In this document: one piece after another, positions 1 to 64,000 of the stretch | Numbering within the stretch: the stretch's first letter is position 1 | Layout: each line of letters opens with the position of its first letter | NCBI GenBank assembly: GCA_016203135.1 | Contig: JACQNI010000078.1 | Span: forward strand, 1,157 to 65,156 | DNA: 64,000 bases | DNA from: Candidatus Woesearchaeota archaeon | GTDB taxonomy: Archaea; Nanobdellota; Nanobdellia; SCGC-AAA011-G17; JACPNG01 | Direction of reading: 5' to 3' | The notes under the pieces: model-generated | Databases searched by the model: none | The model's input: the letters and a program-made list of their open reading frames with translations, nothing else | Told to the model about the DNA's origin: nothing | Program-made: the position numbers and the translations under genes

Positions 1-201
1 GCCAGAAGCAATAAAATTTATTATAGGAATTATGCTTAATACCAAGCCAATTAACAATTTTTTTACATCAGTAAATGGTCTCTTCAATGCTTCATTATAG
101 TCAAGCATTAATTTATCACCCCTTTTTCCCAGAATAAGCCCCAGTTTTAATTATATAAACATTTAGAACAACTATAGAGTATTGAATTTGTTTTTATTTG
201 G

Positions 202-1014
202 CTAAGGATCTAATCTAAAAAATCTTGTTTGCCACATTGGAGATTTAAGAACATCTCCATATTTTTGAATTAATTTTGGAGCCTTGCCAAAAAGATTCAT
301 CATTTGGTGATATATTACTTGAGCATCAAATGACAAGCACGGGCCATCTACTTCTTTTAATCTTTCAACTAAATCAGCTTTTGCTTCTTCAATCATGCTC
401 TTATCCTTTGCTTTTAGTTGCCTGAAATATACTACACCAAGATTTTTGGTCTTAACTGTTTTTTCTGTATGTTGAATCTGTCCATCTACAATAGCTAATT
501 CTGCATAATTCTCTGGCATTTTTGAATCTAATTCTTCATATAATCTTTTCATTTCTCCCAGTGTTTTTTCTCTATCAACCCTGCCAACTAAATGTCTTTT
601 ATCAAACTCATCAAAAACTTTATCTGGATCAGCTAAATCCCTCTGAATGTCTTTCCAAAGACCCATTTCTTTTGGACTTTCTATTGTTGCAGCAGCAACA
701 AGATAGTTTAAATCAAATAACGCAGCTGCATCATTTGTTATTCCACCAAAACCAGTATATTCTTCTAATCCTCTTTTAGCAATAACATCTAAATATTCCC
801 TAAATGGAACAGTATAACACTTTGTATTCTTACACTTTCCAGATTTAGCAACTTCCAAATCTGATTCTTTTACTTTTAGAATTCCAATATGTTTTTCGAT
901 TACTTCATTAACAGACCTACTTACTTGAATAACATCAGATCTATCAATGCCAAAATATACTTCATCTTTAACTACATATAAATTTGGTTTTACAACATCA
1001 TATTCTAATTTCAT
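202..1014 (-). CDS. conserved hypothetical protein (270 aa), function not recognised
   Basis: Long ORF with regular composition, upstream of infB. No motif I can assign. Confidence 0.45.
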   Translation of the reverse strand: MKLEYDVVKPNLYVVKDEVYFGIDRSDVIQVSRSVNEVIEKHIGILKVKESDLEVAKSGKCKNTKCYTVPFREYLDVIAKRGLEEYTGFGGITNDAAALFDLNYLVAAATIESPKEMGLWKDIQRDLADPDKVFDEFDKRHLVGRVDREKTLGEMKRLYEELDSKMPENYAELAIVDGQIQHTEKTVKTKNLGVVYFRQLKAKDKSMIEEAKADLVERLKEVDGPCLSFDAQVIYHQMMNLFGKAPKLIQKYGDVLKSPMWQTRFFRLDP

Positions 1015-1115
1015 ATCGGTTATTTTAATACTAAATCTTATAAATGTTTTGATTTTATAATTACTTTTGAGTTAATAATAAAAAACTTTATAAATACCAA
1101 GAGTATTTTAAACTA

Positions 1116-1415
1116 TTGAATAAAATGCCAAAACTTTTAATTTTTCAGAGATTTGATTTGGATTTAGAAGCGATGACTCAATTAAGCAAAGAAGAGTTAT
1201 CGAATCTTCTGGGGGCTGGAAGAAACTTGACAAGAGGACTACTGGAAGAAGGATATTCTGTATTAGAATCAAATGAAAGTTTTTGTGGCATTAATAATAG
1301 CATTATTGTTGGTGGAGAATATGGCCAAGATCATAAAGTTGATTTTTACGGCCTTGCCAATATCTTAGGTTTAAGATATTATAAATCTGGACAATATTAT
1401 ACACAGAAACAATAA
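1116..1415 (+). CDS. small hypothetical protein (99 aa) with leader-like N-terminus (LSKEELSNLLGAG)
   Basis: ORF only. N-terminal segment resembles a double-glycine-type leader (LS.EEL..LLGAG). Speculative. Confidence 0.3.
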   Translation: MNKMPKLLIFQRFDLDLEAMTQLSKEELSNLLGAGRNLTRGLLEEGYSVLESNESFCGINNSIIVGGEYGQDHKVDFYGLANILGLRYYKSGQYYTQKQ

Positions 1416-1490
1416 ACATTCATTTAACTTCTATAATTTTATTATTCTACAATCAAAAACCTTTAAAAACACTTTTTCTTTGCTTTTTAA

Positions 1491-3203
1491 ATGATTAGAC
1501 AGCCAATAGTTGTACTGGTAGGCCATGTAGACCATGGCAAGTCAAGTATTTTAGAGAAATTAAAAGATATATCTATATTAAAATACGAGCCTGGAGCAAT
1601 AACCCAGAAGATTTCTTCAGTCAACATACCATTTGAAGACATAAGAAGAATCTCAGGAAGCCTATTAGATCAATTAAAAATAAAATTGACAATTCCTGGT
1701 TTATTGCTCATAGACACCCCAGGACATGCAAGCTTCACAAATTTAAGAAAACGAGGAGGCAGTATTGCAGACATAGCAATTCTTGTTGTGGATATTAACG
1801 AGCTAGTAAAACCGCAGACAGAAGAGGCAATAGAAATTTTAAAAGCATACAAAACACCATTCATAGTTGCACTAAACAAAATAGATTCTATATATGGCTG
1901 GAAAACAACCAAAGACCAATTAATAAAAAGCATTTCAACCCAAAGTGAAAATGTAAGAAAAAAACTTGATGATCAGCTTTATACCCTAGTCGGAAAACTA
2001 CATGGTTTTAACATAACATCTGAAAGATTCGATAAGATAGACAATTTTACAAAGCAGGTTGCAATAGTTCCTTGCAGTGCTAAGACCGGTCAAGGTATTC
2101 CAGAAATAGTAATGGTAATAGCTGGACTAGCCCAGAAATATCTTGAAGATAAATTAAAAATCCATGAAAAAGAAGAGACAAAAGGGACTATTTTAGAAGT
2201 AAGGGAAGAAAAGGGCTTAGGAATAATCATAGAGGTAATAATATATAGCGGATCATTAAAAGTAAACGATCAGCTTGTAATAGGCAACATAGACAAGCCA
2301 ATTATAACAAGAGTAAGATCATTATTTGTAAAAGACAATAAATCATTAAAGAATTCCAATCAAGTAAATGCAGCATCCAGCGTAATTATATTCGCGCCAG
2401 ATATAAAAGAAGCAATTGCAGGCATGCCCTTGATTGTAGCAAATAAAAATACAGAAGAAGCAGAAAAAAAGGTTCAAAAAGAAGTCCAGGAAATAGTTAT
2501 AGAAAGGGATCAAGAAGGAATAATCATAAAGGCAGATTCTCTCGGTAGTTTAGAAGCCTTAATTTCTTTGTTAAAAGAAAAAAACATTCAGATAAAAAGG
2601 GCAACAATAGGAAACATAACAAAAAAAGACATAACAGAAGCCCTTGCATCAAAAGATCCATTAAACAAAGCAATCCTTGCCTTTAATGTAAAAAGCGAAG
2701 ACAGCTCAGTAAAAATAATTTCAAGCGATATAATATACAAGATAATTGAAGATTTTGAAAAATGGAGGGAAGATTCTAGTAAAAACATAGTAAAAACAGA
2801 GTTAGGAGAATTAACCCCTTTATGCAAGATCGAATTGATGGAAGGTTATGTATTCAGGCAAAGCAACCCAGCTGTTATCGGCGTTGATATAATTTCAGGC
2901 AATTTAAAAACAAATATCACTTTATTAAATCTTGAAGGCAAAGAAATAACTCGAGTAAAAAGCATTCAGCATGAAAAGAAGAATATAAATGAAATAGCTT
3001 CAGGAAATCAGGTAGCCCTAGCTTTATCAGGAGTGACCATAGGCAGACAAATAAAAGAAAAAGATATACTCTATTCAGACCTGACAGAAGAAGAATTCAA
3101 GAAATACAAGAAATTAAAAAGATTTTTAAATCCTAGTGAAATCAAAATACTAAAAGAAATAGCAGAAATCAAAAGAAAGGATAACCCATCTTGGGGAATG
3201 TAA
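1491..3203 (+). CDS. infB: translation initiation factor aIF5B / IF-2 (GTPase)
   Basis: GTPase motifs GHVDHGKSS (G1), DTPGH (G3), NKID (G4). Domain order and length typical of archaeal aIF5B. No intein. Confidence 0.9.
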   Translation: MIRQPIVVLVGHVDHGKSSILEKLKDISILKYEPGAITQKISSVNIPFEDIRRISGSLLDQLKIKLTIPGLLLIDTPGHASFTNLRKRGGSIADIAILVVDINELVKPQTEEAIEILKAYKTPFIVALNKIDSIYGWKTTKDQLIKSISTQSENVRKKLDDQLYTLVGKLHGFNITSERFDKIDNFTKQVAIVPCSAKTGQGIPEIVMVIAGLAQKYLEDKLKIHEKEETKGTILEVREEKGLGIIIEVIIYSGSLKVNDQLVIGNIDKPIITRVRSLFVKDNKSLKNSNQVNAASSVIIFAPDIKEAIAGMPLIVANKNTEEAEKKVQKEVQEIVIERDQEGIIIKADSLGSLEALISLLKEKNIQIKRATIGNITKKDITEALASKDPLNKAILAFNVKSEDSSVKIISSDIIYKIIEDFEKWREDSSKNIVKTELGELTPLCKIELMEGYVFRQSNPAVIGVDIISGNLKTNITLLNLEGKEITRVKSIQHEKKNINEIASGNQVALALSGVTIGRQIKEKDILYSDLTEEEFKKYKKLKRFLNPSEIKILKEIAEIKRKDNPSWGM

Positions 3204-3205
3204 AT

Positions 3206-3601
3206 ATGCCAGAATTTATTTTAACAATAAGCAAGGATAAGAAAAGTTACAAGAAAGCAATAGATACAGATTTATTCAAAGGTAAAAAAATAGGAGACCT
3301 AGTTCCAGGAAATTCCCTTGGTTTAGAAGGTTATGAATTAAAGATTACTGGAGGCTCAGATACCTCAGGATTTCCGATGAGGCCAGACTTAAAAATAGTC
3401 GGCAGAAGAAAAATATTGATAGTAAAAGGAATTGGCTTAAGAAAAAATAGAAAGGGTATAAAAAGAAGAAAAACAGTAGTAGGCAATCAGATAAGTTTAA
3501 ACACAAAGCAGATCAATCTTATGGTTACAAAAGAAGGTTCTAAAAGCATAGACGAAGTTTTTGGTGTAAAACAAGAGGAGAAAAATGAACTACAAAGTTA
3601 A
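3206..3601 (+). CDS. rps6e: 30S ribosomal protein S6e
   Basis: MPEFILTISKDKK...GKKIGDLVPG..LGLEGYELKITGGSDTSGFPMRPDL matches the S6e signature. Start moved to the ATG at 3206, just after the infB stop. Confidence 0.9.
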   Translation: MPEFILTISKDKKSYKKAIDTDLFKGKKIGDLVPGNSLGLEGYELKITGGSDTSGFPMRPDLKIVGRRKILIVKGIGLRKNRKGIKRRKTVVGNQISLNTKQINLMVTKEGSKSIDEVFGVKQEEKNELQS

Positions 3602-3878
3602 AAGCATTATCATAGGAAGGAAAAAAAATGAAAGTAAGTCTTTACAAGGAAGGCCTTGCTTTATCTCAATGTTTGACATAAACGATCCCCATATAAAAAA
3701 CATTTCCCCAAAAAAAATATTAGATTTCAAGTCAATTAAAAAAATAATCCTGAAGGGTTTTGAAGTAAACTACCTTCTTGAAGGGAATGATATATTGGTA
3801 AATAATTTGTCTTCTTTAGTCATCCAGGAAAACCAGAAAAATGGGTATTTAGTGCTTTCAGGAAAACAAGATTTATAA
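3585..3878 (+). CDS. hypothetical protein (97 aa)
   Basis: ORF between rps6e and aIF2-gamma. No recognisable motif. Confidence 0.3.
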   Translation: MNYKVKSIIIGRKKNESKSLQGRPCFISMFDINDPHIKNISPKKILDFKSIKKIILKGFEVNYLLEGNDILVNNLSSLVIQENQKNGYLVLSGKQDL

Positions 3879-4011
3879 ATATTCATTCTTAAAAATATTA
3901 ACTTCAGCCAAAACAAGATTAAGAGAAATAAAGTTTATAAAGAAAACAATTTATCCTTTTTTAACTCACAATGACAAAATCAATAAATTCGATCAATTGG
4001 AGGCAAATGAC

Positions 4012-5289
4012 TTGAATAAAAAAACCGTAGAAGGGTTGCAACCCACAATTAACATTGGTCTCGTTGGACATTAAATAATTAAGGTTATTTAAACCAAAGA
4101 CGTAGACAATGGTAAGACCACCCTGCTTCAAAGAATTAGTGGAATATGGACAGACACCCATTCTGAGGAAATAAAACGAGGAATAACAATAAGATTAGGA
4201 TATGCAAACACAGCCTTCTATAAATGCAGCAAGTGCAAAGATCTAGATATATATAAAACCAAAGACATATGTGATATTCATAAGACAAAATGTGAAGTCA
4301 TAAAAAAAGTTAGTTTTGTTGATGCCCCTGGACATGAAACATTGATGGCAACTATGCTTTCTGGTGCAGCAATAATGGATGCAGCATTGCTGCTTATAGC
4401 TGCAAATGAGCCATGTCCACAACCACAAACAAAAGAGCATCTTATGGCCCTAGAAATTATCGGAATAAAAGATATTATCATAGTTCAAAACAAAATAGAT
4501 CTAGTTTCAGAAGAACAGGCTAAGGAAAACTATAACCAAATTAAGAATTTTGTAAAGGGAACAATAGCAGAGCAAGCACCAATAATACCAATATCAGCCC
4601 AGCATAATACAAACATAGATTATTTAATAAAAACAATAGTTGAAAATTTCAAGATTCCAAAAAGAGATCCAAAAAAACCACCAATAATGTTGATAGCAAG
4701 AAGCTTTGACATTAACAAGCCAGGAACAGAAATCAAAGACTTGGTGGGAGGAGCTTTAGGAGGATCTTTAAAGCAGGGGATTCTTAAGCAGGGCGATGAA
4801 ATAGAAATAGTTCCTGGTTTAAGGAAAGAAAAAGACAACAAAATAATATATCAGTCAATAAAAACAGAGATAGTAAGGATAATGACAGGAAAAGAAGAGA
4901 TTGACCAAGCATCTCCAGGGGGATCCATTGGCATTTCTACCAAACTTGATCCAAGCATTGTAAAAGCAGATTCATTGATAGGCAATATAATAGGCCATCC
5001 AGGAAAACTGCCAAAAGTCTGGGATTCTTTTAAGTTAAAGCAGCATCTTCTTGAAAAAGTAGTCGGCCTAAAAGACGAACTAGCTGTTGAACCCATAAAA
5101 AAAGGGGAAACTTTGATGTTGAACGTAAATTCAGCAACAACAGTAGCAACAGTAACAGATCTTAGTAAAGATAAGATAAATCTAAAATTAAAGCTTCCTG
5201 TTGCTGCTGATTTAACAGATAGAATAACTATTTCTAGATTAATTGGATCAAGATTTAGATTGATTGGCTGGGGCCAGATTGAGAATTAA
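4012..5289 (+). CDS. eif2g: translation initiation factor aIF2 gamma subunit, reading frame interrupted by a 30-nt in-frame insert carrying two TAA stops
   Basis: Upstream frame translates to ...VEGLQPTINIGLVGH, then insert TAAATAATTAAGGTTATTTAAACCAAAGAC. Frame then resumes as VDNGKTTLLQRISGIWTDTHSEEIKRGITIRLGYA..CSKC..CDIHKTKC..VSFVDAPGHE and continues into the 315-aa ORF 4342..5289. Collinear with archaeal aIF2-gamma, including the zinc ribbon. Probable TTG start at 4012; 3997 or 4036 are alternatives. No in-frame ATG upstream. Confidence 0.85.
4072..4101 (+). other. 30-nt in-frame intervening sequence inside the aIF2-gamma P-loop (GHVD^NGKT); perfect 8-bp hairpin 4071-4078/4085-4092, two TAA codons
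   Basis: Removing exactly 30 nt (three equivalent placements, 4070-4099 to 4072-4101) restores a canonical G1 motif GHVDNGKT. Stem TTAAATAA / TTATTTAA with loop TTAAGG. Confidence 0.6.
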
Positions 5290-5950
5290 TATCTTTCCTA
5301 ACTCTAAACCTAATATATCTTTCTATACTTGGAAAATCAGTTCCGTTGGATAAAACTTCCTCTTCATAATTTACAATTAAATTTTTTTTGCCCCTAGCTA
5401 AATTGGCTCTTAGAGTATTAGGATTCATTTTCCTAGATCTAGAAATCTCTGCTATACTTAAGTTATTTATGATTCTGTCTATCAATATAGGTCTATAATT
5501 TCTATGTACCCTATTTAAAGAACGATTCAACAATTTAGAATATTCATCAATTCTTATTTTATCTCCAGGGATAGCCCTAGTATCACGAAGATATAAACTA
5601 TCCTTACCTAAGTCATCTAAATTTAATTCTTGATTTATTTTTCTTTCTCTTCTCATAAGTTGATATGCTTCATTTCTAGCTATTCTATAAACCCAATTTA
5701 TAAATTTACTTTCATCCTTTAAATCAGAAATTTTTTGATATGCTAAAATAAAAGTTTTTTGTGTTAAGTCTTCTGCATGATCTCTTGGATTATTAAGACG
5801 AAATTTAAAAAGTAAAGTTTGAAGATATCCAAATACTTGTGGTGAATATTCTTTATATAATGATGAAAAGGCAGCTTGATCCCCTTGCTTTGCTTTAATC
5901 ACTATTTCTTCTAAATCACTTTGTGCTTCCATTTTTAACAGTCCTTGCAA
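5255..5950 (-). CDS. ECF-type sigma-70 family protein (bacterial-type sigma factor homolog); likely start at Met7 (5932)
   Basis: Region 2 DLTQKTFILAYQKISDLKDESKFINWVYRIARNEAYQLMRRERK matches the ECF pattern DLxQETF...F.(N/T)WLYRIARN...RR.R. Region 4 LSIAEISRSRKMNPNTLRANLARGKKNL matches the HTH of ECF sigma. Directly downstream of gyrA, same strand. Confidence 0.7.
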   Translation of the reverse strand: MQGLLKMEAQSDLEEIVIKAKQGDQAAFSSLYKEYSPQVFGYLQTLLFKFRLNNPRDHAEDLTQKTFILAYQKISDLKDESKFINWVYRIARNEAYQLMRRERKINQELNLDDLGKDSLYLRDTRAIPGDKIRIDEYSKLLNRSLNRVHRNYRPILIDRIINNLSIAEISRSRKMNPNTLRANLARGKKNLIVNYEEEVLSNGTDFPSIERYIRFRVRKDINSQSGPSQSI

Positions 5951-8326
5951 CAGTAGTTACTTTATCCCCTTCCCTTAATTTCATTAAAGTAACACCTTGT
6001 GTGTTTCTTCCAATAGATGAAACATTTATCATAGGCATTCTTATAACTATTCCACTCTTGCTTATTATCATAACTTCATCATCATCTCTAACGGTTTTTA
6101 TTCCAACGACTTTTCCATTTCTTTCATTGATCTTAATATTTATTACTCCGCTTCCCCCCCTTCTGATCAATCTATAATCATCCATATCAGTTCTCTTGCC
6201 AAACCCATTTTCAGTAACGGTCAATAATGTTGCATTTTTCAAAGCTACTTCTAATCCAACAACTTCATCATCTCCCCTCAACTTTATTCCCCTGACTCCA
6301 GTAGCATTTCTTCCCATTTGTCTTACATCGTTTTCATTGAACTTTACAGCCTGGCCGTTTTTGCTTGCCAAGATAAATTCCAGATTTCCAGGAGTTAATC
6401 TAACACTAACAAGTTCATCATTATCCCTTATGTTTATAGCCCTAATTCCACCATGCCTTGGTCTTGAATATTCCTCAAGGGATGTTTTCTTTAACAATCC
6501 TTTTTTAGTTACAAATATCAAATAATGTTGATTGTTAAAATTAGCTAATGGCAATATTGCATTTAACTTTTCATCCTTTTCCAGATTTATAAGATTAACA
6601 ATCGCTTTTCCCTTTGCTATTCTGCTTCCAGGCGGTATCTGATATGCCTTTAGCCAGTGAACTTTTCCTTTGTTTGTAAAAAATAATAAAGTGCTATGAT
6701 TATTTGTGATAAACATATGTTCAATTAAATCATCATCTGAAACATTGACTCCTTTTACCCCAATTCCCCCCCTAGCCTGGCTTCTGTATAATGCTAAGGA
6801 AGTCTGTTTTATATATCCAGAATAAGTTGCAGTGATAACAACATCTTCCTTTTGTATTAAATCCTCTACAAGAATCTCTTCTTCTATATCCAATATTTCT
6901 GTTCTTCTATCGTCTCCAAATTTGTTTTTTATTTCTAAAAGTTCTTTCTTTATAATATCAAATATCTTTTCTTGGGAATTTAATATGCTTTGAAGTTCTT
7001 TTATCAAGCTTTGAAGTTCTTTTATTTCATTTTTTATTTTATCCTGCTCTAAAGAAGTTAATCTCTGTAGTCTCATTTCAAGGATTGAGTTGCTTTGTAT
7101 TTCAGTTAAGTTATATTTTTCAATCAATCCTTTTCTTGCTATTGCAACATCTTTGCTGTTTTTAATTAACTTTACTACATCATCAATATTGTTTAATGCT
7201 ATTGCCAGCCCTTCAAGAACATGAAGCCTATTTTTTGCTTTTTCAAGATCAAACTTTGTCCTTCTTGTTATAACTATTACTCTATGATCAATAAAACTCT
7301 GCATTGCCTGCTTTAGATTAAAAATAATTGGCTGGTTTTTATCCAAGGCAATTAACATGGCCCCAAAAGTAACTTCCATTTGGGTATTTTTATAAAGCTG
7401 ATTTAAAATTACCTCTGCATTATACCCTTTTTTAATTTCAATCATAATTCCCATTCCCTTGCTATCACTCTCATCCCTTATGTCAGAAATTCCTTCTACG
7501 CTTTTTTCTCTTACTAAAGTTGCAATATTTTCAATCAAAGAATTCTTATTTACTTGATAAGGGATTTCAGTTATGATTATTTTGTTTTCTTCTATTTTAG
7601 TTTTGGCTCTTAATTTAATATGCCCCCTTCCGTTTTTATACATGTTTAGGATTCCATTTCTTCCAACAATCATTCCAGCGGTAGGAAAATCCGGTCCCTT
7701 GACAAACTGCATTAACTGATTAATGTCTGCCTCTTTATTATCAATCAAATGAATAATTCCATCAATGACTTCCCTTAAATTATGCGGTGGAAAATTAGTT
7801 GCCATTCCGACAGCTATTCCAGAACTTCCATTGACTAATAAATTTGGAATCTTAGAAGGAAAAACAACTGGTTCCTTATTTGTTCCGTCAAAATTAGGAA
7901 TAAAATCTACTGTATCTTTTTCTATATCTTGAAGTAATTCTTCTCCAAACTTGCTTAATCTTGACTCTGTATATCTTTGGGCCGCAGCAGAAAATCCTTC
8001 TATTGATCCAAAATTACCATGACCGTCTATTAATGTATATCTTAAAGAAAATGGCTGAACCATCCTGACTAATGCATCATAAACAGCCATGTCTCCATGA
8101 GGATGTCTTTTTGCAATAACATTTCCAACAGCAGCTGCACTTTTTCTAAATTGCTTGTCGCTAGTCATGCCTTCTTCATACATTGTATATAAAATTCTTC
8201 TATGAACTGGTTTTAAACCATCATTTATGTCCGGTAAGGCTCTTGAAACTATTACAGACATTGCATAATCCATATATGCTTCCTTCATCTCCTCTTCAAT
8301 CAGTTTTTGTTGTATTTCTTCTGCCA

Positions 8327-8327
<1 letters not shown>
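5916..8327 (-). CDS. gyrA: DNA gyrase subunit A
   Basis: N-terminal domain with active-site Tyr in AAQRYTESRL. C-terminal beta-pinwheel with GyrA box QARGGIGVKG. 803 aa. Confidence 0.95.
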
Positions 8328-10880
<2,553 letters not shown>

Positions 10881-11282
10881 CTAGCTACCTTGTTTAAATT
10901 AACCCCTTGGTTTTTACAATAAATAAATTAAAATTAGCTTTAATTTCAAAAGCTAACAATCTTTTAATTTCAGCTTTTAAAAATCTTTCTCTGTCTAAAA
11001 GTGCATTTTATTGCATCTACAAGACCTATAGACCTATGTTTTCATTGAATATTGAAAAATATATGCAAAAATTATGAAAATAAAGTAAAAAATGAAAAGG
11101 TTTATAAAGTGAAATTTGAAAATGAAAAAATTGCAAAAACAAGCACCATAAGACCTAGTTTAATGAGATTTTGATAGGCAAAATATGGTTTGGCAACAAA
11201 ATTCTAAACCTTCTTAAAATAATTAATTTAAATCACTTAAGAATGGCATCTTTTATAAATACTTTTTATTTTATTTTTAATT

Positions 11283-12563
11283 ATGAAAGGCCATAAACTC
11301 AAGAAAAGACCCAAGAAAGAAACAATTCAAATTATGAAAAGGCTATTAAAAAAAGGAATCAAATCTTCAGAAGCAATATCAAAAAAACTTGGAACAATAA
11401 ATCCAATAACTACTTACCAATATGCTTCATCAGCCAATATAAAAATAAATATGCCCAAAGATTATTGGATATATAACAAAGCAGCTATGAAGAAATATAG
11501 CGTTAAAAAAGCTAAAGAATTATCTAAATTAGTTGATGAGATTTTAAATGATGGAAGTGTAACTTCTTTAGAAGATCTTTGTATTAGACTAGAAACAACA
11601 CCAAGGACACTTTTTCGTTTTGGTTTACATAAACATAAATTAATAAGTAATTTAACCCCTTATAAAACCAATCCAAATATTGATAATTTAGCTGATTTAG
11701 GTTTTTCTCAAACAAAAATTGCAATAAAAAATAATTGCACTATAGAAAATGTAAGACAGCACCTTTTAGCAACTTTGCAATATAAAACATGGGAGAAAAA
11801 AAGGCAAGAAGTAAAAGATAAAGAAAAGTTATTATTATATCAAGAAAAGGCATTGCTAAAAACAGAGAGATTAGAAAAAAACCAAGCAATAAAAAATTTG
11901 CTTTTGGTTTTAAAATATAGATTATTAAAATTAGGGGAAGAGAAAGGATTTGCCTATGAAAAAGCAGCAGAATATATTTATAAAACACCTACAAATCAAA
12001 ATAGTAATTCTTTCAATTCTTTGGTAGCTGCGTTTAAAAGATATGAAAAAGCTAAAAAATCAGGTAAAAAAATAGGATTAGAGAAAATTGTATATGGTTT
12101 AAATATTAGTTTTACCCAAATGGGAAACATTTTAAATAAACTAAACCTAGAACCAATTTATGGAAAAAAACATAGACATACAACCCCAAAAGGAAAAAAG
12201 GCAGCTATCCAAAGAAGTTTTCTTCTTAATTGGTACTATTCAGATATTGGTTACTTCCTTGATTTACCAGATTATATAGTACAACATAATTTGATTGGAA
12301 CTAAACAAAAACGTAATAGGCCTATTAAAAAAGGAAGAAGACTTTTAACTAAAAGGCTAGAAAGCGAGATATATGAAGCAAAAGATCTAACAAAATTAAA
12401 GAATAAAGAGATAATTTTGGCATTGGACATAAACAAAGCGCTTTTCGATTATGTAATTGAATATAGAAATAAAATCGAACCAGAAATAATAAAAGGACTA
12501 AAAATTATTTATGGAAACCCAAACATAGAAAATTCTTATAGGGATTTATCAAAACTACAATAA
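11283..12563 (+). CDS. lysine-rich hypothetical protein (426 aa)
   Basis: Long ORF with basic N-terminus. No recognisable catalytic motif. Preceded by an AT-rich intergenic region with repeated AATGAAAA motifs. Confidence 0.4.
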   Translation: MKGHKLKKRPKKETIQIMKRLLKKGIKSSEAISKKLGTINPITTYQYASSANIKINMPKDYWIYNKAAMKKYSVKKAKELSKLVDEILNDGSVTSLEDLCIRLETTPRTLFRFGLHKHKLISNLTPYKTNPNIDNLADLGFSQTKIAIKNNCTIENVRQHLLATLQYKTWEKKRQEVKDKEKLLLYQEKALLKTERLEKNQAIKNLLLVLKYRLLKLGEEKGFAYEKAAEYIYKTPTNQNSNSFNSLVAAFKRYEKAKKSGKKIGLEKIVYGLNISFTQMGNILNKLNLEPIYGKKHRHTTPKGKKAAIQRSFLLNWYYSDIGYFLDLPDYIVQHNLIGTKQKRNRPIKKGRRLLTKRLESEIYEAKDLTKLKNKEIILALDINKALFDYVIEYRNKIEPEIIKGLKIIYGNPNIENSYRDLSKLQ

Positions 12564-12601
12564 TCCAAAAGATTTAAAAATTCATTTTAAAAATACTTAT
12601 A

Positions 12602-12952
12602 ATGGATATTATCTTAGACACAGATTTTTTAATAAACTGTCTAAAAAACAAGATAGACATATTCTCTGAATTTTCCAGAATATTAGATGAAAAATTCAAA
12701 GTCAATATCCTTGACAAAACCCTGGATGAATTAAATGGTAAAAATCTAGAAAAGCTATGCATTGCCTTTATCAAGGCCAAAAACATAAACATGATAAAAA
12801 CAGATAGGCTTAAAAACGTCGATAATCTGATTTTAGACTTAGTAGGCAAAGATACAATAGTAGCTACCCAAGACAAAGATTTAAAAAGGAAGCTTAAGAA
12901 AAAAAATATACAGGTAATAACAATAAGGCAAAAAAAATATTTAGCAATTTAA
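12602..12952 (+). CDS. PIN-domain nuclease, Fcf1/Utp24-like
   Basis: ILDTDFLINCL at the N-terminus and IVATQDKDLKRKLKK, resembling the Fcf1 motif VATxDxxLxRRx. Directly upstream of rpoE, as in many archaea. Confidence 0.6.
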   Translation: MDIILDTDFLINCLKNKIDIFSEFSRILDEKFKVNILDKTLDELNGKNLEKLCIAFIKAKNINMIKTDRLKNVDNLILDLVGKDTIVATQDKDLKRKLKKKNIQVITIRQKKYLAI

Positions 12953-12953
12953 A

Positions 12954-13517
12954 ATGTTTTACAAAATAAAAGTCAGAACCCATGTCAGAGTATCCCCAGA
13001 TAAATTTAGCGAAGATATAAAGAAAGCCGTGCTTGATACACTAAACAAGCAGTTTGAGGGATATATATCAAAAGATCTTGGGGCAGTGATAGCAGTATCA
13101 GAGATAACAGATATTGGGGAAGGAGTTATTATTTCTGGTGATGGTGCTGCTTACTATGATACAGAATTCAATATATTTACATTCAAGCCAGAACTTCAAG
13201 AGGTTGTTTTGGGAAAAATAAATGATATAACAGATTTTGGCGCTTTCATGGACATAGGTCCCTTAGACGGCATGATCCATGTATCTCAAACAATGGATGA
13301 CTTTGTTTCCTTTAGTAAAGGAAATGTACTAACAGGAAAAGAAAGCAAGAAAAATTTAAAGGTTGGAGACAAATGTCGAGCAAGGATAATAGCCATAAGT
13401 TATAAAGACCAGACAAGTCCAAAAATAGGCCTTACTATGAGGCAACTTAAACTTGGTTCATTATCATGGATCGAGCAAGATCTTAAAAAAGAAAAAAAGG
13501 TAGTTAAGAAAAAATGA
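12954..13517 (+). CDS. rpoE: DNA-directed RNA polymerase subunit E' (Rpo7)
   Basis: Collinear with archaeal Rpo7: ...DIGEGVIISGDGAAYYDTEFNIFTFKPELQEVVLGKI..FGAFMDIGPLDGMIHVSQ..D..V......GDKCRARIIAIS...KIGLTMRQ. Confidence 0.85.
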   Translation: MFYKIKVRTHVRVSPDKFSEDIKKAVLDTLNKQFEGYISKDLGAVIAVSEITDIGEGVIISGDGAAYYDTEFNIFTFKPELQEVVLGKINDITDFGAFMDIGPLDGMIHVSQTMDDFVSFSKGNVLTGKESKKNLKVGDKCRARIIAISYKDQTSPKIGLTMRQLKLGSLSWIEQDLKKEKKVVKKK

Positions 13518-13696
13518 AGAAAGTATGCAAGGATTGTAAAATATTTGTAAAAGGAAATGAATGCCCTATCTGCAAGGGAAGTAAATTCACAGAAAACTGG
13601 CAGGGCAGAATAAACATACTGGATTCAAATATTTCAGAGATAGCAAAAAAAACAGGCATTAAAGTTAAAGGAGAATATGTAATAAAAATAAGATGA
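13514..13696 (+). CDS. spt4: transcription elongation factor Spt4 / RpoE''
   Basis: 60-aa zinc ribbon CKDC...CPIC. Start overlaps the rpoE stop (ATGA). Conserved rpoE-spt4 gene order. Confidence 0.7.
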   Translation: MKKVCKDCKIFVKGNECPICKGSKFTENWQGRINILDSNISEIAKKTGIKVKGEYVIKIR

Positions 13697-14007
13697 TGCT
13701 TAAAAAAATTGAAGAAAAAAACATGCCCATGCTTAACAGAAAAAGAATAAGCTTTGAAGTGGAATTTTCAGGAACCACCCCAAAAAAAGAAGATTTAATG
13801 AAAAGCATTTCTTCTATGATTAAAACACCAGAGGAATTGATAGCGTTAAGGCACGTATACCAAAAATATGGAATAAACAAGGCAAAAATTATCACTAATG
13901 TTTATGAAAAAAAAGAAGATTTAAAACAATTTGAGCCAAGGAAAAAAATTCCTGGAGAAAAAAAAGCAGAAGTAAAACAAGATGGCAAAGAAGAAAGTAA
14001 AAAATAA
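13693..14007 (+). CDS. rps24e: 30S ribosomal protein S24e
   Basis: [46 protein letters not shown] fits S24e. Position between spt4 and S27ae is conserved. Confidence 0.75.
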
Positions 14008-14164
14008 GGTTTCTCCAAAAATATGGAAAAAATACAAGGTATCAGGAGATAAGCTAGAAAGATCAAAAATCTGCCCAAGGTGCGGTCCAGGAACATTCAT
14101 GGCAGATCATAAAGACAGATATTATTGTGGAAAATGCCATTATCTTGAGGTTAGACCTAAATAG
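13982..14164 (+). CDS. rps27ae: 30S ribosomal protein S27ae
   Basis: [24 protein letters not shown] zinc ribbon typical of S27ae. TAG stop at 14162-14164. Confidence 0.85.
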
Positions 14165-15002
14165 GAGCGTGTCTAACAATTCCTAATAATTTTCCCACTA
14201 TTCTTATAATCAACTTAACTTGATGAACAATTACCCTTGCTATACTTCTAGTTTGTGTTGCTAGTTTAGTAAGAGTTTTAATTCTATCTCCATATTCATT
14301 AGTTAAGCTGCCAAATATAGATTCTCCTCTTCCACTTTGCCTATATCCAAGCCTATTCTTAATGTTTCTATATAGCTTTCTAGCTTTCTTCCTATAGTAT
14401 CCATGCCATCTATTCTTGTTAGGACAGATAATAGGAATATATCCCTTGCCAAATAAAATGCCAATTGTCTTGTTGTCATCATACCAAGCATCGCCATATA
14501 AATTTCCTTTTCCATTTGGAGTTGCTTCTTCTACTGGGCTAGCTACAGTTTTAGTGATTAAACTGATGCCAATTGGATAAACAACACCCATCTTAATCCT
14601 GTTTACAATATGAAACTCAACTTCTTCATTATGCCAGTTGCTAAATTTAGTTGAATCAACCATAGAGAATTCATATCCTAGCTTATTTTGCAGATTAATT
14701 CCAAGCTCTTTTACAATTAGATTAAGAATCTCAGTTACCTCTTGCTTTTTCTCCCAATAAGAGATTACTGAATGGTCTACCCTTTCATTACATATTAACT
14801 TGCTTAATCTAGCTTCTGCCCCTCTTAGGCTCTTTTTATCCTCTTCCTTTGCTATAAGCAAAAGCAGGTAATCTTCTATGGCATGTTTTGTAGGCCTACC
14901 TCTTTTGTTTTTCAATTTAGAACATACTTTCTTAATATGCCTCTTGGCTGTCTTAATAAAAAGGTTTAAATCTTCAATCAAACTATTCCATCTATGTAGC
15001 AT
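14157..15002 (-). CDS. DDE transposase (IS4/IS5 family-like)
   Basis: 281-aa [14 protein letters not shown]-terminal HTH. C-terminal ...[17 protein letters not shown] resembles the IS4/IS5 (E)xxF..LK catalytic tail. ORF runs through the left IR; its stop codon lies in the TSD. Confidence 0.75.
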
Positions 15003-15109
15003 GGGGAGTTCACCTCTTAATTATTTACTATTAAGAGTGTGACCCCCTTTTACACACTCTTTAAGGATAATAATTAACTAGAATAAATAGCTATTTATTA
15101 GACACGCTC
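14165..15109 (-). mobile_element. IS4/IS5-like insertion sequence (945 bp) with imperfect terminal inverted repeats and 8-bp target site duplication CTAAATAG
   Basis: Left end GAGCGTGTCTAACAA (14165-) vs right end TTATTAGACACGCTC (-15109). Reverse complement of the right end shares the 12-bp core GAGCGTGTCTAA. Flanked by CTAAATAG at 14157-14164 and 15111-15118. Single DDE transposase ORF inside. Confidence 0.8.
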
Positions 15110-15184
15110 TCTAAATAGCAATGTTTATATATTTTCTAATTCTATAAAATTACATTAAAAAAAGGCTTCAAGCCAGAATTTAAA

Positions 15185-15607
15185 ATGGATCTAGCGACTT
15201 ACCCATTAAGGGTTTTTGAGATTGAATTAGAAACGCAGTATCCCAGGATAGCGTCATATCTAAGTGGCTATTTAAATGGTTTATATGATTCAGATGTTAT
15301 TAAATATTTTCATAAAGAAGAATTTACAGAAAACAATAAATATAGATGGAAGATAGCAGTAAATGGAGAAAGTATTCTGCATGAAAGGCTTCCATTCTTA
15401 ATTGAGCCCATTGAAAATATAAATCAAGAGTTTATTTCACATATATCTTCAAGCTTAAACTCACTTCTTAAAGTAGATTATTCTAAAGACAGAGATTACA
15501 CCCTTAAAATCAATGAATTTAAACTTAAAATTCCATCAGCTAGCTCAATAGAAGATATATTAGGAAAAGGTAGTATAAGTAACCCAACATTGAGCTTTAA
15601 TTTCTAA
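15185..15607 (+). CDS. hypothetical protein (140 aa)
   Basis: ORF only. Confidence 0.35.
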   Translation: MDLATYPLRVFEIELETQYPRIASYLSGYLNGLYDSDVIKYFHKEEFTENNKYRWKIAVNGESILHERLPFLIEPIENINQEFISHISSSLNSLLKVDYSKDRDYTLKINEFKLKIPSASSIEDILGKGSISNPTLSFNF

Positions 15608-16037
15608 CGATTTTAACATCATGCCCTAGTTCTTTAGCTTCATTAAAACAAACATCCATTATTTCAGCCTCAACATTCTCTTCAATTTTTTCTTTACTAT
15701 ATTTTCTTTTCTTCAATCTTTTTCTAAGCTCATTGACATCGCATTTAATAATAAAAACTTTATCTACATATTTTTTATCTAAATAATAGCTTAGATGTGA
15801 GTCAATAACTAATTTTTTCTTTGATTTTATAATAATCCTTGTCAAAACTTCTTTAAGCTTGTCTATGTCAATTATTTTTGTCTTTAGCTTCTTGTCATAG
15901 CCAGATATTACTTGTTTATTCTTGCCTATTATCATATTGACATCTAAATACCTATAATCCTTGCTTCTTGCAAGCCTTCTAGCAAACTTAGTCTTCCCGC
16001 TGCCAGCAACACCAGTTACACATACTGCCTTTATCAT
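15597..16037 (-). CDS. Fap7-like adenylate kinase (AK6 family, ribosome biogenesis NTPase)
   Basis: Walker A VTGVAGSGKT. Spacing and C-terminal KENVEAEIMDVC segment strongly resemble archaeal Fap7/AK6 (EENVEAEIxDVC). Confidence 0.7.
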   Translation of the reverse strand: MIKAVCVTGVAGSGKTKFARRLARSKDYRYLDVNMIIGKNKQVISGYDKKLKTKIIDIDKLKEVLTRIIIKSKKKLVIDSHLSYYLDKKYVDKVFIIKCDVNELRKRLKKRKYSKEKIEENVEAEIMDVCFNEAKELGHDVKIVRN

Positions 16038-16048
16038 ATATAATCAAT

Positions 16049-16914
16049 ATGAAAAATACTTATAAATGTACTTTTTTATTGAATTATATGGAAATAATTT
16101 CAAAAGCCGCAAAACTAAGTTTAGAAGGCAAAATAAGGGAAGGTTTAACACTAGAAGAGCTAGAACTTTTAATTAAAAACTCATGTGATAGCTTTGGTTT
16201 AACGCCAATAGATCCTTTTTTAGTTTCAAACCTAAGCTGCCAGCAGAGGTAGTAGCTAATACATCAAAAATAGATTCTATAATAACAGGTTTTCCTAGAC
16301 CTTATACACATAGCAGAAAATTTAATCTTGCGGGCCTAAACTTAGGAAAAGTAATAGAAATAAATGGCAAACAACCTGAACATGAATTATATATTGTTGC
16401 TACAATCCTTGCACAACTTAATAGAATTCCAAGAGAGTATAGTGAAGTGACTCTTTTAGATAAACACTTAGCCAAAGACCCTAGATTTAAAACTGCCAAC
16501 CTTAGTAAGGTTTTAAGCCCAAATGGTTTCATCCTAGGAGATTATTTTAGTTTAGTCAGAGATAAGCCTTATCAACATGATAGATTAAAACTGGAAAGAA
16601 AAAAAGTAGAAAATGGACCAATATATCCAACAATAAAAGAATTACATATATTTTCTCCTATAGGGGACGCTGCTTTTATTTTAACAACTCAAGGAATAAT
16701 CAATGACGAATTCAAAAACGTTAGTCATATCAGGCTAAACAAAACATATCCTGGAAAAATATTAGAAAGTCTAAAATTATTTATAGAAGAAAATAAAATA
16801 AATAATCATTTTCTGAATTCATTTAATCCTGGAACATATACTGATATGGAGTCAAATTTAAGGGATGATTATTACAAACCTATTCAGAATAAGCAAACAA
16901 CCTTGAGTCTTTAA
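16049..16914 (+). CDS. hypothetical protein encoded in two frames joined at a U-UUU-UUA slippery site (frameshifted gene / candidate programmed -1 frameshift)
   Basis: ORF 16049..16252 (frame 2) and an open frame 16192..16914 (frame 1) overlap by 60 nt. Six consecutive T at 16216-16221 form T TTT TTA in the upstream frame. The downstream frame has no ATG for about 255 nt, only the GTG at 16447. Confidence 0.4.
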
Positions 16915-17179
16915 CCCTAAACAATCCTAATTTCACACCAGCATCCAGCCATCCATGTGCATAGTTCAATGCGGCAAAGGCAGTAACTTCATCCCCTTTA
17001 TTCTGAAAATGTTTGGCATCAGAAAAATAATTTTTGGCGACTTCTAGAAATTCCTTTGCAATATCATCAAGATTTATGCAAACACCTTTAGCCTTTGTCA
17101 AGTTTTTCTGTGCTTCCTTTATGGCCTGTTCAGTTGTAGAAAAATACTTATCTAGCTTTGCTTTTTTAATCTCATTCAT
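16880..17179 (-). CDS. hypothetical protein (99 aa)
   Basis: ORF only. Confidence 0.35.
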   Translation of the reverse strand: MNEIKKAKLDKYFSTTEQAIKEAQKNLTKAKGVCINLDDIAKEFLEVAKNYFSDAKHFQNKGDEVTAFAALNYAHGWLDAGVKLGLFRVKDSRLFAYSE

Positions 17180-17317
17180 CTTACTTTATCTTTCTCTTTC
17201 TCTTTTCCCTCTTCATTCTCTTTCTCTGCCATTTCCATCTCATTTGGCCTTTTTTCTTCCATCGTCTAGAACTTCTCTTCATTCTCTAAGAAAAAAATCA
17301 GGCATTTATAAATTTTC

Positions 17318-18133
17318 TTATTTTAATTGGTTTAAAATAGCCCTAGTTACTTTATCCTTTCTCTGATTTAAGTCTTCTAATGAATGCCTAATCATGTCTT
17401 TGGAATTGTTTAGTCTTTCAAATAATTCTTCATTTATCAACAAGTCTTTCTTAATAATCTCAATGTTTGAATCGCTTTTCCATCTTATCTTATAATGATC
17501 TAAAATTACTATCAATTCATGTAATTTTTCTAAAGACTGCAATAAGCTGTTAAATATTATTTCTGTGTTCATCGGATCAAGCTGCTTTATGAAGCTCCCC
17601 TTATTATTTTTAGCAACTAAACCTAAAGAGTCTTGAAATATGTTCTCAAGATAGACAAGATAAAAATCAACATTGTTTATTATCCTTCTCTCGTTCCTAT
17701 TCCCTTCCTGCATGTTATGAATTATATTGTTTACATTTTGCCTGAATAATAACAAAGAAGATCTTAGCTTGGTTATTCTTTCTTGGAATGAAATATCATA
17801 TAACTCAGATAATATAACATCCTGCTTTATTGAAACCAGCTTAGATGTTACAACAGCAAGCAAAAGAAACCCAAACAAAACCTCGATTATGGCTACCATC
17901 TTAAATAATCCAAATGGCACGATGTCACCAAATCCAGTAGTCGTAGCAGTTACAAAGCTAAAGTAAACTGCATCAAGTAAGCTGCTAACGGGCTTTGCCT
18001 TCTGGTTATAATAAAGCATTGAAAAATCATTCATTAAATAAAAATAAAAAAATCCAAAAAGAACTACTATTAACACCCAAATTATTAATATATGCTTAAA
18101 TGTTATCCTGTCAAGTAGATTTCTTAAATTCAA
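17318..18133 (-). CDS. potassium channel (2-TM pore with cytoplasmic C-terminal domain)
   Basis: Selectivity-filter-like FVTATTTGFGDIVP between hydrophobic helices, then a soluble C-terminal domain. Confidence 0.65.
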   Translation of the reverse strand: MNLRNLLDRITFKHILIIWVLIVVLFGFFYFYLMNDFSMLYYNQKAKPVSSLLDAVYFSFVTATTTGFGDIVPFGLFKMVAIIEVLFGFLLLAVVTSKLVSIKQDVILSELYDISFQERITKLRSSLLLFRQNVNNIIHNMQEGNRNERRIINNVDFYLVYLENIFQDSLGLVAKNNKGSFIKQLDPMNTEIIFNSLLQSLEKLHELIVILDHYKIRWKSDSNIEIIKKDLLINEELFERLNNSKDMIRHSLEDLNQRKDKVTRAILNQLK

Positions 18134-18258
18134 ATATATAACCTCTTTTAATTAAAATTAAAAAAAGTCAAGAGGTTATATATAAGTCTTATGGCCAACA
18201 GCCAGTATTTGCTTCCATGATCAATAAGTTGATTATGCTATAAGCATTATTCAGGAAA

Positions 18259-19059
18259 TTAAGTTTTATTGGCTTTCCTTCCCAAATATATTCCATATAA
18301 AAATAACATGATATATAAAATTGTTATGATAAAACTTATGGCTAAAAATGCCTCGCTGTTTTCTATAAATCTATTTCCCAAATAAGACTGTATAAATGAC
18401 AAGGGAGCTAAGCCAAATAAAGTTGCAATTATAAAATGAGTTAATTTCATGTTTGTAAATCCAGATAAATAGCTAAAAACATCTGTAGATGTAAAAGGAT
18501 TTAATCTTAAAATAAACAAGGCAAAAGCCCCATACTTTTCTGAATATTTGTCAAATCTAGCAAGCTGTTTTTCATTTATCATCTTTTCAAATATATGCCT
18601 GCCATATCTCCTTGCAATTAAAAAAGCGATTATGCTTCCAACCAGATTTCCAAGTAAACCAATTAAACCCCCCAAAAAACCCCCAAATACAACCCCAGCA
18701 GCAGAAAACAATACTATGCTTGGCAATGGCGCTAAAATAACCTCAAATATCGTTATTATAAAAAAGATTAGAATAGAATATTTTCCAAACGATTTCAAAA
18801 GATTGATTGTATCTTCTGTATCGCTGTTTATCAAGTTATATATTAATCCTTTATGAAGATAGTTGTATAGTAAAACCAATAGTAAAATTATTACTATTGA
18901 TAAAAATACTCGATGTTCTATTATTTTATATCTTATATCTTGTTCTATTTTTTTAGATTTTTCTTTGATTTTTATGGATTCAACTTTAATTCTCTCAGAG
19001 CTTTTTTTAATTCTTTCCTCAATTTTTTTCCTTTTTTCTTGTATCTTTTTTTTGTACAT
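18259..19059 (-). CDS. DedA / TVP38-TMEM64 family membrane protein
   Basis: Multiple TM helices with VFGGFLGGLIGLLGNLVGSIIAFLIARRYGR motif. K/R-rich N-terminal tail. Confidence 0.65.
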   Translation of the reverse strand: MYKKKIQEKRKKIEERIKKSSERIKVESIKIKEKSKKIEQDIRYKIIEHRVFLSIVIILLLVLLYNYLHKGLIYNLINSDTEDTINLLKSFGKYSILIFFIITIFEVILAPLPSIVLFSAAGVVFGGFLGGLIGLLGNLVGSIIAFLIARRYGRHIFEKMINEKQLARFDKYSEKYGAFALFILRLNPFTSTDVFSYLSGFTNMKLTHFIIATLFGLAPLSFIQSYLGNRFIENSEAFLAISFIITILYIMLFLYGIYLGRKANKT

Positions 19060-19113
19060 GTTAATATTAATTACTATGCCTCTTTTTAAATATTGTTTGA
19101 GTTAGTTATTAAC

Positions 19114-19377
19114 TTATTTAAAAATTCTGTTATGATGGTCATAATCTTCTAGTGTTACGCTCTTTTTACCTTCATCAACTGAGAAAGTGAGCACAAAGTG
19201 TTTGTCTATATGAACCTCTCTTAAAAATTGCAAAGGAGACCTAAAATTTTTATAATGTTGCGGATTTTGAATAATATCCTGAACCTTTTTCATAATTATT
19301 TCATATTGCTTTTTATTTTTCTTTAAGAGTTTAGACAGTTTCTTATCATGTTCTGGCTTGATACCCAAAGAATACAT
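19114..19377 (-). CDS. RelE/ParE-family toxin
   Basis: 87 aa. ..KNFRSPLQFLREVHIDKHFVLTFSVDE..VTLEDYDHH fits the RelE/StbE fold pattern. Immediately downstream of a small antitoxin-like ORF with a 1-nt overlap. Confidence 0.6.
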   Translation of the reverse strand: MYSLGIKPEHDKKLSKLLKKNKKQYEIIMKKVQDIIQNPQHYKNFRSPLQFLREVHIDKHFVLTFSVDEGKKSVTLEDYDHHNRIFK

Positions 19378-19616
19378 TATTTTTCATGCCTCTTCCTAAG
19401 GTTCTCTACAGAACCAATTTTGATAGAAGGCTGTTTATGTATCCTTAAAGCTTTTGCAAGATATTCAGGTCTTAATTCCGGCTCCAAATGATTTTCTTCA
19501 TAGTCGCTAACAACTAGATTTATAGCTTCAGACTTATCTTTTAGACCATATTTGGCCTTAACTATATTTAATACCCTATTGGCATTTTCATTAATATTTA
19601 TCATTGCTTGTACCAT
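19377..19616 (-). CDS. putative antitoxin partner of RelE-like toxin
   Basis: 79-aa ORF overlapping the start of the toxin gene. Confidence 0.45.
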   Translation of the reverse strand: MVQAMININENANRVLNIVKAKYGLKDKSEAINLVVSDYEENHLEPELRPEYLAKALRIHKQPSIKIGSVENLRKRHEK

Positions 19617-19704
19617 ATTTATATCACATATACACTAATATATATCTAATATATAAGCATTTTGCTTTTTACTCTGTCCTCTAGAATGTCACAAGAAGTA
19701 GTAG

Positions 19705-19817
19705 TGCTCCGGCCGAGATTCGAACTCGGGTCTCCGCCTTTCTTTGTTTTTGATTAAACCTTTCTAAAAAGTTTACTCGAAAGGGCAGAATCCTTGGCCG
19801 GACTAGACTACCGGAGC
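19705..19817 (-). tRNA. tRNA-Glu (anticodon UUC) with 38-nt intron at the canonical 37/38 position
   Basis: Sense sequence GCTCCGG..TAGTCCGGCCAAGGAT.CTGCC-CTTTCG-[38 nt]-A-GGCGG-AGAC-CCGAG-TTCGAAT-CTCGG-CCGGAGC-A. 7-bp acceptor, T-loop TTCGAAT, anticodon stem CUGCC/GGCGG. No encoded CCA. Confidence 0.75.
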
Positions 19818-20144
19818 TTGTTTTCAAAGCTAATCTTTGTTCTTTTAAATTTATCTGTTTATAACCACTATGTTCTATCCTGAAATAGTTGGACTTAAAT
19901 AAAAACAGCGGTTTGATCCCCTTAATAAGGAGTTCAGTATGAAGCACCAAGATTAGGAATGAGCTTTAAGAAATATGTTTATTATTGGAATAATAAAAGA
20001 CCTCACCAAGAATTAAAATATAAGTTTCAAATTCAAGTTTATTTAAAAGATTTTAAAAAGGAGGATTAGTCTGGACATTTAGGGATAGAACAAAATAAAA
20101 TCTGATGGAAATCTTTATATAGGAGTGTTTTTGAATCTGAGAAA

Positions 20145-20615
20145 ATGAGAAATGAAAAAAATATGACTAGAATCTTAAAAGAATTACATGGTGTTAATGA
20201 TAGACAACTTGACTTGGTTAGCATAATATATGATTTGGAAAACGACCATGAAAGGGTAAGAAGTGTTCATACTATGGAAATACTTTCTCAAGAACGCGAC
20301 TTAGATAAAGAACACATTGGGAAGTCTTGGATATATATTGATGTTAATCTAATAAAAAAATTTGGAAATACTGATGAACTGAAAGATTATTTGGATAGAT
20401 ATTCAATACCAGTAGAAAGTATAGAGGACACTGGTGAATGGTATACTGTTAATACAAACGGAATATATGCTAGGTTTGGCAATGAACTTGAAGAAGATCA
20501 TTTACATATAATTGTAAAATATGATGTATCTGCTATATCTGATGATGAGCCTTTAGATAAGAATTTTAAAGATGATTACCAAAAAAGTGATATTCCAGCC
20601 AGCGATTATTATTAA
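20145..20615 (+). CDS. hypothetical protein (156 aa)
   Basis: ORF only. Confidence 0.35.
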   Translation: MRNEKNMTRILKELHGVNDRQLDLVSIIYDLENDHERVRSVHTMEILSQERDLDKEHIGKSWIYIDVNLIKKFGNTDELKDYLDRYSIPVESIEDTGEWYTVNTNGIYARFGNELEEDHLHIIVKYDVSAISDDEPLDKNFKDDYQKSDIPASDYY

Positions 20616-20711
20616 ATATAGCAACTAGTTTACTATATATTAGATTAACATAAATTATTTATATAGATACAAATAATTTTGTTACAATAAATAAAAAAAA
20701 GGGGGTAAAAA

Positions 20712-21698
20712 ATGAGAAAGTATCTAATTTTATTGGCAGTTTTGTTTTTAGTGCCTATCTTAGTAGAAGCTACTGCAACTTGTACTTTTACTAATGTTGG
20801 AAATGTGATGAACTTAGATGGTGATTGTACAACTGATGAGACTCTATTGATTCCTGATGGATTTACATTGGATGGAAATAACCATGTTATAACAGCAATA
20901 GATCCTGTTGGAAATCATTTTAAGGGAGCAGTTGTAAGCAATTCTGGATCTACAGCAAATGTAGAAAACCTAGTAGTTGATACAGATAATCTAGCTAATG
21001 TATGTGATGGTGGAAGTGATAGGCTAAGAGGAATTATGTTTGAAGCAGCTTCAGGAAGCATCATGCATAATGAAGTAAGAAACATAAACCAAGGTGCTAG
21101 TGGATGTCAGGAAGGAAATGCAATTGAGGTAAGAAATGCTCCTTTTGATGGAACTCATCCAGATACAAAAAACGTAGAGATAGCACATAATAAAATTGTT
21201 GATTGGCAGAAAACTGGCATAGTTGCTAACGGCGATGTTGATGTTAATATACATCACAATCAAGTAGACGAAAGTGCAACTCAAGCAAATCTAGCTGCTA
21301 ATTCAATACAGCTCGGTTTTGGAGCTACTGGAATAGTAACTCAAAACTTAGTTGAAGGTAATCAATGGTGTGGGCCAAGTGATTATGTTGCAACAGCAAT
21401 CTTGATATATCTTGCTGATAATTCAGTTGTTAGCAAAAATGTTATAACTGGAAATGCAGATGTCGGGATCTATGGAGAAGGAGATGCTTTGGAAATTGAT
21501 AACAATAAGGTATTTGACGATATATCAATAGCTGACTGCAATGCATTTGGATATGACTTTGGAGTATTCAATTATGGAACAGGAAATTTAGTGACAAATA
21601 ATAAAGTCAGAGACTATGCAACGTCTTATGATGGAGTTTCTGGAGGAAAAAACAAGGTTATTCCTGGACCACAACCTGGAAATGATTTTTGGGATTAA
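20712..21698 (+). CDS. secreted protein with right-handed parallel beta-helix repeats
   Basis: Signal peptide MRKYLILLAVLFLVPILVEA. Repetitive N/G/V-rich segments (IHHNQVDES..., VEGNQW.., VITGNADVGIYGEG) typical of PbH1 beta-helix repeats. Confidence 0.55.
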   Translation: MRKYLILLAVLFLVPILVEATATCTFTNVGNVMNLDGDCTTDETLLIPDGFTLDGNNHVITAIDPVGNHFKGAVVSNSGSTANVENLVVDTDNLANVCDGGSDRLRGIMFEAASGSIMHNEVRNINQGASGCQEGNAIEVRNAPFDGTHPDTKNVEIAHNKIVDWQKTGIVANGDVDVNIHHNQVDESATQANLAANSIQLGFGATGIVTQNLVEGNQWCGPSDYVATAILIYLADNSVVSKNVITGNADVGIYGEGDALEIDNNKVFDDISIADCNAFGYDFGVFNYGTGNLVTNNKVRDYATSYDGVSGGKNKVIPGPQPGNDFWD

Positions 21699-21777
21699 TT
21701 TCCCTTTCTTTTTCTTTTTTTTAAGTAGCTTTAAAACACAATAATATTTATATAACTTAAATTTCTTATTATTTATA

Positions 21778-22512
21778 ATGAAAAAGTGGATTTTTTTACT
21801 AATGTTTTTAATTGTATTTATTTCTGCATGCGAAAACATAGATAGAATAAATAGAAATTCAATTCCTAATGAAGTTGTAAAATGTGGGGATGAAGTATGC
21901 GATAGTTCTGAGTCTTGTGATTGCAGGGATTGTGAAAATGATAAAAGATGCTTTCAACAGCCAAAAGACAATATTGGAATAGTAAAAGAAAGCAATTTGT
22001 GCGGGAATGATAGATGTGAATCTGAAGAAAGATGCAATCTTGAGACTTATGAAACTATCTGCCCTGAAGATTGTGCAAGACAATGCCCAACAAAATTGGT
22101 ATTAACTGAAAACAACGGAAATATATTTTCTTGCAGTGGAAAATGCAATTTAACCGATGGAAGATTTTTAGTTTATGGGAATTCAAAGATAACTGCAAAA
22201 ATTGAAAACATTGGAGAAAGGGCAAGCAATATAGTTACAAGCAATTTTAACTGCTATACAAACGGGGAATTATTGACAAGAACAGACAATAGCGGAAACT
22301 ATGGAATAACTGTCAATGATTACTTTAACAACAAAGAAGATGAAATGGATTCTATAAATTCAAGAATTACTGGAGGTAACATAGCTAACTATACTTTAGA
22401 AATAAATCTCAAGAATATCGTTACTACTAGAAATGTTGATTGTTCTATATCTATAGCTTCTGTACCAGACATACAAAGCACAAATTGGATATATTTAAGA
22501 ATATTAAAGTAA
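21778..22512 (+). CDS. cysteine-rich secreted lipoprotein
   Basis: Signal peptide with lipobox-like FISAC. Many Cys in CxxC-like spacing. Confidence 0.45.
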   Translation: MKKWIFLLMFLIVFISACENIDRINRNSIPNEVVKCGDEVCDSSESCDCRDCENDKRCFQQPKDNIGIVKESNLCGNDRCESEERCNLETYETICPEDCARQCPTKLVLTENNGNIFSCSGKCNLTDGRFLVYGNSKITAKIENIGERASNIVTSNFNCYTNGELLTRTDNSGNYGITVNDYFNNKEDEMDSINSRITGGNIANYTLEINLKNIVTTRNVDCSISIASVPDIQSTNWIYLRILK

Positions 22513-22839
22513 TTTAAGATTTTTAGTAACTAGATCTATTTTTTCTTCCTTATCTGGACCTATAGCTAAACAGGTTATAGAGGCTTTTATCTGGGTTTTA
22601 CCAGCGTCTTTTATAAAAGAATTCTGTATTTTGTTTTTATTGGCTTTTTCCTTATAGAATTGAAGCTCTTTAATATCTTTAACCTTTAAAATAATTTTTT
22701 TCATGCCTTTTTTAATCCAGATATCCCTGGTTAAAGGATCTGCATTTAGAGCAGCTTCTACAGATGCATGGCCAACTTGGCTTGCTATCTTACCTTTGCT
22801 CATTTTTAAATCAGTTCTGACTAATATTGCCAGCTTCAT
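22504..22839 (-). CDS. pth2: peptidyl-tRNA hydrolase, archaeal Pth2 type
   Basis: MKLAILVRTDLKMSKGKIASQVGHASVEA ... ITCLAIGP matches the Pth2 signature. Start trimmed to Met14 of the ORF. Confidence 0.8.
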   Translation of the reverse strand: MKLAILVRTDLKMSKGKIASQVGHASVEAALNADPLTRDIWIKKGMKKIILKVKDIKELQFYKEKANKNKIQNSFIKDAGKTQIKASITCLAIGPDKEEKIDLVTKNLKLL

Positions 22840-22940
22840 GGGAAATAAGTAAAATCCAAAGAATAAATAGTTTTCCAAGTTATGTTACCACTTATATGAT
22901 TTTACGAAAATATTTAAAGAATTATAATCTATGGCATTTA

Positions 22941-23825
22941 ATGAAAAAGGTATTTTTAGCTTTTGTATTTGCTATATTGCTAGTTGTTTCTGTTTATGCT
23001 GCCTCAAGGGGAAGTGGTGGGAGTTTAGATGATGATGTTAATGAAATTGATGCAGACGATAATGATACAGATAGTGATGATTCATTAAATGAAGCTAGAG
23101 GAAATATGATAGAAGAAAGGGGAGAGATTAGAGAAGAAAGAAGACAAATTAGATCAAAGATGATGGAAGATAAGTTAAAGACTCCTAGGGCTATGGAAAT
23201 AAGAAGAAAATTAAATGATATAAAATTAGAAAGAGTAGAAACTTCTGGACTAAGGTGTTTTGAGGAAGATGATATAGAAGATAGAGTGAGATGCAGATTA
23301 AATCTAAGTAGGGTAGAGCTTAGAAAAGAATACAAGCTTGAATATTTGCCTGAAGAATGCAGAACTATTGATAATATGACTGAAAGACAGAATTGTGTAA
23401 GAAGATATGCTCAATTGCAGAAATGCTGGAAGTTTATTGGCGATGAAAGGATGAGATGTGTTGATCATGAATTGAACATAACAAAAATTAAGGAACAAAA
23501 AAGGGAATGCAATCTTTTAGATGAAAATGAAAAACAAGAATGTAGAAAAAGGCTAAAAGACAATGTTTATCATAGAATTAAGTTTAAGTTCTATAATCTT
23601 GAAGATAAGGCTGAAAGATTTTTAGATAGGGGATGGGTTGATAATGAAACAGTTGCAGTCTTTATAGCTAATTTAGAAATAAAAAAGGCAGAATTTAATG
23701 AAGCAGCAACAAAAGAAGAAAAAAGGAAAGTGATATTGGAAGTAAGAGAATTATGGAAAGAATTCTTAAAGAGTGTAAACTGGCCAGACAAAGAAGTGGA
23801 GGAAGAAAATGAAACAGAAGGTTAA
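22941..23825 (+). CDS. secreted acidic, cysteine-containing protein
   Basis: Signal peptide MKKVFLAFVFAILLVVSVYAAS. Asp-rich segment, several Cys, coiled-coil-like K/E/R repeats. Start moved to the ATG at 22941. Confidence 0.45.
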   Translation: MKKVFLAFVFAILLVVSVYAASRGSGGSLDDDVNEIDADDNDTDSDDSLNEARGNMIEERGEIREERRQIRSKMMEDKLKTPRAMEIRRKLNDIKLERVETSGLRCFEEDDIEDRVRCRLNLSRVELRKEYKLEYLPEECRTIDNMTERQNCVRRYAQLQKCWKFIGDERMRCVDHELNITKIKEQKRECNLLDENEKQECRKRLKDNVYHRIKFKFYNLEDKAERFLDRGWVDNETVAVFIANLEIKKAEFNEAATKEEKRKVILEVRELWKEFLKSVNWPDKEVEEENETEG

Positions 23826-24003
23826 ATTAATTTTTATAGTTTTAGTCGCTGCAATGTTTTTAATAGGATGCACTCAGAAACAAGAAGCTAAGGATAAAGA
23901 GCCATCTATGGAAGAAATACAAGGCGGACAAGTAGCTCCTGAAGAGCTTGATGATGAATTAGATGGGGCTTTACAAGATCTTGATGATATTGAAGAGCCG
24001 TAA
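23809..24003 (+). CDS. small acidic lipoprotein (64 aa)
   Basis: Signal peptide with lipobox LIGC followed by an acidic tail. Confidence 0.4.
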   Translation: MKQKVKLIFIVLVAAMFLIGCTQKQEAKDKEPSMEEIQGGQVAPEELDDELDGALQDLDDIEEP

Positions 24004-24045
24004 GGTTTTACAGATAATTTTATAAATTAAACTTCTAAATTTATT

Positions 24046-24894
24046 TTAAAGGGATTGTCGGCTAGCTTGGTTTAGGCTTCGAGGTTTGGGACCTTGCGAC
24101 CCAGGTTCAAATCCTGGCAGTCCCATTATCTTCAATAGACCCTCTTCCTTTCTTTTATTGCTAAAACCAATATTCTTATAGTATATTTCCAAATATTTTC
24201 TTGGAATTCTAAGCAGATACAGGTCTTTTCGATTATCTCTTTTTCTTACTGTTATTCTAGGAACAATCTTCAAAATTAAAAGTATCTTTCTAAGGTCTTC
24301 TATTAGCTCCTTGGAAACAACCCCACAAGAGATATTTATGTTTTCAACAAACCCATCTGTATCCATTAAACCTCTAGCAAAACCAAATAAGAATGATTTA
24401 TTATGAGATTCTATCTCTTTGGCAAGACGTATTGAGTATACTTTTCTGTTTTCCCAATGCAAATAATCTTTAATAAAATTTGATAGATTTATTGAACTTA
24501 TTCTTATTTCAAATGAACTAGGATTTCCTTTATAATTTTTAACATACACTTTTGGATTGAGCCCCATTTTCTTGAAAAGAGAAACTAAATAATTCTTATA
24601 TTCTTTATCATCTTTATAAGAAAGGAAATACCTTGTATAGTATTTACTACTCCTACCATTCTTATCATGGTAATATGAACCATCCCCCGCAAACGAACCT
24701 ATAATTTCCCCTTTTATGAAGTCTGGAAATAGTAGATTAATTTGTTTTACTCTTTTTACTTTTTTATTTACATTTAGATTATACTGGATAGTACTAAGAG
24801 TAATATTTGTTTTCTTTTGTATCTTTCTTAAACTTAATCCATTTTTAGAAAGATTTTTTATTAATCTTATCTGAATTTTTGATAATCTCTTCAT
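24046..24894 (-). CDS. LAGLIDADG homing endonuclease (double-motif, with N-terminal HTH)
   Basis: Motifs IIGSFAGDGSYY and FLFGFARGLMDTDGFV. N-terminal HTH LSLRKIQKKTNITLSTIQ. Last 27 codons are antisense to tRNA-Pro. Confidence 0.8.
   Translation of the reverse strand: MKRLSKIQIRLIKNLSKNGLSLRKIQKKTNITLSTIQYNLNVNKKVKRVKQINLLFPDFIKGEIIGSFAGDGSYYHDKNGRSSKYYTRYFLSYKDDKEYKNYLVSLFKKMGLNPKVYVKNYKGNPSSFEIRISSINLSNFIKDYLHWENRKVYSIRLAKEIESHNKSFLFGFARGLMDTDGFVENINISCGVVSKELIEDLRKILLILKIVPRITVRKRDNRKDLYLLRIPRKYLEIYYKNIGFSNKRKEEGLLKIMGLPGFEPGSQGPKPRSLNQASRQSL
24051..24125 (+). tRNA. tRNA-Pro (anticodon UGG)
   Basis: GGGATTG acceptor pairs with CAGTCCC. Anticodon arm CGAGG-TTTGGGA-CCTTG. T-arm CCAGG-TTCAAAT-CCTGG. 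Discriminator A. 75 nt, no intron. Confidence 0.75.
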
Positions 24895-24913
24895 ATAACT
24901 TAAGAAGATTTAA

Positions 24914-24927
24914 CCTTTATATATTTT
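24914..24927 (-). promoter_or_regulatory. TATA-box-like element (AAAATATATAAAG on minus strand) about 25 nt upstream of the homing endonuclease start
   Basis: Archaeal TATA-like motif at the expected distance for a leaderless transcript. Confidence 0.3.
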
Positions 24928-24957
24928 TCGACCCCGGTTCAAATCAGGGCAGCTCCA
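24926..24957 (+). repeat. degenerate direct repeat of the tRNA-Pro 3' end (variable loop, T-arm, acceptor 3' strand); 26/32 identical
   Basis: TTTCGACCCCGGTTCAAATCAGGGCAGCTCCA vs tRNA-Pro 24094-24125 TTGCGACCCAGGTTCAAATCCTGGCAGTCCCA. The homing endonuclease gene lies exactly between the tRNA and this partial copy. Confidence 0.5.
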
Positions 24958-25088
24958 CTTTTTATGACTAATGCTTAATATCTTGCCATAATATCTGTGT
25001 AATTATATAGGAGATGTTTGAATTAGGAATAGATGCGAAGTTTAATCAAACAAATGATTTAAATAACCAATAACATTATCAAAATAAA

Positions 25089-25514
25089 ATGAATAAGAAA
25101 ACGGTAGCACTTATTTTACCGTATAATAATAAATTTGAGATTATTATGCAGAAAAGAAAAGGCTTCGTAGACAAACCTGTTGAAGTAGACTATGGTTTTT
25201 TTGGCGGTCATTTGGAAGAAGGAGAGACAGTAAAACAAGCATTAAAACGGGAAATAAAAGAAGAATTAAATATTGATATAAGAGATATTAAAAGTCTAAA
25301 ATTCTTTAATAAGTATCAATATGAAGTCAAAGAAAAAGAAATTTTAGTCGAACTCTATGTCTTTTTATGTAAGATGAAAGATGTTAAAAATATGAAAGTA
25401 AATGAAGGGAAACCCGCAACACTTAAACTAAGAGAAGCAATTAATCTTAATATATCTAAGATGGATAAAAAAATATTGGGGGAGGTTTATAATTTTCTGT
25501 TTAAAAAGTCATAA
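25089..25514 (+). CDS. NUDIX hydrolase
   Basis: Nudix box GGHLEEGETVKQALKREIKEELN. Confidence 0.75.
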   Translation: MNKKTVALILPYNNKFEIIMQKRKGFVDKPVEVDYGFFGGHLEEGETVKQALKREIKEELNIDIRDIKSLKFFNKYQYEVKEKEILVELYVFLCKMKDVKNMKVNEGKPATLKLREAINLNISKMDKKILGEVYNFLFKKS

Positions 25515-25604
25515 ATCTGTTAAAAAAGTATCTCTCTTCTGATAATTATTAAACAAAGTCCAATTCTTGCAAAAATTTAAATAGGAGTAATAATTTTTAA
25601 ATAG

Positions 25605-25751
25605 ATGACAAGAGGAAAACATCATGAAAAAAGAACAACTTTACCAAAGTTTGTGGAAAAAAGTACTGAAGGAAAGTGCAAATATTGTAATAAACACGTA
25701 AAAAATCTAGAAGCGCATATAAGATCAAGACATAAAGACAAGTTAAAATAA
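25605..25751 (+). CDS. small C2H2-like zinc-finger protein (48 aa); not in the supplied ORF track
   Basis: MTRGKHHEKRTTLPKFVEKSTEGKCKYCNKHVKNLEAHIRSRHKDKLK, with C-x2-C-x9-H-x4-H spacing. Basic, intergenic. Confidence 0.35.
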   Translation: MTRGKHHEKRTTLPKFVEKSTEGKCKYCNKHVKNLEAHIRSRHKDKLK

Positions 25752-25755
25752 ATTT

Positions 25756-26769
25756 CTATGTTAAAATCATTGCTTCTAACTCTTTTGATGCATCTACCAG
25801 GCTTAATTTACTCCCAAACATACCTTCAATAAACAAAGGAGATAAATTAGAAAGATGTCTTGGACCTATTAAATCCTGCCAGAAATCAATTTTAATATTA
25901 TTTTCTCTATCTTCTATTACTTCTTCTAAATTGTTTTCTTCTTTCAGATCATAACAATCTGCTAGATCTGTCAATTCACCAGCAGTTGTTATGTTTCCAG
26001 TGCTTGGACAAAGATGTAAATAGCCTAATTCTATTAATTTATAGAAGGTTTTTCCAGCTGTTTTTGCTATTTCAATAATCCTTTCATTTAATTTATATTT
26101 ATCTTCTGGATCTCCTAATCTAAATGGAGACAAAGGGGCTCTTATGATGAAACCAGCATCATCATCTTGCTTAAAAGCCCCAAGTGGATTTTTACTTATT
26201 GGTAAATCTAATTCAGCTTTAAGATATTCTTCTAGCAAATCAAGATTTGACATAGAGAATCTATTCTCTAAATTATTTTCAGAATCAGATCTTGATAAAA
26301 TTATGCTAGATGCAACTTTTAATCCTGATTTTAACCATTCTTCCTTATATATTCTTCCTAGCAATAATGGCATTGGTGTATTTAAGCCTGAATTAAATGC
26401 TTTTTCCAATATTAAATATTCTCTTTCAGCTTTCTTAAAAAATGTTCCAAAGAGTATATCGTTAGATGAATGGAGCCATAGGCACATATCTTGACCGTCT
26501 TGGCCATATCCTTTTACTTCAATAAATCTTGAAGGATTATTATAGACTTTATATGGATAAAAAAATGTCCTGCCCCAGCCTACTTCTCTTTGGGTCATTA
26601 ATATTCCAGAGAGGGAATATTCTTTTTTTTCCTCAAATGTTAAAAACTCTTGAGAATATATTTTTTCTACAATAAATTTTTTAGGAGTTATTGTATGTTT
26701 GCCACTATAGTAAGGATGATTTAAGACATAGTTTAATTTTGAGTTTATAATTTCATCTAATTTTTGCAT
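25756..26769 (-). CDS. hypothetical protein (337 aa)
   Basis: Long ORF. No motif I can assign with confidence. Confidence 0.4.
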   Translation of the reverse strand: MQKLDEIINSKLNYVLNHPYYSGKHTITPKKFIVEKIYSQEFLTFEEKKEYSLSGILMTQREVGWGRTFFYPYKVYNNPSRFIEVKGYGQDGQDMCLWLHSSNDILFGTFFKKAEREYLILEKAFNSGLNTPMPLLLGRIYKEEWLKSGLKVASSIILSRSDSENNLENRFSMSNLDLLEEYLKAELDLPISKNPLGAFKQDDDAGFIIRAPLSPFRLGDPEDKYKLNERIIEIAKTAGKTFYKLIELGYLHLCPSTGNITTAGELTDLADCYDLKEENNLEEVIEDRENNIKIDFWQDLIGPRHLSNLSPLFIEGMFGSKLSLVDASKELEAMILT

Positions 26770-26855
26770 AAATATAGGGATATAGAAAAATTTATATTGG
26801 TTGTTTTAAAATTAATAATAGAAACATTTTTAAATCATTCTTTGATATTTTTTGA

Positions 26856-27065
26856 ATGGCAAGGAAAGTTGGCTCTGCAGGGAGATTTGGAACAAGATAC
26901 GGAAGAAGCGTAAGGACTTTAATTGCTGATATAGAGAAAAAGCAAAAGGTAAAACACAAATGTCCATACTGCAGCAAGACTGCAGTAAAAAGGCTTGCAT
27001 TCGGAATATTTAAATGCAATAAATGCAATTCAAAATTTGCAGGAAAGGCTTATTTTATAGAGTAA
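26856..27065 (+). CDS. rpl37ae: 50S ribosomal protein L37ae
   Basis: GRFGTRYGRSVR...CPYCSK.AVKR.AFGIFKCNKC...FAGKAY zinc ribbon typical of L37ae. Confidence 0.9.
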   Translation: MARKVGSAGRFGTRYGRSVRTLIADIEKKQKVKHKCPYCSKTAVKRLAFGIFKCNKCNSKFAGKAYFIE

Positions 27066-27067
27066 AA

Positions 27068-27220
27068 ATGGCAAAGATAAAAGAAGGATTATACAAATGT
27101 TTTTACTGTGGTAAGAGCATATCTTATGATGATGTAAAGAAAAGAATAAGGTGTGTTTATTGCGGTAGCAAGATATTATATAAAACTAGACATATTGGAA
27201 CAACAGTAAAGGCAGAATGA
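27068..27220 (+). CDS. rpoP: DNA-directed RNA polymerase subunit P (Rpo12)
   Basis: MAKIKEGLYKCFYCGK...IRCVYCGSKILYK zinc ribbon. Immediately downstream of L37ae (conserved pairing). Start trimmed to Met16 of the ORF. Confidence 0.7.
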   Translation: MAKIKEGLYKCFYCGKSISYDDVKKRIRCVYCGSKILYKTRHIGTTVKAE

Positions 27221-27552
27221 AACTTGACAAAGATACAGAACAAAAAATTGCACAGCTCCAAATATTTGAGCAAAATCTGCAGAATTTCTTTATTCAAAGG
27301 CAAACATTTCAAAACCAAGCTGCTGAAATTGAAAATGCCTTGAAAGAACTTGGCAATCTTAAAGAGGATACTGCTTTTAAATTGGTTGGAAATATAATGC
27401 TAAAGAAGAAGAAAAAGGATTTAACTGAAGATCTTAAATCAAGGAAAGAAGTTTTAGAATTAAGAATAAAAAACATAGAAAAACAAGAGAATAAAATCAA
27501 GGAAAAATCAAAAGAGATAAGAGACGAGGTTATGAAAGAACTGGAGAAGTAA
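27217..27552 (+). CDS. pfdB: prefoldin beta subunit
   Basis: Coiled-coil with IAQLQIFEQNLQNF..Q..AAEIENALKELGNLKEDTAFKLVGNIMLKK..K..L.E.KE.LELRIKNIEKQE pattern. Confidence 0.75.
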   Translation: MKLDKDTEQKIAQLQIFEQNLQNFFIQRQTFQNQAAEIENALKELGNLKEDTAFKLVGNIMLKKKKKDLTEDLKSRKEVLELRIKNIEKQENKIKEKSKEIRDEVMKELEK

Positions 27553-27554
27553 AA

Positions 27555-27797
27555 ATGAATATTACAGAGGTGGTGCAATTATTAAATCAAATTGAGGAAG
27601 ATCTGTCAGTTCCTAGGAATGTCAGAAGCAGAATTTGTTCTATGAAGATTATGTTTGAAAAAGACAATGCAGATATTAGAATAAAAATAGACAAGTCATT
27701 ACAGGAATTAGATGAGATAAGCGATGATCCTAATATTCCTGGTTTTATCAGAACACAAATATGGAATATTGTCAGCTTGTTAGAAAGCAGGAAATAG
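27555..27797 (+). CDS. UPF0147-family small protein
   Basis: VVQLLNQIEEDLSVPRNVRSRI...LDEISDDPNIPGFIRTQIWNIVSLLES resembles the archaeal UPF0147 family, usually found in this cluster. Confidence 0.5.
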   Translation: MNITEVVQLLNQIEEDLSVPRNVRSRICSMKIMFEKDNADIRIKIDKSLQELDEISDDPNIPGFIRTQIWNIVSLLESRK

Positions 27798-28043
27798 CTA
27801 TATTTTTTGGAATATTTCTTTTAATCTTTGATGGGAATGATATGGGTCAATGGTAAACTTTTCTAGATTTACTAAAGAGGCTTGATTATTATCAAAGTAT
27901 CCAACTGGCATTTCAATTGGAGATTCGCCATTATTTATGTAAACGTGGCCAGTTATTCCAACTAGGAAACCAGATGTTTTTAAAACTTCTTCTAAGGTTT
28001 TTATCTGTTCATTAGATAGGCTTTCTCTGATTTTTTCTTGCAT
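27798..28043 (-). CDS. hypothetical protein (81 aa)
   Basis: ORF only. Confidence 0.3.
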   Translation of the reverse strand: MQEKIRESLSNEQIKTLEEVLKTSGFLVGITGHVYINNGESPIEMPVGYFDNNQASLVNLEKFTIDPYHSHQRLKEIFQKI

Positions 28044-28268
28044 ATATCTTTAGTAGACAGAAAATATATAAAACTTACGTAGTAACATTTAAATACTAAT
28101 AATCAATAAAAAATATATGAATAATTACAACAATCATTCAATGGAATACATGAATTCTGGATATAATTTAGAAGGCATTATCAGCAATTATACAAGCCCT
28201 AGAAAGGAGCATGAAAATCATAACTTCCAAGTGCCTGGATGCCCATACTGCAGGATTTAATCATAATA

Positions 28269-29630
28269 ATGGCTCTAAAGTTTTATAACACATTGACTAG
28301 GAAGAAGGAATTATTAAAGCCTAGAAAGGGCAATAAGGTAGATATGTTTATATGCGGACCAACGGTTTATAATTACAGCCATCTAGGCCATGCAAAGACT
28401 TATTTACAATTTGATATTATTGTAAAATATTTGAGATATAGAAAATATAAAGTGTTCTATTTACAAAACATTACTGATATAGACGACAAGATAATAAAAA
28501 AGGCTTTAGATGAAAATATTAATACTGAGAAAATAGCGAGAAAATATGAAACTGAGTATTATAAAGACATGAAGGTTCTTGGAATTAACTCAGTAAATAA
28601 ATATGCAAGGGCAACAGACCATATAAAAGAGATAATAAACCAGGTTCAAGGATTAATGAATAAGGGTTTTGCTTATAAAATAGACGATGGAATATATTTT
28701 GATCTTTCTAAGTTTAAAGACTATGGGAAATTATCTGGAAGGACAACTTTAGAAGCTGAGGATTCTGTTTCAAGAATAGATGATAATAAAGACAAAAGAA
28801 ATAAAGGAGATTTTTGTTTATGGAAGTTTTCAAAAGAAAATGAGCCTTCATGGAAAAATCCCTTTGGAAAAACTGGCAGGCCGGGCTGGCATATCGAAGA
28901 TACAGCGATAACAGAAAAGTATTTTGGACAACAATATGATATCCACGGAGGAGCACGAGATTTAATATTTCCGCATCATGAGGCTGAGATTGCTCAGATG
29001 GAATCTCTATCTGGAAAAAAGCCTTTTGTAAAATACTGGCTTCATACTGGCTTTTTGAATATTGAAAGCAATAAAATGTCTAAATCTCTTGGAAACTTCT
29101 TAACCATAAGAGAAGTTCTTGAAAAACATGATGCAAAAACATTGAGGTTTTTTTATATTTTAACACATTATAGAAGTCCTATTGATTTTAGCGAAGAAAA
29201 TTTAAGAAACGCTGAAAATTCATTAAGAAGAATAAATGATTTTGTCTTGATTGCAAAAAAAAGCAAGGAAAAAGCTGATAAAAAAATCATTGAAAAAGCA
29301 AAGAAGAAGTTCATTGAAGCAATGGATGATGACATTGACACGCCAAAAGCATTTGCTGTCTTGTTTGACTTTATGAAAGAGATAAACAAAAAAGGCACTG
29401 GCAAAAATGTATATGAATTTTTTAGTGAAATAGATAAAATCTTTGGAATATTAAACTTAGATGAAACTGAGCTAACAAAAGAAGAGGAAAAATTAATAAA
29501 AGCTAGAGAAAACGCCAGGAAGAAAAAAGACTATGGCTTGTCAGACAAGATAAGGCAAGAGTTAAATAAAAAGCATGGAATAATCTTAGAAGATACTTCA
29601 GAGGGAATCAGATGGAAAAGGCAAAAATAA
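28269..29630 (+). CDS. cysS: cysteinyl-tRNA synthetase
   Basis: CGPTVYNYSHLGHA (HIGH), WHIEDTA, NKMSKSLGN (KMSKS). Start trimmed to MALKFYNTLTR. Confidence 0.9.
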   Translation: MALKFYNTLTRKKELLKPRKGNKVDMFICGPTVYNYSHLGHAKTYLQFDIIVKYLRYRKYKVFYLQNITDIDDKIIKKALDENINTEKIARKYETEYYKDMKVLGINSVNKYARATDHIKEIINQVQGLMNKGFAYKIDDGIYFDLSKFKDYGKLSGRTTLEAEDSVSRIDDNKDKRNKGDFCLWKFSKENEPSWKNPFGKTGRPGWHIEDTAITEKYFGQQYDIHGGARDLIFPHHEAEIAQMESLSGKKPFVKYWLHTGFLNIESNKMSKSLGNFLTIREVLEKHDAKTLRFFYILTHYRSPIDFSEENLRNAENSLRRINDFVLIAKKSKEKADKKIIEKAKKKFIEAMDDDIDTPKAFAVLFDFMKEINKKGTGKNVYEFFSEIDKIFGILNLDETELTKEEEKLIKARENARKKKDYGLSDKIRQELNKKHGIILEDTSEGIRWKRQK

Positions 29631-29986
29631 AGGCAATAATTGATAGCCTTCGATCTGCTGGATTGAGCAATATATACCTGCTTAAGGAAGAAGACAAAGA
29701 TATAATTCTCAATATGGAAGAAGATGAGAATATAGGGGTAAAAGAATGCATTGAAAGGGAGTTTACATTGGTTTTAACTCATGATTCAGGATTTAGAAAA
29801 CCACAAGGAAAAATTGTAAATGAACACAATGGAAAAATAATATTTCCAGCTGTGCCTTTTTTAGAAGTAAATGCAAAGAGAGTAGTATCTAGCTCTCCTG
29901 GCAAGGATGTTCATAAGTTTCTTGTTAAAAGATTTAATTTAGGATTGAAAGATGATGCTACTTTACTTATTGGGTTTGATCTTTAA
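29612..29986 (+). CDS. hypothetical protein (124 aa)
   Basis: ORF only. Confidence 0.35.
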   Translation: MEKAKIKAIIDSLRSAGLSNIYLLKEEDKDIILNMEEDENIGVKECIEREFTLVLTHDSGFRKPQGKIVNEHNGKIIFPAVPFLEVNAKRVVSSSPGKDVHKFLVKRFNLGLKDDATLLIGFDL

Positions 29987-30315
29987 TATTGTCTTGATGG
30001 ATAAGACATTAGTTCTCTTGATGAAAATTTATCCAAATGAAAGAGGATGATATTTTTATATTTCTTAACCATTTCATCCCTAAAGTTGCTGTTTATGCAT
30101 AATTGTCTTAAATAAAGTTCTATTTTTGCGGCTTCATTATTTGTGCTATATGACAAAATGATCCCTTCTATTTTTGAGTCTAAATTATCAGAACTTAATT
30201 CATTCTTTCCTTTTTTAGTAAGCCAGTCCAATGTTGTAAATAATACTCTTTCTTCTTCAGGCAGCTGCAAGAAGTTATATACAATCATTCTTTTGATAAA
30301 TCTTGGAACAAACAT
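29983..30315 (-). CDS. hypothetical protein (110 aa)
   Basis: ORF only. Confidence 0.3.
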   Translation of the reverse strand: MFVPRFIKRMIVYNFLQLPEEERVLFTTLDWLTKKGKNELSSDNLDSKIEGIILSYSTNNEAAKIELYLRQLCINSNFRDEMVKKYKNIILFHLDKFSSRELMSYPSRQY

Positions 30316-30316
30316 T

Positions 30317-31009
30317 TTAACTAGTGGGCCTTACAAAGACTTCCCTGTTTATTTTTTCTTGAGGAATATTTAAATCTTTTATGATTTTTACTGTCGCTTC
30401 TACGAATTCATTTGGGCCTGAAATATAAAATGTAGCATCTTTTATGTTTAAAGTATCTTGAATCATTTTTTTATCTATTCGGCCTTTAAGACCATTCCAG
30501 TCTTCTTGGGTTAAATTAAAATAAGGCTTGAAATTTTTATTTTTTTCAGCTAAATTTAAAAATTCATCATAAAAGATAATTTCATTTTTTGTTTTATTGC
30601 TGTAAAGCAACTGCATGTTAATGTCTAGTTTTTTATCAATAATATAGTTAATCATGCTTCTTAATGGTGTTATTCCATTGCCTGCTGCGAGAAATATAGA
30701 ATTTTTATCCTGTTCCTTTAAAATAAACCTTCCTAGAGGGCCTTTGATTAAAACTTCATCATTAATTTTAAGGGAATGCATTTCAGCAGCTACTTTGCTA
30801 TCCGGGTATTTTTTTATTGATAGTTCTATATGGTTTTTTACTATTGGAGAACTTGATATGCTAAAAGATCTTGTTCCTGATGGTATAGTAAGCATTATGT
30901 ATTGGCCTGGCTTAAAATCAAGATCCTGTCTTGAAACTTGTAGAAAAAATGTCTTTACACTTTCTGTTTCCTGCTTTATATTTAGGATCTTAACTTTTTG
31001 GTTGAACAT
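30317..31009 (-). CDS. FAD/NAD(P)-binding oxidoreductase (ferredoxin-NADP reductase-like)
   Basis: RSFSISS (RxYS FAD-binding motif) and GNGITP (NAD(P)-binding GxGxxP). No C-terminal Fe-S cysteines. Confidence 0.6.
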   Translation of the reverse strand: MFNQKVKILNIKQETESVKTFFLQVSRQDLDFKPGQYIMLTIPSGTRSFSISSSPIVKNHIELSIKKYPDSKVAAEMHSLKINDEVLIKGPLGRFILKEQDKNSIFLAAGNGITPLRSMINYIIDKKLDINMQLLYSNKTKNEIIFYDEFLNLAEKNKNFKPYFNLTQEDWNGLKGRIDKKMIQDTLNIKDATFYISGPNEFVEATVKIIKDLNIPQEKINREVFVRPTS

Positions 31010-31010
31010 G

Positions 31011-31373
31011 TTACCTTTTAAGCTGTTGTAGAACTATTTTTGCATTTAAATCTACATATTTAAATAGAATCTCATCTACATCCCTATTATCCATTTCTGC
31101 TATTAAAGAAGGATAATAATCTCCAAAAAATTCCCTATAGTGATAAAGAAACGCCATGAAGTCTGAATATTCTATTAATTGAGTTTCTTTAGATGCATTA
31201 CTATTTTCTACTAATGCTGAAGCAAACCAGTCAAGATTGCTTCTATAATCTTCGTAACTATTCCCAAAATCTTTGATCGAAGCTGGATTATAATTAATTA
31301 ATCTAGTTCTTAGAGGACTCATCATTACCATAACAATTTCTTGCAACTCAGAATCCATTAACATTTTAAGCAA
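31011..31373 (-). CDS. hypothetical protein (120 aa)
   Basis: ORF only. Confidence 0.3.
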   Translation of the reverse strand: MLKMLMDSELQEIVMVMMSPLRTRLINYNPASIKDFGNSYEDYRSNLDWFASALVENSNASKETQLIEYSDFMAFLYHYREFFGDYYPSLIAEMDNRDVDEILFKYVDLNAKIVLQQLKR

Positions 31374-31602
31374 GCCTGTCTGTTATATTTTCTCCCTTTT
31401 TCTTTGGAGTTTTTGTTTTTTTTATTAGATCATTTGCTTCTTTTGCTTCCTTTTCCAGATCAACACCCAGTTCTTTTAAGGATTTTAAGTGAGCCTGCAT
31501 CAATTGCTCTACTATTGTTAGAATTCTTATTAATTCTTCCCTTTCTTTTGCAAGGGTTGTTAAAGATCCCTTATGAAAGCCAATTGTTTCTTCGTCTGAC
31601 AT
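31366..31602 (-). CDS. hypothetical protein (78 aa)
   Basis: ORF only. Confidence 0.3.
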   Translation of the reverse strand: MSDEETIGFHKGSLTTLAKEREELIRILTIVEQLMQAHLKSLKELGVDLEKEAKEANDLIKKTKTPKKKGENITDRLA

Positions 31603-31691
31603 AGAAAATATAAGAATAAAAAGTTATTTAAGGATTTCTAAAAAGCGCCTAGGCAGAAGATGTATAATCTATTCTTCTGCAATGAATTTTA

Positions 31692-31919
31692 TTATAAATG
31701 TTTTAAAAACTCTTCTCTGCTAATACCCAAATCTTTCTTTATGATCTTATTTAATAAATGTCTATCAACAACATCTGCTGGATGATTTGGTATAACTGTG
31801 GTCCTTCCATCTGAGTGCTCAAAAAACATATGGCTTCCTCTTTGTCTTTTAAATTCAAAGCCCAATTTTTCAAGAACTTTTATTACCTCTCTCGCCTTAA
31901 TGAGAGGTACCTTTGTCAT
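31692..31919 (-). CDS. hicA: HicA toxin
   Basis: KAREVIKVLEKLGFEFKRQRGSHMFFEHSDGRTTVIPNH matches the HicA/YcfA pattern. Confidence 0.75.
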   Translation of the reverse strand: MTKVPLIKAREVIKVLEKLGFEFKRQRGSHMFFEHSDGRTTVIPNHPADVVDRHLLNKIIKKDLGISREEFLKHL

Positions 31920-32132
31920 TTAACCTACCTCAATTTGTTGCAACCCTAGAAATTTTGTTTCTATTTTTAATGGCTTTTTAACGTCTAAGTAGAGTTCTAT
32001 TGCTTCTTTAGTTCTCTCTATTAATTCATCATAAGTTTTAGCTTGGGTATGACATCCAGGAAGTTCAACTACCTCAGAAACTAAGTATCCATCTTCACCT
32101 TGCTCCACAATAACATTAAATATCTTGGCCAT
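31920..32132 (-). CDS. hicB: HicB antitoxin
   Basis: MAKIFNVIVEQGEDGYLVSEVVELPGCHTQAKTYDELIERTKEAIELYL (UPF0150/HicB fold). Adjacent to hicA. Confidence 0.7.
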   Translation of the reverse strand: MAKIFNVIVEQGEDGYLVSEVVELPGCHTQAKTYDELIERTKEAIELYLDVKKPLKIETKFLGLQQIEVG

Positions 32133-32442
32133 ATTTGTATTATATTATTTGAGTTTATATAATTTTCGGAGAAAAGTATCCGTTAGCTAACTCCAGATGA
32201 AACATATCCCAAAAAACCTACTAAGAGACAGAGAAGATCTAAAGAAATAAGGATATAGGTTTCACAAAAACTTTTCATTTTTCCTATGGAACCTATGGAA
32301 AATCGAATTTAGTTAAAAATAGTTTTCAATGCCTATAATGCCTATTAATTAAAGATTCTCCATTTCATGAAAGGTTAATTAGCTAAACGGATACAAAAAA
32401 TAGAAAGATATATAAGTAAGATATAGTTTACTTATCCTACCG

Positions 32443-32715
32443 GTGATTCATATGCAAGTCGAACTTACTAGGATATCTGAAAAAGGACAGGTTGTTATAC
32501 CATCCTCATTAAGGAAGGAAATGGGAATTAAGAAATCTGATCAATTTATGATATTTGGAGAAGGGGGAACATTAATTTTAAAAAAAATAGAAACTCCTGC
32601 AATGAAGAGAACATTTGATGAAATTGTAAAACCATTACAAAAGGCAGCAAAGAAGGCAGGATTAACAAAAGAAGATTTAAAGATAGCAATTAAAGAAGTT
32701 AGAAATGTCTCCTAA
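32443..32715 (+). CDS. AbrB/SpoVT-type antitoxin (VapB-like)
   Basis: ISEKGQVVIPSSLRKEMGIKKSDQ swapped-hairpin motif. Overlaps the downstream PIN gene. Confidence 0.65.
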   Translation: MIHMQVELTRISEKGQVVIPSSLRKEMGIKKSDQFMIFGEGGTLILKKIETPAMKRTFDEIVKPLQKAAKKAGLTKEDLKIAIKEVRNVS

Positions 32716-33124
32716 ATTAGTTCTTGATACCAATACAATTGTTTCTGCATTCTTTTGGAAAGGAAATGAATCAAGGTTATTTAGGAGGGTTGAACAGGGC
32801 AAGGCAAAGTTATATACTACTATTGAAATTCTTAATGAAATTGAAGATGTAATAAGGAGACCAAAATTTAATGATGTTATGGTTAAAGCAAATTTAACTC
32901 CAGATCAGATCATACAAAAAATTGTTTCACTTTCTCATTTGGTTATTGCTCCAAAATTGAATATAAAAGTTTGCAGGGATGAAAAAGATGATAAATTTCT
33001 TGAATGTGCTGAAAGTGCAAAAGTAGATTATATCATTAGCGGAGATAAAGATTTGCTTGATTTGAAAGAATACAAAGGAATTCTTATTATCAGGACTACT
33101 AGGATATTGGAGTTGTTGAAGTAA
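32705..33124 (+). CDS. PIN-domain toxin (VapC-like)
   Basis: LVLDTNTIVSAFF ... CRDEKDDKFLECA ... IISGDKDLLDL conserved acidic positions. Confidence 0.7.
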   Translation: MSPKLVLDTNTIVSAFFWKGNESRLFRRVEQGKAKLYTTIEILNEIEDVIRRPKFNDVMVKANLTPDQIIQKIVSLSHLVIAPKLNIKVCRDEKDDKFLECAESAKVDYIISGDKDLLDLKEYKGILIIRTTRILELLK

Positions 33125-33137
33125 TGAAAGGATAGTA

Positions 33138-33150
33138 CGCCGAGGCAGGG
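33138..33150 (+). repeat. 13-bp direct repeat CGCCGAGGCAGGG identical to the 3' end of tRNA-Ser(CGA) at 48519-48531; putative distal attachment site
   Basis: Exact 13-mer, GC-rich in an AT-rich context. Left flank GATAGTA equals the 3' flank of the paralogous tRNA-Ser(GCU) gene (51881-51887), consistent with an original chromosomal tRNA flank. Confidence 0.55.
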
Positions 33151-33286
33151 CACTTAGAAATTGTTTAATGCCTTTCTTATTGGTATAGTAGATTAAGGGC
33201 TATATAAAGGTTGCTCCAGCTAGTTATTAAATAGAATAAATACCCAAAACGCAATATTAATAAACAATAATTACATTACTTAAACT

Positions 33287-33511
33287 ATGGCAAAAAACTT
33301 TCATGTAATAATAGAACAAGACGAAGACGGAGTCTATGTAGGCAAGGTATCTGAACTAAAAGGATGCCTAACTCAAGGCGATACTTTGGATGAGCTTATG
33401 AAAAACATCAAAGAAGCCATTGAATTATGCTTAGAAGTACAAGCAGAAGAAAAAACAGAAATTGAAGAGGACCAGATAAAGTTTGTTGGAGTGCAAGAAG
33501 TCGAGGTATAA
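33287..33511 (+). CDS. hicB: HicB antitoxin (second copy)
   Basis: MAKNFHVIIEQDEDGVYVGKVSELKGCLTQGDTLDELMKNIKEAIELCLE, paralogous to the 31920..32132 product. Confidence 0.7.
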   Translation: MAKNFHVIIEQDEDGVYVGKVSELKGCLTQGDTLDELMKNIKEAIELCLEVQAEEKTEIEEDQIKFVGVQEVEV

Positions 33512-33513
33512 CC

Positions 33514-33741
33514 TTGAAGCTTCCCATACTATCTTCTAAAGAAGTATGCAAATTCTTAGAGAAAGAGGGATTCATAGCTATAAGGCAGAAAGGCAGCCAT
33601 AAATTCTATAGACATCAAGATGGGAGAACAACATTAGTGCCTATGCATACAAATAAACCAATAAGCAGGGGACTTCTTAGAGGGATATTAAAAGAGATTA
33701 AGATGGAAAGAAAAGAATTTTTAAGAAAGTATGAATTTTAA
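33514..33741 (+). CDS. hicA: HicA toxin (second copy)
   Basis: SKEVCKFLEKEGFIAIRQKGSHKFYRHQDGRTTLVPMH. Confidence 0.75.
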   Translation: MKLPILSSKEVCKFLEKEGFIAIRQKGSHKFYRHQDGRTTLVPMHTNKPISRGLLRGILKEIKMERKEFLRKYEF

Positions 33742-33747
33742 TAACAT

Positions 33748-35730
33748 TCAAATGCCTTCTATTAACATCTTCTGAGCTTTTTGTATTATCCCTTGTAAAT
33801 TCTTTTCTAACTCTGCCTTGTTTTTATAACCATATTTAATTTTCATCTCCTCTGGAGATAAACTTTCTTTTCCTTCTAAACCATAGTTATCCACGAGTAA
33901 ATTATATTCTGGTTTTGTAAGGTTTTCTTTAAGTCTACTTGATACATATTCAATTAGGTCTCTTTCTATAAGTCTTTCATCGAATCTATCATAGGATGCT
34001 ATAGTGTCTTCTAATAAGGTCTTGTTTCCATCTTTATAAGTATGAACTACTTTCTGTAAAGAAACAAGATTTACGTCTTTATAATGTTGGGATATTTCAT
34101 ATTGCATACATCTATAACAGTAAGCACCAAAATCATCTAAATCAAACCCTGGATTTGTAAAATGCTTAATTGCGCCAAACAAACCAATCCTTGCAAAAGA
34201 GTTCTTGTCTTCAATAGGAGCATCTCTATAATGATTAAAAGTAAGATTTTTTATCTTACTTTCATAATGTTTCAATAAAGTTTCTATTGCTTTCTGATTA
34301 TTTCTTTTAGCTGCAAGCAGAACATGTCTAAAATCTTCATTTCCAGAGATTCCCTGTACAAATGCTCTTTCAACTAAAGATTCATCAATTTCTTCTTTTT
34401 GAAAATCTCTGTTTGCTTTAGCAATTCTTAACGTAATTGGTTTTACAAAAGTAGCTTTTGGATCTATTTCTATGTCATATTCATTTCTAAGAAGGTTTCT
34501 AATAAATAAATCATATTTCATATCCTCCAATCTTTCTCTTAAATGAGTTATGTCTCCTTCAGGAATCAGCCATATTTTTTTATCGACATCAAATCCAAAT
34601 TCTTTAATTAATCCCACGCTTTCTTCCAATTTTTTTAAACTATGTCTATTGAGATCGCTCCATAATTTTTTTGAAACATTATCTTCAGTAATTCCATTAT
34701 TAACTAACAATTCAATTTTTCCATTTCTTCTAACTTCCCATGTTGGAGGGACATTAGGTTGCTCTTTTCTCTCTGTTTTAAAATGTTCATGTACATATTC
34801 TCTAAACTTTGGTACTCCACCATAATGCTTCCATAAGTATAAATTGAGGCTTTCTTTACTAGAACTCTTAAGTTGATCTTTAGTTGGAACTACAAAATAT
34901 CTTTCTTTTCCTCCTTTATCAACAAATTTATAACCAAACCCTTGTAAATGTTCTTTTGTATAATATTTTTCACTTACTTCTGCACATATTTCTATTATAG
35001 CCTCTAAAATATTTTCTTTGCTAGCACCAGAATTGACTCCTAGTTTATGGTAAGGGGAACTGTCATTCACTCTTTTACTTGCTTCTGCAGCTCTCTTTAT
35101 AGTTGATGGACTTTCTAATAATATCCAAGGTCTGTCTGCTGGATGCAACCCGACTTCACGTATGAATCCTAACCTGCTTTCAAGAGTTTTTATTGAAGGT
35201 TTCTTATATTTTTTAAAATGATCTTCAGTTATTTTTCCAACCCCTGGTTTTATTCCATGTGCAAGTAGAAAATTTTCTCTATCCTCTTCATTATCTCTTT
35301 CGACATTATAAAAAGGGTTTGTTCTTCCTGTTTTGTCTGTTTTTGGTAGAATTAGGGATACTAATATTTTATTTCCATGAAATTCTTTAATAGCATTAGC
35401 TAAATCTGTGTAATTTTGAGATACCAGAAAATCTATAGAGAAAGATTTTCCACTTAATTCACCTTTATATGTGTTGTATATCCTAAGTAATTCATGTCTA
35501 GTTCTTTCATAATCTTCATATTGGTTCTCCTGAGAAGGTTGTTCTTGAGTTTGTAAAACCTCTTCAAAAGGGAATTCTGGTTTTTCAGTAGTGCTATAGG
35601 CTAAACCTTCTTTAATTTGCCTAGCTTTTTTAATAGATCTCTCTAGTTCTAGTTCTTGTTTCCCAGGAAATCTCTTCCTTCCAACCCTTCTACTATTGAG
35701 CCTTCTCCTTCTTTTCTTGGTTATTCCCAT
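33748..35730 (-). CDS. large (660 aa) protein with C-terminal sigma-70-family-like region (regions 1.2/2 and 4) and Arg-rich N-terminus
   Basis: AFVQGISGNEDFRHVLLAAKRNNQKAIETLLKHY resembles region 1.2-2.1 (A..GD..A...L...N.RLV..iAk.Y). IEDKNSFARIGLFGAIKHFTNPGFDLDDFGAYCYRCMQYEI resembles region 2.2-2.4 (DLIQEGNIGLMKAVEKFD...F.TYA..WIRQAI). LTKPEYNLLVDNYGLEGKESLSPEEMKIKYG..AELEKNLQGIIQKAQKML resembles the region 4 HTH. The roughly 430-aa N-terminal part is unassigned. Confidence 0.5.
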   Translation of the reverse strand: MGITKKRRRRLNSRRVGRKRFPGKQELELERSIKKARQIKEGLAYSTTEKPEFPFEEVLQTQEQPSQENQYEDYERTRHELLRIYNTYKGELSGKSFSIDFLVSQNYTDLANAIKEFHGNKILVSLILPKTDKTGRTNPFYNVERDNEEDRENFLLAHGIKPGVGKITEDHFKKYKKPSIKTLESRLGFIREVGLHPADRPWILLESPSTIKRAAEASKRVNDSSPYHKLGVNSGASKENILEAIIEICAEVSEKYYTKEHLQGFGYKFVDKGGKERYFVVPTKDQLKSSSKESLNLYLWKHYGGVPKFREYVHEHFKTERKEQPNVPPTWEVRRNGKIELLVNNGITEDNVSKKLWSDLNRHSLKKLEESVGLIKEFGFDVDKKIWLIPEGDITHLRERLEDMKYDLFIRNLLRNEYDIEIDPKATFVKPITLRIAKANRDFQKEEIDESLVERAFVQGISGNEDFRHVLLAAKRNNQKAIETLLKHYESKIKNLTFNHYRDAPIEDKNSFARIGLFGAIKHFTNPGFDLDDFGAYCYRCMQYEISQHYKDVNLVSLQKVVHTYKDGNKTLLEDTIASYDRFDERLIERDLIEYVSSRLKENLTKPEYNLLVDNYGLEGKESLSPEEMKIKYGYKNKAELEKNLQGIIQKAQKMLIEGI

Positions 35731-35870
35731 TTAGGCTTATAAGTTGGCTATATTTATAAAACTTTTGTTATTAGTTTCTTTTTAGTAGTAACTAAATAGG
35801 CTCTGTCCTAAATCTTAATATCTATCAATTTTAAGATAGAGTCATCTATAGGCTTTACTGCAGAACCTAA

Positions 35871-36092
35871 ATGATATTAATATATAAACCATTAAATTTT
35901 ATCAATAATATGGATAGGTACTTACGAGAATATTTCTTAGTCTTTCTTTCTGCAATGGATGGTGCAATAATTGGGGCTTTATTTAATCTAACGGTTAATA
36001 TTAATTTCTCTGGAGCAGCCATTTTTTTATTATTTAGTTTCTTTATTATTATAACTATTTTTGTTGGATTAATTGCTTTTCGTATAATTTAG
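35871..36092 (+). CDS. small membrane protein (73 aa)
   Basis: Two predicted hydrophobic helices. Weak. Confidence 0.25.
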   Translation: MILIYKPLNFINNMDRYLREYFLVFLSAMDGAIIGALFNLTVNINFSGAAIFLLFSFFIIITIFVGLIAFRII

Positions 36093-36157
36093 GAAGAAAA
36101 ATTGAAAAATGAGATTATAATGATCATGGTGAGTCTAATAAATCAGAAGTTTATTAT

Positions 36158-37198
36158 TTAAGATAATGTGGTTGTTTTAATGTAGTCTATTAGTTTTTTC
36201 CCTCTATTATATAATTCAGTATAAGTAATAATTTCTACATTGCTCAGATGGCTTGAGAAGATTCTTCTGTCTTGAATTTTATCTGTTTTTTGTTTACCTA
36301 TAACAATAAGAGATTTTGGTTTAAAGATATTTTTAATATTTTTAGTATCACATATGTGTAGATAAGTAAAAACTTGACCGATTGCTTCTGAAAACTTTTG
36401 ATTTGGTTTGCTTCTTTTTTCAGTTCTTCGGTCAAATAGATTCTCATTTGGGCCTTTTAACTCTACTAAATCATAAAAGTTATCATATCTTTGTAACATT
36501 ATATCAAATTGATAATCTTTTTTGCCAGGTGGGAACCAAACTTTATGCTCAATTCCAATATATTCTAAACCAAAAATCCAAAAGATATCTTTATTAGCAA
36601 TAAAATAATTGTGAACATCGGTCTCTGTTGATTTAGAACTATCGATAAGAGTCTTGAATTTTTTAAGCTTATTCTCGTAGTCTTTGACATTAGACTTCAT
36701 TATGTTAAATCGTCTTTTGAAAATATTTAACTGGACAATATTTGATGATTCTAGGTCTTTAATTTTTTTGAATTTTGCATTGAGCTCACTAATCTCATCT
36801 TTTTTCCTTAAAAAGTTTTTATATTTTTCTTTTGGAAGAACAACAAAATTTGGGTTGCTAAGCCCATCTCCAATAATTGCGTTTACTATTTCAGAAGTGA
36901 GGGACCATTCTTCCATTGATCTTATATTGTAACTTCTAAAAATTCTCCAGTATTTAATTTTCTTATTTTTCTTATCATTAATTGCTCTCCATTTTGTTAC
37001 TCTAATAACTCTTTTATCTGTCAATTTGCCAGAAGTTCTATCTCTTTCGTAGCATTCATCTACACTATAAAGCCAGACACTATTACTTGATAAAAGAACT
37101 GGATATCTGTTAATTAATTCATAGAACTCACTTTCAATAAATGTCCTCTCATTGCAAGTTAAAATTTTATCCATAACATTCTGGATGGGGTGTAGCAT
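36158..37198 (-). CDS. Shedu-like (DUF4263) PD-(D/E)xK nuclease, candidate defence gene
   Basis: C-terminal YQFDIMLQRYDNFYDLVELKGPNENLF...KFSEAIGQVFTYLH...PKSLIVIGK matches the DUF4263 pattern (D..D..ELK / ..A.sQ...Y / iIVIGr). Variable N-terminal domain. Confidence 0.5.
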   Translation of the reverse strand: MLHPIQNVMDKILTCNERTFIESEFYELINRYPVLLSSNSVWLYSVDECYERDRTSGKLTDKRVIRVTKWRAINDKKNKKIKYWRIFRSYNIRSMEEWSLTSEIVNAIIGDGLSNPNFVVLPKEKYKNFLRKKDEISELNAKFKKIKDLESSNIVQLNIFKRRFNIMKSNVKDYENKLKKFKTLIDSSKSTETDVHNYFIANKDIFWIFGLEYIGIEHKVWFPPGKKDYQFDIMLQRYDNFYDLVELKGPNENLFDRRTEKRSKPNQKFSEAIGQVFTYLHICDTKNIKNIFKPKSLIVIGKQKTDKIQDRRIFSSHLSNVEIITYTELYNRGKKLIDYIKTTTLS

Positions 37199-37356
37199 TT
37201 AAATTTATTGAAAAATAACCTAATTTCCCTGAAATTGATTTGCTCTAAAAATTTTGTAACCGTTAAATTGCCGTTAGGCGTCCAGAACGAAATATGAACT
37301 TATAAGGCGAACTGGGGAGTGAAACGACAAATAGTATGACGCAGATGGCTACCTTA

Positions 37357-38097
37357 TTAATTGTATGTGAACTTCCTTATTTCAATTAACAAAAAAAGAA
37401 TGCCTGCCCAAGCTAATAATAAAAGAAGATTTTTAGCAAGTACTATCCAAAAATTTGGTCTAACATATATTTCTGCAGTGATTTCGTTCCATCCTTTCAC
37501 TTGTAGTTCTGGGCAATCTTTTATCGGATTAGATTTTAAATACTCAACAACCATATCATCAGGAGGATATCTAATTTTATTGTTAATTCTTAAGTTGATT
37601 CCTTTTTTTGTATTGTGAAGTTCACATTTCTCTTTTCTAGGATACACATAAATATCTCTTTCACTTTTTCCATTCATACTAGTTTCATAAATAGTAAAAA
37701 TGGTTGGAGATTCAAGGGTTGTTGGAATTTTACAAATATATAATTTAGCATCAAAATTATGGTAGCAAACATCATGCCAACCTAATCCTATTACATTAAA
37801 TAAATTATTAAAAATAGTTCTGATCACTGATGGATTTTTTAGTTCATCAGTTTGAATTGAAAAAATATTATTTTCTAAAGTGATAATATCTGAATTTTTA
37901 AAATAGTCATAACTATAATTAAAACTATCTATTTGTGAGGCGCTTTCTTTATAATTTATTGTTGTATTAGCATAAATTAAACGCTGCTTTTCAAAAGGTG
38001 TAATGATAAATAGGAATGAAATCAAAATTGGAAGTATTAGTATCAATAAATTTATCCACTTAATTCTTTTTTTATCTTTATTTTTCATAATAGACAA
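37357..38097 (-). CDS. membrane protein with N- and C-terminal TM helices (246 aa)
   Basis: Hydrophobic segments near both ends. Confidence 0.4.
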   Translation of the reverse strand: MSIMKNKDKKRIKWINLLILILPILISFLFIITPFEKQRLIYANTTINYKESASQIDSFNYSYDYFKNSDIITLENNIFSIQTDELKNPSVIRTIFNNLFNVIGLGWHDVCYHNFDAKLYICKIPTTLESPTIFTIYETSMNGKSERDIYVYPRKEKCELHNTKKGINLRINNKIRYPPDDMVVEYLKSNPIKDCPELQVKGWNEITAEIYVRPNFWIVLAKNLLLLLAWAGILFLLIEIRKFTYN

Positions 38098-38198
38098 ATA
38101 ATCTGATTAAATATAAGTTTTTGCATATTTCGGGTGGTCGTTGAGTAATATTTCACATAATAGGTTATTTTTAATTATTTTATTTAATTCTACAAATT

Positions 38199-41100
38199 TT
38201 ATTCTTTTTTTTTAAATAATCTTTTAATTCTAAACCTTAATTTTCTTACTATTCTTGTGCGAGTTAAAAATGTTAGTGTCAAAATTAACACAACCCAAGA
38301 GATTATAGTAGACCATACCCCATTATTTCCAGAAAGAACACCTATTGCAGCCCCAGTTGGAGGTCCTGGATTAGTAAAGAATGCTTTAATTCCATTCCAT
38401 ACTTTAGCAAAGAATCCTTGGGTAGTTTGTTCTTGAGCTTCTAAAACTGGTTCTTCTTTAGGTTCTTCTTGTAATGTTTCAGGAACCGCTTCTTGTGGTT
38501 CTTCTCCATCAGGTATAGGAAAATCAAATGTTGGAGTTGGTTGAGGTGTAGGCGTTACACTTCTAGAGCTACTACTTCCCCCACCACCGCCTCCCCCTCC
38601 TCCCCCAGAAGATCCGCCTGGAGATCCAGTATCTACTCCAGTACTACAACTTTGGGATTCTTGGGGTTTATTATTTGTAGTTCCACATAAATTAGAGTCA
38701 GTACAGGTTCTAGTTTGGGTTCCACTAGTACAAGAGCTCCATTCAGAACATGTCCATGACTCATCGCAAGATTCTTGTTCTTTAATTCCTGAATGTTTTA
38801 AACCGCTTATTTTATACGAGTTATTTACAATCTCACAACTGTAAGTAAAGTTTGAACCTGGGCATAAAACTAATAATTCATCTTCTTTAATACAAGAATT
38901 ACTAATCTCTGTTAGATTAGTAATTTCTTGATCTTTAAGGCATAGTTTACTTGTATTTGATATAATGTCTACGTATACCGTCTTATTACTTCCATTCAGA
39001 TCTAAACCACGAATAAGAAGAGAACCAAAACTACTGTTATTTTCTTGTTTTTTAATAGTTAAATTCTTTATGTTGATTGTAATATTTGGTAATTCTATTC
39101 TTGTTTTATTATTTTCTTTTAAAATTAATTTATCCTTTATTTTTCCTAGATTTATATTATCTAAATTATTTTTAATTTCAGTTATATTTCCAATAAAGCC
39201 ATCATTATCAAAATCACAGGAATAAGTGTTGTTTTGAGGTCTACCTAATAAATCTGAATTCAAACCAGTCTTATTATAACAAGAATTATTGTCAATGAAA
39301 TAATTTTTAAATATTTCATCTTTTTGACATGGTGTAAATGATTCTATCCATTTTGGAGTGCAAAAATCGCATATTAAAGGTTCAAATTCAGAAAAATTTC
39401 CTAGATATAAGTCAGATTCTAAACCAGTTTTATTATAACAACTAAAGGTATCATTGACTAAATTACATGATTGTGTATCATTTGCTGAACATTTATTATA
39501 CCCCCCACAAGTAAAATTCGGTTTACAAAAATCACATTTCCCAATGATGTTCAATGGTTTGTTTTTATTATCATTACAACTATTAATATCAAAATAATTT
39601 TTAAATTGTTGATCATTAGAACTACATTCTGACCAGGTGTTATTTAAGACCCAATTTGGAGTGCATAAATTAATTTCATAAAGACTAGTTTCTGCGGCTT
39701 TTATTTCTACTTTTCTGTTAGTGTCTTGACCATTTACAAATAACGAATAATTTCCTTCTGGAATAGTTAAGCCATAATCTTCCTTATTATCATCATAATT
39801 AAAGTGATAAAATATTTTTGATGTTGGGTTTTGTGTAAATTGATACTCTATTGAACTATTAACAATTTTGACTTGACCATTAAAGGTTTCATTTACTTTA
39901 ATCAAAGCAGTCCCTTCTCCAAAAGGATTATTCGCATTATTTGAATTAATATATACTTCATCATGGTTAAGATAACTACCAAAATTATTTTGATTAGTCA
40001 TAAATTGGTCTATCAAACCAATCACGTTATCTAAGTTAGTTGTTGTGTTTAGATAATCTTCAATTAGAGGTCTTAGAACTGAAGACCAAGCCTGTCCCGT
40101 ATAATGGTCTAAAATCATATCCCAAAAACCATGTTCCCATAATTCTATTTGTGTATATATTGTTTTGTGATTTCTATTTATAACTATTAATGGAAGATTG
40201 TTATTTATCCTTGATGCACTAGAGACTGAAACTAAATCATCTGAGTCATCAGCTTCAAAAGGTAAACATGGGATATCTTGATTTTTACCAGCAATAATCA
40301 AAGTATCAACATTTGATGTGGTGTTTTTTATATTCAACTTCCAAATAAAATCACTACCTATCGCAAGGTCTGTATATGCTGGCGCATCTTGATTCCAACT
40401 AATAAAAGGTTTTCCAAACAATAACCATCCGCCGACCTCATTTATTACTTGACACGCTAAATTCATGCCTTCATCATATATTATTCTATTTGCTAAATAT
40501 GAACCATAATTCGGTGGGGCAAGCATTAGCAACTTACTCACATCATCATGATAAGATATGTTTTTACCGTTTGGGTCGGTAGCAATTCCTTCGATGTAAG
40601 ACCTTGTTACTAATCCCCCCATACTATGAGATACAATTTTAACTTTTGAAGAAGTGTAAAAAGAATTAACATAAGAAATTCCATCAGACAACAAAGTACC
40701 AGAATAATCTATCTTTTGGTCATTTGGATAATAAAATTTCCAAACATCATAACCTTTTGCGATTAATTTATCTTCAAAGTGTCCATCAAAATATCCACTT
40801 TCTCCATTTAATCCATGAACTAAAATTAATGGTTCATTATTAACATTCAAATTCTTTCTTGGTGCTTCTAAGAATGAAACCTGATAAAAACTAGAACTTA
40901 TGCTTGCAACAGAAAAAGCGTTGGTATTGATAGAATTTGTAGTTTCTAACAATTCATTAAGTTCTTTTTCTTCTTTAAACTTTTCAAATGGTTTTATCTC
41001 TAGTGAAGAGTTTATTTTATAATATTGGTAATTGAAAGATTCTTTTATGAGGTTTGAACTTGGAACTAAATAAAAACTTTCTTCACTACCTCTTTTCCAC

Positions 41101-42482
41101 ATTAGATTGGGAGATTCTCTCTCAATTAAGTGAACATATTCAATAGTGATATTATGTTCTCCTTCTGTTAAATGACTAGGAAAAGAAACAACTTCATCTG
41201 AATAAAGAGAGTCTATAACCATTTCTTCATCTAATATTATCTTATACCCTCCCAAAATTGTAGCGTTAAAGTAATATGAATTTTCATTCCCAATCATCAA
41301 TATACCCTTCCAGGAGTTATACAATATTTCCTCTTCTTTTTCTACGTCTTGTTCTTCAGGGTCTGTGCTACTAGCCGAGAAAGTTTTGGTTAAGTCGTCA
41401 GTTTCTGATTCTGTTAACAATGGTACTATTTTATTTTTAATTAAATTAAGTTGCGAGTTTTGTTCTTCTGTTAAGTGAATTTCTTCATCATCTTTTATAT
41501 TCTCATTTTGAATATTTTCAGAAGATGTTAAATTGTTTATTTCAAAACTATCAGAGGTTTGTTTCCAATAAGGTTTATCTGTATGAATTCTAACTCTTTG
41601 GTCTATATAGTCTAACCCTTTCTTGTATTTATCATTGTCATTTGTGTAACTATTTGTCCAACTAGCAATAGGGTTATTGTTGTTGTCTAATGCAAAAACT
41701 TTAATGTTCCAATCAAATAAAATATTTGAGTTCCATTCTGTTTGCCTATTAAATTCAGGGTTGTATTTGAAATTACCATTAGAGTCAGATTGAACATAAT
41801 CAGCAAAAACTGGATTTGTAATTCTTCCCAATAATGAAGAGTCATCATAAACAACAAAAAATAAACTTATGTTTGAGTAAGGTTGTGAACTGAAAGTATT
41901 TTGTTGATTTGTAACAACATTAAAGACTTGTCCCTTTATTGCATAATTACAAAAGTTTTGATTAACATTCCAGTTTTCATAATCAAAACAACAACCATCC
42001 CCTAAAGAACCTCCTCCGCCCGCAGAAAAAATAGGAATACCTTCACAATATAATTTATTTTGGCATGAGGAATCTAAGTTACAATCACCTTCATTATGTT
42101 CTAAATTACCACTAGCTTTAAAATCCATATTCCAAGAATTTCTTTGTACATTTCCAATCTTTACTTTTGCATAATATTCTGCGTTGTTAAATCCATCTTC
42201 TCCATTAGCACCACCCCATTTTGCGATTATACGGTTATTCTTCACTCCACCAGAAAAATTAGCGATAAAATCATCATCAAGAAAGTCGTCTTCCCATATC
42301 TCAATTATAACAGAAGTTCCGTCAGAATAACCAGAAGTCTTAGCTAAAACATATCTTTCTTCAAAAGATTTTGTTAAATATTTATCCCAATCAACGCTGT
42401 CAATAGTAGCCGCATTAACAAAACTACTAAGTGAAATTAATAGGATAAAAGTAATCAAGTAACTTTTATAAACCATACCCAA
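38199..42482 (-). CDS. giant secreted / surface-anchored protein (1427 aa) with alpha/beta-hydrolase (lipase-like) domain, Cys-rich modules, poly-Gly/Ser linker and C-terminal TM anchor
   Basis: Signal peptide. LILVHGLNGESGYF and VSHSMGGLVTRSY (lipase GxSxG with upstream HG). GSSGGGGGGGGGGSSSSRSVTPTPQPTP linker. C-terminal hydrophobic helix followed by a KR-rich tail. Confidence 0.7.
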   Translation of the reverse strand: MGMVYKSYLITFILLISLSSFVNAATIDSVDWDKYLTKSFEERYVLAKTSGYSDGTSVIIEIWEDDFLDDDFIANFSGGVKNNRIIAKWGGANGEDGFNNAEYYAKVKIGNVQRNSWNMDFKASGNLEHNEGDCNLDSSCQNKLYCEGIPIFSAGGGGSLGDGCCFDYENWNVNQNFCNYAIKGQVFNVVTNQQNTFSSQPYSNISLFFVVYDDSSLLGRITNPVFADYVQSDSNGNFKYNPEFNRQTEWNSNILFDWNIKVFALDNNNNPIASWTNSYTNDNDKYKKGLDYIDQRVRIHTDKPYWKQTSDSFEINNLTSSENIQNENIKDDEEIHLTEEQNSQLNLIKNKIVPLLTESETDDLTKTFSASSTDPEEQDVEKEEEILYNSWKGILMIGNENSYYFNATILGGYKIILDEEMVIDSLYSDEVVSFPSHLTEGEHNITIEYVHLIERESPNLMWKRGSEESFYLVPSSNLIKESFNYQYYKINSSLEIKPFEKFKEEKELNELLETTNSINTNAFSVASISSSFYQVSFLEAPRKNLNVNNEPLILVHGLNGESGYFDGHFEDKLIAKGYDVWKFYYPNDQKIDYSGTLLSDGISYVNSFYTSSKVKIVSHSMGGLVTRSYIEGIATDPNGKNISYHDDVSKLLMLAPPNYGSYLANRIIYDEGMNLACQVINEVGGWLLFGKPFISWNQDAPAYTDLAIGSDFIWKLNIKNTTSNVDTLIIAGKNQDIPCLPFEADDSDDLVSVSSASRINNNLPLIVINRNHKTIYTQIELWEHGFWDMILDHYTGQAWSSVLRPLIEDYLNTTTNLDNVIGLIDQFMTNQNNFGSYLNHDEVYINSNNANNPFGEGTALIKVNETFNGQVKIVNSSIEYQFTQNPTSKIFYHFNYDDNKEDYGLTIPEGNYSLFVNGQDTNRKVEIKAAETSLYEINLCTPNWVLNNTWSECSSNDQQFKNYFDINSCNDNKNKPLNIIGKCDFCKPNFTCGGYNKCSANDTQSCNLVNDTFSCYNKTGLESDLYLGNFSEFEPLICDFCTPKWIESFTPCQKDEIFKNYFIDNNSCYNKTGLNSDLLGRPQNNTYSCDFDNDGFIGNITEIKNNLDNINLGKIKDKLILKENNKTRIELPNITINIKNLTIKKQENNSSFGSLLIRGLDLNGSNKTVYVDIISNTSKLCLKDQEITNLTEISNSCIKEDELLVLCPGSNFTYSCEIVNNSYKISGLKHSGIKEQESCDESWTCSEWSSCTSGTQTRTCTDSNLCGTTNNKPQESQSCSTGVDTGSPGGSSGGGGGGGGGGSSSSRSVTPTPQPTPTFDFPIPDGEEPQEAVPETLQEEPKEEPVLEAQEQTTQGFFAKVWNGIKAFFTNPGPPTGAAIGVLSGNNGVWSTIISWVVLILTLTFLTRTRIVRKLRFRIKRLFKKKE

Positions 42483-42843
42483 TACCCCTAAAGTTTATTA
42501 TATCAATCCCCAAAAAATGAAGTGGCCATAAAATTAAAGTAATTAAGAAATCAGAAGGTTTTTTAAGATACAAATAAAAATACCAAGATATTCGTGTAGG
42601 CTCATCTATATGGAACTTATCAAATCCATCTACACACCATTGAGCTAGAGGAACAGGATTATCACGATTAGATTCTATACATCGGTTTTCCCAGTAGGAG
42701 TTTCCATTATCTTCTAAACTATCCTCTTCAACTAAGAAGTGATTGTAGTAAGCATTCGCCCTAAATATAGTAAAAAGAAGTCCGATAAAGAGATATAATA
42801 AAAGTGTTAAAACTAGTTTCTTTTTCATTTCATTTTCACTCAT
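42466..42843 (-). CDS. membrane protein (125 aa)
   Basis: N-terminal TM helix. Immediately upstream of the giant protein gene. Confidence 0.35.
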   Translation of the reverse strand: MSENEMKKKLVLTLLLYLFIGLLFTIFRANAYYNHFLVEEDSLEDNGNSYWENRCIESNRDNPVPLAQWCVDGFDKFHIDEPTRISWYFYLYLKKPSDFLITLILWPLHFLGIDIINFRGIGYGL

Positions 42844-42927
42844 TATTACCAGATAAATGCTTTTAGGTTAATATTGCAGTAAGCTAAGATATTTATTAAT
42901 CTTATTATTTTTAAGAATAAAAAAAGC

Positions 42928-43185
42928 CTATTTCTGTAATAATTTGTTTAATATCTTTCTTCCTTGCTTAGTGATACTTACTATAAAATATGGCCTACCA
43001 GTAGCCTTATGGTTTTCTTTTTTAGTTATATTGATAGCCCAAAATTTTTCAAGCTCTGTACAATTAGTTTTTATAGTCCTAAATCCAGTATTGATTTTTC
43101 TTTCTAGTTGAGCAAAGGTTAGGTCCTTTTTGTTTAATTCTTTTAGAATAAGCATCTTGATATCTTTGCTTTGCCTTTTAGTCAT
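42928..43185 (-). CDS. winged-helix transcriptional regulator
   Basis: 85-aa basic protein with HTH-like LTFAQLERKINTGFRTIKTNCTELEK. Confidence 0.45.
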   Translation of the reverse strand: MTKRQSKDIKMLILKELNKKDLTFAQLERKINTGFRTIKTNCTELEKFWAINITKKENHKATGRPYFIVSITKQGRKILNKLLQK

Positions 43186-43236
43186 ACTACAATAAGGCAG
43201 TAAGCTTTATATAGTGCTAACTCATAATATTGCAGT

Positions 43237-44151
43237 ATGAAGGGATGGGTAGACTTGCTAAAAAGCCTAAAATGGTATGAAAAGTTAGTTTATTTTCTTG
43301 GTTTATTATTGGTTATCTTATTAACTCAATATTTCATAAGTGGTTATATACATTCAAGTGTTAACTATGAAGATTTTGATATTAGTGCTACTTGGGAAAA
43401 CAAAATTGATGATACCTTTTATTTTGATTATAGTGAGGGAGTATTTCATTCTTGGTTTGAATTAAAAGTTACTTCTCTTAGAGATGATTTATACTACAGG
43501 GTTTATGATAAATCTATAAATATTGAGCTAACAGAGTATGGTGGTGTCAGAAATTTAGCTAGACTTAATCAGGGTGCTGTTTATGTTGATATTTTTAATG
43601 CTGATGCTAAATTAAAAACAATTGACCAATTAAAAGAAATTGAAGTCTGTGTTTCGTCTAAACAAGATTTTACAAAAAGTACAGAAGGAATAGTATGTAA
43701 ATCTACTTTCTTACAACCAAGAAATATAAATATTGAAGTAAATTCAGATCCATTAACCTTTATTAGCTCTAAATCCTCTTTTGAACAACAATATAAGTGG
43801 CTAACTGTTAAAAATATAGGAGATACAACAATAAATGTTTGTGTGTTCCTTCCATCATATGCATCATATGCTAATGAAAAATTAGATTACCCAAGATATA
43901 AACCACAATACGGAACTCGGTGGGGATTTGGACCTGAAGGAGAAGGAACTCAAAATTGTGAAATATTGGAACCAAGTGAGAGCTCTAAGTACGAAGTAGC
44001 TGTTTTTGTAGGAAATGTGGGTGAGTTTGATACACCATTAGGCACACATACATCTCAAGGAATTGTGGGTGCTGTATTTGGTGAATATCTTGGGTTAGGT
44101 TATGCACATTATAAAAAGTCGTTTACTTTAGAAACAACTGTTATTCAATAA
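43237..44151 (+). CDS. membrane-anchored hypothetical protein (304 aa)
   Basis: N-terminal TM helix, rest beta-rich. Confidence 0.4.
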   Translation: MKGWVDLLKSLKWYEKLVYFLGLLLVILLTQYFISGYIHSSVNYEDFDISATWENKIDDTFYFDYSEGVFHSWFELKVTSLRDDLYYRVYDKSINIELTEYGGVRNLARLNQGAVYVDIFNADAKLKTIDQLKEIEVCVSSKQDFTKSTEGIVCKSTFLQPRNINIEVNSDPLTFISSKSSFEQQYKWLTVKNIGDTTINVCVFLPSYASYANEKLDYPRYKPQYGTRWGFGPEGEGTQNCEILEPSESSKYEVAVFVGNVGEFDTPLGTHTSQGIVGAVFGEYLGLGYAHYKKSFTLETTVIQ

Positions 44152-44210
44152 AAAAATTCATTGTAATTAATAAATTCAAAAATAAAATCTTTCCTCTTTT
44201 TAACAATATA

Positions 44211-44576
44211 TTAATTTGTGATTCTGGGAATGGACATTGTTCTTTTGAACCTCTTTAATTTATCATAATCAATTTCTTCTGCTTTATTTACTTGAAATAC
44301 CTCGGCTTCAGGATATCGCTTCTTAAATTCTGTTAAATCAGACCTATTAGACTCTTGTTGAGGTTTTGAGGAGCCACATTCACATTCCACTGCTATTGGT
44401 TTAAGGTAAGGCCTATCTTTATGTGGAAATCCTACAGTATCAATAAAATGTACATTTCCTTCTCTAAAAATTGGGAATTCCTTAAAACATTGGTGCGTTG
44501 ATTTCAATCTATTATGAACGCCTTGCACGCATTTTTTATGCTCTTTTTGTTGCCCCATTTTCACTAATCCATTCAT
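44211..44576 (-). CDS. hypothetical protein (121 aa)
   Basis: ORF only. Confidence 0.3.
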   Translation of the reverse strand: MNGLVKMGQQKEHKKCVQGVHNRLKSTHQCFKEFPIFREGNVHFIDTVGFPHKDRPYLKPIAVECECGSSKPQQESNRSDLTEFKKRYPEAEVFQVNKAEEIDYDKLKRFKRTMSIPRITN

Positions 44577-44799
44577 TTAAATTGTTAAATTCTTTAAAAC
44601 ATGGTGATTTCTTATTTTTGTCTTTTTTATGAATTACGTAGTAACACTTCTCCTTTTGTGCACCATCTTCAAAACGTAGACGTTCGAGAATTATCCATTT
44701 CTTATCTTTTATTGTGTTAATTTTTCCTTTTCTATTTTTAGTTAAATAATAAGATATTAAAACTACTGTCAAAGATAATATAGCTAAAATAAAATACAT
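44536..44799 (-). CDS. hypothetical membrane protein (87 aa)
   Basis: N-terminal TM helix. Confidence 0.3.
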   Translation of the reverse strand: MYFILAILSLTVVLISYYLTKNRKGKINTIKDKKWIILERLRFEDGAQKEKCYYVIHKKDKNKKSPCFKEFNNLNEWISENGATKRA

Positions 44800-44800
44800 A

Positions 44801-45208
44801 TTACGCCTCTCCTAGGTATCTGTCTGTATTAATTATTTCCCTCTTTACTTCAACAATTTTATCCATATACTTAGGTTTACTGGACTTAATAAGTGGACCT
44901 TCTTCACTATTAAACCCATACCATAGATTATAATATTTTTTAGCTCCTTCAGAAAATTTATAATAGTAAACCCCTTTTTTATACCTTCGAGTAAACCATC
45001 CTTGTCTATACATGCGCCAGAGTTTTAAGCGTGTTGCATTACCACTTATAATGTTATTAAATAATTCGCAAAGATTATTGGAAGTAAACTCACTATTCAA
45101 ATCATAATTTCTCCTAATGAACTGAAGGAATTCTGGAGTCCACTTTATTACTGCCTTGATTGTTAATCCAGAATATCTATCTGTATAATGCTTTATTGCA
45201 TAATCCAT
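44801..45208 (-). CDS. hypothetical protein (135 aa)
   Basis: ORF only. Confidence 0.3.
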   Translation of the reverse strand: MDYAIKHYTDRYSGLTIKAVIKWTPEFLQFIRRNYDLNSEFTSNNLCELFNNIISGNATRLKLWRMYRQGWFTRRYKKGVYYYKFSEGAKKYYNLWYGFNSEEGPLIKSSKPKYMDKIVEVKREIINTDRYLGEA

Positions 45209-45232
45209 TTTATTTAAATAAATAATAATGGA

Positions 45233-46057
45233 TTATAAATTGCGCCTATTTATTTTGGAAACATCAAGCTTTTTTAAGATTTCTTGTAGAAGTTTAGAAT
45301 TCATTGATTGATATTTAAGTATCAGTTCTTCATTATGTTTATGTTTGATCGTTTCATCGTATAATTCCAGGAATCTATCTTCATTTATTAACATATTGAA
45401 GATAGCTTCTAATTTGATCGGGAGCTTTAGTTTATGCTCGGATCTTAGTGACTTAGCTGATTTATTGTGATAGAGTTTAAACTGTTCTGATAGTGAATCT
45501 ATGCTTATACTATTTAAGCCGTCTAATTTAATACCTTCCATATCATTATTAATTTCTATGCTAGTTAAATAAACCCTAGAGGGTACTGGTTCTTCATTGC
45601 AAAAATTATGAATCAATTCACAAAATAGTAAATAGCAGGTATAAATCGAAGTTATATTCAAAGGATATTGTGTAGAAACCCTTAAACTGGCTTTTTTACT
45701 AGTACTACCAATTTCAAATTTTAGGTTAAGTAATGAATTTCCCAAATTTTTTGTTATTCTTTGACCGTTATATTTTGGTAATTTATAAGAAAGGATTGCA
45801 TTGTGAAAATTCCATTTAAAAATAGCACCATGCCTATCATTATCAACTAAGACATAAAGTCCAGCGTACCCCTTATGTTTTACTCCATCCATATCAGGAA
45901 GCATTGACTTTATTGTATTATGGTTGATCCCAGTATAATAACTTATGGCTTTGGGGGTGAGCCCTTCGGGATGATTTTTAAGGGCTTGCATAATTTTATT
46001 AATTTTTTCTTGTTTATTCCTGTTGTTAGTTGTAACTTTGGGTTGCTTATGACTCAT
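45233..46057 (-). CDS. hypothetical protein with N-terminal HTH-like region (274 aa)
   Basis: GLTPKAISYYTGINHNTIKSML HTH-like. Confidence 0.35.
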   Translation of the reverse strand: MSHKQPKVTTNNRNKQEKINKIMQALKNHPEGLTPKAISYYTGINHNTIKSMLPDMDGVKHKGYAGLYVLVDNDRHGAIFKWNFHNAILSYKLPKYNGQRITKNLGNSLLNLKFEIGSTSKKASLRVSTQYPLNITSIYTCYLLFCELIHNFCNEEPVPSRVYLTSIEINNDMEGIKLDGLNSISIDSLSEQFKLYHNKSAKSLRSEHKLKLPIKLEAIFNMLINEDRFLELYDETIKHKHNEELILKYQSMNSKLLQEILKKLDVSKINRRNL

Positions 46058-46385
46058 TTTTAATCCGATAATTTATCTTTATTCCATGCCCATAATGGAT
46101 ATTTATAAAACCTAAATCCTTTAAAAAGAGCAAAACATCCCACACTTGCTTTTTTTGTATTGAAAAAGAGGACGCAAGCTTTGAAATTGCATCAGGAAAG
46201 CTTATTATCCCAGCTTTTGAGGTTTTACATTCTGCTAATCTTTCCAAACATATTAAGTATAGGCCTTTTCTTGGCATTCTTAATCTTAGGAGATAATTAG
46301 GATGAACATTTGCTAAATCCTGTTTTTCAATTTTAGATTTATTTTTAATATTATTAATTTTTTCGATCCATAATTGGTTTGTCAT
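46047..46385 (-). CDS. hypothetical protein (112 aa)
   Basis: ORF only. Confidence 0.3.
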   Translation of the reverse strand: MTNQLWIEKINNIKNKSKIEKQDLANVHPNYLLRLRMPRKGLYLICLERLAECKTSKAGIISFPDAISKLASSFSIQKKQVWDVLLFLKDLGFINIHYGHGIKINYRIKNES

Positions 46386-46444
46386 TTAAATGACAAACCT
46401 TATATACTTATATAGCCTTTTTATTAAAAAAACGATAAGTCGAT

Positions 46445-47293
46445 ATGATGAAAGAATCTATTAAAATAAAAAGAGATAGAAAATTAAATAGGTTTGTTAT
46501 AAAATCCCTAATTAAAAGACCTTTGTCAGCTGATCAGATTCTTGATAAAATTAAACTATCTAAAAAGTTTAAAATTAACACCCTACCTGGATTAGAAAAA
46601 TATCATTTAGCATATCTAGAAAAGAAAAATGTTATACTTAGATTAGATAGAAAAGCTAAAAATTTTATAAATAATTTATCTGTTGAAGACTTTATGGAAA
46701 AAACTTGGTTTAGGTGGGAGAGAAGTATTAAGAAAAATAAATGGGGAAGTAAAAGTAATAATCCTTATCATTCATATTATTTTGCTACTCCTATAACAGC
46801 TAAATGGACAAATATTTTTAATAAAATTATTAGAGAGAGAATTTTAGTTAAACTCAGCGAATTTATTACTGATAGGGATGAGATTGAGTTATGTTTGAAT
46901 GAAATTATTAATACTATGAAAAAAATTGAAACCCTTTCTAGGAAAAAAATAAAAATTTATAAAAGATTACAACAAGAAACCGATGATTTTTTAGGAGTCA
47001 AGGGAATTAATTATTTAGAAAGCAAAATTAAAAAAATCAAAAAATTTCAAAAAAAAGACGGTATGTTTTTACCTTTTGGATTTGCTGATTATATATTATC
47101 TGATTTTGATAGTTTTATGAGACCTATGGATGATATTAAATTTGTTCTCTTTAGCAGACTACTTAATAAATTAGGTACCCTTCACTATTTATTAAATCAA
47201 AGAATTAAAATAATAAGTATTTTAGATTATGAATTTAAAAAAGAAAATTTTGTTGAACCCAATGAATATCTTAAGAATTTAACTTCTTCTTAA
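46445..47293 (+). CDS. hypothetical protein (282 aa)
   Basis: ORF only. Confidence 0.35.
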   Translation: MMKESIKIKRDRKLNRFVIKSLIKRPLSADQILDKIKLSKKFKINTLPGLEKYHLAYLEKKNVILRLDRKAKNFINNLSVEDFMEKTWFRWERSIKKNKWGSKSNNPYHSYYFATPITAKWTNIFNKIIRERILVKLSEFITDRDEIELCLNEIINTMKKIETLSRKKIKIYKRLQQETDDFLGVKGINYLESKIKKIKKFQKKDGMFLPFGFADYILSDFDSFMRPMDDIKFVLFSRLLNKLGTLHYLLNQRIKIISILDYEFKKENFVEPNEYLKNLTSS

Positions 47294-48488
47294 TCAATTC
47301 TAAAATTTCTGGATCTTTAACAAGTTTATCCATAATTTCATCTGCCTGTTGTCTTTCAAAATCTTCCTTTAATATATTATCAGCTTCTTCTTTATCCAAT
47401 ACTAAACCACATAGTTTACAAAATTTATTACTATTTTCATTATTAGTCTTACATCTGATGCAATTTTGTGGTTTTAAAATAATCTTTGTTTTTTTATTCT
47501 CAACTTCCATTCCATTAATTTTTAAAATAGCTTGATCTGTATCTCTGCCAGACATATGGATATAAATACCAGCCATCCTAGAGCCTTGAGTCCAACCAAG
47601 ATATTGTTTCATTACAGCTTCTCCAACACTGTTTGAAGCCATCCAAGTTGCTCTTGAATGCCTTAATAAATGAGGATAGACTCTTTTCTTAATTCCTGCT
47701 TTTTGAGCTGCTCTTTTAAGAATGTGATTGATTTGAGCATAACATAATAATTCTCCACCATTGAAATTATACCATAAGAAAGCCTCTGGATTATCATTGT
47801 CTGGATGTTGGTTTATCCATTCTTGTAGATAAGGAGTACTACTTATAATGAGAATTTTTCTTGAACCAGTTTTTCCATGAATATTTATCCTTGCCCCATA
47901 TTCTTCAAAGGATATATGTTTAATCTTCATTGTGCCTATTTCTGAACATCTAGCTCCAGATTCAGCTAGAACAGATAATAGGGTTTTATCTCTAAGACAA
48001 TCAGCTGATCTAACTATTTTTTCTATTTCTTCCTCAGTCAAAAGCTCTTCTGGCAGTTTTTTATGATTATCTTTTAAGCCAATCTTAATCCATTTGACTT
48101 CTGCGGGTAATTCATCTGAATCTTCTAAGCCCCTTACAATCTTATATAGCCTCTTTACCATAACTTTAAATGTAGTTTTGCTTTGTTCTGTCATCGCTGT
48201 TTGATTTAGACTAGCCATTACTCTTACTATATCTTCTTTTGTAGCATCTTTTATATGCTTTCCTAACATATTAACGAACTTCATAGCGTAGAATACATAG
48301 GAATCTATCTTGCCATAACTAATTCCTCTACATAGGCAATAATCTTTAAATTTATGTATCCATTCTTTATCTTCATCAGAAATATCAGATTCCTTTAATC
48401 TTTCTAATATCCTATCAAATCTCCTTTTGTAATTATGTAAATCCATTTTTACCTTAAATAAGTCGTGATTTTCTAGATAATAAACCAC
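47271..48488 (-). CDS. int: tyrosine recombinase / integrase (XerC/D-like) with C-terminal zinc ribbon
   Basis: Catalytic-region motifs HLLRHSRATW and GIYIHM. N-terminal SAM-like domain. C-terminal CIRCKT...CKLCG. 30 nt from tRNA-Ser. Confidence 0.85.
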   Translation of the reverse strand: MVYYLENHDLFKVKMDLHNYKRRFDRILERLKESDISDEDKEWIHKFKDYCLCRGISYGKIDSYVFYAMKFVNMLGKHIKDATKEDIVRVMASLNQTAMTEQSKTTFKVMVKRLYKIVRGLEDSDELPAEVKWIKIGLKDNHKKLPEELLTEEEIEKIVRSADCLRDKTLLSVLAESGARCSEIGTMKIKHISFEEYGARINIHGKTGSRKILIISSTPYLQEWINQHPDNDNPEAFLWYNFNGGELLCYAQINHILKRAAQKAGIKKRVYPHLLRHSRATWMASNSVGEAVMKQYLGWTQGSRMAGIYIHMSGRDTDQAILKINGMEVENKKTKIILKPQNCIRCKTNNENSNKFCKLCGLVLDKEEADNILKEDFERQQADEIMDKLVKDPEILELIKKKLNS

Positions 48489-48518
48489 GACTAAAGAAGG
48501 CGTTAAACAAAATCAAAG

Positions 48519-48614
48519 CGCCGAGGCAGGGATTTGAACCCTGATATCCTTGCGGAAACCGGTTTTCGAGATTCGCCTTTTATCCAGCGCACTACCGGAT
48601 TATGCGACCTCGGC
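48519..48614 (-). tRNA. tRNA-Ser (probable anticodon CGA), long variable arm, 12-nt intron at non-canonical position 30/31
   Basis: Sense sequence GCCGAGG-TC-GCAT..GTGC-G-CTGG[ATAAAAGGCGAA]T-CTCGAAA-ACCGG-TTTCCGCAAGGATAT-CAGGG-TTCAAAT-CCCTG-CCTCGGC-G. Collinear with the intron-less tRNA-Ser(GCU) at 51888..51971 apart from the 12-nt insert. Confidence 0.65.
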
Positions 48615-48653
48615 AAAGAAAAAGTACTTGTGTTATTTAAAACTCTTTTGAAT

Positions 48654-49190
48654 TTACATTGATTCCCAGGTTTCTATGGTTTTATCCACAAGTGAATCCA
48701 AAAAACTTTCTTTATAGATTATCAATAATTTGATAATTTCTTCTTCATCTATTAATAATTTATAAACATTTTTTCTACCAGTTTTAATATAGGTTATAAT
48801 ATTATTTTCAATCAATTTCTTGATATGCCAAGATACTGTAGAAGGAGAAACTTTAACTGCTTGGACTATTTGTTCATGATTGCAGTTAGGATGTGTTAAA
48901 ATAAATAGAATTATTTCTCTAAGGCTTTTTTGCCTTAATAAACCCAATAATTTTTTATTTTCTGACTTAAACTCTCGTGGAAAGTACCTTATATTGTTTT
49001 TATCCTTTTCTTCTCTTATAAGGCCTTGTTTTGCCAAGAAAGAAAGGTGATATCTTACTAGGCCAGTAGATAAATTGCTTTTTCTTTCAATTTCCCTGAA
49101 ATGACAGCCAGCAAATTTCTTGACAACTTCATAAATTTTTCTTCTAGCTTCTAATTCAAGAATTTTTTTCTCTTTTTCATCAAGAAACAT
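48654..49190 (-). CDS. ArsR-family / tandem winged-helix transcriptional regulator
   Basis: Two HTH-like segments (FREIERKSNLSTGLVRYHLSFL and HEQIVQAVKVSPSTVSWHIKKL). Confidence 0.55.
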   Translation of the reverse strand: MFLDEKEKKILELEARRKIYEVVKKFAGCHFREIERKSNLSTGLVRYHLSFLAKQGLIREEKDKNNIRYFPREFKSENKKLLGLLRQKSLREIILFILTHPNCNHEQIVQAVKVSPSTVSWHIKKLIENNIITYIKTGRKNVYKLLIDEEEIIKLLIIYKESFLDSLVDKTIETWESM

Positions 49191-49201
49191 TATTCAAGAC
49201 C

Positions 49202-49555
49202 TCATTTCTTAATGATTCCAAAGAAGAAACTTAAGAGTATTGCAAAATCCAGAACACTAGAAACTGGATCAACCCAGGGCCAATCACCAAAAAACATTTC
49301 CATAGATACTAGAATTCCTTTTACTGCGAACAAGAGAAAAGCATAGCTAACATAAAGAAGCCTTTTATTTCTATTTCTTTTATAGGCATACAAAGTTATT
49401 ATAAATAATGCTAAAGCTAGTAGACCGCTGCCTAGATTTAAGACTTTTTCAAGCTCAAATCTTCCTATGAATACATCGCCATCATTTTCTGCCAGAGCAA
49501 AAATAGGCAGCTGAATCAGCAATATTGCAATCAAACCAAGTAATTTCTTTTTCAT
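49202..49555 (-). CDS. membrane protein (117 aa)
   Basis: Three hydrophobic helices. Confidence 0.35.
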   Translation of the reverse strand: MKKKLLGLIAILLIQLPIFALAENDGDVFIGRFELEKVLNLGSGLLALALFIITLYAYKRNRNKRLLYVSYAFLLFAVKGILVSMEMFFGDWPWVDPVSSVLDFAILLSFFFGIIKK

Positions 49556-49627
49556 AAATCCTCCATTAACCTATAATTATAGCGTTTAATCTATTTATAA
49601 AGATTATAGAAAAATAAAAAAAGGAAA

Positions 49628-50323
49628 TTAATCCTCTTCTTCCTCGTCAAGGTCGCTTTCAATTTCTATAACCTTGCCTATTTTAGCATCTATCTTTACA
49701 TCTGTTTCAATGTTATTTTTTGTGAATTCAACAGCGTAAACCACAATGCCGTTTTCTTTTTCAAGCTCAACATCTGTTATTTTTCCGACAATAGACATAT
49801 CTACTTGGGTTTTTGCAATTTCAATGGCTTGCTCTTCTGTTATTTTACCTTCTATTTGAGCTAATGCTTCATCAGATAACTCTTCTTCATTTTCATCATC
49901 ATCCTTTTCTTCATTGTCATCTTGGTCAGTTTCAGTAAGATCATTTTCAATTACAAGAATGTTACCATTTTTTGCATCAATCTTAACATCTGTTTCTATG
50001 TTATCTTTTGTAAATTCTATTGAATAGATAACATCTCCATTCTCGTTTTCAATTTCAGCGTCTGTTAATTTGCCAACTTTATTCATATCGACTGCATTCA
50101 ATGCAATCGTCTTTGCTTGTTCTAGAGAGATTTGCTGATCGTCATTGGAAACCTGGATTTCTTGGGGTTTTTCATTGTTCATTCCAGCTATAATCTGAGT
50201 TGTTACTCCAATAATGGCAACTATTAAAACTCCAAAAATTATTTTTTCTATGGTTTTTGACATTTTATCCTCCTGATTTATTAGACTAATGAATTGTTTT
50301 TGTTTAAATACATAATAGTTCAA
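49628..50323 (-). CDS. membrane-anchored protein with two PepSY domains
   Basis: Duplicated module ...EQAKTIALNAVDMNKVGKLTDAEIENENGDVIYSIEFT... and ...EQAIEIAKTQVDMSIVGKITDVELEKENGIVVYAVEFT.... N-terminal TM. Confidence 0.6.
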   Translation of the reverse strand: MNYYVFKQKQFISLINQEDKMSKTIEKIIFGVLIVAIIGVTTQIIAGMNNEKPQEIQVSNDDQQISLEQAKTIALNAVDMNKVGKLTDAEIENENGDVIYSIEFTKDNIETDVKIDAKNGNILVIENDLTETDQDDNEEKDDDENEEELSDEALAQIEGKITEEQAIEIAKTQVDMSIVGKITDVELEKENGIVVYAVEFTKNNIETDVKIDAKIGKVIEIESDLDEEEED

Positions 50324-50812
50324 TCATAGAATAGTCTTTATTGATAAAATAAAGGTTATAACAAGAAATCGCTTTTATAGATGAGGCCTAAATGGATCAA
50401 AGTATTTTATACGCTTTAGCGTGTCTTTTTAATAAAGTATTCTTTTCAATGTCTTCTTTGGTCAAGTTTCTTTTAACAACCCAATATTCTCCTTTTAAAG
50501 GATCTCTTTGCATGTATCCAAAATTAATTAATTCTCTTCTTAATAGCGTGTCTTCATTGAAATGTCTTCTTATTTTATTATTTACTTCTTCCTCTGTATA
50601 TATTATTCATCTTTAAACTCTTTTATTAAACTGATTAATATGGCTTGTTTTTTAAAATCATTCTTTGGGATATTTTGATGTTTTATACTTTTTTTAAAAA
50701 ATTTATCCACATCAAAAGGAAATTTTATTGCTTTCATTAAAATATTTTATAATTCAATCTTTTTATTAGTTTCGAAAAAAAAACTTATGGACTGGGACTT
50801 AACAAAGCCGTG

Positions 50813-51046
50813 CTACCCATGTGAAATTTTCTTCAATTTATTATCCCTAATATAATCGATTTTTTTAAATCCTGACCAAGGGAAGTTTTTACCCAACTCT
50901 TTTAGTCTTTTTTGCTCTTCATAAAAATGTTTTCTACATAGATAGTTCCATCCACTTTTTCTGCTTCCTTTAATTAAACTTGGGTATACTTCCCTAAAAG
51001 CTTTATTTTTGCATTTCCCTTCGAAATCACAATGTACCCTTACCAT
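50813..51046 (-). CDS. hypothetical zinc-binding protein (77 aa)
   Basis: CDFEGKC...CRKH cysteine spacing. Confidence 0.3.
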   Translation of the reverse strand: MVRVHCDFEGKCKNKAFREVYPSLIKGSRKSGWNYLCRKHFYEEQKRLKELGKNFPWSGFKKIDYIRDNKLKKISHG

Positions 51047-51354
51047 CTAACTACTATTTCATTCTTTTCTAAAGGGGTTATTATTACTTCTTTGTGCATT
51101 TTTCCTTGCGTTAATTCATTAGGCAATCTAAAAATATAATTGGTTCCGTCATAGCTTAATTTTCTCTTAAAGCTAAATGCATTATCTGATAATAACCTAT
51201 TAATCATTAATGCTTTGTCTAATTTTTGTGCTTGGTCCAATCCAATCATCTCCTCATGATTTTTTGGGCATTTAAAGATATCTAATAAAATCCTGATATT
51301 TTCAGATATTGAGATCTCTTTTGTTGCTTTTTTCATCTTTGGAGAAAAATCCAA
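51040..51354 (-). CDS. hypothetical protein (104 aa)
   Basis: ORF only. Confidence 0.3.
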   Translation of the reverse strand: MDFSPKMKKATKEISISENIRILLDIFKCPKNHEEMIGLDQAQKLDKALMINRLLSDNAFSFKRKLSYDGTNYIFRLPNELTQGKMHKEVIITPLEKNEIVVRW

Positions 51355-51412
51355 AAAATTTTTAAAGATGCCGGAACTGAAGGTAGCCCTTCTGTCTTCA
51401 TGCCGAGAGTTT

Positions 51413-51619
51413 TTAGGATGCTTGGGCTTGCAGAAGTGTTTTCTTATTCAAAACTTTACTGGCATTAAGAATTTCTACTCCAAGCAACTTGCCTTTTTCA
51501 TCAAAATCAACAATTATATCTTCATTTAATTCTATTGTCTTTTTTACTTCTCCATCCTTTATAGGATATTCTAGGTAAATATATGCGGCATCTACTTCCT
51601 TGTCGTATTCAAATTTCAT
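51413..51619 (-). CDS. DUF2283-family protein (putative antitoxin)
   Basis: YDKEVDAAYIYL...DIIVDFDEKGKLLGVEILNAS matches the DUF2283 pattern. Confidence 0.55.
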   Translation of the reverse strand: MKFEYDKEVDAAYIYLEYPIKDGEVKKTIELNEDIIVDFDEKGKLLGVEILNASKVLNKKTLLQAQAS

Positions 51620-51622
51620 ATT

Positions 51623-51832
51623 TTAGATTACAGTTATTATCTTTATATAGTTTTTCTTTTCTGCTAATTTCACTTTAATTGTCCTGTTTTTTATTTCTCC
51701 TACAACTTCTTTTGTTCCATCAAAAGATTTCTTTATGTAAACTGGATATTTTAATATGTGTTCAACTTCTAATTTTGTTATACCTCTTTGTTTTATCCTT
51801 TTTTCTGCATGATCAGAATATTCAATCTCCAT
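51623..51832 (-). CDS. DUF4258-family protein (putative toxin)
   Basis: YSDHAEKRIKQRGITKLEVEHIL...KIITVI matches the DUF4258 pattern. Forms a pair with DUF2283. Confidence 0.55.
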   Translation of the reverse strand: MEIEYSDHAEKRIKQRGITKLEVEHILKYPVYIKKSFDGTKEVVGEIKNRTIKVKLAEKKNYIKIITVI

Positions 51833-51887
51833 TAATTGATAAGAAGTTTTATTGGTTTATATTGTTTCTTATTCATGTTTGATAGTA

Positions 51888-51971
51888 CGCCGGAACTGGG
51901 ATTTGAACCCAGATATCCGTAAGGAAACAGGATTAGCAATCCTGCGCTATACCAAGTTAAGCGATTCCGGC
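51888..51971 (-). tRNA. tRNA-Ser (anticodon GCU), long variable arm, no intron
   Basis: GCCGGAA-TC-GCTTAACTTGGTATAGCG-CAGGA-TTGCTAA-TCCTG-TTTCCTTACGGATAT-CTGGG-TTCAAAT-CCCAG-TTCCGGC-G. Confidence 0.75.
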
Positions 51972-52007
51972 ATATAGAAAAAGGGAAAAAATTCTTTTTA
52001 AACCTTT

Positions 52008-52418
52008 CTAAGAAATATCCCCAACTTTTATTAAAAACTTTATGTTTGGGGCTACATCATGCTTTCCTTGCTTGATTTCTCTTATTGAAATCCATTTAAC
52101 TTCTTTAATTGGAGGCATTGGTTTTATGCTTGTTTTATTCTTTAATTTCGCAAGATAATGAATAAGAACTATGACCATTTTTTCTTTTGTTTTTGGATTT
52201 TTCCATAAAATCATTGGATGCAAAGGCCTTATAATTTCAATCTCAGCATTATTCTCTTCTTTTACTTCTCTATGACAAGCCATTTCTAGACTTTCTACTC
52301 CTTCTTCTATTGTACCTCCAGGAAGCTTATAGAAATCATCCTTATCATCTTTATTAACCAGTAACTTTCCAGATTCTATTATTACTGGTCCTGATGCAAT
52401 GATAAATTTTCCTTCCAT
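52008..52418 (-). CDS. NUDIX hydrolase
   Basis: GGTIEEGVESLEMACHREVKEENN Nudix box. Confidence 0.7.
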   Translation of the reverse strand: MEGKFIIASGPVIIESGKLLVNKDDKDDFYKLPGGTIEEGVESLEMACHREVKEENNAEIEIIRPLHPMILWKNPKTKEKMVIVLIHYLAKLKNKTSIKPMPPIKEVKWISIREIKQGKHDVAPNIKFLIKVGDIS

Positions 52419-52419
52419 T

Positions 52420-53103
52420 TTATATATTCTCGTTAAGCCATTCTATTATCTTTTTACTTAAATCCCTTTCTTCTAAAAACATATAGGTTCCATGGGCTTT
52501 TCCTGGATAAATATCAAGCTTTATATTTTCATTCAATTCTTTTAGTTTTTTTGAAGATTTAAAACTATACTCGTCTTGCTCTGTTGCTATAATAAATGCT
52601 TTTTTTATTTTTTTTATGGCTTCTTCTGTTTTTATACCTTTATAATCTAAACCAGGTGATAATGCAACAACTGGAAGCTTATTCTCTGAGCCATATATAA
52701 GGGCTGTATTTGCTCCTATGCTTGAGCCAACAAATGCAATTCTTGTAATTGCGGCATTTCTCATAAAATCATGGCCTGCTTTTGCATCTAAAATCATGTT
52801 AATAAAATCTTTTTCACCTTCACTTTCGCCATGACCTCTTAAGTCAATAGCCAGAACATAATAATTTGCTTTGTTTAATTCTTTAATCAATTCATGCCAT
52901 GAACTTTTATCTAGGTTTAATTGATGTAGCAAGACAATACCTCTATCTAGTTTTCCCGGATAGTATAAACCAGCAAGCTTAATACTATCACTAGTTATTA
53001 GGGTTACTTCTTCTTCCTCTAATGGTTGATCAGTCATTTTATTGGTTTTTGTACATGAGATTAATAATATTGATAAAAACAATAACAATAAAAGTTTTTT
53101 CAT
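52420..53103 (-). CDS. alpha/beta hydrolase lipoprotein (dienelactone hydrolase/esterase-like)
   Basis: Lipobox LLISCTK. AFVGSSIGAN nucleophile elbow. DLRGHGESEG. Confidence 0.65.
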   Translation of the reverse strand: MKKLLLLLFLSILLISCTKTNKMTDQPLEEEEVTLITSDSIKLAGLYYPGKLDRGIVLLHQLNLDKSSWHELIKELNKANYYVLAIDLRGHGESEGEKDFINMILDAKAGHDFMRNAAITRIAFVGSSIGANTALIYGSENKLPVVALSPGLDYKGIKTEEAIKKIKKAFIIATEQDEYSFKSSKKLKELNENIKLDIYPGKAHGTYMFLEERDLSKKIIEWLNENI

Positions 53104-53137
53104 AGGATTTAAAAAGCATTGTTATATTTAAATATGG

Positions 53138-54145
53138 ATGATACACATTGATGGTAAAGAAGCTGGGGGACAGATTTTAAGATCTGCATTGTCTTTATCC
53201 GCAATAACTAAGGAACCATTTGAAATAGTAAATATAAGGGCTTCTAGAAATGAAGGGGGGTTAAAGCAGCAGCATCTAGAAGGTGTTAAGGCAATGGCTA
53301 GTATCTGCAATGCTGATGTAAAAGATGCTTTTATTGGATCTAAGGAATTAAGTTTTTATCCAAGAGATATTTTGGGAGGTAATTATAAAATAGACATAGG
53401 AACAGCTGGATCTATCACTTTGGTTTTACAAACTTTAATACCTGCTTTATTGTTTGCAGATAAAAAAACCTATTTGGAAATAAAAGGCGGGACAGATGTA
53501 AAATGGAGCCCAAGTTTTGACTACTATTATAATGTTCCAATGAGATATCTTGAGATGTTTAATGTAGATTTAAACCTAGAGTTAATAAAACGTGGTTTTT
53601 ATCCTAAAGGAAATGGTATTGTTAAACTAGAGATAAATCCATGCAGGAAATTAAGGGTTTTAAATCTAGTAGAAAGGGGAGATTTTGAAAGGATAGACCT
53701 TTTTAATTATGCAACTAGTGACTTGAAAAAGGCTGATGTTATAGAAAGACAAAGAAAAGGATTTGAGGATGAAATGAAAATGAAAGAAACATATCATATG
53801 AATGGATATGTTGATGCATTATCTACTGGAACTGTAATGCATGCACATGCTCATTATGAAAAGTGTATACTTGGTGTTGATATTTTAGGGGATAAAGGAA
53901 AAAAAGCTGAAGATGTAGGAGAGGAATTAGCTAAAAAATTAAAATTTGAAATCAATAGCAAGGCAACTGTTGATCAATATATGGCTGATCAAATATTAAT
54001 CTTTATGGCTTTAGCTAAAGAAGGGAGTTTTATTACTTCTAAGATAACTGATCATGTCTTGAACAATATAAAAGTCATAGAGAAATTTTTAGATGTGAAA
54101 TTTAAGATCAGCGATTGTTCTGTTAGTTGTTATGGAAAAAATTAG
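53138..54145 (+). CDS. rtcA: RNA 3'-terminal phosphate cyclase
   Basis: IDGKEAGGQILRSALSLSAITKEPFEIVNIRASR..GGLKQQHLEGV, the RtcA signature. Confidence 0.85.
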   Translation: MIHIDGKEAGGQILRSALSLSAITKEPFEIVNIRASRNEGGLKQQHLEGVKAMASICNADVKDAFIGSKELSFYPRDILGGNYKIDIGTAGSITLVLQTLIPALLFADKKTYLEIKGGTDVKWSPSFDYYYNVPMRYLEMFNVDLNLELIKRGFYPKGNGIVKLEINPCRKLRVLNLVERGDFERIDLFNYATSDLKKADVIERQRKGFEDEMKMKETYHMNGYVDALSTGTVMHAHAHYEKCILGVDILGDKGKKAEDVGEELAKKLKFEINSKATVDQYMADQILIFMALAKEGSFITSKITDHVLNNIKVIEKFLDVKFKISDCSVSCYGKN

Positions 54146-54639
54146 TGATGATTTACTAGTTCTTCTAATGCCTTACATTTTTCAGGAAGATATAAAATAT
54201 GCTCTTTAATTGCAAGCGTTTTAAATTTTCCAGGAAAATGTTTCCTTCCTATGTAAACAAAAGGCCCGGACTTTGGATAATTAACAGGCTTATTTTTAAT
54301 CCAATCCCAATTAATGAACCATGCTTCTACATTCCTTACTAATTTTATTAAGTTTTTCTCATCTTGGTCTGAAACTTCTTTAACTTCTTTTGTTAAATCA
54401 TATAAAACAAACATCCAAAAAAGTTTCCATCCAGGATATTCTTCTTTGTAATCATTAAATTGATAATGATGTACTCTCCAGTTGGTATTATATTTCCTAA
54501 GCCTTGATTTTATTTCTATCCCAACGACAGGGTCTAGGATATCAATTCCATGAGTTCTATTGTCTTCTACGCCAAAAAATCCACGAAAATATTTTTTAAA
54601 GGCCCTATCTATTGCTGAACGATAAGCTTCTGATTCCAT
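54142..54639 (-). CDS. hypothetical protein with PD-(D/E)xK-like motif (GIDILDPVVGIEIKS)
   Basis: D...D...(I)E(I)K spacing resembles a restriction-endonuclease-like fold. Weak. Confidence 0.35.
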   Translation of the reverse strand: MESEAYRSAIDRAFKKYFRGFFGVEDNRTHGIDILDPVVGIEIKSRLRKYNTNWRVHHYQFNDYKEEYPGWKLFWMFVLYDLTKEVKEVSDQDEKNLIKLVRNVEAWFINWDWIKNKPVNYPKSGPFVYIGRKHFPGKFKTLAIKEHILYLPEKCKALEELVNHH

Positions 54640-54709
54640 ATTTTTAAAAATACCAGAAAGTTTTTAAAGAATTCTAAATATTTTAGCCATATTTTAACTC
54701 TAAAATCTG

Positions 54710-55588
54710 GTGGATTCATATCAAGTAGAAAAACAGAGGGTTTTTAATCATTTTTATATTGTAACATATATGGGCAAATGGGCAAAGAGATTATTTGGAC
54801 AGGAAAGTTTTGGAGATATTGGCATAGTTATTGCTGGAACCATTACAAAAGAATTTGAGAAAGAAATACTTGATTTATTTGATGAAGTTATTTCTAGCAA
54901 AGATTCTGCGTATCATGCTCATCTTGTTAAAAAGAATGGGATTGCTTATCCAGTAGTCTTTAATATTTATGGAGCTCCAGCGATGGTTGATGTTATTACA
55001 GAGATGCATGATGGAGGTTGCAGGACTATTTTGTTCTTTGGCTCTGCTTATGGGGGATTTCAAAACTTAGAAGTTGGGAGTATAGTAATACCAGAAAAAT
55101 CATACCATTTTGATGGGATTTATCATCCAATAGAACCTGATAGAAAATTGGCTTATGCAGACAAAGAATTAAAACAAAAATTAGAAGAACTATTTAAGAA
55201 AAACAATATAACCTATGTTATTGGTACAAATATTTCTGTCCCAGCAGTTACATTTCAAATACCTCATGCCAATGAAGAATATCAAGAAATTAAACCAGCG
55301 ACAGTAGAGATGGAATTAGCATCTTGTTATTCTAGGGCAAAAGACATTGGAATTAGGGCAGTAGGAACATTAATAATAAGCGACAATAGGAAATCCAGCA
55401 TTGGCGATGATACAAAAAGGGAATTAAGACATAAATCAAAGATTAAAGTTCTAGAGACAATAATAAATAATATAACCTATTTTGAGTTGCCGAAATTATC
55501 AATAGATAAAGAATTTAATATTGATGAGCATTTGGCTAGCATCATTGAAGATCCAGAAGATGTTACAAATATTTATAGAAAAAACTAA
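54710..55588 (+). CDS. nucleoside phosphorylase family protein (PNP/UDP/MTAP superfamily)
   Basis: IGIVIAGTI..., GAPAMVDVITEM, CRTILFFGSAYGG...VGSIVIPEKS, the phosphorylase family 1 pattern. Confidence 0.55.
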   Translation: MDSYQVEKQRVFNHFYIVTYMGKWAKRLFGQESFGDIGIVIAGTITKEFEKEILDLFDEVISSKDSAYHAHLVKKNGIAYPVVFNIYGAPAMVDVITEMHDGGCRTILFFGSAYGGFQNLEVGSIVIPEKSYHFDGIYHPIEPDRKLAYADKELKQKLEELFKKNNITYVIGTNISVPAVTFQIPHANEEYQEIKPATVEMELASCYSRAKDIGIRAVGTLIISDNRKSSIGDDTKRELRHKSKIKVLETIINNITYFELPKLSIDKEFNIDEHLASIIEDPEDVTNIYRKN

Positions 55589-55631
55589 TAACCATAATCT
55601 TTTTAAATGATCTTTTTGTAGATGTAATTAT

Positions 55632-55749
55632 AGCGGGATAGGGCAGAAAGTCTTAAAACTTGCCTAACCAGGAGTGCCCGTCGAACCTTATCTTAAGGCG
55701 CGGAAGGCTCATAACCCGGAGGTCGTTGGTTCAAATCCAACTCCCGCTA
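55632..55749 (+). tRNA. initiator tRNA-Met (anticodon CAU) with two introns: about 21 nt in the D-loop and 22 nt in the anticodon stem (29/30)
   Basis: AGCGGGA (A1:U72 with TCCCGCT), GGGC/GCCC D-stem, D-loop AGCCAGGAGT after removing about 21 nt. Anticodon arm TCG[22 nt]GG-CTCATAA-CCCGG with three G-C pairs next to the loop. T-arm GTTGG-TTCAAAT-CCAAC. 118 nt = 75 + 21 + 22. Confidence 0.7.
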
Positions 55750-55820
55750 TTTTTTATCTGAAATATTTACTGAATTTTTCTAAGAATATTTATAAATACC
55801 TAAGACTTATATAAGCTACA

Positions 55821-56438
55821 ATGGAATTAAACAAAGACTTTGCAGAATTAATTGGAATTTTACTCGGAGATGGTTCTATAAATATATACCCTTCAAATAA
55901 ATATTCTACATATTATCGTGTTAAGGTTAGTTTTAATTCTAATGAAGAGGCTTATGTTGGTTATGTTAGTGATCTTATGTTCAAAACATTAAATGAAAAA
56001 CCAAAAAGATATGATAGAAAAAACGAAGATACTTCTGAATTATTAATCTTTAAAAAAAGTGTAGCAAATAAACTCTTATCTATTGGTTTAAAGAAATCTC
56101 CAAAATGGAATAGAGCAGTAATCCCAGAAAAATTTATGAAAAAAAGATTAGGCAAATATGTTTTGAGGGGTTATTTTGATACTGATGGTAGTGTGGTTTT
56201 GGCAAATAATAATGGAACTTTATATCCTCGCTTAGAAATGAAAATATGTCCTTCTCCAATGCAATCTCAGATATTAAAATTATTAAATGAATACAATTTA
56301 AACTATAATTATTATAATATTGGTAAAGGTAAAATTCGTATTCAGATGAATGGGAAAAAAGCATTAAAAATATGGACTTCAAAAATAGGTTTCAGTAATT
56401 CAAAGCATATTGAAAAGGCTTCTTATTTTCTGAATTAA
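55821..56438 (+). CDS. LAGLIDADG homing endonuclease (double-motif)
   Basis: LIGILLGDGSI and LRGYFDTDGSV motifs. 205 aa. 72 nt downstream of the initiator tRNA. Confidence 0.8.
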   Translation: MELNKDFAELIGILLGDGSINIYPSNKYSTYYRVKVSFNSNEEAYVGYVSDLMFKTLNEKPKRYDRKNEDTSELLIFKKSVANKLLSIGLKKSPKWNRAVIPEKFMKKRLGKYVLRGYFDTDGSVVLANNNGTLYPRLEMKICPSPMQSQILKLLNEYNLNYNYYNIGKGKIRIQMNGKKALKIWTSKIGFSNSKHIEKASYFLN

Positions 56439-56872
56439 GCCCCGGCAAATTGCTCTCCAAGAACTTCTTCAAGAAAATTAATTACTTTTTCATTATCGCC
56501 TAGATAAAGAACAATAAGCTCATTTTTTTTATACAAATGCGGTGGCTTAAACCACACCATAATAGAACCAGCCATTCTTGATGCATCTCCAGAAATTTTG
56601 GAAGCATCAAGCTCTGCGGATTCAACATTTTCATATTCAAAAACAAATACTGACTCATATTCTATTCTTATGTGCTTTTTAATTGGTGCTGAAAAAGAAA
56701 CGTGCTGATAATCACCTACTATCTCAACTTTTGCACCTTTTTCTTCTAAATCTTTTACAAGTTTATTATACTCATTAGTTTCTTGATATTTTATGAAAAA
56801 AATCATAAAAGATAATAATAAAACAATAATTAATCCTATTATTGCTGGCTTGATATTTGCTTTCATATTCAT
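56435..56872 (-). CDS. membrane-anchored hypothetical protein (145 aa)
   Basis: N-terminal TM helix. Confidence 0.35.
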   Translation of the reverse strand: MNMKANIKPAIIGLIIVLLLSFMIFFIKYQETNEYNKLVKDLEEKGAKVEIVGDYQHVSFSAPIKKHIRIEYESVFVFEYENVESAELDASKISGDASRMAGSIMVWFKPPHLYKKNELIVLYLGDNEKVINFLEEVLGEQFAGA

Positions 56873-56897
56873 TTATCTTAATGGTTAATATAAAAAT

Positions 56898-58598
56898 TTA
56901 ACTGATATCAAAAAACTTCTTAAAATTTGTTAAACTTAAAGTATTTACTATGTCTTTTTTTTCAGCCCAGCCCCTTCTTGCTGTTGCAATTCCAAATTTC
57001 ATGTAGTTTAAACTATTAGTGTTATGGGCATCTGTGCTTATAATTAATTTACATTTGTTTTCTACAGCTGCCTTTACATCAATATCTTTTAAATCAAGCC
57101 TTTCTGGCTGTGCATTTATTTCTAGAATAACATTGGTTTCATTTGATTTCTTGAATAATTTTTCAAGATCAAGTTCATAACCTTTTCTTGCATTTATTAT
57201 TCTTCCTGTAGGATGACCTATTACCTTTACATATTTATTTTCCATGGCCTTCAAGATTCTTTTTGTCATCAAATCTTTTGTTTGCTTAAAATTTGAATGA
57301 ATAGAAGCTACAACGAAATCAAATTTTTTTAATATATCATTTTTTAAATCTAAGTCTCCATTTGGCTTTATGTTTACTTCGCAGCCCTTAAATATTTTAA
57401 TTTCAGTTTTTGCCTTTTCAAATGCCTTTAGATAATTATCAATTCTTTTTTCTGTAATTGAATTTGCTATGCTTAAGTTTCCAACATGATCTGTTATGGC
57501 AATATATTCATAGCCAAGTTCTTTGGCTTTTTTAGCCATTGCTTGTATTGTATCTATACCATCGCTAAAATTTGTATGTATTTGTAGATCTCCTTTTATA
57601 TCATTATAGTTTATTAGTTTTGGTAAACTATGTTTTTTCGCAGCTTCTATTTCGCCGTTGTTTTCTCTTAGCTCTGGCTCAATATAATCCAAACCAAGCT
57701 TATTGTAAATTTCTTTTTCGTCTTTTCCTGCTATTTTTTTACTGCTTTTAAACAAACCATACTCGTTTAGTTTATAGCCTTTAGAAATAGCAATTTTTCT
57801 TGTTATAACATTATGTTCTTTATTTCCTATGAAATACTGCAAAGCTGAGCCAAATTCATCTTCCTTTACAACCCTTAGATCAACTTGAATTCCAGAGTTT
57901 AATCTGATGCTGGATCTTGTTGGGCCTTTTGAAATAATATCTTTTGCATCTTTTAAATTAACAAATAAATCCATTGTTTTTTTAGGATCTTTACTAGTAA
58001 CTAAGATATCTATGTCTCCAATTGTTTCCTTCATTCTTTTTATAGAACCGGCTAGGCTTACTTTAGTAACTTCTCTTGAATTTTTAAGCTGGTTTTCTAT
58101 AGACAATGCAATATCATAAATATGGCCAAGCAAGAATCTTTTTCCTGAAGATTTTGCAAAGTCTATCCCTTGAAGAATTTGGTTTTCGCTTTTTTCTCCA
58201 AAACCTTCAAGCTTTTTTATTTTTCCTTTCTTAGCTGCTTTTTCCAAGTCATTAAGGTTTTTTATATTCAGTTTTTTATATAAAACCTTGACTGATTTAG
58301 GACCTAGACCTTCGACTGCAAGCAAAGACTCATAGTCTATTGGAATGGATTTCTTTAAAGATTCAAACTCCTTGCAAGTTCCTGTTTCTAGTATTTCTAT
58401 AATTTTTTTAGAGATTCCTTGGCCTATTCCTGGAAGATCTTTTAACTTGCCTTGTTTTGCAATATCTTCTATATTCTTGTTTAAAGACTCAATTGTTCTT
58501 GAAGCTTTTCTATAAGCAGAAGGTTTAAATTCAATTCCTTTTATATCTAATAGATCTGCTATTTGGTTTAATATTTTTATAACCTCAAGATTCTTCAT
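56898..58598 (-). CDS. polX: DNA polymerase X family with C-terminal PHP phosphoesterase domain
   Basis: HhH motifs (GIGQGISKKI, GLGPKS). Nucleotidyltransferase GSIKRMKETIGDIDIL. PHP domain DLQIHTNFSDG...AITDH. Confidence 0.85.
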   Translation of the reverse strand: MKNLEVIKILNQIADLLDIKGIEFKPSAYRKASRTIESLNKNIEDIAKQGKLKDLPGIGQGISKKIIEILETGTCKEFESLKKSIPIDYESLLAVEGLGPKSVKVLYKKLNIKNLNDLEKAAKKGKIKKLEGFGEKSENQILQGIDFAKSSGKRFLLGHIYDIALSIENQLKNSREVTKVSLAGSIKRMKETIGDIDILVTSKDPKKTMDLFVNLKDAKDIISKGPTRSSIRLNSGIQVDLRVVKEDEFGSALQYFIGNKEHNVITRKIAISKGYKLNEYGLFKSSKKIAGKDEKEIYNKLGLDYIEPELRENNGEIEAAKKHSLPKLINYNDIKGDLQIHTNFSDGIDTIQAMAKKAKELGYEYIAITDHVGNLSIANSITEKRIDNYLKAFEKAKTEIKIFKGCEVNIKPNGDLDLKNDILKKFDFVVASIHSNFKQTKDLMTKRILKAMENKYVKVIGHPTGRIINARKGYELDLEKLFKKSNETNVILEINAQPERLDLKDIDVKAAVENKCKLIISTDAHNTNSLNYMKFGIATARRGWAEKKDIVNTLSLTNFKKFFDIS

Positions 58599-59409
58599 TA
58601 TAACACCTCTGTTTAAACTCGCAATGATTACATTTCCATAAATCTTGTGTTCTTAAAGCAGGCCTTTTTTCAAGCCAATATTCCTCTATGAAATTGTATA
58701 TTTCAATAAATTTTTCTTGGTTAAAAATGAAATTATGTTCCTTAATAATATTATCTTTATATCTGTATCTTAAGACTAAATCATCTGATATTTCTGGAAG
58801 TTCTTTAAACCTTAAAAATGTTTTTTTAGCAAGAGACATTATATTTTTGTCTTCTAGGTTTAATTCTTTTGAGAATTCATCGCTAATTTGATGGTTATAT
58901 CTTAGATTGTAATATTTCATGAAATGGATGTAATTAAAATTACCTTTTTTTAGATTGTCAAGTAAAAACTTATAAAGTGTTAATTGAAATTCAGCAGATA
59001 TTACTTGTTCCTTTGAAGGCATTGAATCAGAATGCCTTGTTTTTGTATCTAGAAGCATTATTTTGTTTTCTTTTATTATTAATTCATCTATCATTCCTTT
59101 AATGAATATCTTGTTGATTTTTCCTAGAACAGGGATTTCTCTTATTAATCCTTGACTTAAAAGAATATTAATTGCTTCATTCATATTTATCAATTTTAAT
59201 GCAAGAAAATCATGAAATGTTAAGGGAGAAACCTCTATAATGTCTACTACTTCTTTTTGCAGGTCTTCATGTATTTTCTCTCCTTGAATCATCTCTTTTG
59301 TTTTTTCTTTTCCTAAGTATAGGGAAAACTCAAGCTGTTTTTCACACCATAATTGAGAGCTTAAATCAGTAACATTTACACCAGATTTCCTAAAACTAAT
59401 GGGCTGCAT
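58585..59409 (-). CDS. Cas4-like / RecB-family PD-(D/E)xK nuclease with 4-Cys cluster (DUF83-like)
   Basis: N-terminal Cys (LWCEKQLEF). IHEDLQ, IDEL, LLDTKT (D/ExK), QLTLYKFLL (QhxxY). C-terminal CNHCEFKQRC. No cas genes or CRISPR array nearby. Confidence 0.55.
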   Translation of the reverse strand: MQPISFRKSGVNVTDLSSQLWCEKQLEFSLYLGKEKTKEMIQGEKIHEDLQKEVVDIIEVSPLTFHDFLALKLINMNEAINILLSQGLIREIPVLGKINKIFIKGMIDELIIKENKIMLLDTKTRHSDSMPSKEQVISAEFQLTLYKFLLDNLKKGNFNYIHFMKYYNLRYNHQISDEFSKELNLEDKNIMSLAKKTFLRFKELPEISDDLVLRYRYKDNIIKEHNFIFNQEKFIEIYNFIEEYWLEKRPALRTQDLWKCNHCEFKQRCYNEES

Positions 59410-59498
59410 ATCTGATATAATATTTTATTGGTATTTAATTTTTATGATTAAAGATTTCAATAGATATATTTATTAATTGGAATTGTTTATAGCTTATT

Positions 59499-59813
59499 AT
59501 GGCTGAAAATAAACATAAAAAAGAACTTATTGATGGGATTTTCAAGCAATTTGAGATGCTTTTTGAAAATTCCCAGAATGCCATCTATATTTTTATGGAT
59601 GATACATACAAGGTATGCAACAAAAAGTTTTCTTCACTTTTAGGATATAAATCTCCTGATGAATGGGCAAAGGTAAATAAAAATATACCATCAGTTTTTG
59701 TTGCTGATAAGAGCGTAAGCACTTTGATTAATGCTTATCGCAATGCAATGGAGAAAATGATAGGTTCTTTTAACTTTAACAAGTTTATTAATTTTCCTAT
59801 ATTGCCCAAATAA
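59499..59813 (+). CDS. hypothetical protein (104 aa)
   Basis: ORF only. Confidence 0.3.
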   Translation: MAENKHKKELIDGIFKQFEMLFENSQNAIYIFMDDTYKVCNKKFSSLLGYKSPDEWAKVNKNIPSVFVADKSVSTLINAYRNAMEKMIGSFNFNKFINFPILPK

Positions 59814-59821
59814 AATTAATA

Positions 59822-60379
59822 TCAAACAAACAACAATACTATTGCAGGAATCAATATTAAAATCCAAGCTAATTTACTCCAGGCAAAAACCTTGCTTCCA
59901 TCTAAGTTAAGAATAGGAATCAGGTTAAAAACAGCAAGCCATGCGTTTATCTGCAAGCCATAAGATCCTATTAAAGCTAAAAAACCAGAGGAATAAAACT
60001 TTAAAGGTAGGAATAATAAGGCTAAAATAATGTTTATTAAAGGGCCTATTGCTGAAATCTTTCCATTTTTTTCTTTATTTATGTTGCCATGGATAAAAAC
60101 AGCTCCTGGGGCTGCAAAAATAAAACCAAGAAAACTCAAGGCTATTGCAAGTACTAACATGAAATCAAAAGACCTAAATTCAGCAAAACAGCCATATTTT
60201 TGGGCAAGGTATTTATGGCCTAGTTCATGCAATAAAAAGCCTATGCCAACTGTAAAAATAGACAATATAAAAGTGGTAAATATGCTGTCTGTTAAGCCCC
60301 TTAATAGTATTGCAAAGGCTATGGAAATAGCTAACCAGGCCTTTATTATGTCTATTACCTCTTCTCTTGAGTATTTCAT
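59822..60379 (-). CDS. membrane metalloprotease (HExxH, site-2 protease / M50-like)
   Basis: LLHELGHKYLAQKYG within a polytopic membrane protein. Confidence 0.55.
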   Translation of the reverse strand: MKYSREEVIDIIKAWLAISIAFAILLRGLTDSIFTTFILSIFTVGIGFLLHELGHKYLAQKYGCFAEFRSFDFMLVLAIALSFLGFIFAAPGAVFIHGNINKEKNGKISAIGPLINIILALLFLPLKFYSSGFLALIGSYGLQINAWLAVFNLIPILNLDGSKVFAWSKLAWILILIPAIVLLFV

Positions 60380-60778
60380 AATGATGATTTAACTGATGTT
60401 TTTAAAAACCTTAGTGTTTAACTGAAAAATAGTCCCATAAAGTTTATATATAATCGGGCATATATGAGAATATAGGGGTGTTATTACTTTTTATCATATT
60501 TATAACGCATTGACCCAACCCAGCTATGTTGGTTTTAGTAGCCTCTTTTTCCTACATAAATTGGGTTGGGGTTTTTATTCCTAAGATATAGATAGTTTTT
60601 ACTGGTATGTTGAAAATTTGTTTAATAAGCAAAATAGAAATTCTTGATTTCTTAATAGATTTTTTAAGTAACATTATTAATTATAATGATGATTGAATTA
60701 ATATAAAAAGGTTTCGGAATAATGTTTTTTTTTGTTTTTGGTAAATAAATTTAAAAAGATGGGAAAAAATTAAAATAA

Positions 60779-61429
60779 ATGGTTAATATATGTGGGATAG
60801 ATGAAGCTGGAAGGGGACCTGTAATTGGACCTTTAGTTATTTGTGGGGTTATGGTTAAAGAAGAAAAAATAGGAAAATTAAAAGATATAAAAGTAAAGGA
60901 TTCAAAGCTATTAAGCAGCAAGCAAAGGGAAGATCTTTTTGATAAGATTAAAAAGATAGCTGATAAAATTCTTATTATAGAAATTCAGCCAAAGGAAATT
61001 GATGAAGCTTTAGAAAGCGATAGTTTAAACTTGAACTGGCTGGAAGCTGTTAAAACTGCAGAGATATTAAATAAATTAAAACCTAATAAGGCAATAATAG
61101 ATTGTCCTAGTCCAAATATTAAAAAGTATGAAGAGTATTTGAGAAATTTGCTTGATAATAAAAACTTAGAAATCTTACTACGTCATAACGCTGAGGTATA
61201 CGAAGTTGTTGCGGCTGCTTCGATATTGGCAAAAGTAACCAGAGATCGAGAGATAGAAAAGCTTCAGAAAAAATATGGTAATTTTGGTCCTGGATATCCA
61301 AGCAATCCGATAACACAAAAATTTTTAAAAGAAAACTGGGATAAATATCCTGGATTATTTAGAAAAACATGGGTATCTTGGAAAAATCATAATAATATGA
61401 AAAACCAGAAAAAGATTGAAGAATTTTGA
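60779..61429 (+). CDS. rnhB: ribonuclease HII
   Basis: ICGIDEAGRGPVIGPLVICGV at the N-terminus. Collinear with RNase HII. Confidence 0.9.
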   Translation: MVNICGIDEAGRGPVIGPLVICGVMVKEEKIGKLKDIKVKDSKLLSSKQREDLFDKIKKIADKILIIEIQPKEIDEALESDSLNLNWLEAVKTAEILNKLKPNKAIIDCPSPNIKKYEEYLRNLLDNKNLEILLRHNAEVYEVVAAASILAKVTRDREIEKLQKKYGNFGPGYPSNPITQKFLKENWDKYPGLFRKTWVSWKNHNNMKNQKKIEEF

Positions 61430-61432
61430 TTT

Positions 61433-61825
61433 TTATTTAGATTTTATATCTTCTTTTGTTAACCTAAATTCAGAAAATAAATATCCAAACATTGTTAGAG
61501 ACATAGTGAGGCCAAATAAGGCCACACCACCATCACTTTTACTACGGTAATCTCTAAATTCCTGCATTCTTGTATTTATTTCTGGCCTTTGTTTTAATGT
61601 TGAATATTCATTTTTTATATTTGGTAAATTCATATGATCTTGAGTTGTTAATGATTGGAACGGCATGGATAACTTTTTTTCTAAGCTAACAGCTCTTTCT
61701 ATATCTTGAGAATAAGGCATATTTGTCATTAACCTATTATTGAGGTAAGAATAATATACCCCAAAAATCATACCACTTAGCCCGGCTAAGATTAATCCTT
61801 TAGATATTTTAGTTTTTAGTCCCAT
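61433..61825 (-). CDS. hypothetical membrane protein (130 aa)
   Basis: Two hydrophobic helices. Confidence 0.35.
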   Translation of the reverse strand: MGLKTKISKGLILAGLSGMIFGVYYSYLNNRLMTNMPYSQDIERAVSLEKKLSMPFQSLTTQDHMNLPNIKNEYSTLKQRPEINTRMQEFRDYRSKSDGGVALFGLTMSLTMFGYLFSEFRLTKEDIKSK

Positions 61826-62111
61826 CTTAATTTAACAAACCTTGCTTTTAATAAATATTTCTATTAGATAAATAGGGAATAGGAATCTTATAAACCTAAG
61901 TTAATATCTATTAACTATAGTATATATAAAAACAAGAGTTAACTATTCTTCAATAAGAAATATTAAGATTGTTGTTTATTAAGTCAGGAATGTCTTTAAA
62001 TTAATTAATTGATTACCTGTTGTGATTAAAACTTAGGATTGCACTAAAGCTATATTTAGAAACTTTTTTAAATCAAGAAAAAATTACTTCTTTTGAGGTT
62101 TTCTCAATACA

Positions 62112-64000
62112 ATGACGGCAATAAAGCAATTAAGATTAAGGGGTTTTAAATCTTTCAATAAACTAACTGAGATACCATTTGGAAATGGCTTCAATATGAT
62201 CATAGGCCCAAATGGTGCTGGGAAAACAAATTTGTCAGATTCAATATGTTTTGTTCTTGGAAAAACTTCTGCAAAATCATTAAGGGCTGAAAAATCTGCA
62301 AACTTAATATTTCATGGTGGAAAAAAAGGCAATCCAGCAAAAGAAGCACAAGTAGATATTGTATTTGATAATTCTAAAAAAAGTTTTCCTGTTAATGAAA
62401 AAGATGTAAAACTAAGCAGAATAGTCAGATCTAGCGGGAATTCTATTTATAAAATAAATGATGATACTGTAACAAGACAACAGGTTGTTGATTTACTTTC
62501 TGCTGCAAGGGTAGATCCTGATGGGCATAATATTATCTTGCAAGGAGATATTGTAAGATTTGCAGAGATGAAGCCAGATGAAAGAAGATTGATAATAGAA
62601 GAGGTATCTGGGATATCTGTTTATGAAGATAAAAAATTCAAGGCCTTAAATGAGCTTGATAAGGTAGACAAGAAATTAAATGATGCTTCTATTATACTAA
62701 CTGAAAGGGAAACACATCTTAGAGAATTAAAAAAAGACAGAGACCAGGCTTTAAAATACAAGGAACTAGAAGAAAATATACAAAGAAACAAGGCTACTTA
62801 TTTAAGCTTACAAATAAATGAGAAAAATGAAAAGAAAGAACAATTTGAGAAAAATCTTAACCAGGTTAATTCTGAGTTATTACAATTAAACAAAAACATA
62901 GCTGAGATAAGCAAGGATATAGCAAACAAAAAAGAAGAAATCAAGGAATTAAATAAGGGCATAGAGGAAAAGGGAGAAATAGAGCAAAAAAAACTTTACA
63001 AGGAAATTGAGGATTTAAAGACTGAATTAGTAAAATTAAATTCTAGAAGAGATGTCTGCAAGAATGAAGTTGAAAAAATAGATTCAAGAAAAAAGCAGCT
63101 AGATAAAAATCTTAAGGATATAGATTCAAAGCTTGAAGAACTAGAAAAGGAAAGAAAAAGACTTGAAAAGCAGGAAAATTTAATCAAGATAGAAGAAAAA
63201 AGGCTTTCTGAGGAATTAAAAGGCATAAGACCTGGGATTTTTGGGCAAAAAGAGCTTGAGATCTTAGAAAAAGAAATAGAGAAAAAAGAAAAGGAAATCA
63301 ATGAATTAAATAACTTTATACAAAAAAACATAAGGGAAAAGGATCAATTGGAGTTTCAGCTTTCAAATGTTGATGTAAAAGATACAGTAAATAATATCAA
63401 CAAACATAAAGCTGATTTTAAAAGAGTAACTGTAGAATTAAGCAAGTCATTGAATGATGATTCTTCTTTGTCTGGACAATTAAACAATGCAAGAACCAGC
63501 TTGATAAAAAACAGGGAAGAACTAAGCAAATTAGAGATGAGAAATATTTCCTCGCAAGAAATTTCCAGCTTGGCTGTAAAAAAGGTTTTAGGATTGGGAA
63601 AGGGGATATATGGAACAGTTACTGATCTTGGGAAAGTAAATTCTAAATATTCTATTGCTTTAGGGGTTGCTGCCGGGCAAAAAATGAACAGTGTTGTTGT
63701 TGAGGATGATAAGGTTGCTGAAAAATGCATTCAGTATCTTAAAGACAACAAACTTGGGGTTGTTACTTTTTTGCCTTTAAACAAGATAAGGGCAAGGCCT
63801 ATTGACAATACAGCAAATTCACTAAAAAGCAATAATGGGGTTGTTGATCTTGCAATTAACTTGGTTAAATTTGATTCAAAATTTAAAGATGTTTTTTCCT
63901 ATGTGTTTGGCTCTACTTTAATTGTTAATCATATAGAAGATGCAAGAAAATTAGGGGTTGGAAGAGCTAGAATGGTTACTATTGATGGGGATTTAATGGA
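62112..64000 (+). CDS. smc: chromosome segregation protein SMC (N-terminal part, runs off the window)
   Basis: IKQLRLRGFKSFNKLTEIPFGNGFNMIIGPNGAGKTNLSDSICFVLG Walker A head, long coiled coil, hinge (GTVTDLGKV..., GVAAGQKMNSVVVEDD). Confidence 0.85.
   Translation, partial: MTAIKQLRLRGFKSFNKLTEIPFGNGFNMIIGPNGAGKTNLSDSICFVLGKTSAKSLRAEKSANLIFHGGKKGNPAKEAQVDIVFDNSKKSFPVNEKDVKLSRIVRSSGNSIYKINDDTVTRQQVVDLLSAARVDPDGHNIILQGDIVRFAEMKPDERRLIIEEVSGISVYEDKKFKALNELDKVDKKLNDASIILTERETHLRELKKDRDQALKYKELEENIQRNKATYLSLQINEKNEKKEQFEKNLNQVNSELLQLNKNIAEISKDIANKKEEIKELNKGIEEKGEIEQKKLYKEIEDLKTELVKLNSRRDVCKNEVEKIDSRKKQLDKNLKDIDSKLEELEKERKRLEKQENLIKIEEKRLSEELKGIRPGIFGQKELEILEKEIEKKEKEINELNNFIQKNIREKDQLEFQLSNVDVKDTVNNINKHKADFKRVTVELSKSLNDDSSLSGQLNNARTSLIKNREELSKLEMRNISSQEISSLAVKKVLGLGKGIYGTVTDLGKVNSKYSIALGVAAGQKMNSVVVEDDKVAEKCIQYLKDNKLGVVTFLPLNKIRARPIDNTANSLKSNNGVVDLAINLVKFDSKFKDVFSYVFGSTLIVNHIEDARKLGVGRARMVTIDGDLM

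What the first reader, a model, noticed from the sequence alone, without database searches (positions are those of the whole stretch)
33138..48531. About 15.4-kb integrated element at tRNA-Ser(CGA), delimited by a 13-bp direct repeat of the tRNA 3' end
CGCCGAGGCAGGG occurs exactly twice. One copy is the discriminator plus 3' acceptor and T-stem of tRNA-Ser (48519-48531). The other is at 33138-33150.

A tyrosine integrase gene lies 30 nt from the tRNA and is transcribed away from it, which is the classic attL/int arrangement. The distal copy is followed leftwards by GATAGTA, the same 3' flank as the paralogous tRNA-Ser(GCU). This fits a displaced original tRNA 3' end.

Cargo:
- a HicAB toxin-antitoxin pair;
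- a sigma-70-like protein;
- a Shedu-like nuclease;
- a 1427-aa secreted protein with a lipase domain;
- wHTH regulators;
- about 10 genes of unknown function.

No capsid or terminase genes were recognised, so it may be an integrative plasmid or defence island rather than a provirus.

A degenerate third copy (AAAGCGCCTAGGCAGA, 31642-31657) would bracket the adjacent HicAB-VapBC block (31662-33137). That hints at an older decayed tandem integration.
Basis: seen in the sequence. Interest (0 to 1): 0.7.

Follow-up and report, generated by a model that had tools for sequence, protein, structure and literature searches.

The report
Integrated mobile element at archaeal tRNA-Ser
A 15.4-kb piece of mobile DNA carrying its own integrase, defence genes and a giant surface protein sits at the end of a serine tRNA gene in a tiny groundwater archaeon (Woesearchaeota), next to a small toxin-antitoxin cassette bounded by the same repeat; this is an ordinary kind of element in a poorly studied host.

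Summary
CGCCGAGGCAGGG occurs exactly twice in the window (0.02 expected). One copy is the 3' end of an intron-bearing tRNA-Ser(CGA) at 48519-48614(-). An intact tyrosine integrase lies beside it.

Related metagenome contigs support both boundaries:
- A 94%-identical contig joins the host left flank directly to the element's left end through a perfect core. It skips precisely the HicAB-VapBC block between the degenerate copy (31646) and the 33138 copy.
- Two 91%-identical contigs lose homology exactly at the tRNA 3' end.

Homologous integrases (over 1000, in Woese-/Pace-/Nanoarchaeota) sit after tRNA-Ser genes with unrelated cargo.

The element has no capsid, terminase, P-loop ATPase or known Rep. 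I read it as a cryptic integrated element in tandem with a 1.5-kb integrase-less TA cassette.

Cargo confirmed: Shedu, HicAB, a lipase-domain giant protein. The sigma-70-like call has only weak, convergent support.

One core gene (274 aa) is shared with a family of about 11-kb circular head-tailed viruses. It is a candidate replication initiator.

No empty site or excised circle was found. This is a new member of a known kind, of moderate interest.

The parts
31646..31658 (+). S1: degenerate core copy CGCCTAGGCAGAA (10/13), outer boundary of the tandem array. The host flank AAAAAG lies to its left.
   Evidence: L017 joins this flank to the E2 left end through a perfect core.
31659..33137 (.). 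E1: 1.48-kb integrase-less cassette. It holds HicA 31692-31919(-), HicB 31920-32132(-), VapB/MazE-type antitoxin 32443-32715(+) and VapC PIN 32705-33124(+).
   Evidence: Pfam: HicA 3.8e-20, HicB 5.5e-6, MazE_antitoxin 9.7e-8, PIN_3 8.1e-19. The block is precisely absent in L017.
33138..33150 (+). S2: exact 13-bp core copy, the distal attachment site of E2 and the junction between E1 and E2.
33287..33741 (+). E2 HicB antitoxin (33287-33511) and HicA toxin (33514-33741).
   Evidence: Pfam HicB_lk_antitox 2.6e-10 and HicA_toxin 2.6e-19. They are 46-53% identical to the E1 pair.
33748..35730 (-). 660-aa protein with a basic N-terminus. Its C-terminal part (about residues 450-656) is weakly sigma-70-like.
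   Evidence: Pfam HTH_16 1.5e-4. PHROG 351 sigma factor 0.0074. NCBIfam SigK 4e-6, 26 bits against a cut-off of 252. All of the 50 best Foldseek PDB hits listed are sigma factors, at E 0.017-0.81, but the model has pLDDT 55. Only one homologue is known.
36158..37198 (-). Shedu defence nuclease SduA (DUF4263 C-terminal domain).
   Evidence: Pfam SduA_C 5.7e-16. PADLOC SduA 9.9e-16.
37357..38097 (-). 246-aa membrane protein with transmembrane segments at both ends. Unknown function.
   Evidence: No family hit.
38199..42482 (-). 1427-aa surface protein with an N-terminal hydrophobic (signal-like) segment, a class-2 lipase / alpha-beta hydrolase domain, Cys-rich repeats, a Gly/Ser and Pro/Thr linker, and a C-terminal membrane anchor.
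   Evidence: Pfam Lipase_2 1.9e-8, residues 549-738. Hydrophobic segments at residues 7 and 1388. Sequence.
42466..42843 (-). 125-aa protein with two transmembrane segments, overlapping the start of the giant protein gene.
42928..43185 (-). 85-aa putative winged-helix protein.
   Evidence: Pfam HTH_34 0.0029, below cut-off.
43237..44151 (+). 304-aa protein with an N-terminal transmembrane segment. Unknown function.
44211..45208 (-). Three small genes of unknown function (121, 87 and 135 aa), in one operon-like run with the 274- and 112-aa genes.
45233..46057 (-). 274-aa protein ('fam274'): an N-terminal wHTH plus a C-terminal domain with invariant E168, Y196, R205 and E207. Candidate replication initiator or regulator. 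Shared with about 11-kb circular head-tailed viruses.
46047..46385 (-). 112-aa protein. Apart from the integrase, it is the only E2 gene shared with integrase-linked islands in other DPANN genomes.
   Evidence: 49% identical in L022/L023 and 31% in L020, close to their integrases.
46445..47293 (+). 282-aa protein of unknown function. It is transcribed divergently from the 112-aa operon and converges on the integrase gene.
   Evidence: no family.
47271..48446 (-). Tyrosine integrase, 391 aa, with R166, K192, H259-x-x-R262, W285, Y295 and a C-terminal CxxC...CxxC zinc ribbon. The gene is intact in the integrated state.
   Evidence: Pfam 8.6e-26. Invariant columns in 28 homologues. NCBIfam XerA 131.6 bits against a cut-off of 220. 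Over 1000 homologues.
48519..48614 (-). tRNA-Ser(CGA) with a 12-nt insertion in the anticodon stem. Its last 13 nt (48519-48531) are S3, the proximal attachment site.
   Evidence: Rfam tRNA 40.9 bits. Homology of related strains stops at 48519/48517. The tRNA-integrase junction is seen in 5 independent assemblies.

Best explanation
The region 31646-48531 is a tandem array of two site-specifically integrated elements in the 3' end of tRNA-Ser(CGA) of a Woesearchaeota (DPANN) archaeon.

**E2 (33138-48531, 15.4 kb).** It encodes a tyrosine integrase.
- Inferred: a circular form of E2 carried an attP containing a copy of the last 13 nt of the tRNA, probably 17 bp with the trailer AAAG.
- Inferred: the integrase recombined attP with the tRNA gene. 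This rebuilt the tRNA 3' end from element DNA and left the displaced copy at the far end.
- Shown: the integrase gene is not split by integration. This is the pNOB8-like, non-partitioning mode.

**E1 (31659-33137, 1.5 kb).** It carries only HicAB and VapBC and has no integrase. It is bounded by the same core, one copy degenerate. I take it as a decayed element or a cassette moved in trans by an E2-type integrase.

**What E2 lacks.** It has no capsid, packaging, conjugation or recognisable replication genes. It is best classed as a cryptic integrated element.

**What E2 carries.**
- Addiction and defence genes: HicAB and Shedu.
- A giant lipase-domain surface protein.
- A sigma-like DNA-binding protein.
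- A wHTH protein with invariant Tyr and acidic residues, shared with small head-tailed viruses. This may be its replication initiator.
For: **Shown.**
- An exact 13-bp direct repeat, one copy being the tRNA 3' end, with 0.02 expected by chance.
- An intact integrase with the full catalytic set, located 72 nt downstream of the tRNA.
- The structure is reproduced at 99.99-100% identity in independent Logan assemblies, each junction in five samples (six runs in all).
- L017 (94% identical) joins the host flank 31544-31645 to 33138-33671 through a perfect core. Both S1 and S2 are therefore real recombination breakpoints.
- L025 and L026 (91% identical host relatives) lose homology at 48519 and 48517, the tRNA 3' end.
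- Integrase homologues of 62-63% identity lie directly after tRNA-Ser(TGA) at the same chromosomal position in two other genomes, with entirely different cargo and with extra copies of the tRNA 3' end.
- No viral, conjugative or replication family hit in Pfam, PHROGs, NCBIfam or PADLOC. No Walker A or HUH motif in any E2 protein.

**From the literature.** Archaeal att sites as short as 8 bp, tRNA targets, arrays formed by re-use of one site, and the class 'cryptic integrated elements' are all described (PMC6563490).
Against: - No true empty site (host flank joined to the tRNA) and no attP junction was found in GTDB genomes, JGI metagenomes or IMG/VR.
- All five assemblies carrying this exact integrase show the integrated form, so current mobility is unproven.
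- G+C content does not differ from the flanks.
- The integrase family is unusually conserved (mean column identity 68%), and its nearest NCBIfam model is chromosomal XerA.
- E1 could instead be native DNA deleted in the L017 lineage through a pseudo-site.
- Absence of recognisable virion genes does not exclude a novel archaeal virus.
Confidence: 0.78

Rival explanations
1. E2 is the provirus of an unrecognised membrane-enveloped (pleolipovirus-like or spindle-type) archaeal virus. The small two-TM protein and the giant anchored protein would be the virion membrane protein and spike.
For: - Among catalogued viruses, the closest integrases are those of 13-16-kb pleolipovirus-type proviruses of Archaeoglobi (34% identity over 94-98% of the protein, E about 1e-55).
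- Those viruses place a small VP3-like membrane protein directly before a VP4-like anchored spike. E2 has a 125-aa two-TM gene overlapping the start of the gene for a giant protein with an N-terminal hydrophobic (signal-like) segment and a C-terminal anchor.
- The sizes are similar.
Against: - No E2 protein other than the integrase matches those viruses, even at E = 0.05-1.
- E2 has no P-loop NTPase and no Rep.
- The giant protein is about 3 times longer than VP4-like spikes and carries a lipase domain.
- The integrase family was essentially absent from IMG/VR in a pattern-based scan.
Confidence: 0.12
2. E2 is a fixed, no longer mobile genomic island. It entered by integration long ago, and its repeats and integrase are retained without ongoing excision.
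For: - Only the integrated form is seen in five samples.
- No attP junction in any collection.
- Composition is indistinguishable from the host.
- An E2-like left end is also present in a 94%-identical strain from another site (L017).
Against: - The integrase is intact with every catalytic residue, and both 13-bp cores are perfect.
- The tRNA-proximal junction differs in 91%-identical relatives.
- The S1/S2 rearrangement shows that recombination at these cores occurred after the strains diverged.
Confidence: 0.2
3. E2 is a satellite or plasmid-like replicon that exploits the roughly 11-kb head-tailed viruses with which it shares the 274-aa gene.
For: The 274-aa family is a core gene of 12 IMG/VR contigs that encode TerL, an HK97-type capsid protein and a portal. 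Four of these are circular at 11-11.8 kb. E2 itself has no structural genes.
Against: - E2 (15.4 kb) is larger than the putative helper genomes.
- Only one gene is shared.
- No packaging signal or capsid-remodelling gene is recognisable.
- The viruses mostly have about 41% G+C, against 30% for E2.
Confidence: 0.05
4. The repeat is a chance match. The recombinase is a chromosomal XerA-type housekeeping enzyme and the region is ordinary host DNA.
For: The best NCBIfam match is archaeal XerA. The family is very conserved and widespread. There is no compositional anomaly.
Against: - The XerA score of 131.6 bits is far below the cut-off of 220.
- Two paralogues (P0065 and P0089) both list a 681,493-bp longest contig, probably the same contig.
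- Homologues sit beside tRNA-Ser genes with unrelated cargo.
- The repeat has 0.02 expected matches.
- Strain breakpoints coincide with the repeat copies.
Confidence: 0.03

Closest known systems
Cryptic integrated elements (CIE) of archaea, as defined for Thaumarchaeota (Krupovic et al. 2019, PMC6563490)
   Same: - Multigene element integrated by a tyrosine recombinase into a tRNA gene.
- Short direct repeats: 13 bp here, against 8-26 bp (median 17) in that study.
- Size near the CIE median of 17 kb.
- No viral or conjugative hallmark genes, with the integrase as the only broadly conserved gene.
- Cargo of defence and toxin-antitoxin genes.
- Arrays formed by re-use of the same site.
   Different: - The host is a DPANN archaeon.
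- The integrase belongs to a distinct, highly conserved clade of about 390 aa with a C-terminal zinc ribbon.
- No MCM, primase or other known replication protein is present.
pNOB8-type (non-partitioning) archaeal integrases, as opposed to SSV1-type
   Same: The integrase gene stays intact in the integrated state, and attP lies outside it. The distinction itself is from my own knowledge of She et al. 2004. PMC6563490 mentions the split SSV1-like case.
   Different: I did not test sequence relatedness to the pNOB8 integrase. The nearest profile is XerA-like and the nearest viral relatives are integrases of Archaeoglobi pleolipoviruses.
CIME-ICE accretion in bacteria (cis-mobilisable elements next to ICESt3-type elements in Streptococcus). 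From my own knowledge, not checked here.
   Same: E1 is a short att-flanked segment without an integrase, lying in tandem with an integrase-bearing element at the same tRNA site. A related strain lacks exactly that segment.
   Different: This is an archaeal host with no conjugation module. Mobilisation in trans is inferred only.
Pleolipoviridae proviruses of Archaeoglobi (GacPV1 BK065156, ThalV2 BK065158)
   Same: The integrase is 34% identical over nearly its full length, including the C-terminal part. The sizes are 13-16 kb. A small membrane protein gene precedes a large anchored protein gene.
   Different: No VP3-like, VP4-like, NTPase or Rep homologue is found in E2.
Shedu (SduA) and HicAB / VapBC modules
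   Same: Family-level hits are above the curated thresholds for all modules except the E1 HicB, which scores at its cut-off.
   Different: Here they are found as cargo of a DPANN integrative element. Their function was not tested.

Membership tests
tRNA-targeting integrative element (tyrosine-recombinase iMGE) | Encodes a tyrosine recombinase with the catalytic R-K-H-x-x-R-H/W-Y set | tested here: met
   Pfam Phage_integrase 8.6e-26. R166, K192, H259, R262, W285 and Y295 are invariant in 28 homologues.
tRNA-targeting integrative element (tyrosine-recombinase iMGE) | Flanked by direct repeats, one of which is part of the target tRNA gene | tested here: met
   Exact 13-mer at 33138 and at the tRNA 3' end 48519, with 0.02 expected. 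tRNA found by Rfam.
tRNA-targeting integrative element (tyrosine-recombinase iMGE) | Variable presence: related genomes have an empty site | tested here: inconclusive
   No empty site was found. However, relatives diverge exactly at the tRNA end, and the S1-S2 block is absent in L017.
tRNA-targeting integrative element (tyrosine-recombinase iMGE) | An excised circular form with attP exists | tested here: inconclusive
   The junction pattern found nothing relevant in IMG/VR or JGI contigs. Five assemblies show only the integrated form. Reads could not be searched.
Cryptic integrated element (CIE) | No viral hallmark genes (capsid, terminase, portal) and no conjugation genes (VirB4/HerA-type ATPase) | tested here: met
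   No such hit in Pfam, PHROGs or NCBIfam. No Walker A motif in any E2 protein.
SSV1-type integrase element | The integrase gene is split into two parts by integration (attP inside int) | tested here: not met
   The integrase ORF is complete (391 aa) and collinear with homologues.
Pleolipoviridae provirus | VP3-like and VP4-like structural proteins plus a conserved NTPase or Rep | tested here: not met
   Only the integrase matches GacPV1 and ThalV2. No P-loop motif. Remote structural similarity of the giant protein was not testable, because it exceeds the 1200-aa limit.
Head-tailed provirus (Caudoviricetes, including the 11-kb family L038-L049) | Large terminase, portal and HK97-fold capsid protein | tested here: not met
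   These are present in L041 and its relatives. In the window only the 274-aa gene matches.
Archaeal XerA chromosome-resolution recombinase | Scores above the NCBIfam equivalog cut-off for XerA | tested here: not met
   NF040815 scores 131.6 bits against a cut-off of 220. The protein also has an extra zinc ribbon. P0065 and P0089 both list a 681,493-bp longest contig, probably the same contig.
Shedu defence system | SduA protein with the DUF4263 nuclease domain | tested here: met
   Pfam SduA_C 59.5 bits against a cut-off of 27. PADLOC SduA 9.9e-16.
HicAB toxin-antitoxin | Adjacent HicA toxin and HicB antitoxin genes | tested here: met
   Both pairs match. HicA (both pairs) and the E2 HicB are above their Pfam cut-offs. 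The E1 HicB scores exactly at its cut-off (27.0 bits).
Sigma-70 family sigma factor (660-aa protein) | Matches a sigma-70 region 2 / region 4 model above threshold | tested here: inconclusive
   NCBIfam SigK 26 bits against a cut-off of 252. Pfam HTH_16 22.2 bits against a cut-off of 22. The 50 best fold hits listed are all sigma factors, but at E >= 0.017 and from a model with pLDDT 55.
Cis-mobilisable element (E1) | att-flanked, no recombinase of its own, moved by a neighbour's integrase | not testable with these tools
   The structure fits, and the block is precisely absent in L017. Mobilisation in trans needs an experiment.

The most novel reading that the evidence does not exclude
The 274-aa protein has a wHTH followed by a beta-rich domain with invariant Glu, Tyr, Arg and Glu. 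It may found a previously undescribed family of replication initiators, shared between capsid-less integrative elements of Woesearchaeota and a family of miniature (about 11 kb) circular head-tailed viruses. E2 would then be a self-replicating integrative plasmid that exchanges its replication module with viruses. In addition, the att-flanked toxin-antitoxin mini-cassettes at two tRNA-Ser genes would be integrase-less passengers moved in trans.
Probability: 0.25. Interest if true: 0.6.

Novelty: new member of a known kind. Interest (0 to 1): 0.4.

Why it matters
DPANN archaea are tiny, host-dependent cells whose mobile elements are known mostly from virus surveys. A well-delimited integrative element gives several concrete handles:
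- An abundant, conserved integrase clade (over 1000 homologues) that targets tRNA-Ser genes.
- A 13-17-bp attachment site that could serve for mining other islands, or as a genetic tool.
- Evidence that defence genes (Shedu, toxin-antitoxins) and a giant lipase-domain surface protein are horizontally mobile cargo. Such a surface protein could plausibly act in cell-cell contact.

The gene shared with 11-kb head-tailed viruses links plasmid-like and viral replicons in this lineage. None of this changes concepts: tRNA-integrating elements and tandem arrays are textbook.

Tried and rejected
- **ARAGORN** did not call the tRNA. Rfam did.
- **Empty-site and attP searches:**
  - The tRNA 3' 31-mer in GTDB genomes gave only an unrelated Nanoarchaeota tRNA-Ser(GGA) without an integrase.
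  - A degenerate pattern covering attB, attP, attL and attR gave one unrelated archaeal tRNA in JGI metagenomes.
  - The same pattern gave nothing in IMG/VR.
- **Synteny.** The nearest relative with a long contig (wHTH protein 75% identical) has no tRNA next to the wHTH gene. Synteny is lost, so it says nothing.
- **Logan contig ends.**
  - Ends at the tRNA 5' end and inside vapC (32922-32951) looked like hints of polymorphism.
  - I could not link them to any repeat or alternative junction.
  - The extra bases on two contigs are Nextera adapter.
- **Integrase family in IMG/VR.** Only one 24%-identical hit.
- **660-aa protein.** There is a single homologue, in a sugar-metabolism context that is not an element. 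The structure model was poor.
- **274-aa protein.**
  - BFVD gave no hit at E <= 0.001, only faint TBP-fold hits. A Rep_trans / Rep-Arvir-like fold (PMC13107129) therefore remains a guess.
  - No DUF7845 hit.
- **E1 versus the tRNA-Ser(GCU) cassette.** No significant similarity between their ends beyond GATAGTA.
- **Bacterial promoter/terminator scan.** Uninformative for an archaeon.

Full report
**Host and setting.** The window is about 30% G+C throughout. It encodes archaeal housekeeping genes: prefoldin, CysRS, PolX, RNA cyclase and an HVO_0163-type regulator. It has intron-bearing tRNAs. The integrase is identical to an nr protein from 'Candidatus Woesearchaeota archaeon'. Independent Logan assemblies of runs SRR12113383, 384, 420, 422, 424, 430 and 431 reproduce the region at 99.99-100% identity. 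One is a 19.3-kb contig running from vapC (32922) across the whole element into the right flank. The structure is therefore not an assembly artefact of one data set.

**The observation.**
- CGCCGAGGCAGGG occurs at 33138 and 48519 only, with 0.02 matches expected.
- The 48519 copy is the T-stem 3' half, acceptor 3' strand and discriminator of a tRNA at 48519-48614(-). ARAGORN missed it. Rfam scores it 40.9 bits.
- Reading the sequence, a 12-nt insertion interrupts the anticodon stem, and the loop CUCGAAA gives anticodon CGA.
- The variable arm and T arm closely match the tRNA-Ser(GCU) at 51887-51972 (Rfam 51888-51971).
- In 91%-identical relatives only the insertion changes length, as expected of an intron.
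- With three mismatches the only further copy is CGCCTAGGCAGAA at 31646.

**The integrase.**
- The ORF 47271-48488 has a Phage_integrase domain (8.6e-26).
- Homologues and the database protein start at MDLHNYK, so the gene is 47271-48446 (391 aa), 72 nt from the tRNA.
- In an alignment of 28 homologues, R166, K192, H259, R262, W285 and Y295 are invariant. So are four cysteines of a C-terminal zinc ribbon.
- The best NCBIfam model is archaeal XerA, but at 131.6 bits against a cut-off of 220.
- More than 1000 proteins of about 390 aa from Woese-, Pace- and Nanoarchaeota are 52-65% identical. P0065 and P0089 both list a 681,493-bp longest contig, which is probably the same contig.

**Comparative evidence for the boundaries.**
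1. L017 is a 651-bp ENA contig from a Rifle-type sample.
   - It aligns to 31544-31656 and then directly to 33138-33671 at about 94% identity.
   - Its junction reads AAAAAG|CGCCGAGGCAGGG|CACTTAG.
   - The HicAB-VapBC block between S1 and S2 is thus precisely absent, and the left end of E2 abuts the host flank. Both S1 and S2 are real recombination breakpoints.
   - AAAG also precedes the tRNA-side copy, so the core shared by E2 and the native site is probably 17 bp.
2. L025 and L026 are 91%-identical host relatives. They align through the wHTH gene and the whole tRNA and stop at 48519 and 48517. A different sequence follows.
3. In two other genomes (L020, L022), integrases 62-63% identical to this one lie directly after tRNA-Ser(TGA), downstream of the rpl1-rpl10-rpl12 operon.
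   - The downstream genes are entirely different.
   - L020 has a second, near-identical copy of the tRNA 3' end about 70 nt downstream, and L022 a more degenerate one.
   - Apart from the integrase, only the 112-aa protein (46047-46385) is shared with these islands.

**What could not be shown.**
- The GTDB, JGI and IMG/VR scans found neither an empty site nor an attP junction.
- All five assemblies carrying the exact integrase show it joined to the tRNA.
- The nearest relative with a long contig has lost synteny at this point.

**Content of E2.**
- Confirmed: HicB/HicA (33287-33741), Shedu SduA (36158-37198; Pfam and PADLOC), and a 1427-aa protein. That protein has an N-terminal hydrophobic (signal-like) segment, a Lipase_2 domain and a C-terminal anchor.
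- The 660-aa protein gives only sub-threshold sigma-factor hits in three libraries.
  - A low-confidence model (pLDDT 55) nevertheless draws sigma-70-family factors as all of its 50 best PDB matches listed, at E 0.017-0.81.
  - It has a single homologue, in an unrelated context.
  - I call this sigma-like domain plausible, not established.
  - A paper on DPANN viruses reports two viral genes annotated as rpoS (PMC12647753).
- No E2 protein has a Walker A or HUH motif.
- None hits a capsid, terminase, portal, conjugation or replication family.

**Links to viruses.**
- Among catalogued viruses, the closest integrases are those of pleolipovirus-type proviruses of Archaeoglobi (34% identity, nearly full length). 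Nothing else is shared with them.
- The 274-aa protein (45233-46057) has 120 representative homologue clusters.
  - It has an N-terminal wHTH, found in family members and in the model.
  - E168, Y196, R205 and E207 are invariant.
- A back-translated motif search found this gene in 12 IMG/VR contigs.
  - Four of them are circular at 11.0-11.8 kb.
  - All belong to one family. Each contig encodes some or all of a large terminase, an HK97-type capsid protein, a portal and a nuclease, and all four are present in the four circular genomes.
  - The 274-aa gene is universal among them.
  - In L041, the one genome whose ORFs I read in full, I saw no other candidate replication gene.
- Its C-terminal domain found no significant structural match, only faint TBP-fold hits.
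- A role as replication initiator is an inference from the conserved Tyr and acidic residues, the wHTH, and this distribution.

**Interpretation.**
- E2 is a tRNA-integrating, integrase-bearing element without virion or conjugation genes. It matches the class called cryptic integrated elements (PMC6563490). In that class short att sites, tRNA targets, a size of about 17 kb and arrays at one site are all documented.
- Integration does not split the integrase gene, so it follows the non-partitioning mode.
- E1 is an att-flanked toxin-antitoxin cassette without an integrase, comparable in layout to bacterial cis-mobilisable elements.
- The data do not settle whether E1 predates E2, inserted into E2's distal site, or was deleted in the L017 lineage.

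**Assessment.** It is a new member of a known kind. It has added interest because the host is a DPANN archaeon, the integrase clade is large and targets tRNA-Ser, and one core gene ties it to miniature head-tailed viruses.

Noticed in passing
window 51369-51972: The tRNA-Ser(GCU) gene shows the same layout as E1 in miniature. GATAGTA abuts its 3' end, as at S2. A 10/13 copy of its own 3' end (TGCCGGAACTGAA, also ending in GAA like S1) lies about 520 bp downstream. The two copies bracket a DUF4258/DUF2283 toxin-antitoxin pair. GATAGTA occurs only 6 times on the + strand of the window, and two of those abut tRNA-Ser-end sequences. This may be a second att-flanked TA mini-cassette.
   Followed up: partly
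L038-L049 (IMG/VR contigs; L041, L045, L047, L049 circular): A family of very small (about 11-12 kb) circular genomes encodes a large terminase, an HK97-type capsid protein, a portal and a staphylococcal-type nuclease. All carry a homologue of the element's 274-aa protein. In L041, the one genome read in full, I saw no other candidate replication gene. G+C is 32-42%.
   Followed up: partly
window 33748-35730 (-): A 660-aa protein in an archaeal element has a C-terminal third resembling bacterial sigma-70-family factors. The support is three sub-threshold profile hits, plus sigma factors as all of the 50 best fold matches listed from a poor model. It has only one homologue in 5.8 billion proteins.
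   Followed up: partly
window 24046-24894 (-) and 24051-24125 (+): A 282-aa LAGLIDADG homing-endonuclease-like ORF overlaps tRNA-Pro(UGG) at its 3' end, on the opposite strand.
   Followed up: no
window 19705-19817 (-): A second tRNA found only by Rfam (113 nt, so it presumably contains an intron). ARAGORN missed both intron-bearing tRNAs in this window.
   Followed up: no
window 32922-32951 (inside vapC): Logan contigs from five different samples all begin at 32922-32932, and one contig ends at 32951. No repeat in the window explains this recurrent assembly break. It may reflect strain variation in vapBC.
   Followed up: partly
window 48461-48492: A 7-bp inverted repeat (AGTCGTG ... CACGACT, 18-nt loop) lies between the tRNA end and the integrase start codon. 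It could be a regulator or integrase binding site, or a stop signal for the tRNA transcript.
   Followed up: no
L020 9856-9950; L022 9705-9800: In L020, a second near-identical copy of the tRNA-Ser(TGA) 3' end plus trailer (GGCGGGGGCGTTTTGAAAAAG) lies about 70 nt downstream of the tRNA, before the integrase gene. A looser, by-eye match sits at the same place in L022. These look like scars of earlier recombination events.
   Followed up: partly

Follow-up and report, generated by a model that had tools for sequence, protein, structure and literature searches.

A divergent sigma-70-family module fused to lineage-specific helical repeats in a protein encoded on a probable integrated element of a Woesearchaeota archaeon

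In a 64,000-nucleotide stretch of contig JACQNI010000078.1 from a Candidatus Woesearchaeota archaeon (hereafter the window), a complete reading frame on the minus strand encodes a protein of 660 aa that is identical to the nr entry MBI4157067.1, labelled 'helix-turn-helix domain-containing protein' and assigned to Candidatus Woesearchaeota archaeon. The protein starts with MGITKKRRRRLNSRRVGRKR, contains IGLFGAIKHFTNPGFDLDDFGAYCYRCMQYEI internally and YGLEGKESLSPEEMKIKYGYKNKAELEKNLQGIIQKAQKML further on, and the translation thus holds all the motifs quoted in a preliminary description of this DNA. No paralogs of the protein were found in the 64-kb window. The features considered here are the following, with the basis of each in brackets:

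33748..35730, minus strand: sigma-fusion ORF, complete, ATG start, 660 aa plus stop (ORF listing)
35751..35760, minus strand: TTTATAAATA, 21-30 nt upstream of the ATG, with a purine-rich stretch before it (read directly from the sequence)
35665..35730, minus strand: basic N-terminal tail, residues 1-22, net charge +11 (charge count and comparison with the homolog P0002)
35047..35301, minus strand: helical repeat unit 1, residues 144-228 (comparison with P0002, internal repeat)
34495..34740, minus strand: helical repeat unit 2, residues 331-412, a diverged copy of unit 1 (internal repeat, AF2)
33751..34362, minus strand: sigma-70-family module, residues 457-660, comprising a region-1.2-like part, sigma2, a region-3.2-like linker and sigma4 (profiles)
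34069..34269, minus strand: sigma2 (regions 2.1-2.4), residues ~488-554 (alignment, hhalign, PDB SigK)
33766..33924, minus strand: sigma4, residues ~603-655 (alignment, hhalign, AF2)
5255..5950, minus strand: chromosomal ECF-type sigma-like ORF, 231 aa (Sigma70_r2 E=8.6e-13, over the Pfam cut-off)
47271..48488, minus strand: tyrosine recombinase/integrase, 405 aa, SAM-like domain at its N-terminus and zinc ribbon at its C-terminus (Phage_integrase E=8.6e-26)
48519..48614, minus strand: intron-containing tRNA, probable integration target (Rfam tRNA, 40.9 bits)
48519..48531, no strand assigned: 13-bp direct repeat CGCCGAGGCAGGG at the tRNA 3' end, integrase-proximal att core (repeat search)
33138..33150, no strand assigned: second copy of CGCCGAGGCAGGG, intergenic, 13 nt past a PIN gene, probable distal att (repeat search)

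The archaeal origin of the DNA is borne out by genes for aIF5B and Rpo7/E' (Pfam), by S6e and aIF2-gamma (recognised from their translations) and by intron-containing tRNAs, and no bacterial RNA polymerase (RNAP) genes were seen in the 64-kb window. The host is a tiny symbiotic DPANN archaeon. The sigma-fusion gene lies 20 kb inside the contig, with archaeal markers to its left and further chromosomal genes to its right, and G+C is uniform at ~30% along the window. An independently assembled Logan contig matches at 99.99% across the junction next to the tRNA and along the right-hand half of the element described below, and coordinate arithmetic indicates that the full 19.3-kb Logan contig should extend to ~32.9 kb. 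Upstream of the ATG, TTTATAAATA looks like the archaeal BRE/TATA of a leaderless mRNA, a weak likeness because the genome is 30% G+C. The ECF-type ORF has no specific kinship to the 660-aa protein and makes up, as had been proposed, the second sigma-family gene of this genome.

The gene had been placed inside a tRNA-Ser-integrated element, and this placement holds as a probable one. The integrase gene ends 30 nt short of the tRNA at 48519..48614, and the exact 13-bp repeat (a 13-mer match arose in 3 of 300 composition-matched shuffles) delimits an element of ~15.4 kb (~33138..48531), whose boundary is probable and not proven because the repeat is only 13 bp long. Called by Rfam only, this tRNA reads as tRNA-Ser(CGA) once a 12-nt non-canonical intron is removed, which is probably its identity; the Phe(AAA) call made by ARAGORN in intron mode fits poorly with the long variable arm and with the 79% similarity to tRNA-Ser, and was judged unlikely. 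The tRNA-Ser(GCT) at 51887..51972 (ARAGORN) was discarded as the attachment site, there being no repeat of that tRNA of at least 14 nt in the window. At the cargo end of the element the 660-aa gene is flanked by HicB/HicA (33287..33741) and a Shedu SduA nuclease (36158..37198). Pfam identified the integrase, Shedu and a lipase-domain protein among the element ORFs, and virus hallmark genes (capsid, terminase, portal) were absent from matches of ten of these ORFs to PHROGs, where HicA was the sole match, in libraries (PHROGs, Pfam) that represent archaeal virus proteins poorly. A search with the flanking genes retrieved contigs of the same sample series only, one of which reproduces the insertion and two of which break at the tRNA 5' end.

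Profile comparisons identify residues ~457-655 of the 660-aa protein as a true but divergent homolog of the sigma-70 family, extending over ~200 of the ~230 C-terminal residues that the preliminary description had called sigma-70-like. This homology surfaces only via NCBIfam or PHROGs models or via profiles. None of the curated thresholds for sigma factors (Pfam gathering score, NCBIfam cut-off) is reached by the protein: Pfam Sigma70_r2, r3 and r4 gave no match, the sole Pfam match being HTH_16 at 22.2 bits (cut-off 22); NCBIfam SigK scored 26.2 bits, far under its cut-off of 252; and a PDB sequence search with the whole protein returned nothing meaningful. When the two archaeal C-termini (this protein and P0002) were aligned by hhalign to an alignment of 28 sigma factors, the match (Prob 99.7, E=8.4e-26) covered 183 columns, corresponding to residues ~457-637 and spanning the Sigma70_r2 equivalent. 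Exhaustive HMMER searches of 1.84e9 representatives with the two-member profile retrieved, besides the members themselves, sigma factors only, and all 58 non-member matches are 150-350 aa long and align solely to the C-terminal module. The best of them, P0003 (E=1.8e-18), comes from a Clostridia MAG, where it is named as a sigma-70 family factor (Sigma70_r2 E=4.9e-14), and is encoded chromosomally between lepA and rpmA; among the ten best matches scanned, Pfam finds Sigma70_r2 in all and Sigma70_r4 in eight. NCBIfam SigK/SigE/SigH models match the 660-aa protein with E=4e-6 to 3e-3, and PHROG 351 ('RNA polymerase sigma factor') does so with E=7e-3, and with E=5e-7 for P0002. SigK (8vjl, E=0.0022) and then a SigB-type chain are the top two PDB sequence matches, and the top 50 Foldseek hits of a low-confidence full-length model are all sigma factors, none individually significant.

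Judged from these alignments, the order and spacing of the sigma-like regions are far beyond chance, and the module is best typed as SigK/E/H-like (group 3). Its sigma2 motif GL.GAI..F...(5)..F..YC.[RK].MQYE[IV] matches GLIKAI.TFD...FSTYA.RCIENEI of SigK-like sigma factors, and no other part of the sigma module is conserved as well as sigma2, which is 45% identical between the 660-aa protein and P0002. The order of regions 1.2, 2.1-2.4 and 4 given in the preliminary description holds as far as homology goes; it missed a region-3.2-like linker (VSLQ..DG..TL.ED.I), and the region 4.2 recognition helix does not align. For the sigma2 and sigma4 folds that it proposed to look for, profile searches return sigma factors exclusively, and the sigma4 alignment stops before that helix.

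Region 4.1 (EYNLLVDNYGLEG) and the first helix of the helix-turn-helix (HTH) align with sigma factors up to YGYKN, just ahead of the recognition helix, where KNKAELEKNLQ stands in place of ISRSYISRIE, with a one-residue insertion and conserved acidic residues. Because this helix is unaligned and carries conserved acidic residues, canonical -35 recognition by the 660-aa protein seems unlikely. The first AF2 model predicts helices at residues 585-603, 606-616, 626-633 and 638-658 (pLDDT 67-81), an arrangement of four helices that we would read as sigma4-like.

Among ~15 billion proteins, the same architecture recurs in one further protein only, P0002, whose source appears to be a Woesearchaeota-like archaeon. 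Both frames are intact (779 codons for P0002, 660 for the protein studied here), and the two proteins are 34-38% identical overall, with 25-35% identity in the linkers versus 45% in sigma2 and 55% in repeat unit 1, values that rest on these two family members. Their N-termini are conserved, including the tail motif RR.G.KRF.G..E, and the motifs VLLAAKR, HYRD, DK.SFA, LDDF..YC and MQYE are invariant between them; such family-specific motifs, together with the sigma2 identity, therefore argue for purifying selection on the sigma2 module. The P0002 gene adjoins metK and sugar-nucleotide genes on 13.7 kb of contig, and the nearest relatives of this MetK are from Nanoarchaeota and Woesearchaeota MAGs (70-75% identity). 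The preliminary description had raised the possibility of relatives in archaeal viruses or phages and of co-occurrence with the integrase, neither of which was borne out. Relatives of the fusion were absent from IMG/VR, GTDB species genomes and JGI metagenomes, as well as from 80 DPANN and bacterial metK loci, and tblastn against 50,697 GenBank phage records gave a single weak match (E=5e-6) to residues 471-634, in the sigma part. The P0002 gene has no integrase within its 13.7 kb and no neighbours in common with the 660-aa gene. As this sole homolog occupies a chromosomal-looking setting, we regard the 660-aa gene as cargo at the far end of the element and not as one of its core genes.

The N-terminal part, left unassigned in the preliminary description, indeed has no sequence-level family match in Pfam, HMMER or repeat-profile searches, and its 455 aa have no bacterial relatives in the exhaustive HMMER search of 1.84e9 representatives. 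It contains an internal repeat (residues 148-220 versus 335-406), of which unit 1 is conserved more strongly than any other segment of the protein and is tandemly duplicated, as an extra copy, in P0002. The AF2 models, built from an alignment of two sequences, have mean pLDDT values of 55-62; in the model with a mean of 61.7 (same alignment depth) both repeat units reach ~80, and residues 229-330 between them stay below 50 in the models. An mTERF-like sequence pattern had been spotted in the N-terminal part ahead of any fold search. Foldseek with the repeat model ranked MTERF4 and MTERF1 first, with E values of at least 1, so that the predicted fold of the repeat unit is, at low confidence, nearest to mTERF repeats; this modelled likeness suggests nucleic-acid binding by the N-terminal repeats. 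The mTERF Pfam family PF02536 gave no match up to E<=10, whether the query was the full-length protein, its N-terminal fragment or one repeat unit; the repeat profile found no mTERF chain and no informative match among PDB sequences; and the repeat-unit profile gave zero matches among 5.8e9 proteins, the source protein itself included. A likeness of the repeats to ordinary HTH domains is seen only in sub-threshold matches to HTH_11 (E=0.015) and HTH_30 (E=0.36), confined to one repeat unit of P0002. Degenerate additional sigma domains were ruled out as an identity of this part by hhalign (Prob <1%).

The comparisons demonstrate the homology, the architecture and its rarity, and the conservation of both modules between the two members. 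Our preferred reading, to which we give a probability of roughly 0.6, is that of a chimeric protein of Woesearchaeota-like (DPANN) archaea, in which a captured group-3 sigma module is joined to N-terminal repeats, likely acting as a DNA-binding regulator and carried as cargo of the element. A group-3 (SigK/SigE/SigH-like) module would have been acquired horizontally from a Bacillota-like source and fused behind a lineage-specific part of ~455 aa made up of a basic tail, an acidic linker and two all-helical repeats of ~80 aa. In the archaeal cell the protein would most likely serve as a sequence-specific DNA-binding transcription regulator, with DNA contacts provided by the helical repeats and by a region 2.3/2.4-like surface of sigma2, and the remodelled sigma4 helix would engage a new partner, be it DNA or protein. 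As far as sequence can tell, exaptation of a bacterial sigma factor as a DNA-binding regulator is the most plausible reading. That sigma2 still docks on the clamp coiled-coil of RNAP we hold to be less likely. Archaeal Rpo1/A' has kept the structure of this surface, which TFE and Spt5 use there, and archaeal RNAP is not known to use sigma factors.

Docking of this kind underlies an alternative in which the protein is a working initiation-type factor, with sigma2 on the Rpo1/A' clamp and the repeats binding or opening DNA, that would redirect the host's transcription, or block it, to the advantage of the element. Phage sigma factors and RNAP-binding proteins of archaeal viruses provide the analogy. 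The argument draws on the conservation of sigma2, including the region 2.2/2.3/2.4 equivalents, on the retained region-3.2-like linker, on the location of the gene on a probable mobile element, on the conservation of the clamp coiled-coil across multisubunit RNAPs, and on the predicted resemblance of the N-terminal fold to mTERF1, which unwinds DNA. Use of a sigma factor by archaeal RNAP is, however, without known precedent, the polar region 2.2 residues with which sigma70 contacts beta' are, on our reading of the alignment, not conserved here, and P0002 resides on no recognisable element; we consider this possibility unlikely. Still more doubtful, in our estimate, is its most specific form, in which the captured sigma2 would dock on the archaeal clamp while mTERF-like repeats grip or open DNA. 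The failure to reach any curated sigma threshold, the loss of the recognition helix, the existence of just two members in the databases named above and the position of repeat unit 1 as the most conserved segment could be accommodated by a relic of horizontal transfer, inert as a sigma factor, with activity residing wholly in the N-terminal part or with the gene as neutral cargo. Yet sigma2 is more conserved than the proteins as a whole and bears the invariant motifs that point to purifying selection, and both reading frames have stayed open; such a relic is improbable as well.

The position of the gene between HicAB and Shedu also invites the view that its product belongs to, or regulates, an anti-virus defence or toxin-antitoxin island, acting with these systems and not in general transcription. 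Against this, neither the 660-aa protein nor P0002 matches any PADLOC model, which rules out a component of a known defence system, P0002 has no HicAB or Shedu neighbours, and Shedu and HicAB are self-contained systems, so that we give this view very little weight. The bacterial affinity of the nearest sigma relatives might finally indicate an assembly or binning artefact, in which a bacterial or phage gene was misjoined to archaeal DNA. The depth of the gene within the contig among archaeal and chromosomal genes, the even G+C, the concordant Logan assembly, the archaeal-promoter-like upstream region, the DPANN-like metK on the P0002 contig and an N-terminal part devoid of bacterial relatives all speak against such a misjoin, which we deem extremely improbable.

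Archaeal polymerase works with TBP, TFB and TFE, and in this light the bacterial-type sigma genes already published from DPANN archaea are a puzzle. For this puzzle the 660-aa protein, read as a chimeric regulator, provides a compact test case, combining a constrained sigma2, a rewritten -35-reading helix and a second, probably nucleic-acid-binding module, a pattern that would be expected of a sigma scaffold re-used for binding DNA or polymerase. Its value is that of a lead for biochemistry and not of a general principle, because the family has two members and the function is deduced from sequence and models. Clamp docking together with mTERF-like repeats, if true, would make the protein the first transcription factor of sigma or mTERF type to act on an archaeal/eukaryotic-type polymerase, and a confirmed mTERF-like fold would provide a prokaryotic example of a fold otherwise described only from eukaryotic organelles. 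The mTERF proteins (MTERF1, MTERF3, MTERF4; mitoribosomal mS93) are described as organelle-specific proteins of plants and animals (PMC8998825). They are built of ~30-aa motifs, whereas the unit of the 660-aa protein is a five-helix one of ~80 aa; the protein has no sequence similarity to them (PF02536), and the likeness belongs to a low-confidence model.

The sigma factors that the C-terminal module most resembles are SigK, SigE and SigH of Bacillota (8vjl), with which it shares the order and motifs of a region 1.2-like part, regions 2.1-2.4, a short 3.2 and 4.1, the SigK-type 2.3/2.4 signature F..YA.RCI.NEI appearing as F..YC.RCMQYEI. These factors are ~220-240 aa long and belong to sporulating bacteria, whereas the 660-aa protein carries an unrelated N-terminal extension of 455 aa, falls far under the curated cut-offs, has an acidic or neutral helix in place of ISRSYISRIE and resides in an archaeon with archaeal RNAP. 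A sigma-like protein on an archaeal mobile element had been thought undescribed, which does not hold: in the part of their survey dealing with these genes, Castelle et al. 2021 (PMC8204110) describe sigma-70 genes as 'particularly prevalent in Woesearchaeota' and state that no function could be assigned to them, and rpoS-like genes have been reported from viruses of DPANN archaea, including a prophage (2025, PMC12647753). As bacterial-type sigma genes are already known in DPANN archaea, the novelty lies in the rare fusion and not in the sigma gene as such. The Woesearchaeota family fam00359 (PMC8204110), to which the ECF-like ORF at 5255..5950 probably belongs, likewise consists of bacterial-type sigma homologs in DPANN archaea without an anti-sigma partner; its genes are classed as sigma-70 with no mention of a fusion in the part of that paper concerned with the family, whereas the 660-aa protein is SigK/E/H-like and not ECF, is fused and has two members. 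The DPANN viral rpoS genes (PMC12647753) are, like the 660-aa gene, divergent sigma-family genes on a DPANN mobile element; going by their description, they differ in being auxiliary genes of identified viruses, whereas here no hallmark genes were found among the element ORFs scanned, and the sigma-family gene encodes a SigK/E/H-like fusion. Phages of Bacillota, finally, encode sporulation-type sigma homologs on mobile elements that reprogram host transcription, as far as the relevant part of PMC9429907 describes them; these are standalone proteins acting on bacterial RNAP, whereas the protein described here is a fusion in an archaeon.

The sigma-fusion protein is encoded by one open reading frame:

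33748..35730, minus strand: sigma-fusion ORF, ATG start, 660 aa

Its translation contains exactly the N-terminus and motifs quoted in the preliminary description and is identical to nr entry MBI4157067.1, 'helix-turn-helix domain-containing protein [Candidatus Woesearchaeota archaeon]'. In a Pfam scan its sole match was HTH_16 (22.2 bits) and none of the Sigma70 models was matched. The NCBIfam SigK, SigE and SigH models matched residues 455-656 far under their cut-offs (E = 4e-6 to 3e-3), while PHROG 351 ('RNA polymerase sigma factor') matched the protein at E = 7e-3 and P0002, its only homolog of the same architecture, at E = 5e-7. A HMMER profile of these two proteins, searched against 1.84 billion cluster representatives (E<=1e-3), matched 60 proteins: the 2 family members themselves and 58 others, 150-350 aa long, every one of which aligned to the C-terminal module alone. 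Pfam found Sigma70_r2 in all of the best ten non-members and Sigma70_r4 as well in eight. Outside the two members, sigma factors alone were matched by the profile, the closest (E = 1.8e-18) being P0003, named a sigma-70 family factor, from a Clostridia MAG. Its gene is chromosomal and belongs to a tandem sigma gene pair with lepA on one side and rpmA on the other. On the Clostridia contig (L085, 9287..10666) the tandem genes are flanked by lepA and the rplU-rpmA operon, and the precomputed Pfam table lists no significant Sigma70_r4 hit for P0003.

Comparison by hhalign of the two archaeal C-termini with 28 sigma factors, a set that excludes both archaeal proteins, returned a probability of 99.7% (E = 8.4e-26) over 183 columns, equivalent to residues ~457-637. 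Among PDB sequences, the two-sequence profile alone placed SigK (8vjl, E = 0.0022) and a SigB-type chain on top, and the Foldseek top 50 obtained with a low-confidence full-length AlphaFold model were sigma factors only, none individually significant. In the alignment, a region-1.2-like segment and region 2.1 correspond, followed by region 2.2 (IGLFGAIKHF versus IGLIKAI.TFD in SigK-like sigmas), the SigK-type region 2.3/2.4 signature (F.AYCYRCMQYEI versus FSTYA.RCIENEI), a region-3.2-like linker (VSLQ..DG..TLLEDTI) and region 4.1 (EYNLLVDNYGLEG versus REY.II..RYGL.G.). It stops where the region 4.2 recognition helix begins: KNKAELEKNL here and KKESELESRL in P0002 take the place of ISRSYISRIE of the SigK-like sigmas; one residue is inserted, and two glutamates are common to both proteins. 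Four helices are predicted in the sigma4 region of the first, low-confidence AlphaFold model, which we read as a sigma4-like arrangement. On the basis of these profile matches, the alignment and the changed region 4.2, the C-terminal module is by sequence a sigma-70-family homolog of the group 3 (SigK/E/H-like) subtype in which canonical -35 recognition is probably lost or changed. The sigma-70-like order and spacing first proposed for this region are thus borne out by the HMMER, hhalign and PDB searches.

The N-terminal 455 aa are organized as follows:

residues 1-22: basic tail, net charge +11, with conserved RR.G.KRF.G..E
after the basic tail: acidic low-complexity linker
between acidic linker and repeat unit 1: helical segment, ~70 aa
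residues 144-228: repeat unit 1
between repeat units 1 and 2: ~100-aa segment resisting modelling
residues 331-412: repeat unit 2

The repeat emerged from hhalign self-comparison (E about 1e-4) and is backed by an HMM built from five repeat units, P0002 having an extra tandem copy. The preliminary description had left this part unassigned, and so it stays: Pfam (whole protein and fragments) and PDB sequences gave no match to it, the exhaustive HMMER search of the 1.84 billion representatives gave no N-terminal-only match, and the repeat profile matched nothing among 5.8e9 proteins. A degenerate sigma duplication was ruled out, and the repeat-bearing module is unique to the two-member family.

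Among about 15 billion proteins, the architecture occurs in one other, P0002 (779 aa, 34-38% identical over the full length). No relatives of the fusion were found in IMG/VR, GTDB species genomes or JGI metagenomes, or at the metK loci of other genomes (0/80), and in GenBank phages a single weak hit was confined to the sigma part. The P0002 gene is the immediate downstream neighbour of metK, and membrane and sugar-nucleotide genes come after it; its contig has 40% G+C and shares no synteny with the window. Co-occurrence with an integrase fails here, none being seen in 13.7 kb. The nearest counterparts of the adjacent MetK, at 70-75% identity, come from Nanoarchaeota and Woesearchaeota MAGs, which makes DPANN archaea the apparent hosts in both cases.

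The surroundings of the gene in the window comprise:

32705..33124, plus strand: PIN-domain gene, just outside the distal att repeat
33287..33741, plus strand: toxin-antitoxin pair (HicA-like, HicB-like), immediately inside the distal att repeat
36158..37198, minus strand: Shedu SduA (DUF4263) nuclease (Pfam SduA_C E = 5.7e-16; PADLOC SduA E = 1e-15)
38199..42482, minus strand: probable secreted protein, 1427 aa, Lipase_2 E = 1.9e-8 (class-2 lipase / alpha-beta hydrolase domain)
47271..48488: tyrosine integrase, adjoining the tRNA
48519..48614, minus strand: probable intron-containing tRNA (Rfam 40.9 bits), missed by ARAGORN

The tRNA, whose variable arm is long, resembles the 3' half of tRNA-Ser(GCT) (79% similarity) and appears to be Ser(CGA) when 12 nt near position 30/31 are taken out as a non-canonical intron. 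The final 13 nt of the tRNA, CGCCGAGGCAGGG, have a single exact second copy, in the intergenic 33138..33150 just past the PIN gene; such a match arose in 3 of 300 composition-matched shuffles. The integrase beside the tRNA and this repeat define a probable 15.4-kb integrated element (33138..48531), so that the proposed location of the gene within a tRNA-Ser element stands as probable, in a cargo position near the distal end, with the tRNA reading as Ser(CGA). No virus hallmark genes were detected in the element, several of its ORFs are without match, and no empty site was found. With the Shedu gene, this DPANN archaeon carries an anti-phage defence gene. The 1427-aa protein has Cys-rich repeats, a Gly/Ser/Pro-rich stalk and, by eye, hydrophobic segments at the N-terminus and near the C-terminus (probably signal peptide and membrane anchor), and possibly acts at the cell surface in contact with host cells. 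Two Logan contigs from sister samples (L083, SRR12113424; L084, SRR12113420) break at the tRNA 5' end (window 48605-48613); possible causes are a tangle of the assembly graph at tRNA sequences and a heterogeneous population at this site.

Archaeal genes (aIF5B and RNAP subunit Rpo7/E' by Pfam, ribosomal protein S6e and aIF2-gamma from translations), two intron-containing tRNAs found by Rfam and a uniform G+C of about 30% exclude mis-binning at contig level. The other of these tRNAs and a further sigma gene are:

19705..19817, minus strand: probable intron-containing tRNA (Rfam 44.8 bits), missed by ARAGORN
5255..5950, minus strand: ECF-type sigma-like ORF, 231 aa, Sigma70_r2 E = 8.6e-13, above the Pfam threshold

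The ECF-type ORF, which also matches Sigma70_r4_2 (E = 6e-4), overlaps the end of the aIF2-gamma ORF and adjoins bacterial-type gyrA and gyrB. Its Sigma70_r2 match confirms two sigma-family genes in this genome; since it bears no specific relationship to the 660-aa protein, the two are, judged from their sequences, separate acquisitions. Upstream of the fusion gene, TTTATAAATA at -30 to -21 relative to the ATG resembles the TATA box of a leaderless archaeal mRNA, which is weak evidence in DNA so rich in A+T. Elsewhere in the window we noted two LAGLIDADG homing-endonuclease-like ORFs (24046..24894, minus strand, by Pfam, overlapping tRNA-Pro 24051..24125 on the opposite strand; 55821..56438, plus strand, by eye alone), a 281-aa ORF (14157..15002, minus strand) weakly matching a DDE transposase (E = 0.007) and perhaps part of an IS element, and a chromosomal 426-aa ORF (11283..12563, plus strand) whose N-terminus is basic and in which several segments look like HTHs, without Pfam match or, by tblastn, relation to the 660-aa protein.

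Sigma-like genes in archaea and on their mobile elements, at first thought undescribed, have precedents. According to Castelle et al. 2021 (PMC8204110), the sigma-70 genes of fam00359 are 'particularly prevalent in Woesearchaeota'; mis-binning was ruled out, no anti-sigma factors were found and the mechanism was left open. ORF 5255..5950 is probably one of these genes. Two rpoS-like genes are carried by DPANN viruses, one of them a prophage (2025, PMC12647753). We found no description of the present architecture in the literature; what is new is that a bacterial-type sigma module is fused, in a rare family of two members, to a novel helical-repeat module.

Our preferred reading, at a probability of about 0.6, is that the 660-aa protein would regulate transcription as a DNA binder, its sigma scaffold having been exapted. 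Contacts to DNA would come from the helical repeats together with the region 2.3/2.4 surface of sigma2, and the changed sigma4 helix would engage a new partner. The clamp coiled-coil is conserved in archaeal Rpo1, where TFE and Spt5 bind it, and docking of sigma2 on this archaeal polymerase element is the exciting reading, albeit an unlikely one. That the protein carries an inert sigma relic is equally doubtful; pairwise identity within the family is highest in repeat 1 (55%) and sigma2 (45%) and drops to 25-35% in the linkers, which argues for purifying selection on both modules. A role in a defence island seems less probable still. An assembly artefact is hardly credible: window positions 38654-52224, a stretch that includes the tRNA-side junction, are reproduced at 99.99% by an independent Logan contig, whose full 19.3 kb would, from the coordinates, reach about 32.9 kb.

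The fusion provides a tangible entry point to the question of what job sigma homologs do in DPANN archaea. It joins, in Woesearchaeota-like archaea, a bacterial-type sigma module to a possibly mTERF-like module. An mTERF-like sequence pattern was recorded in the N-terminal part ahead of any fold search, and such a fold is suggestive, not established, because the model is weak, the repeats carry no sequence signal for the mTERF family and the unit architecture differs, with five helices in ~80 aa here as against a motif of ~30 aa in mTERF.
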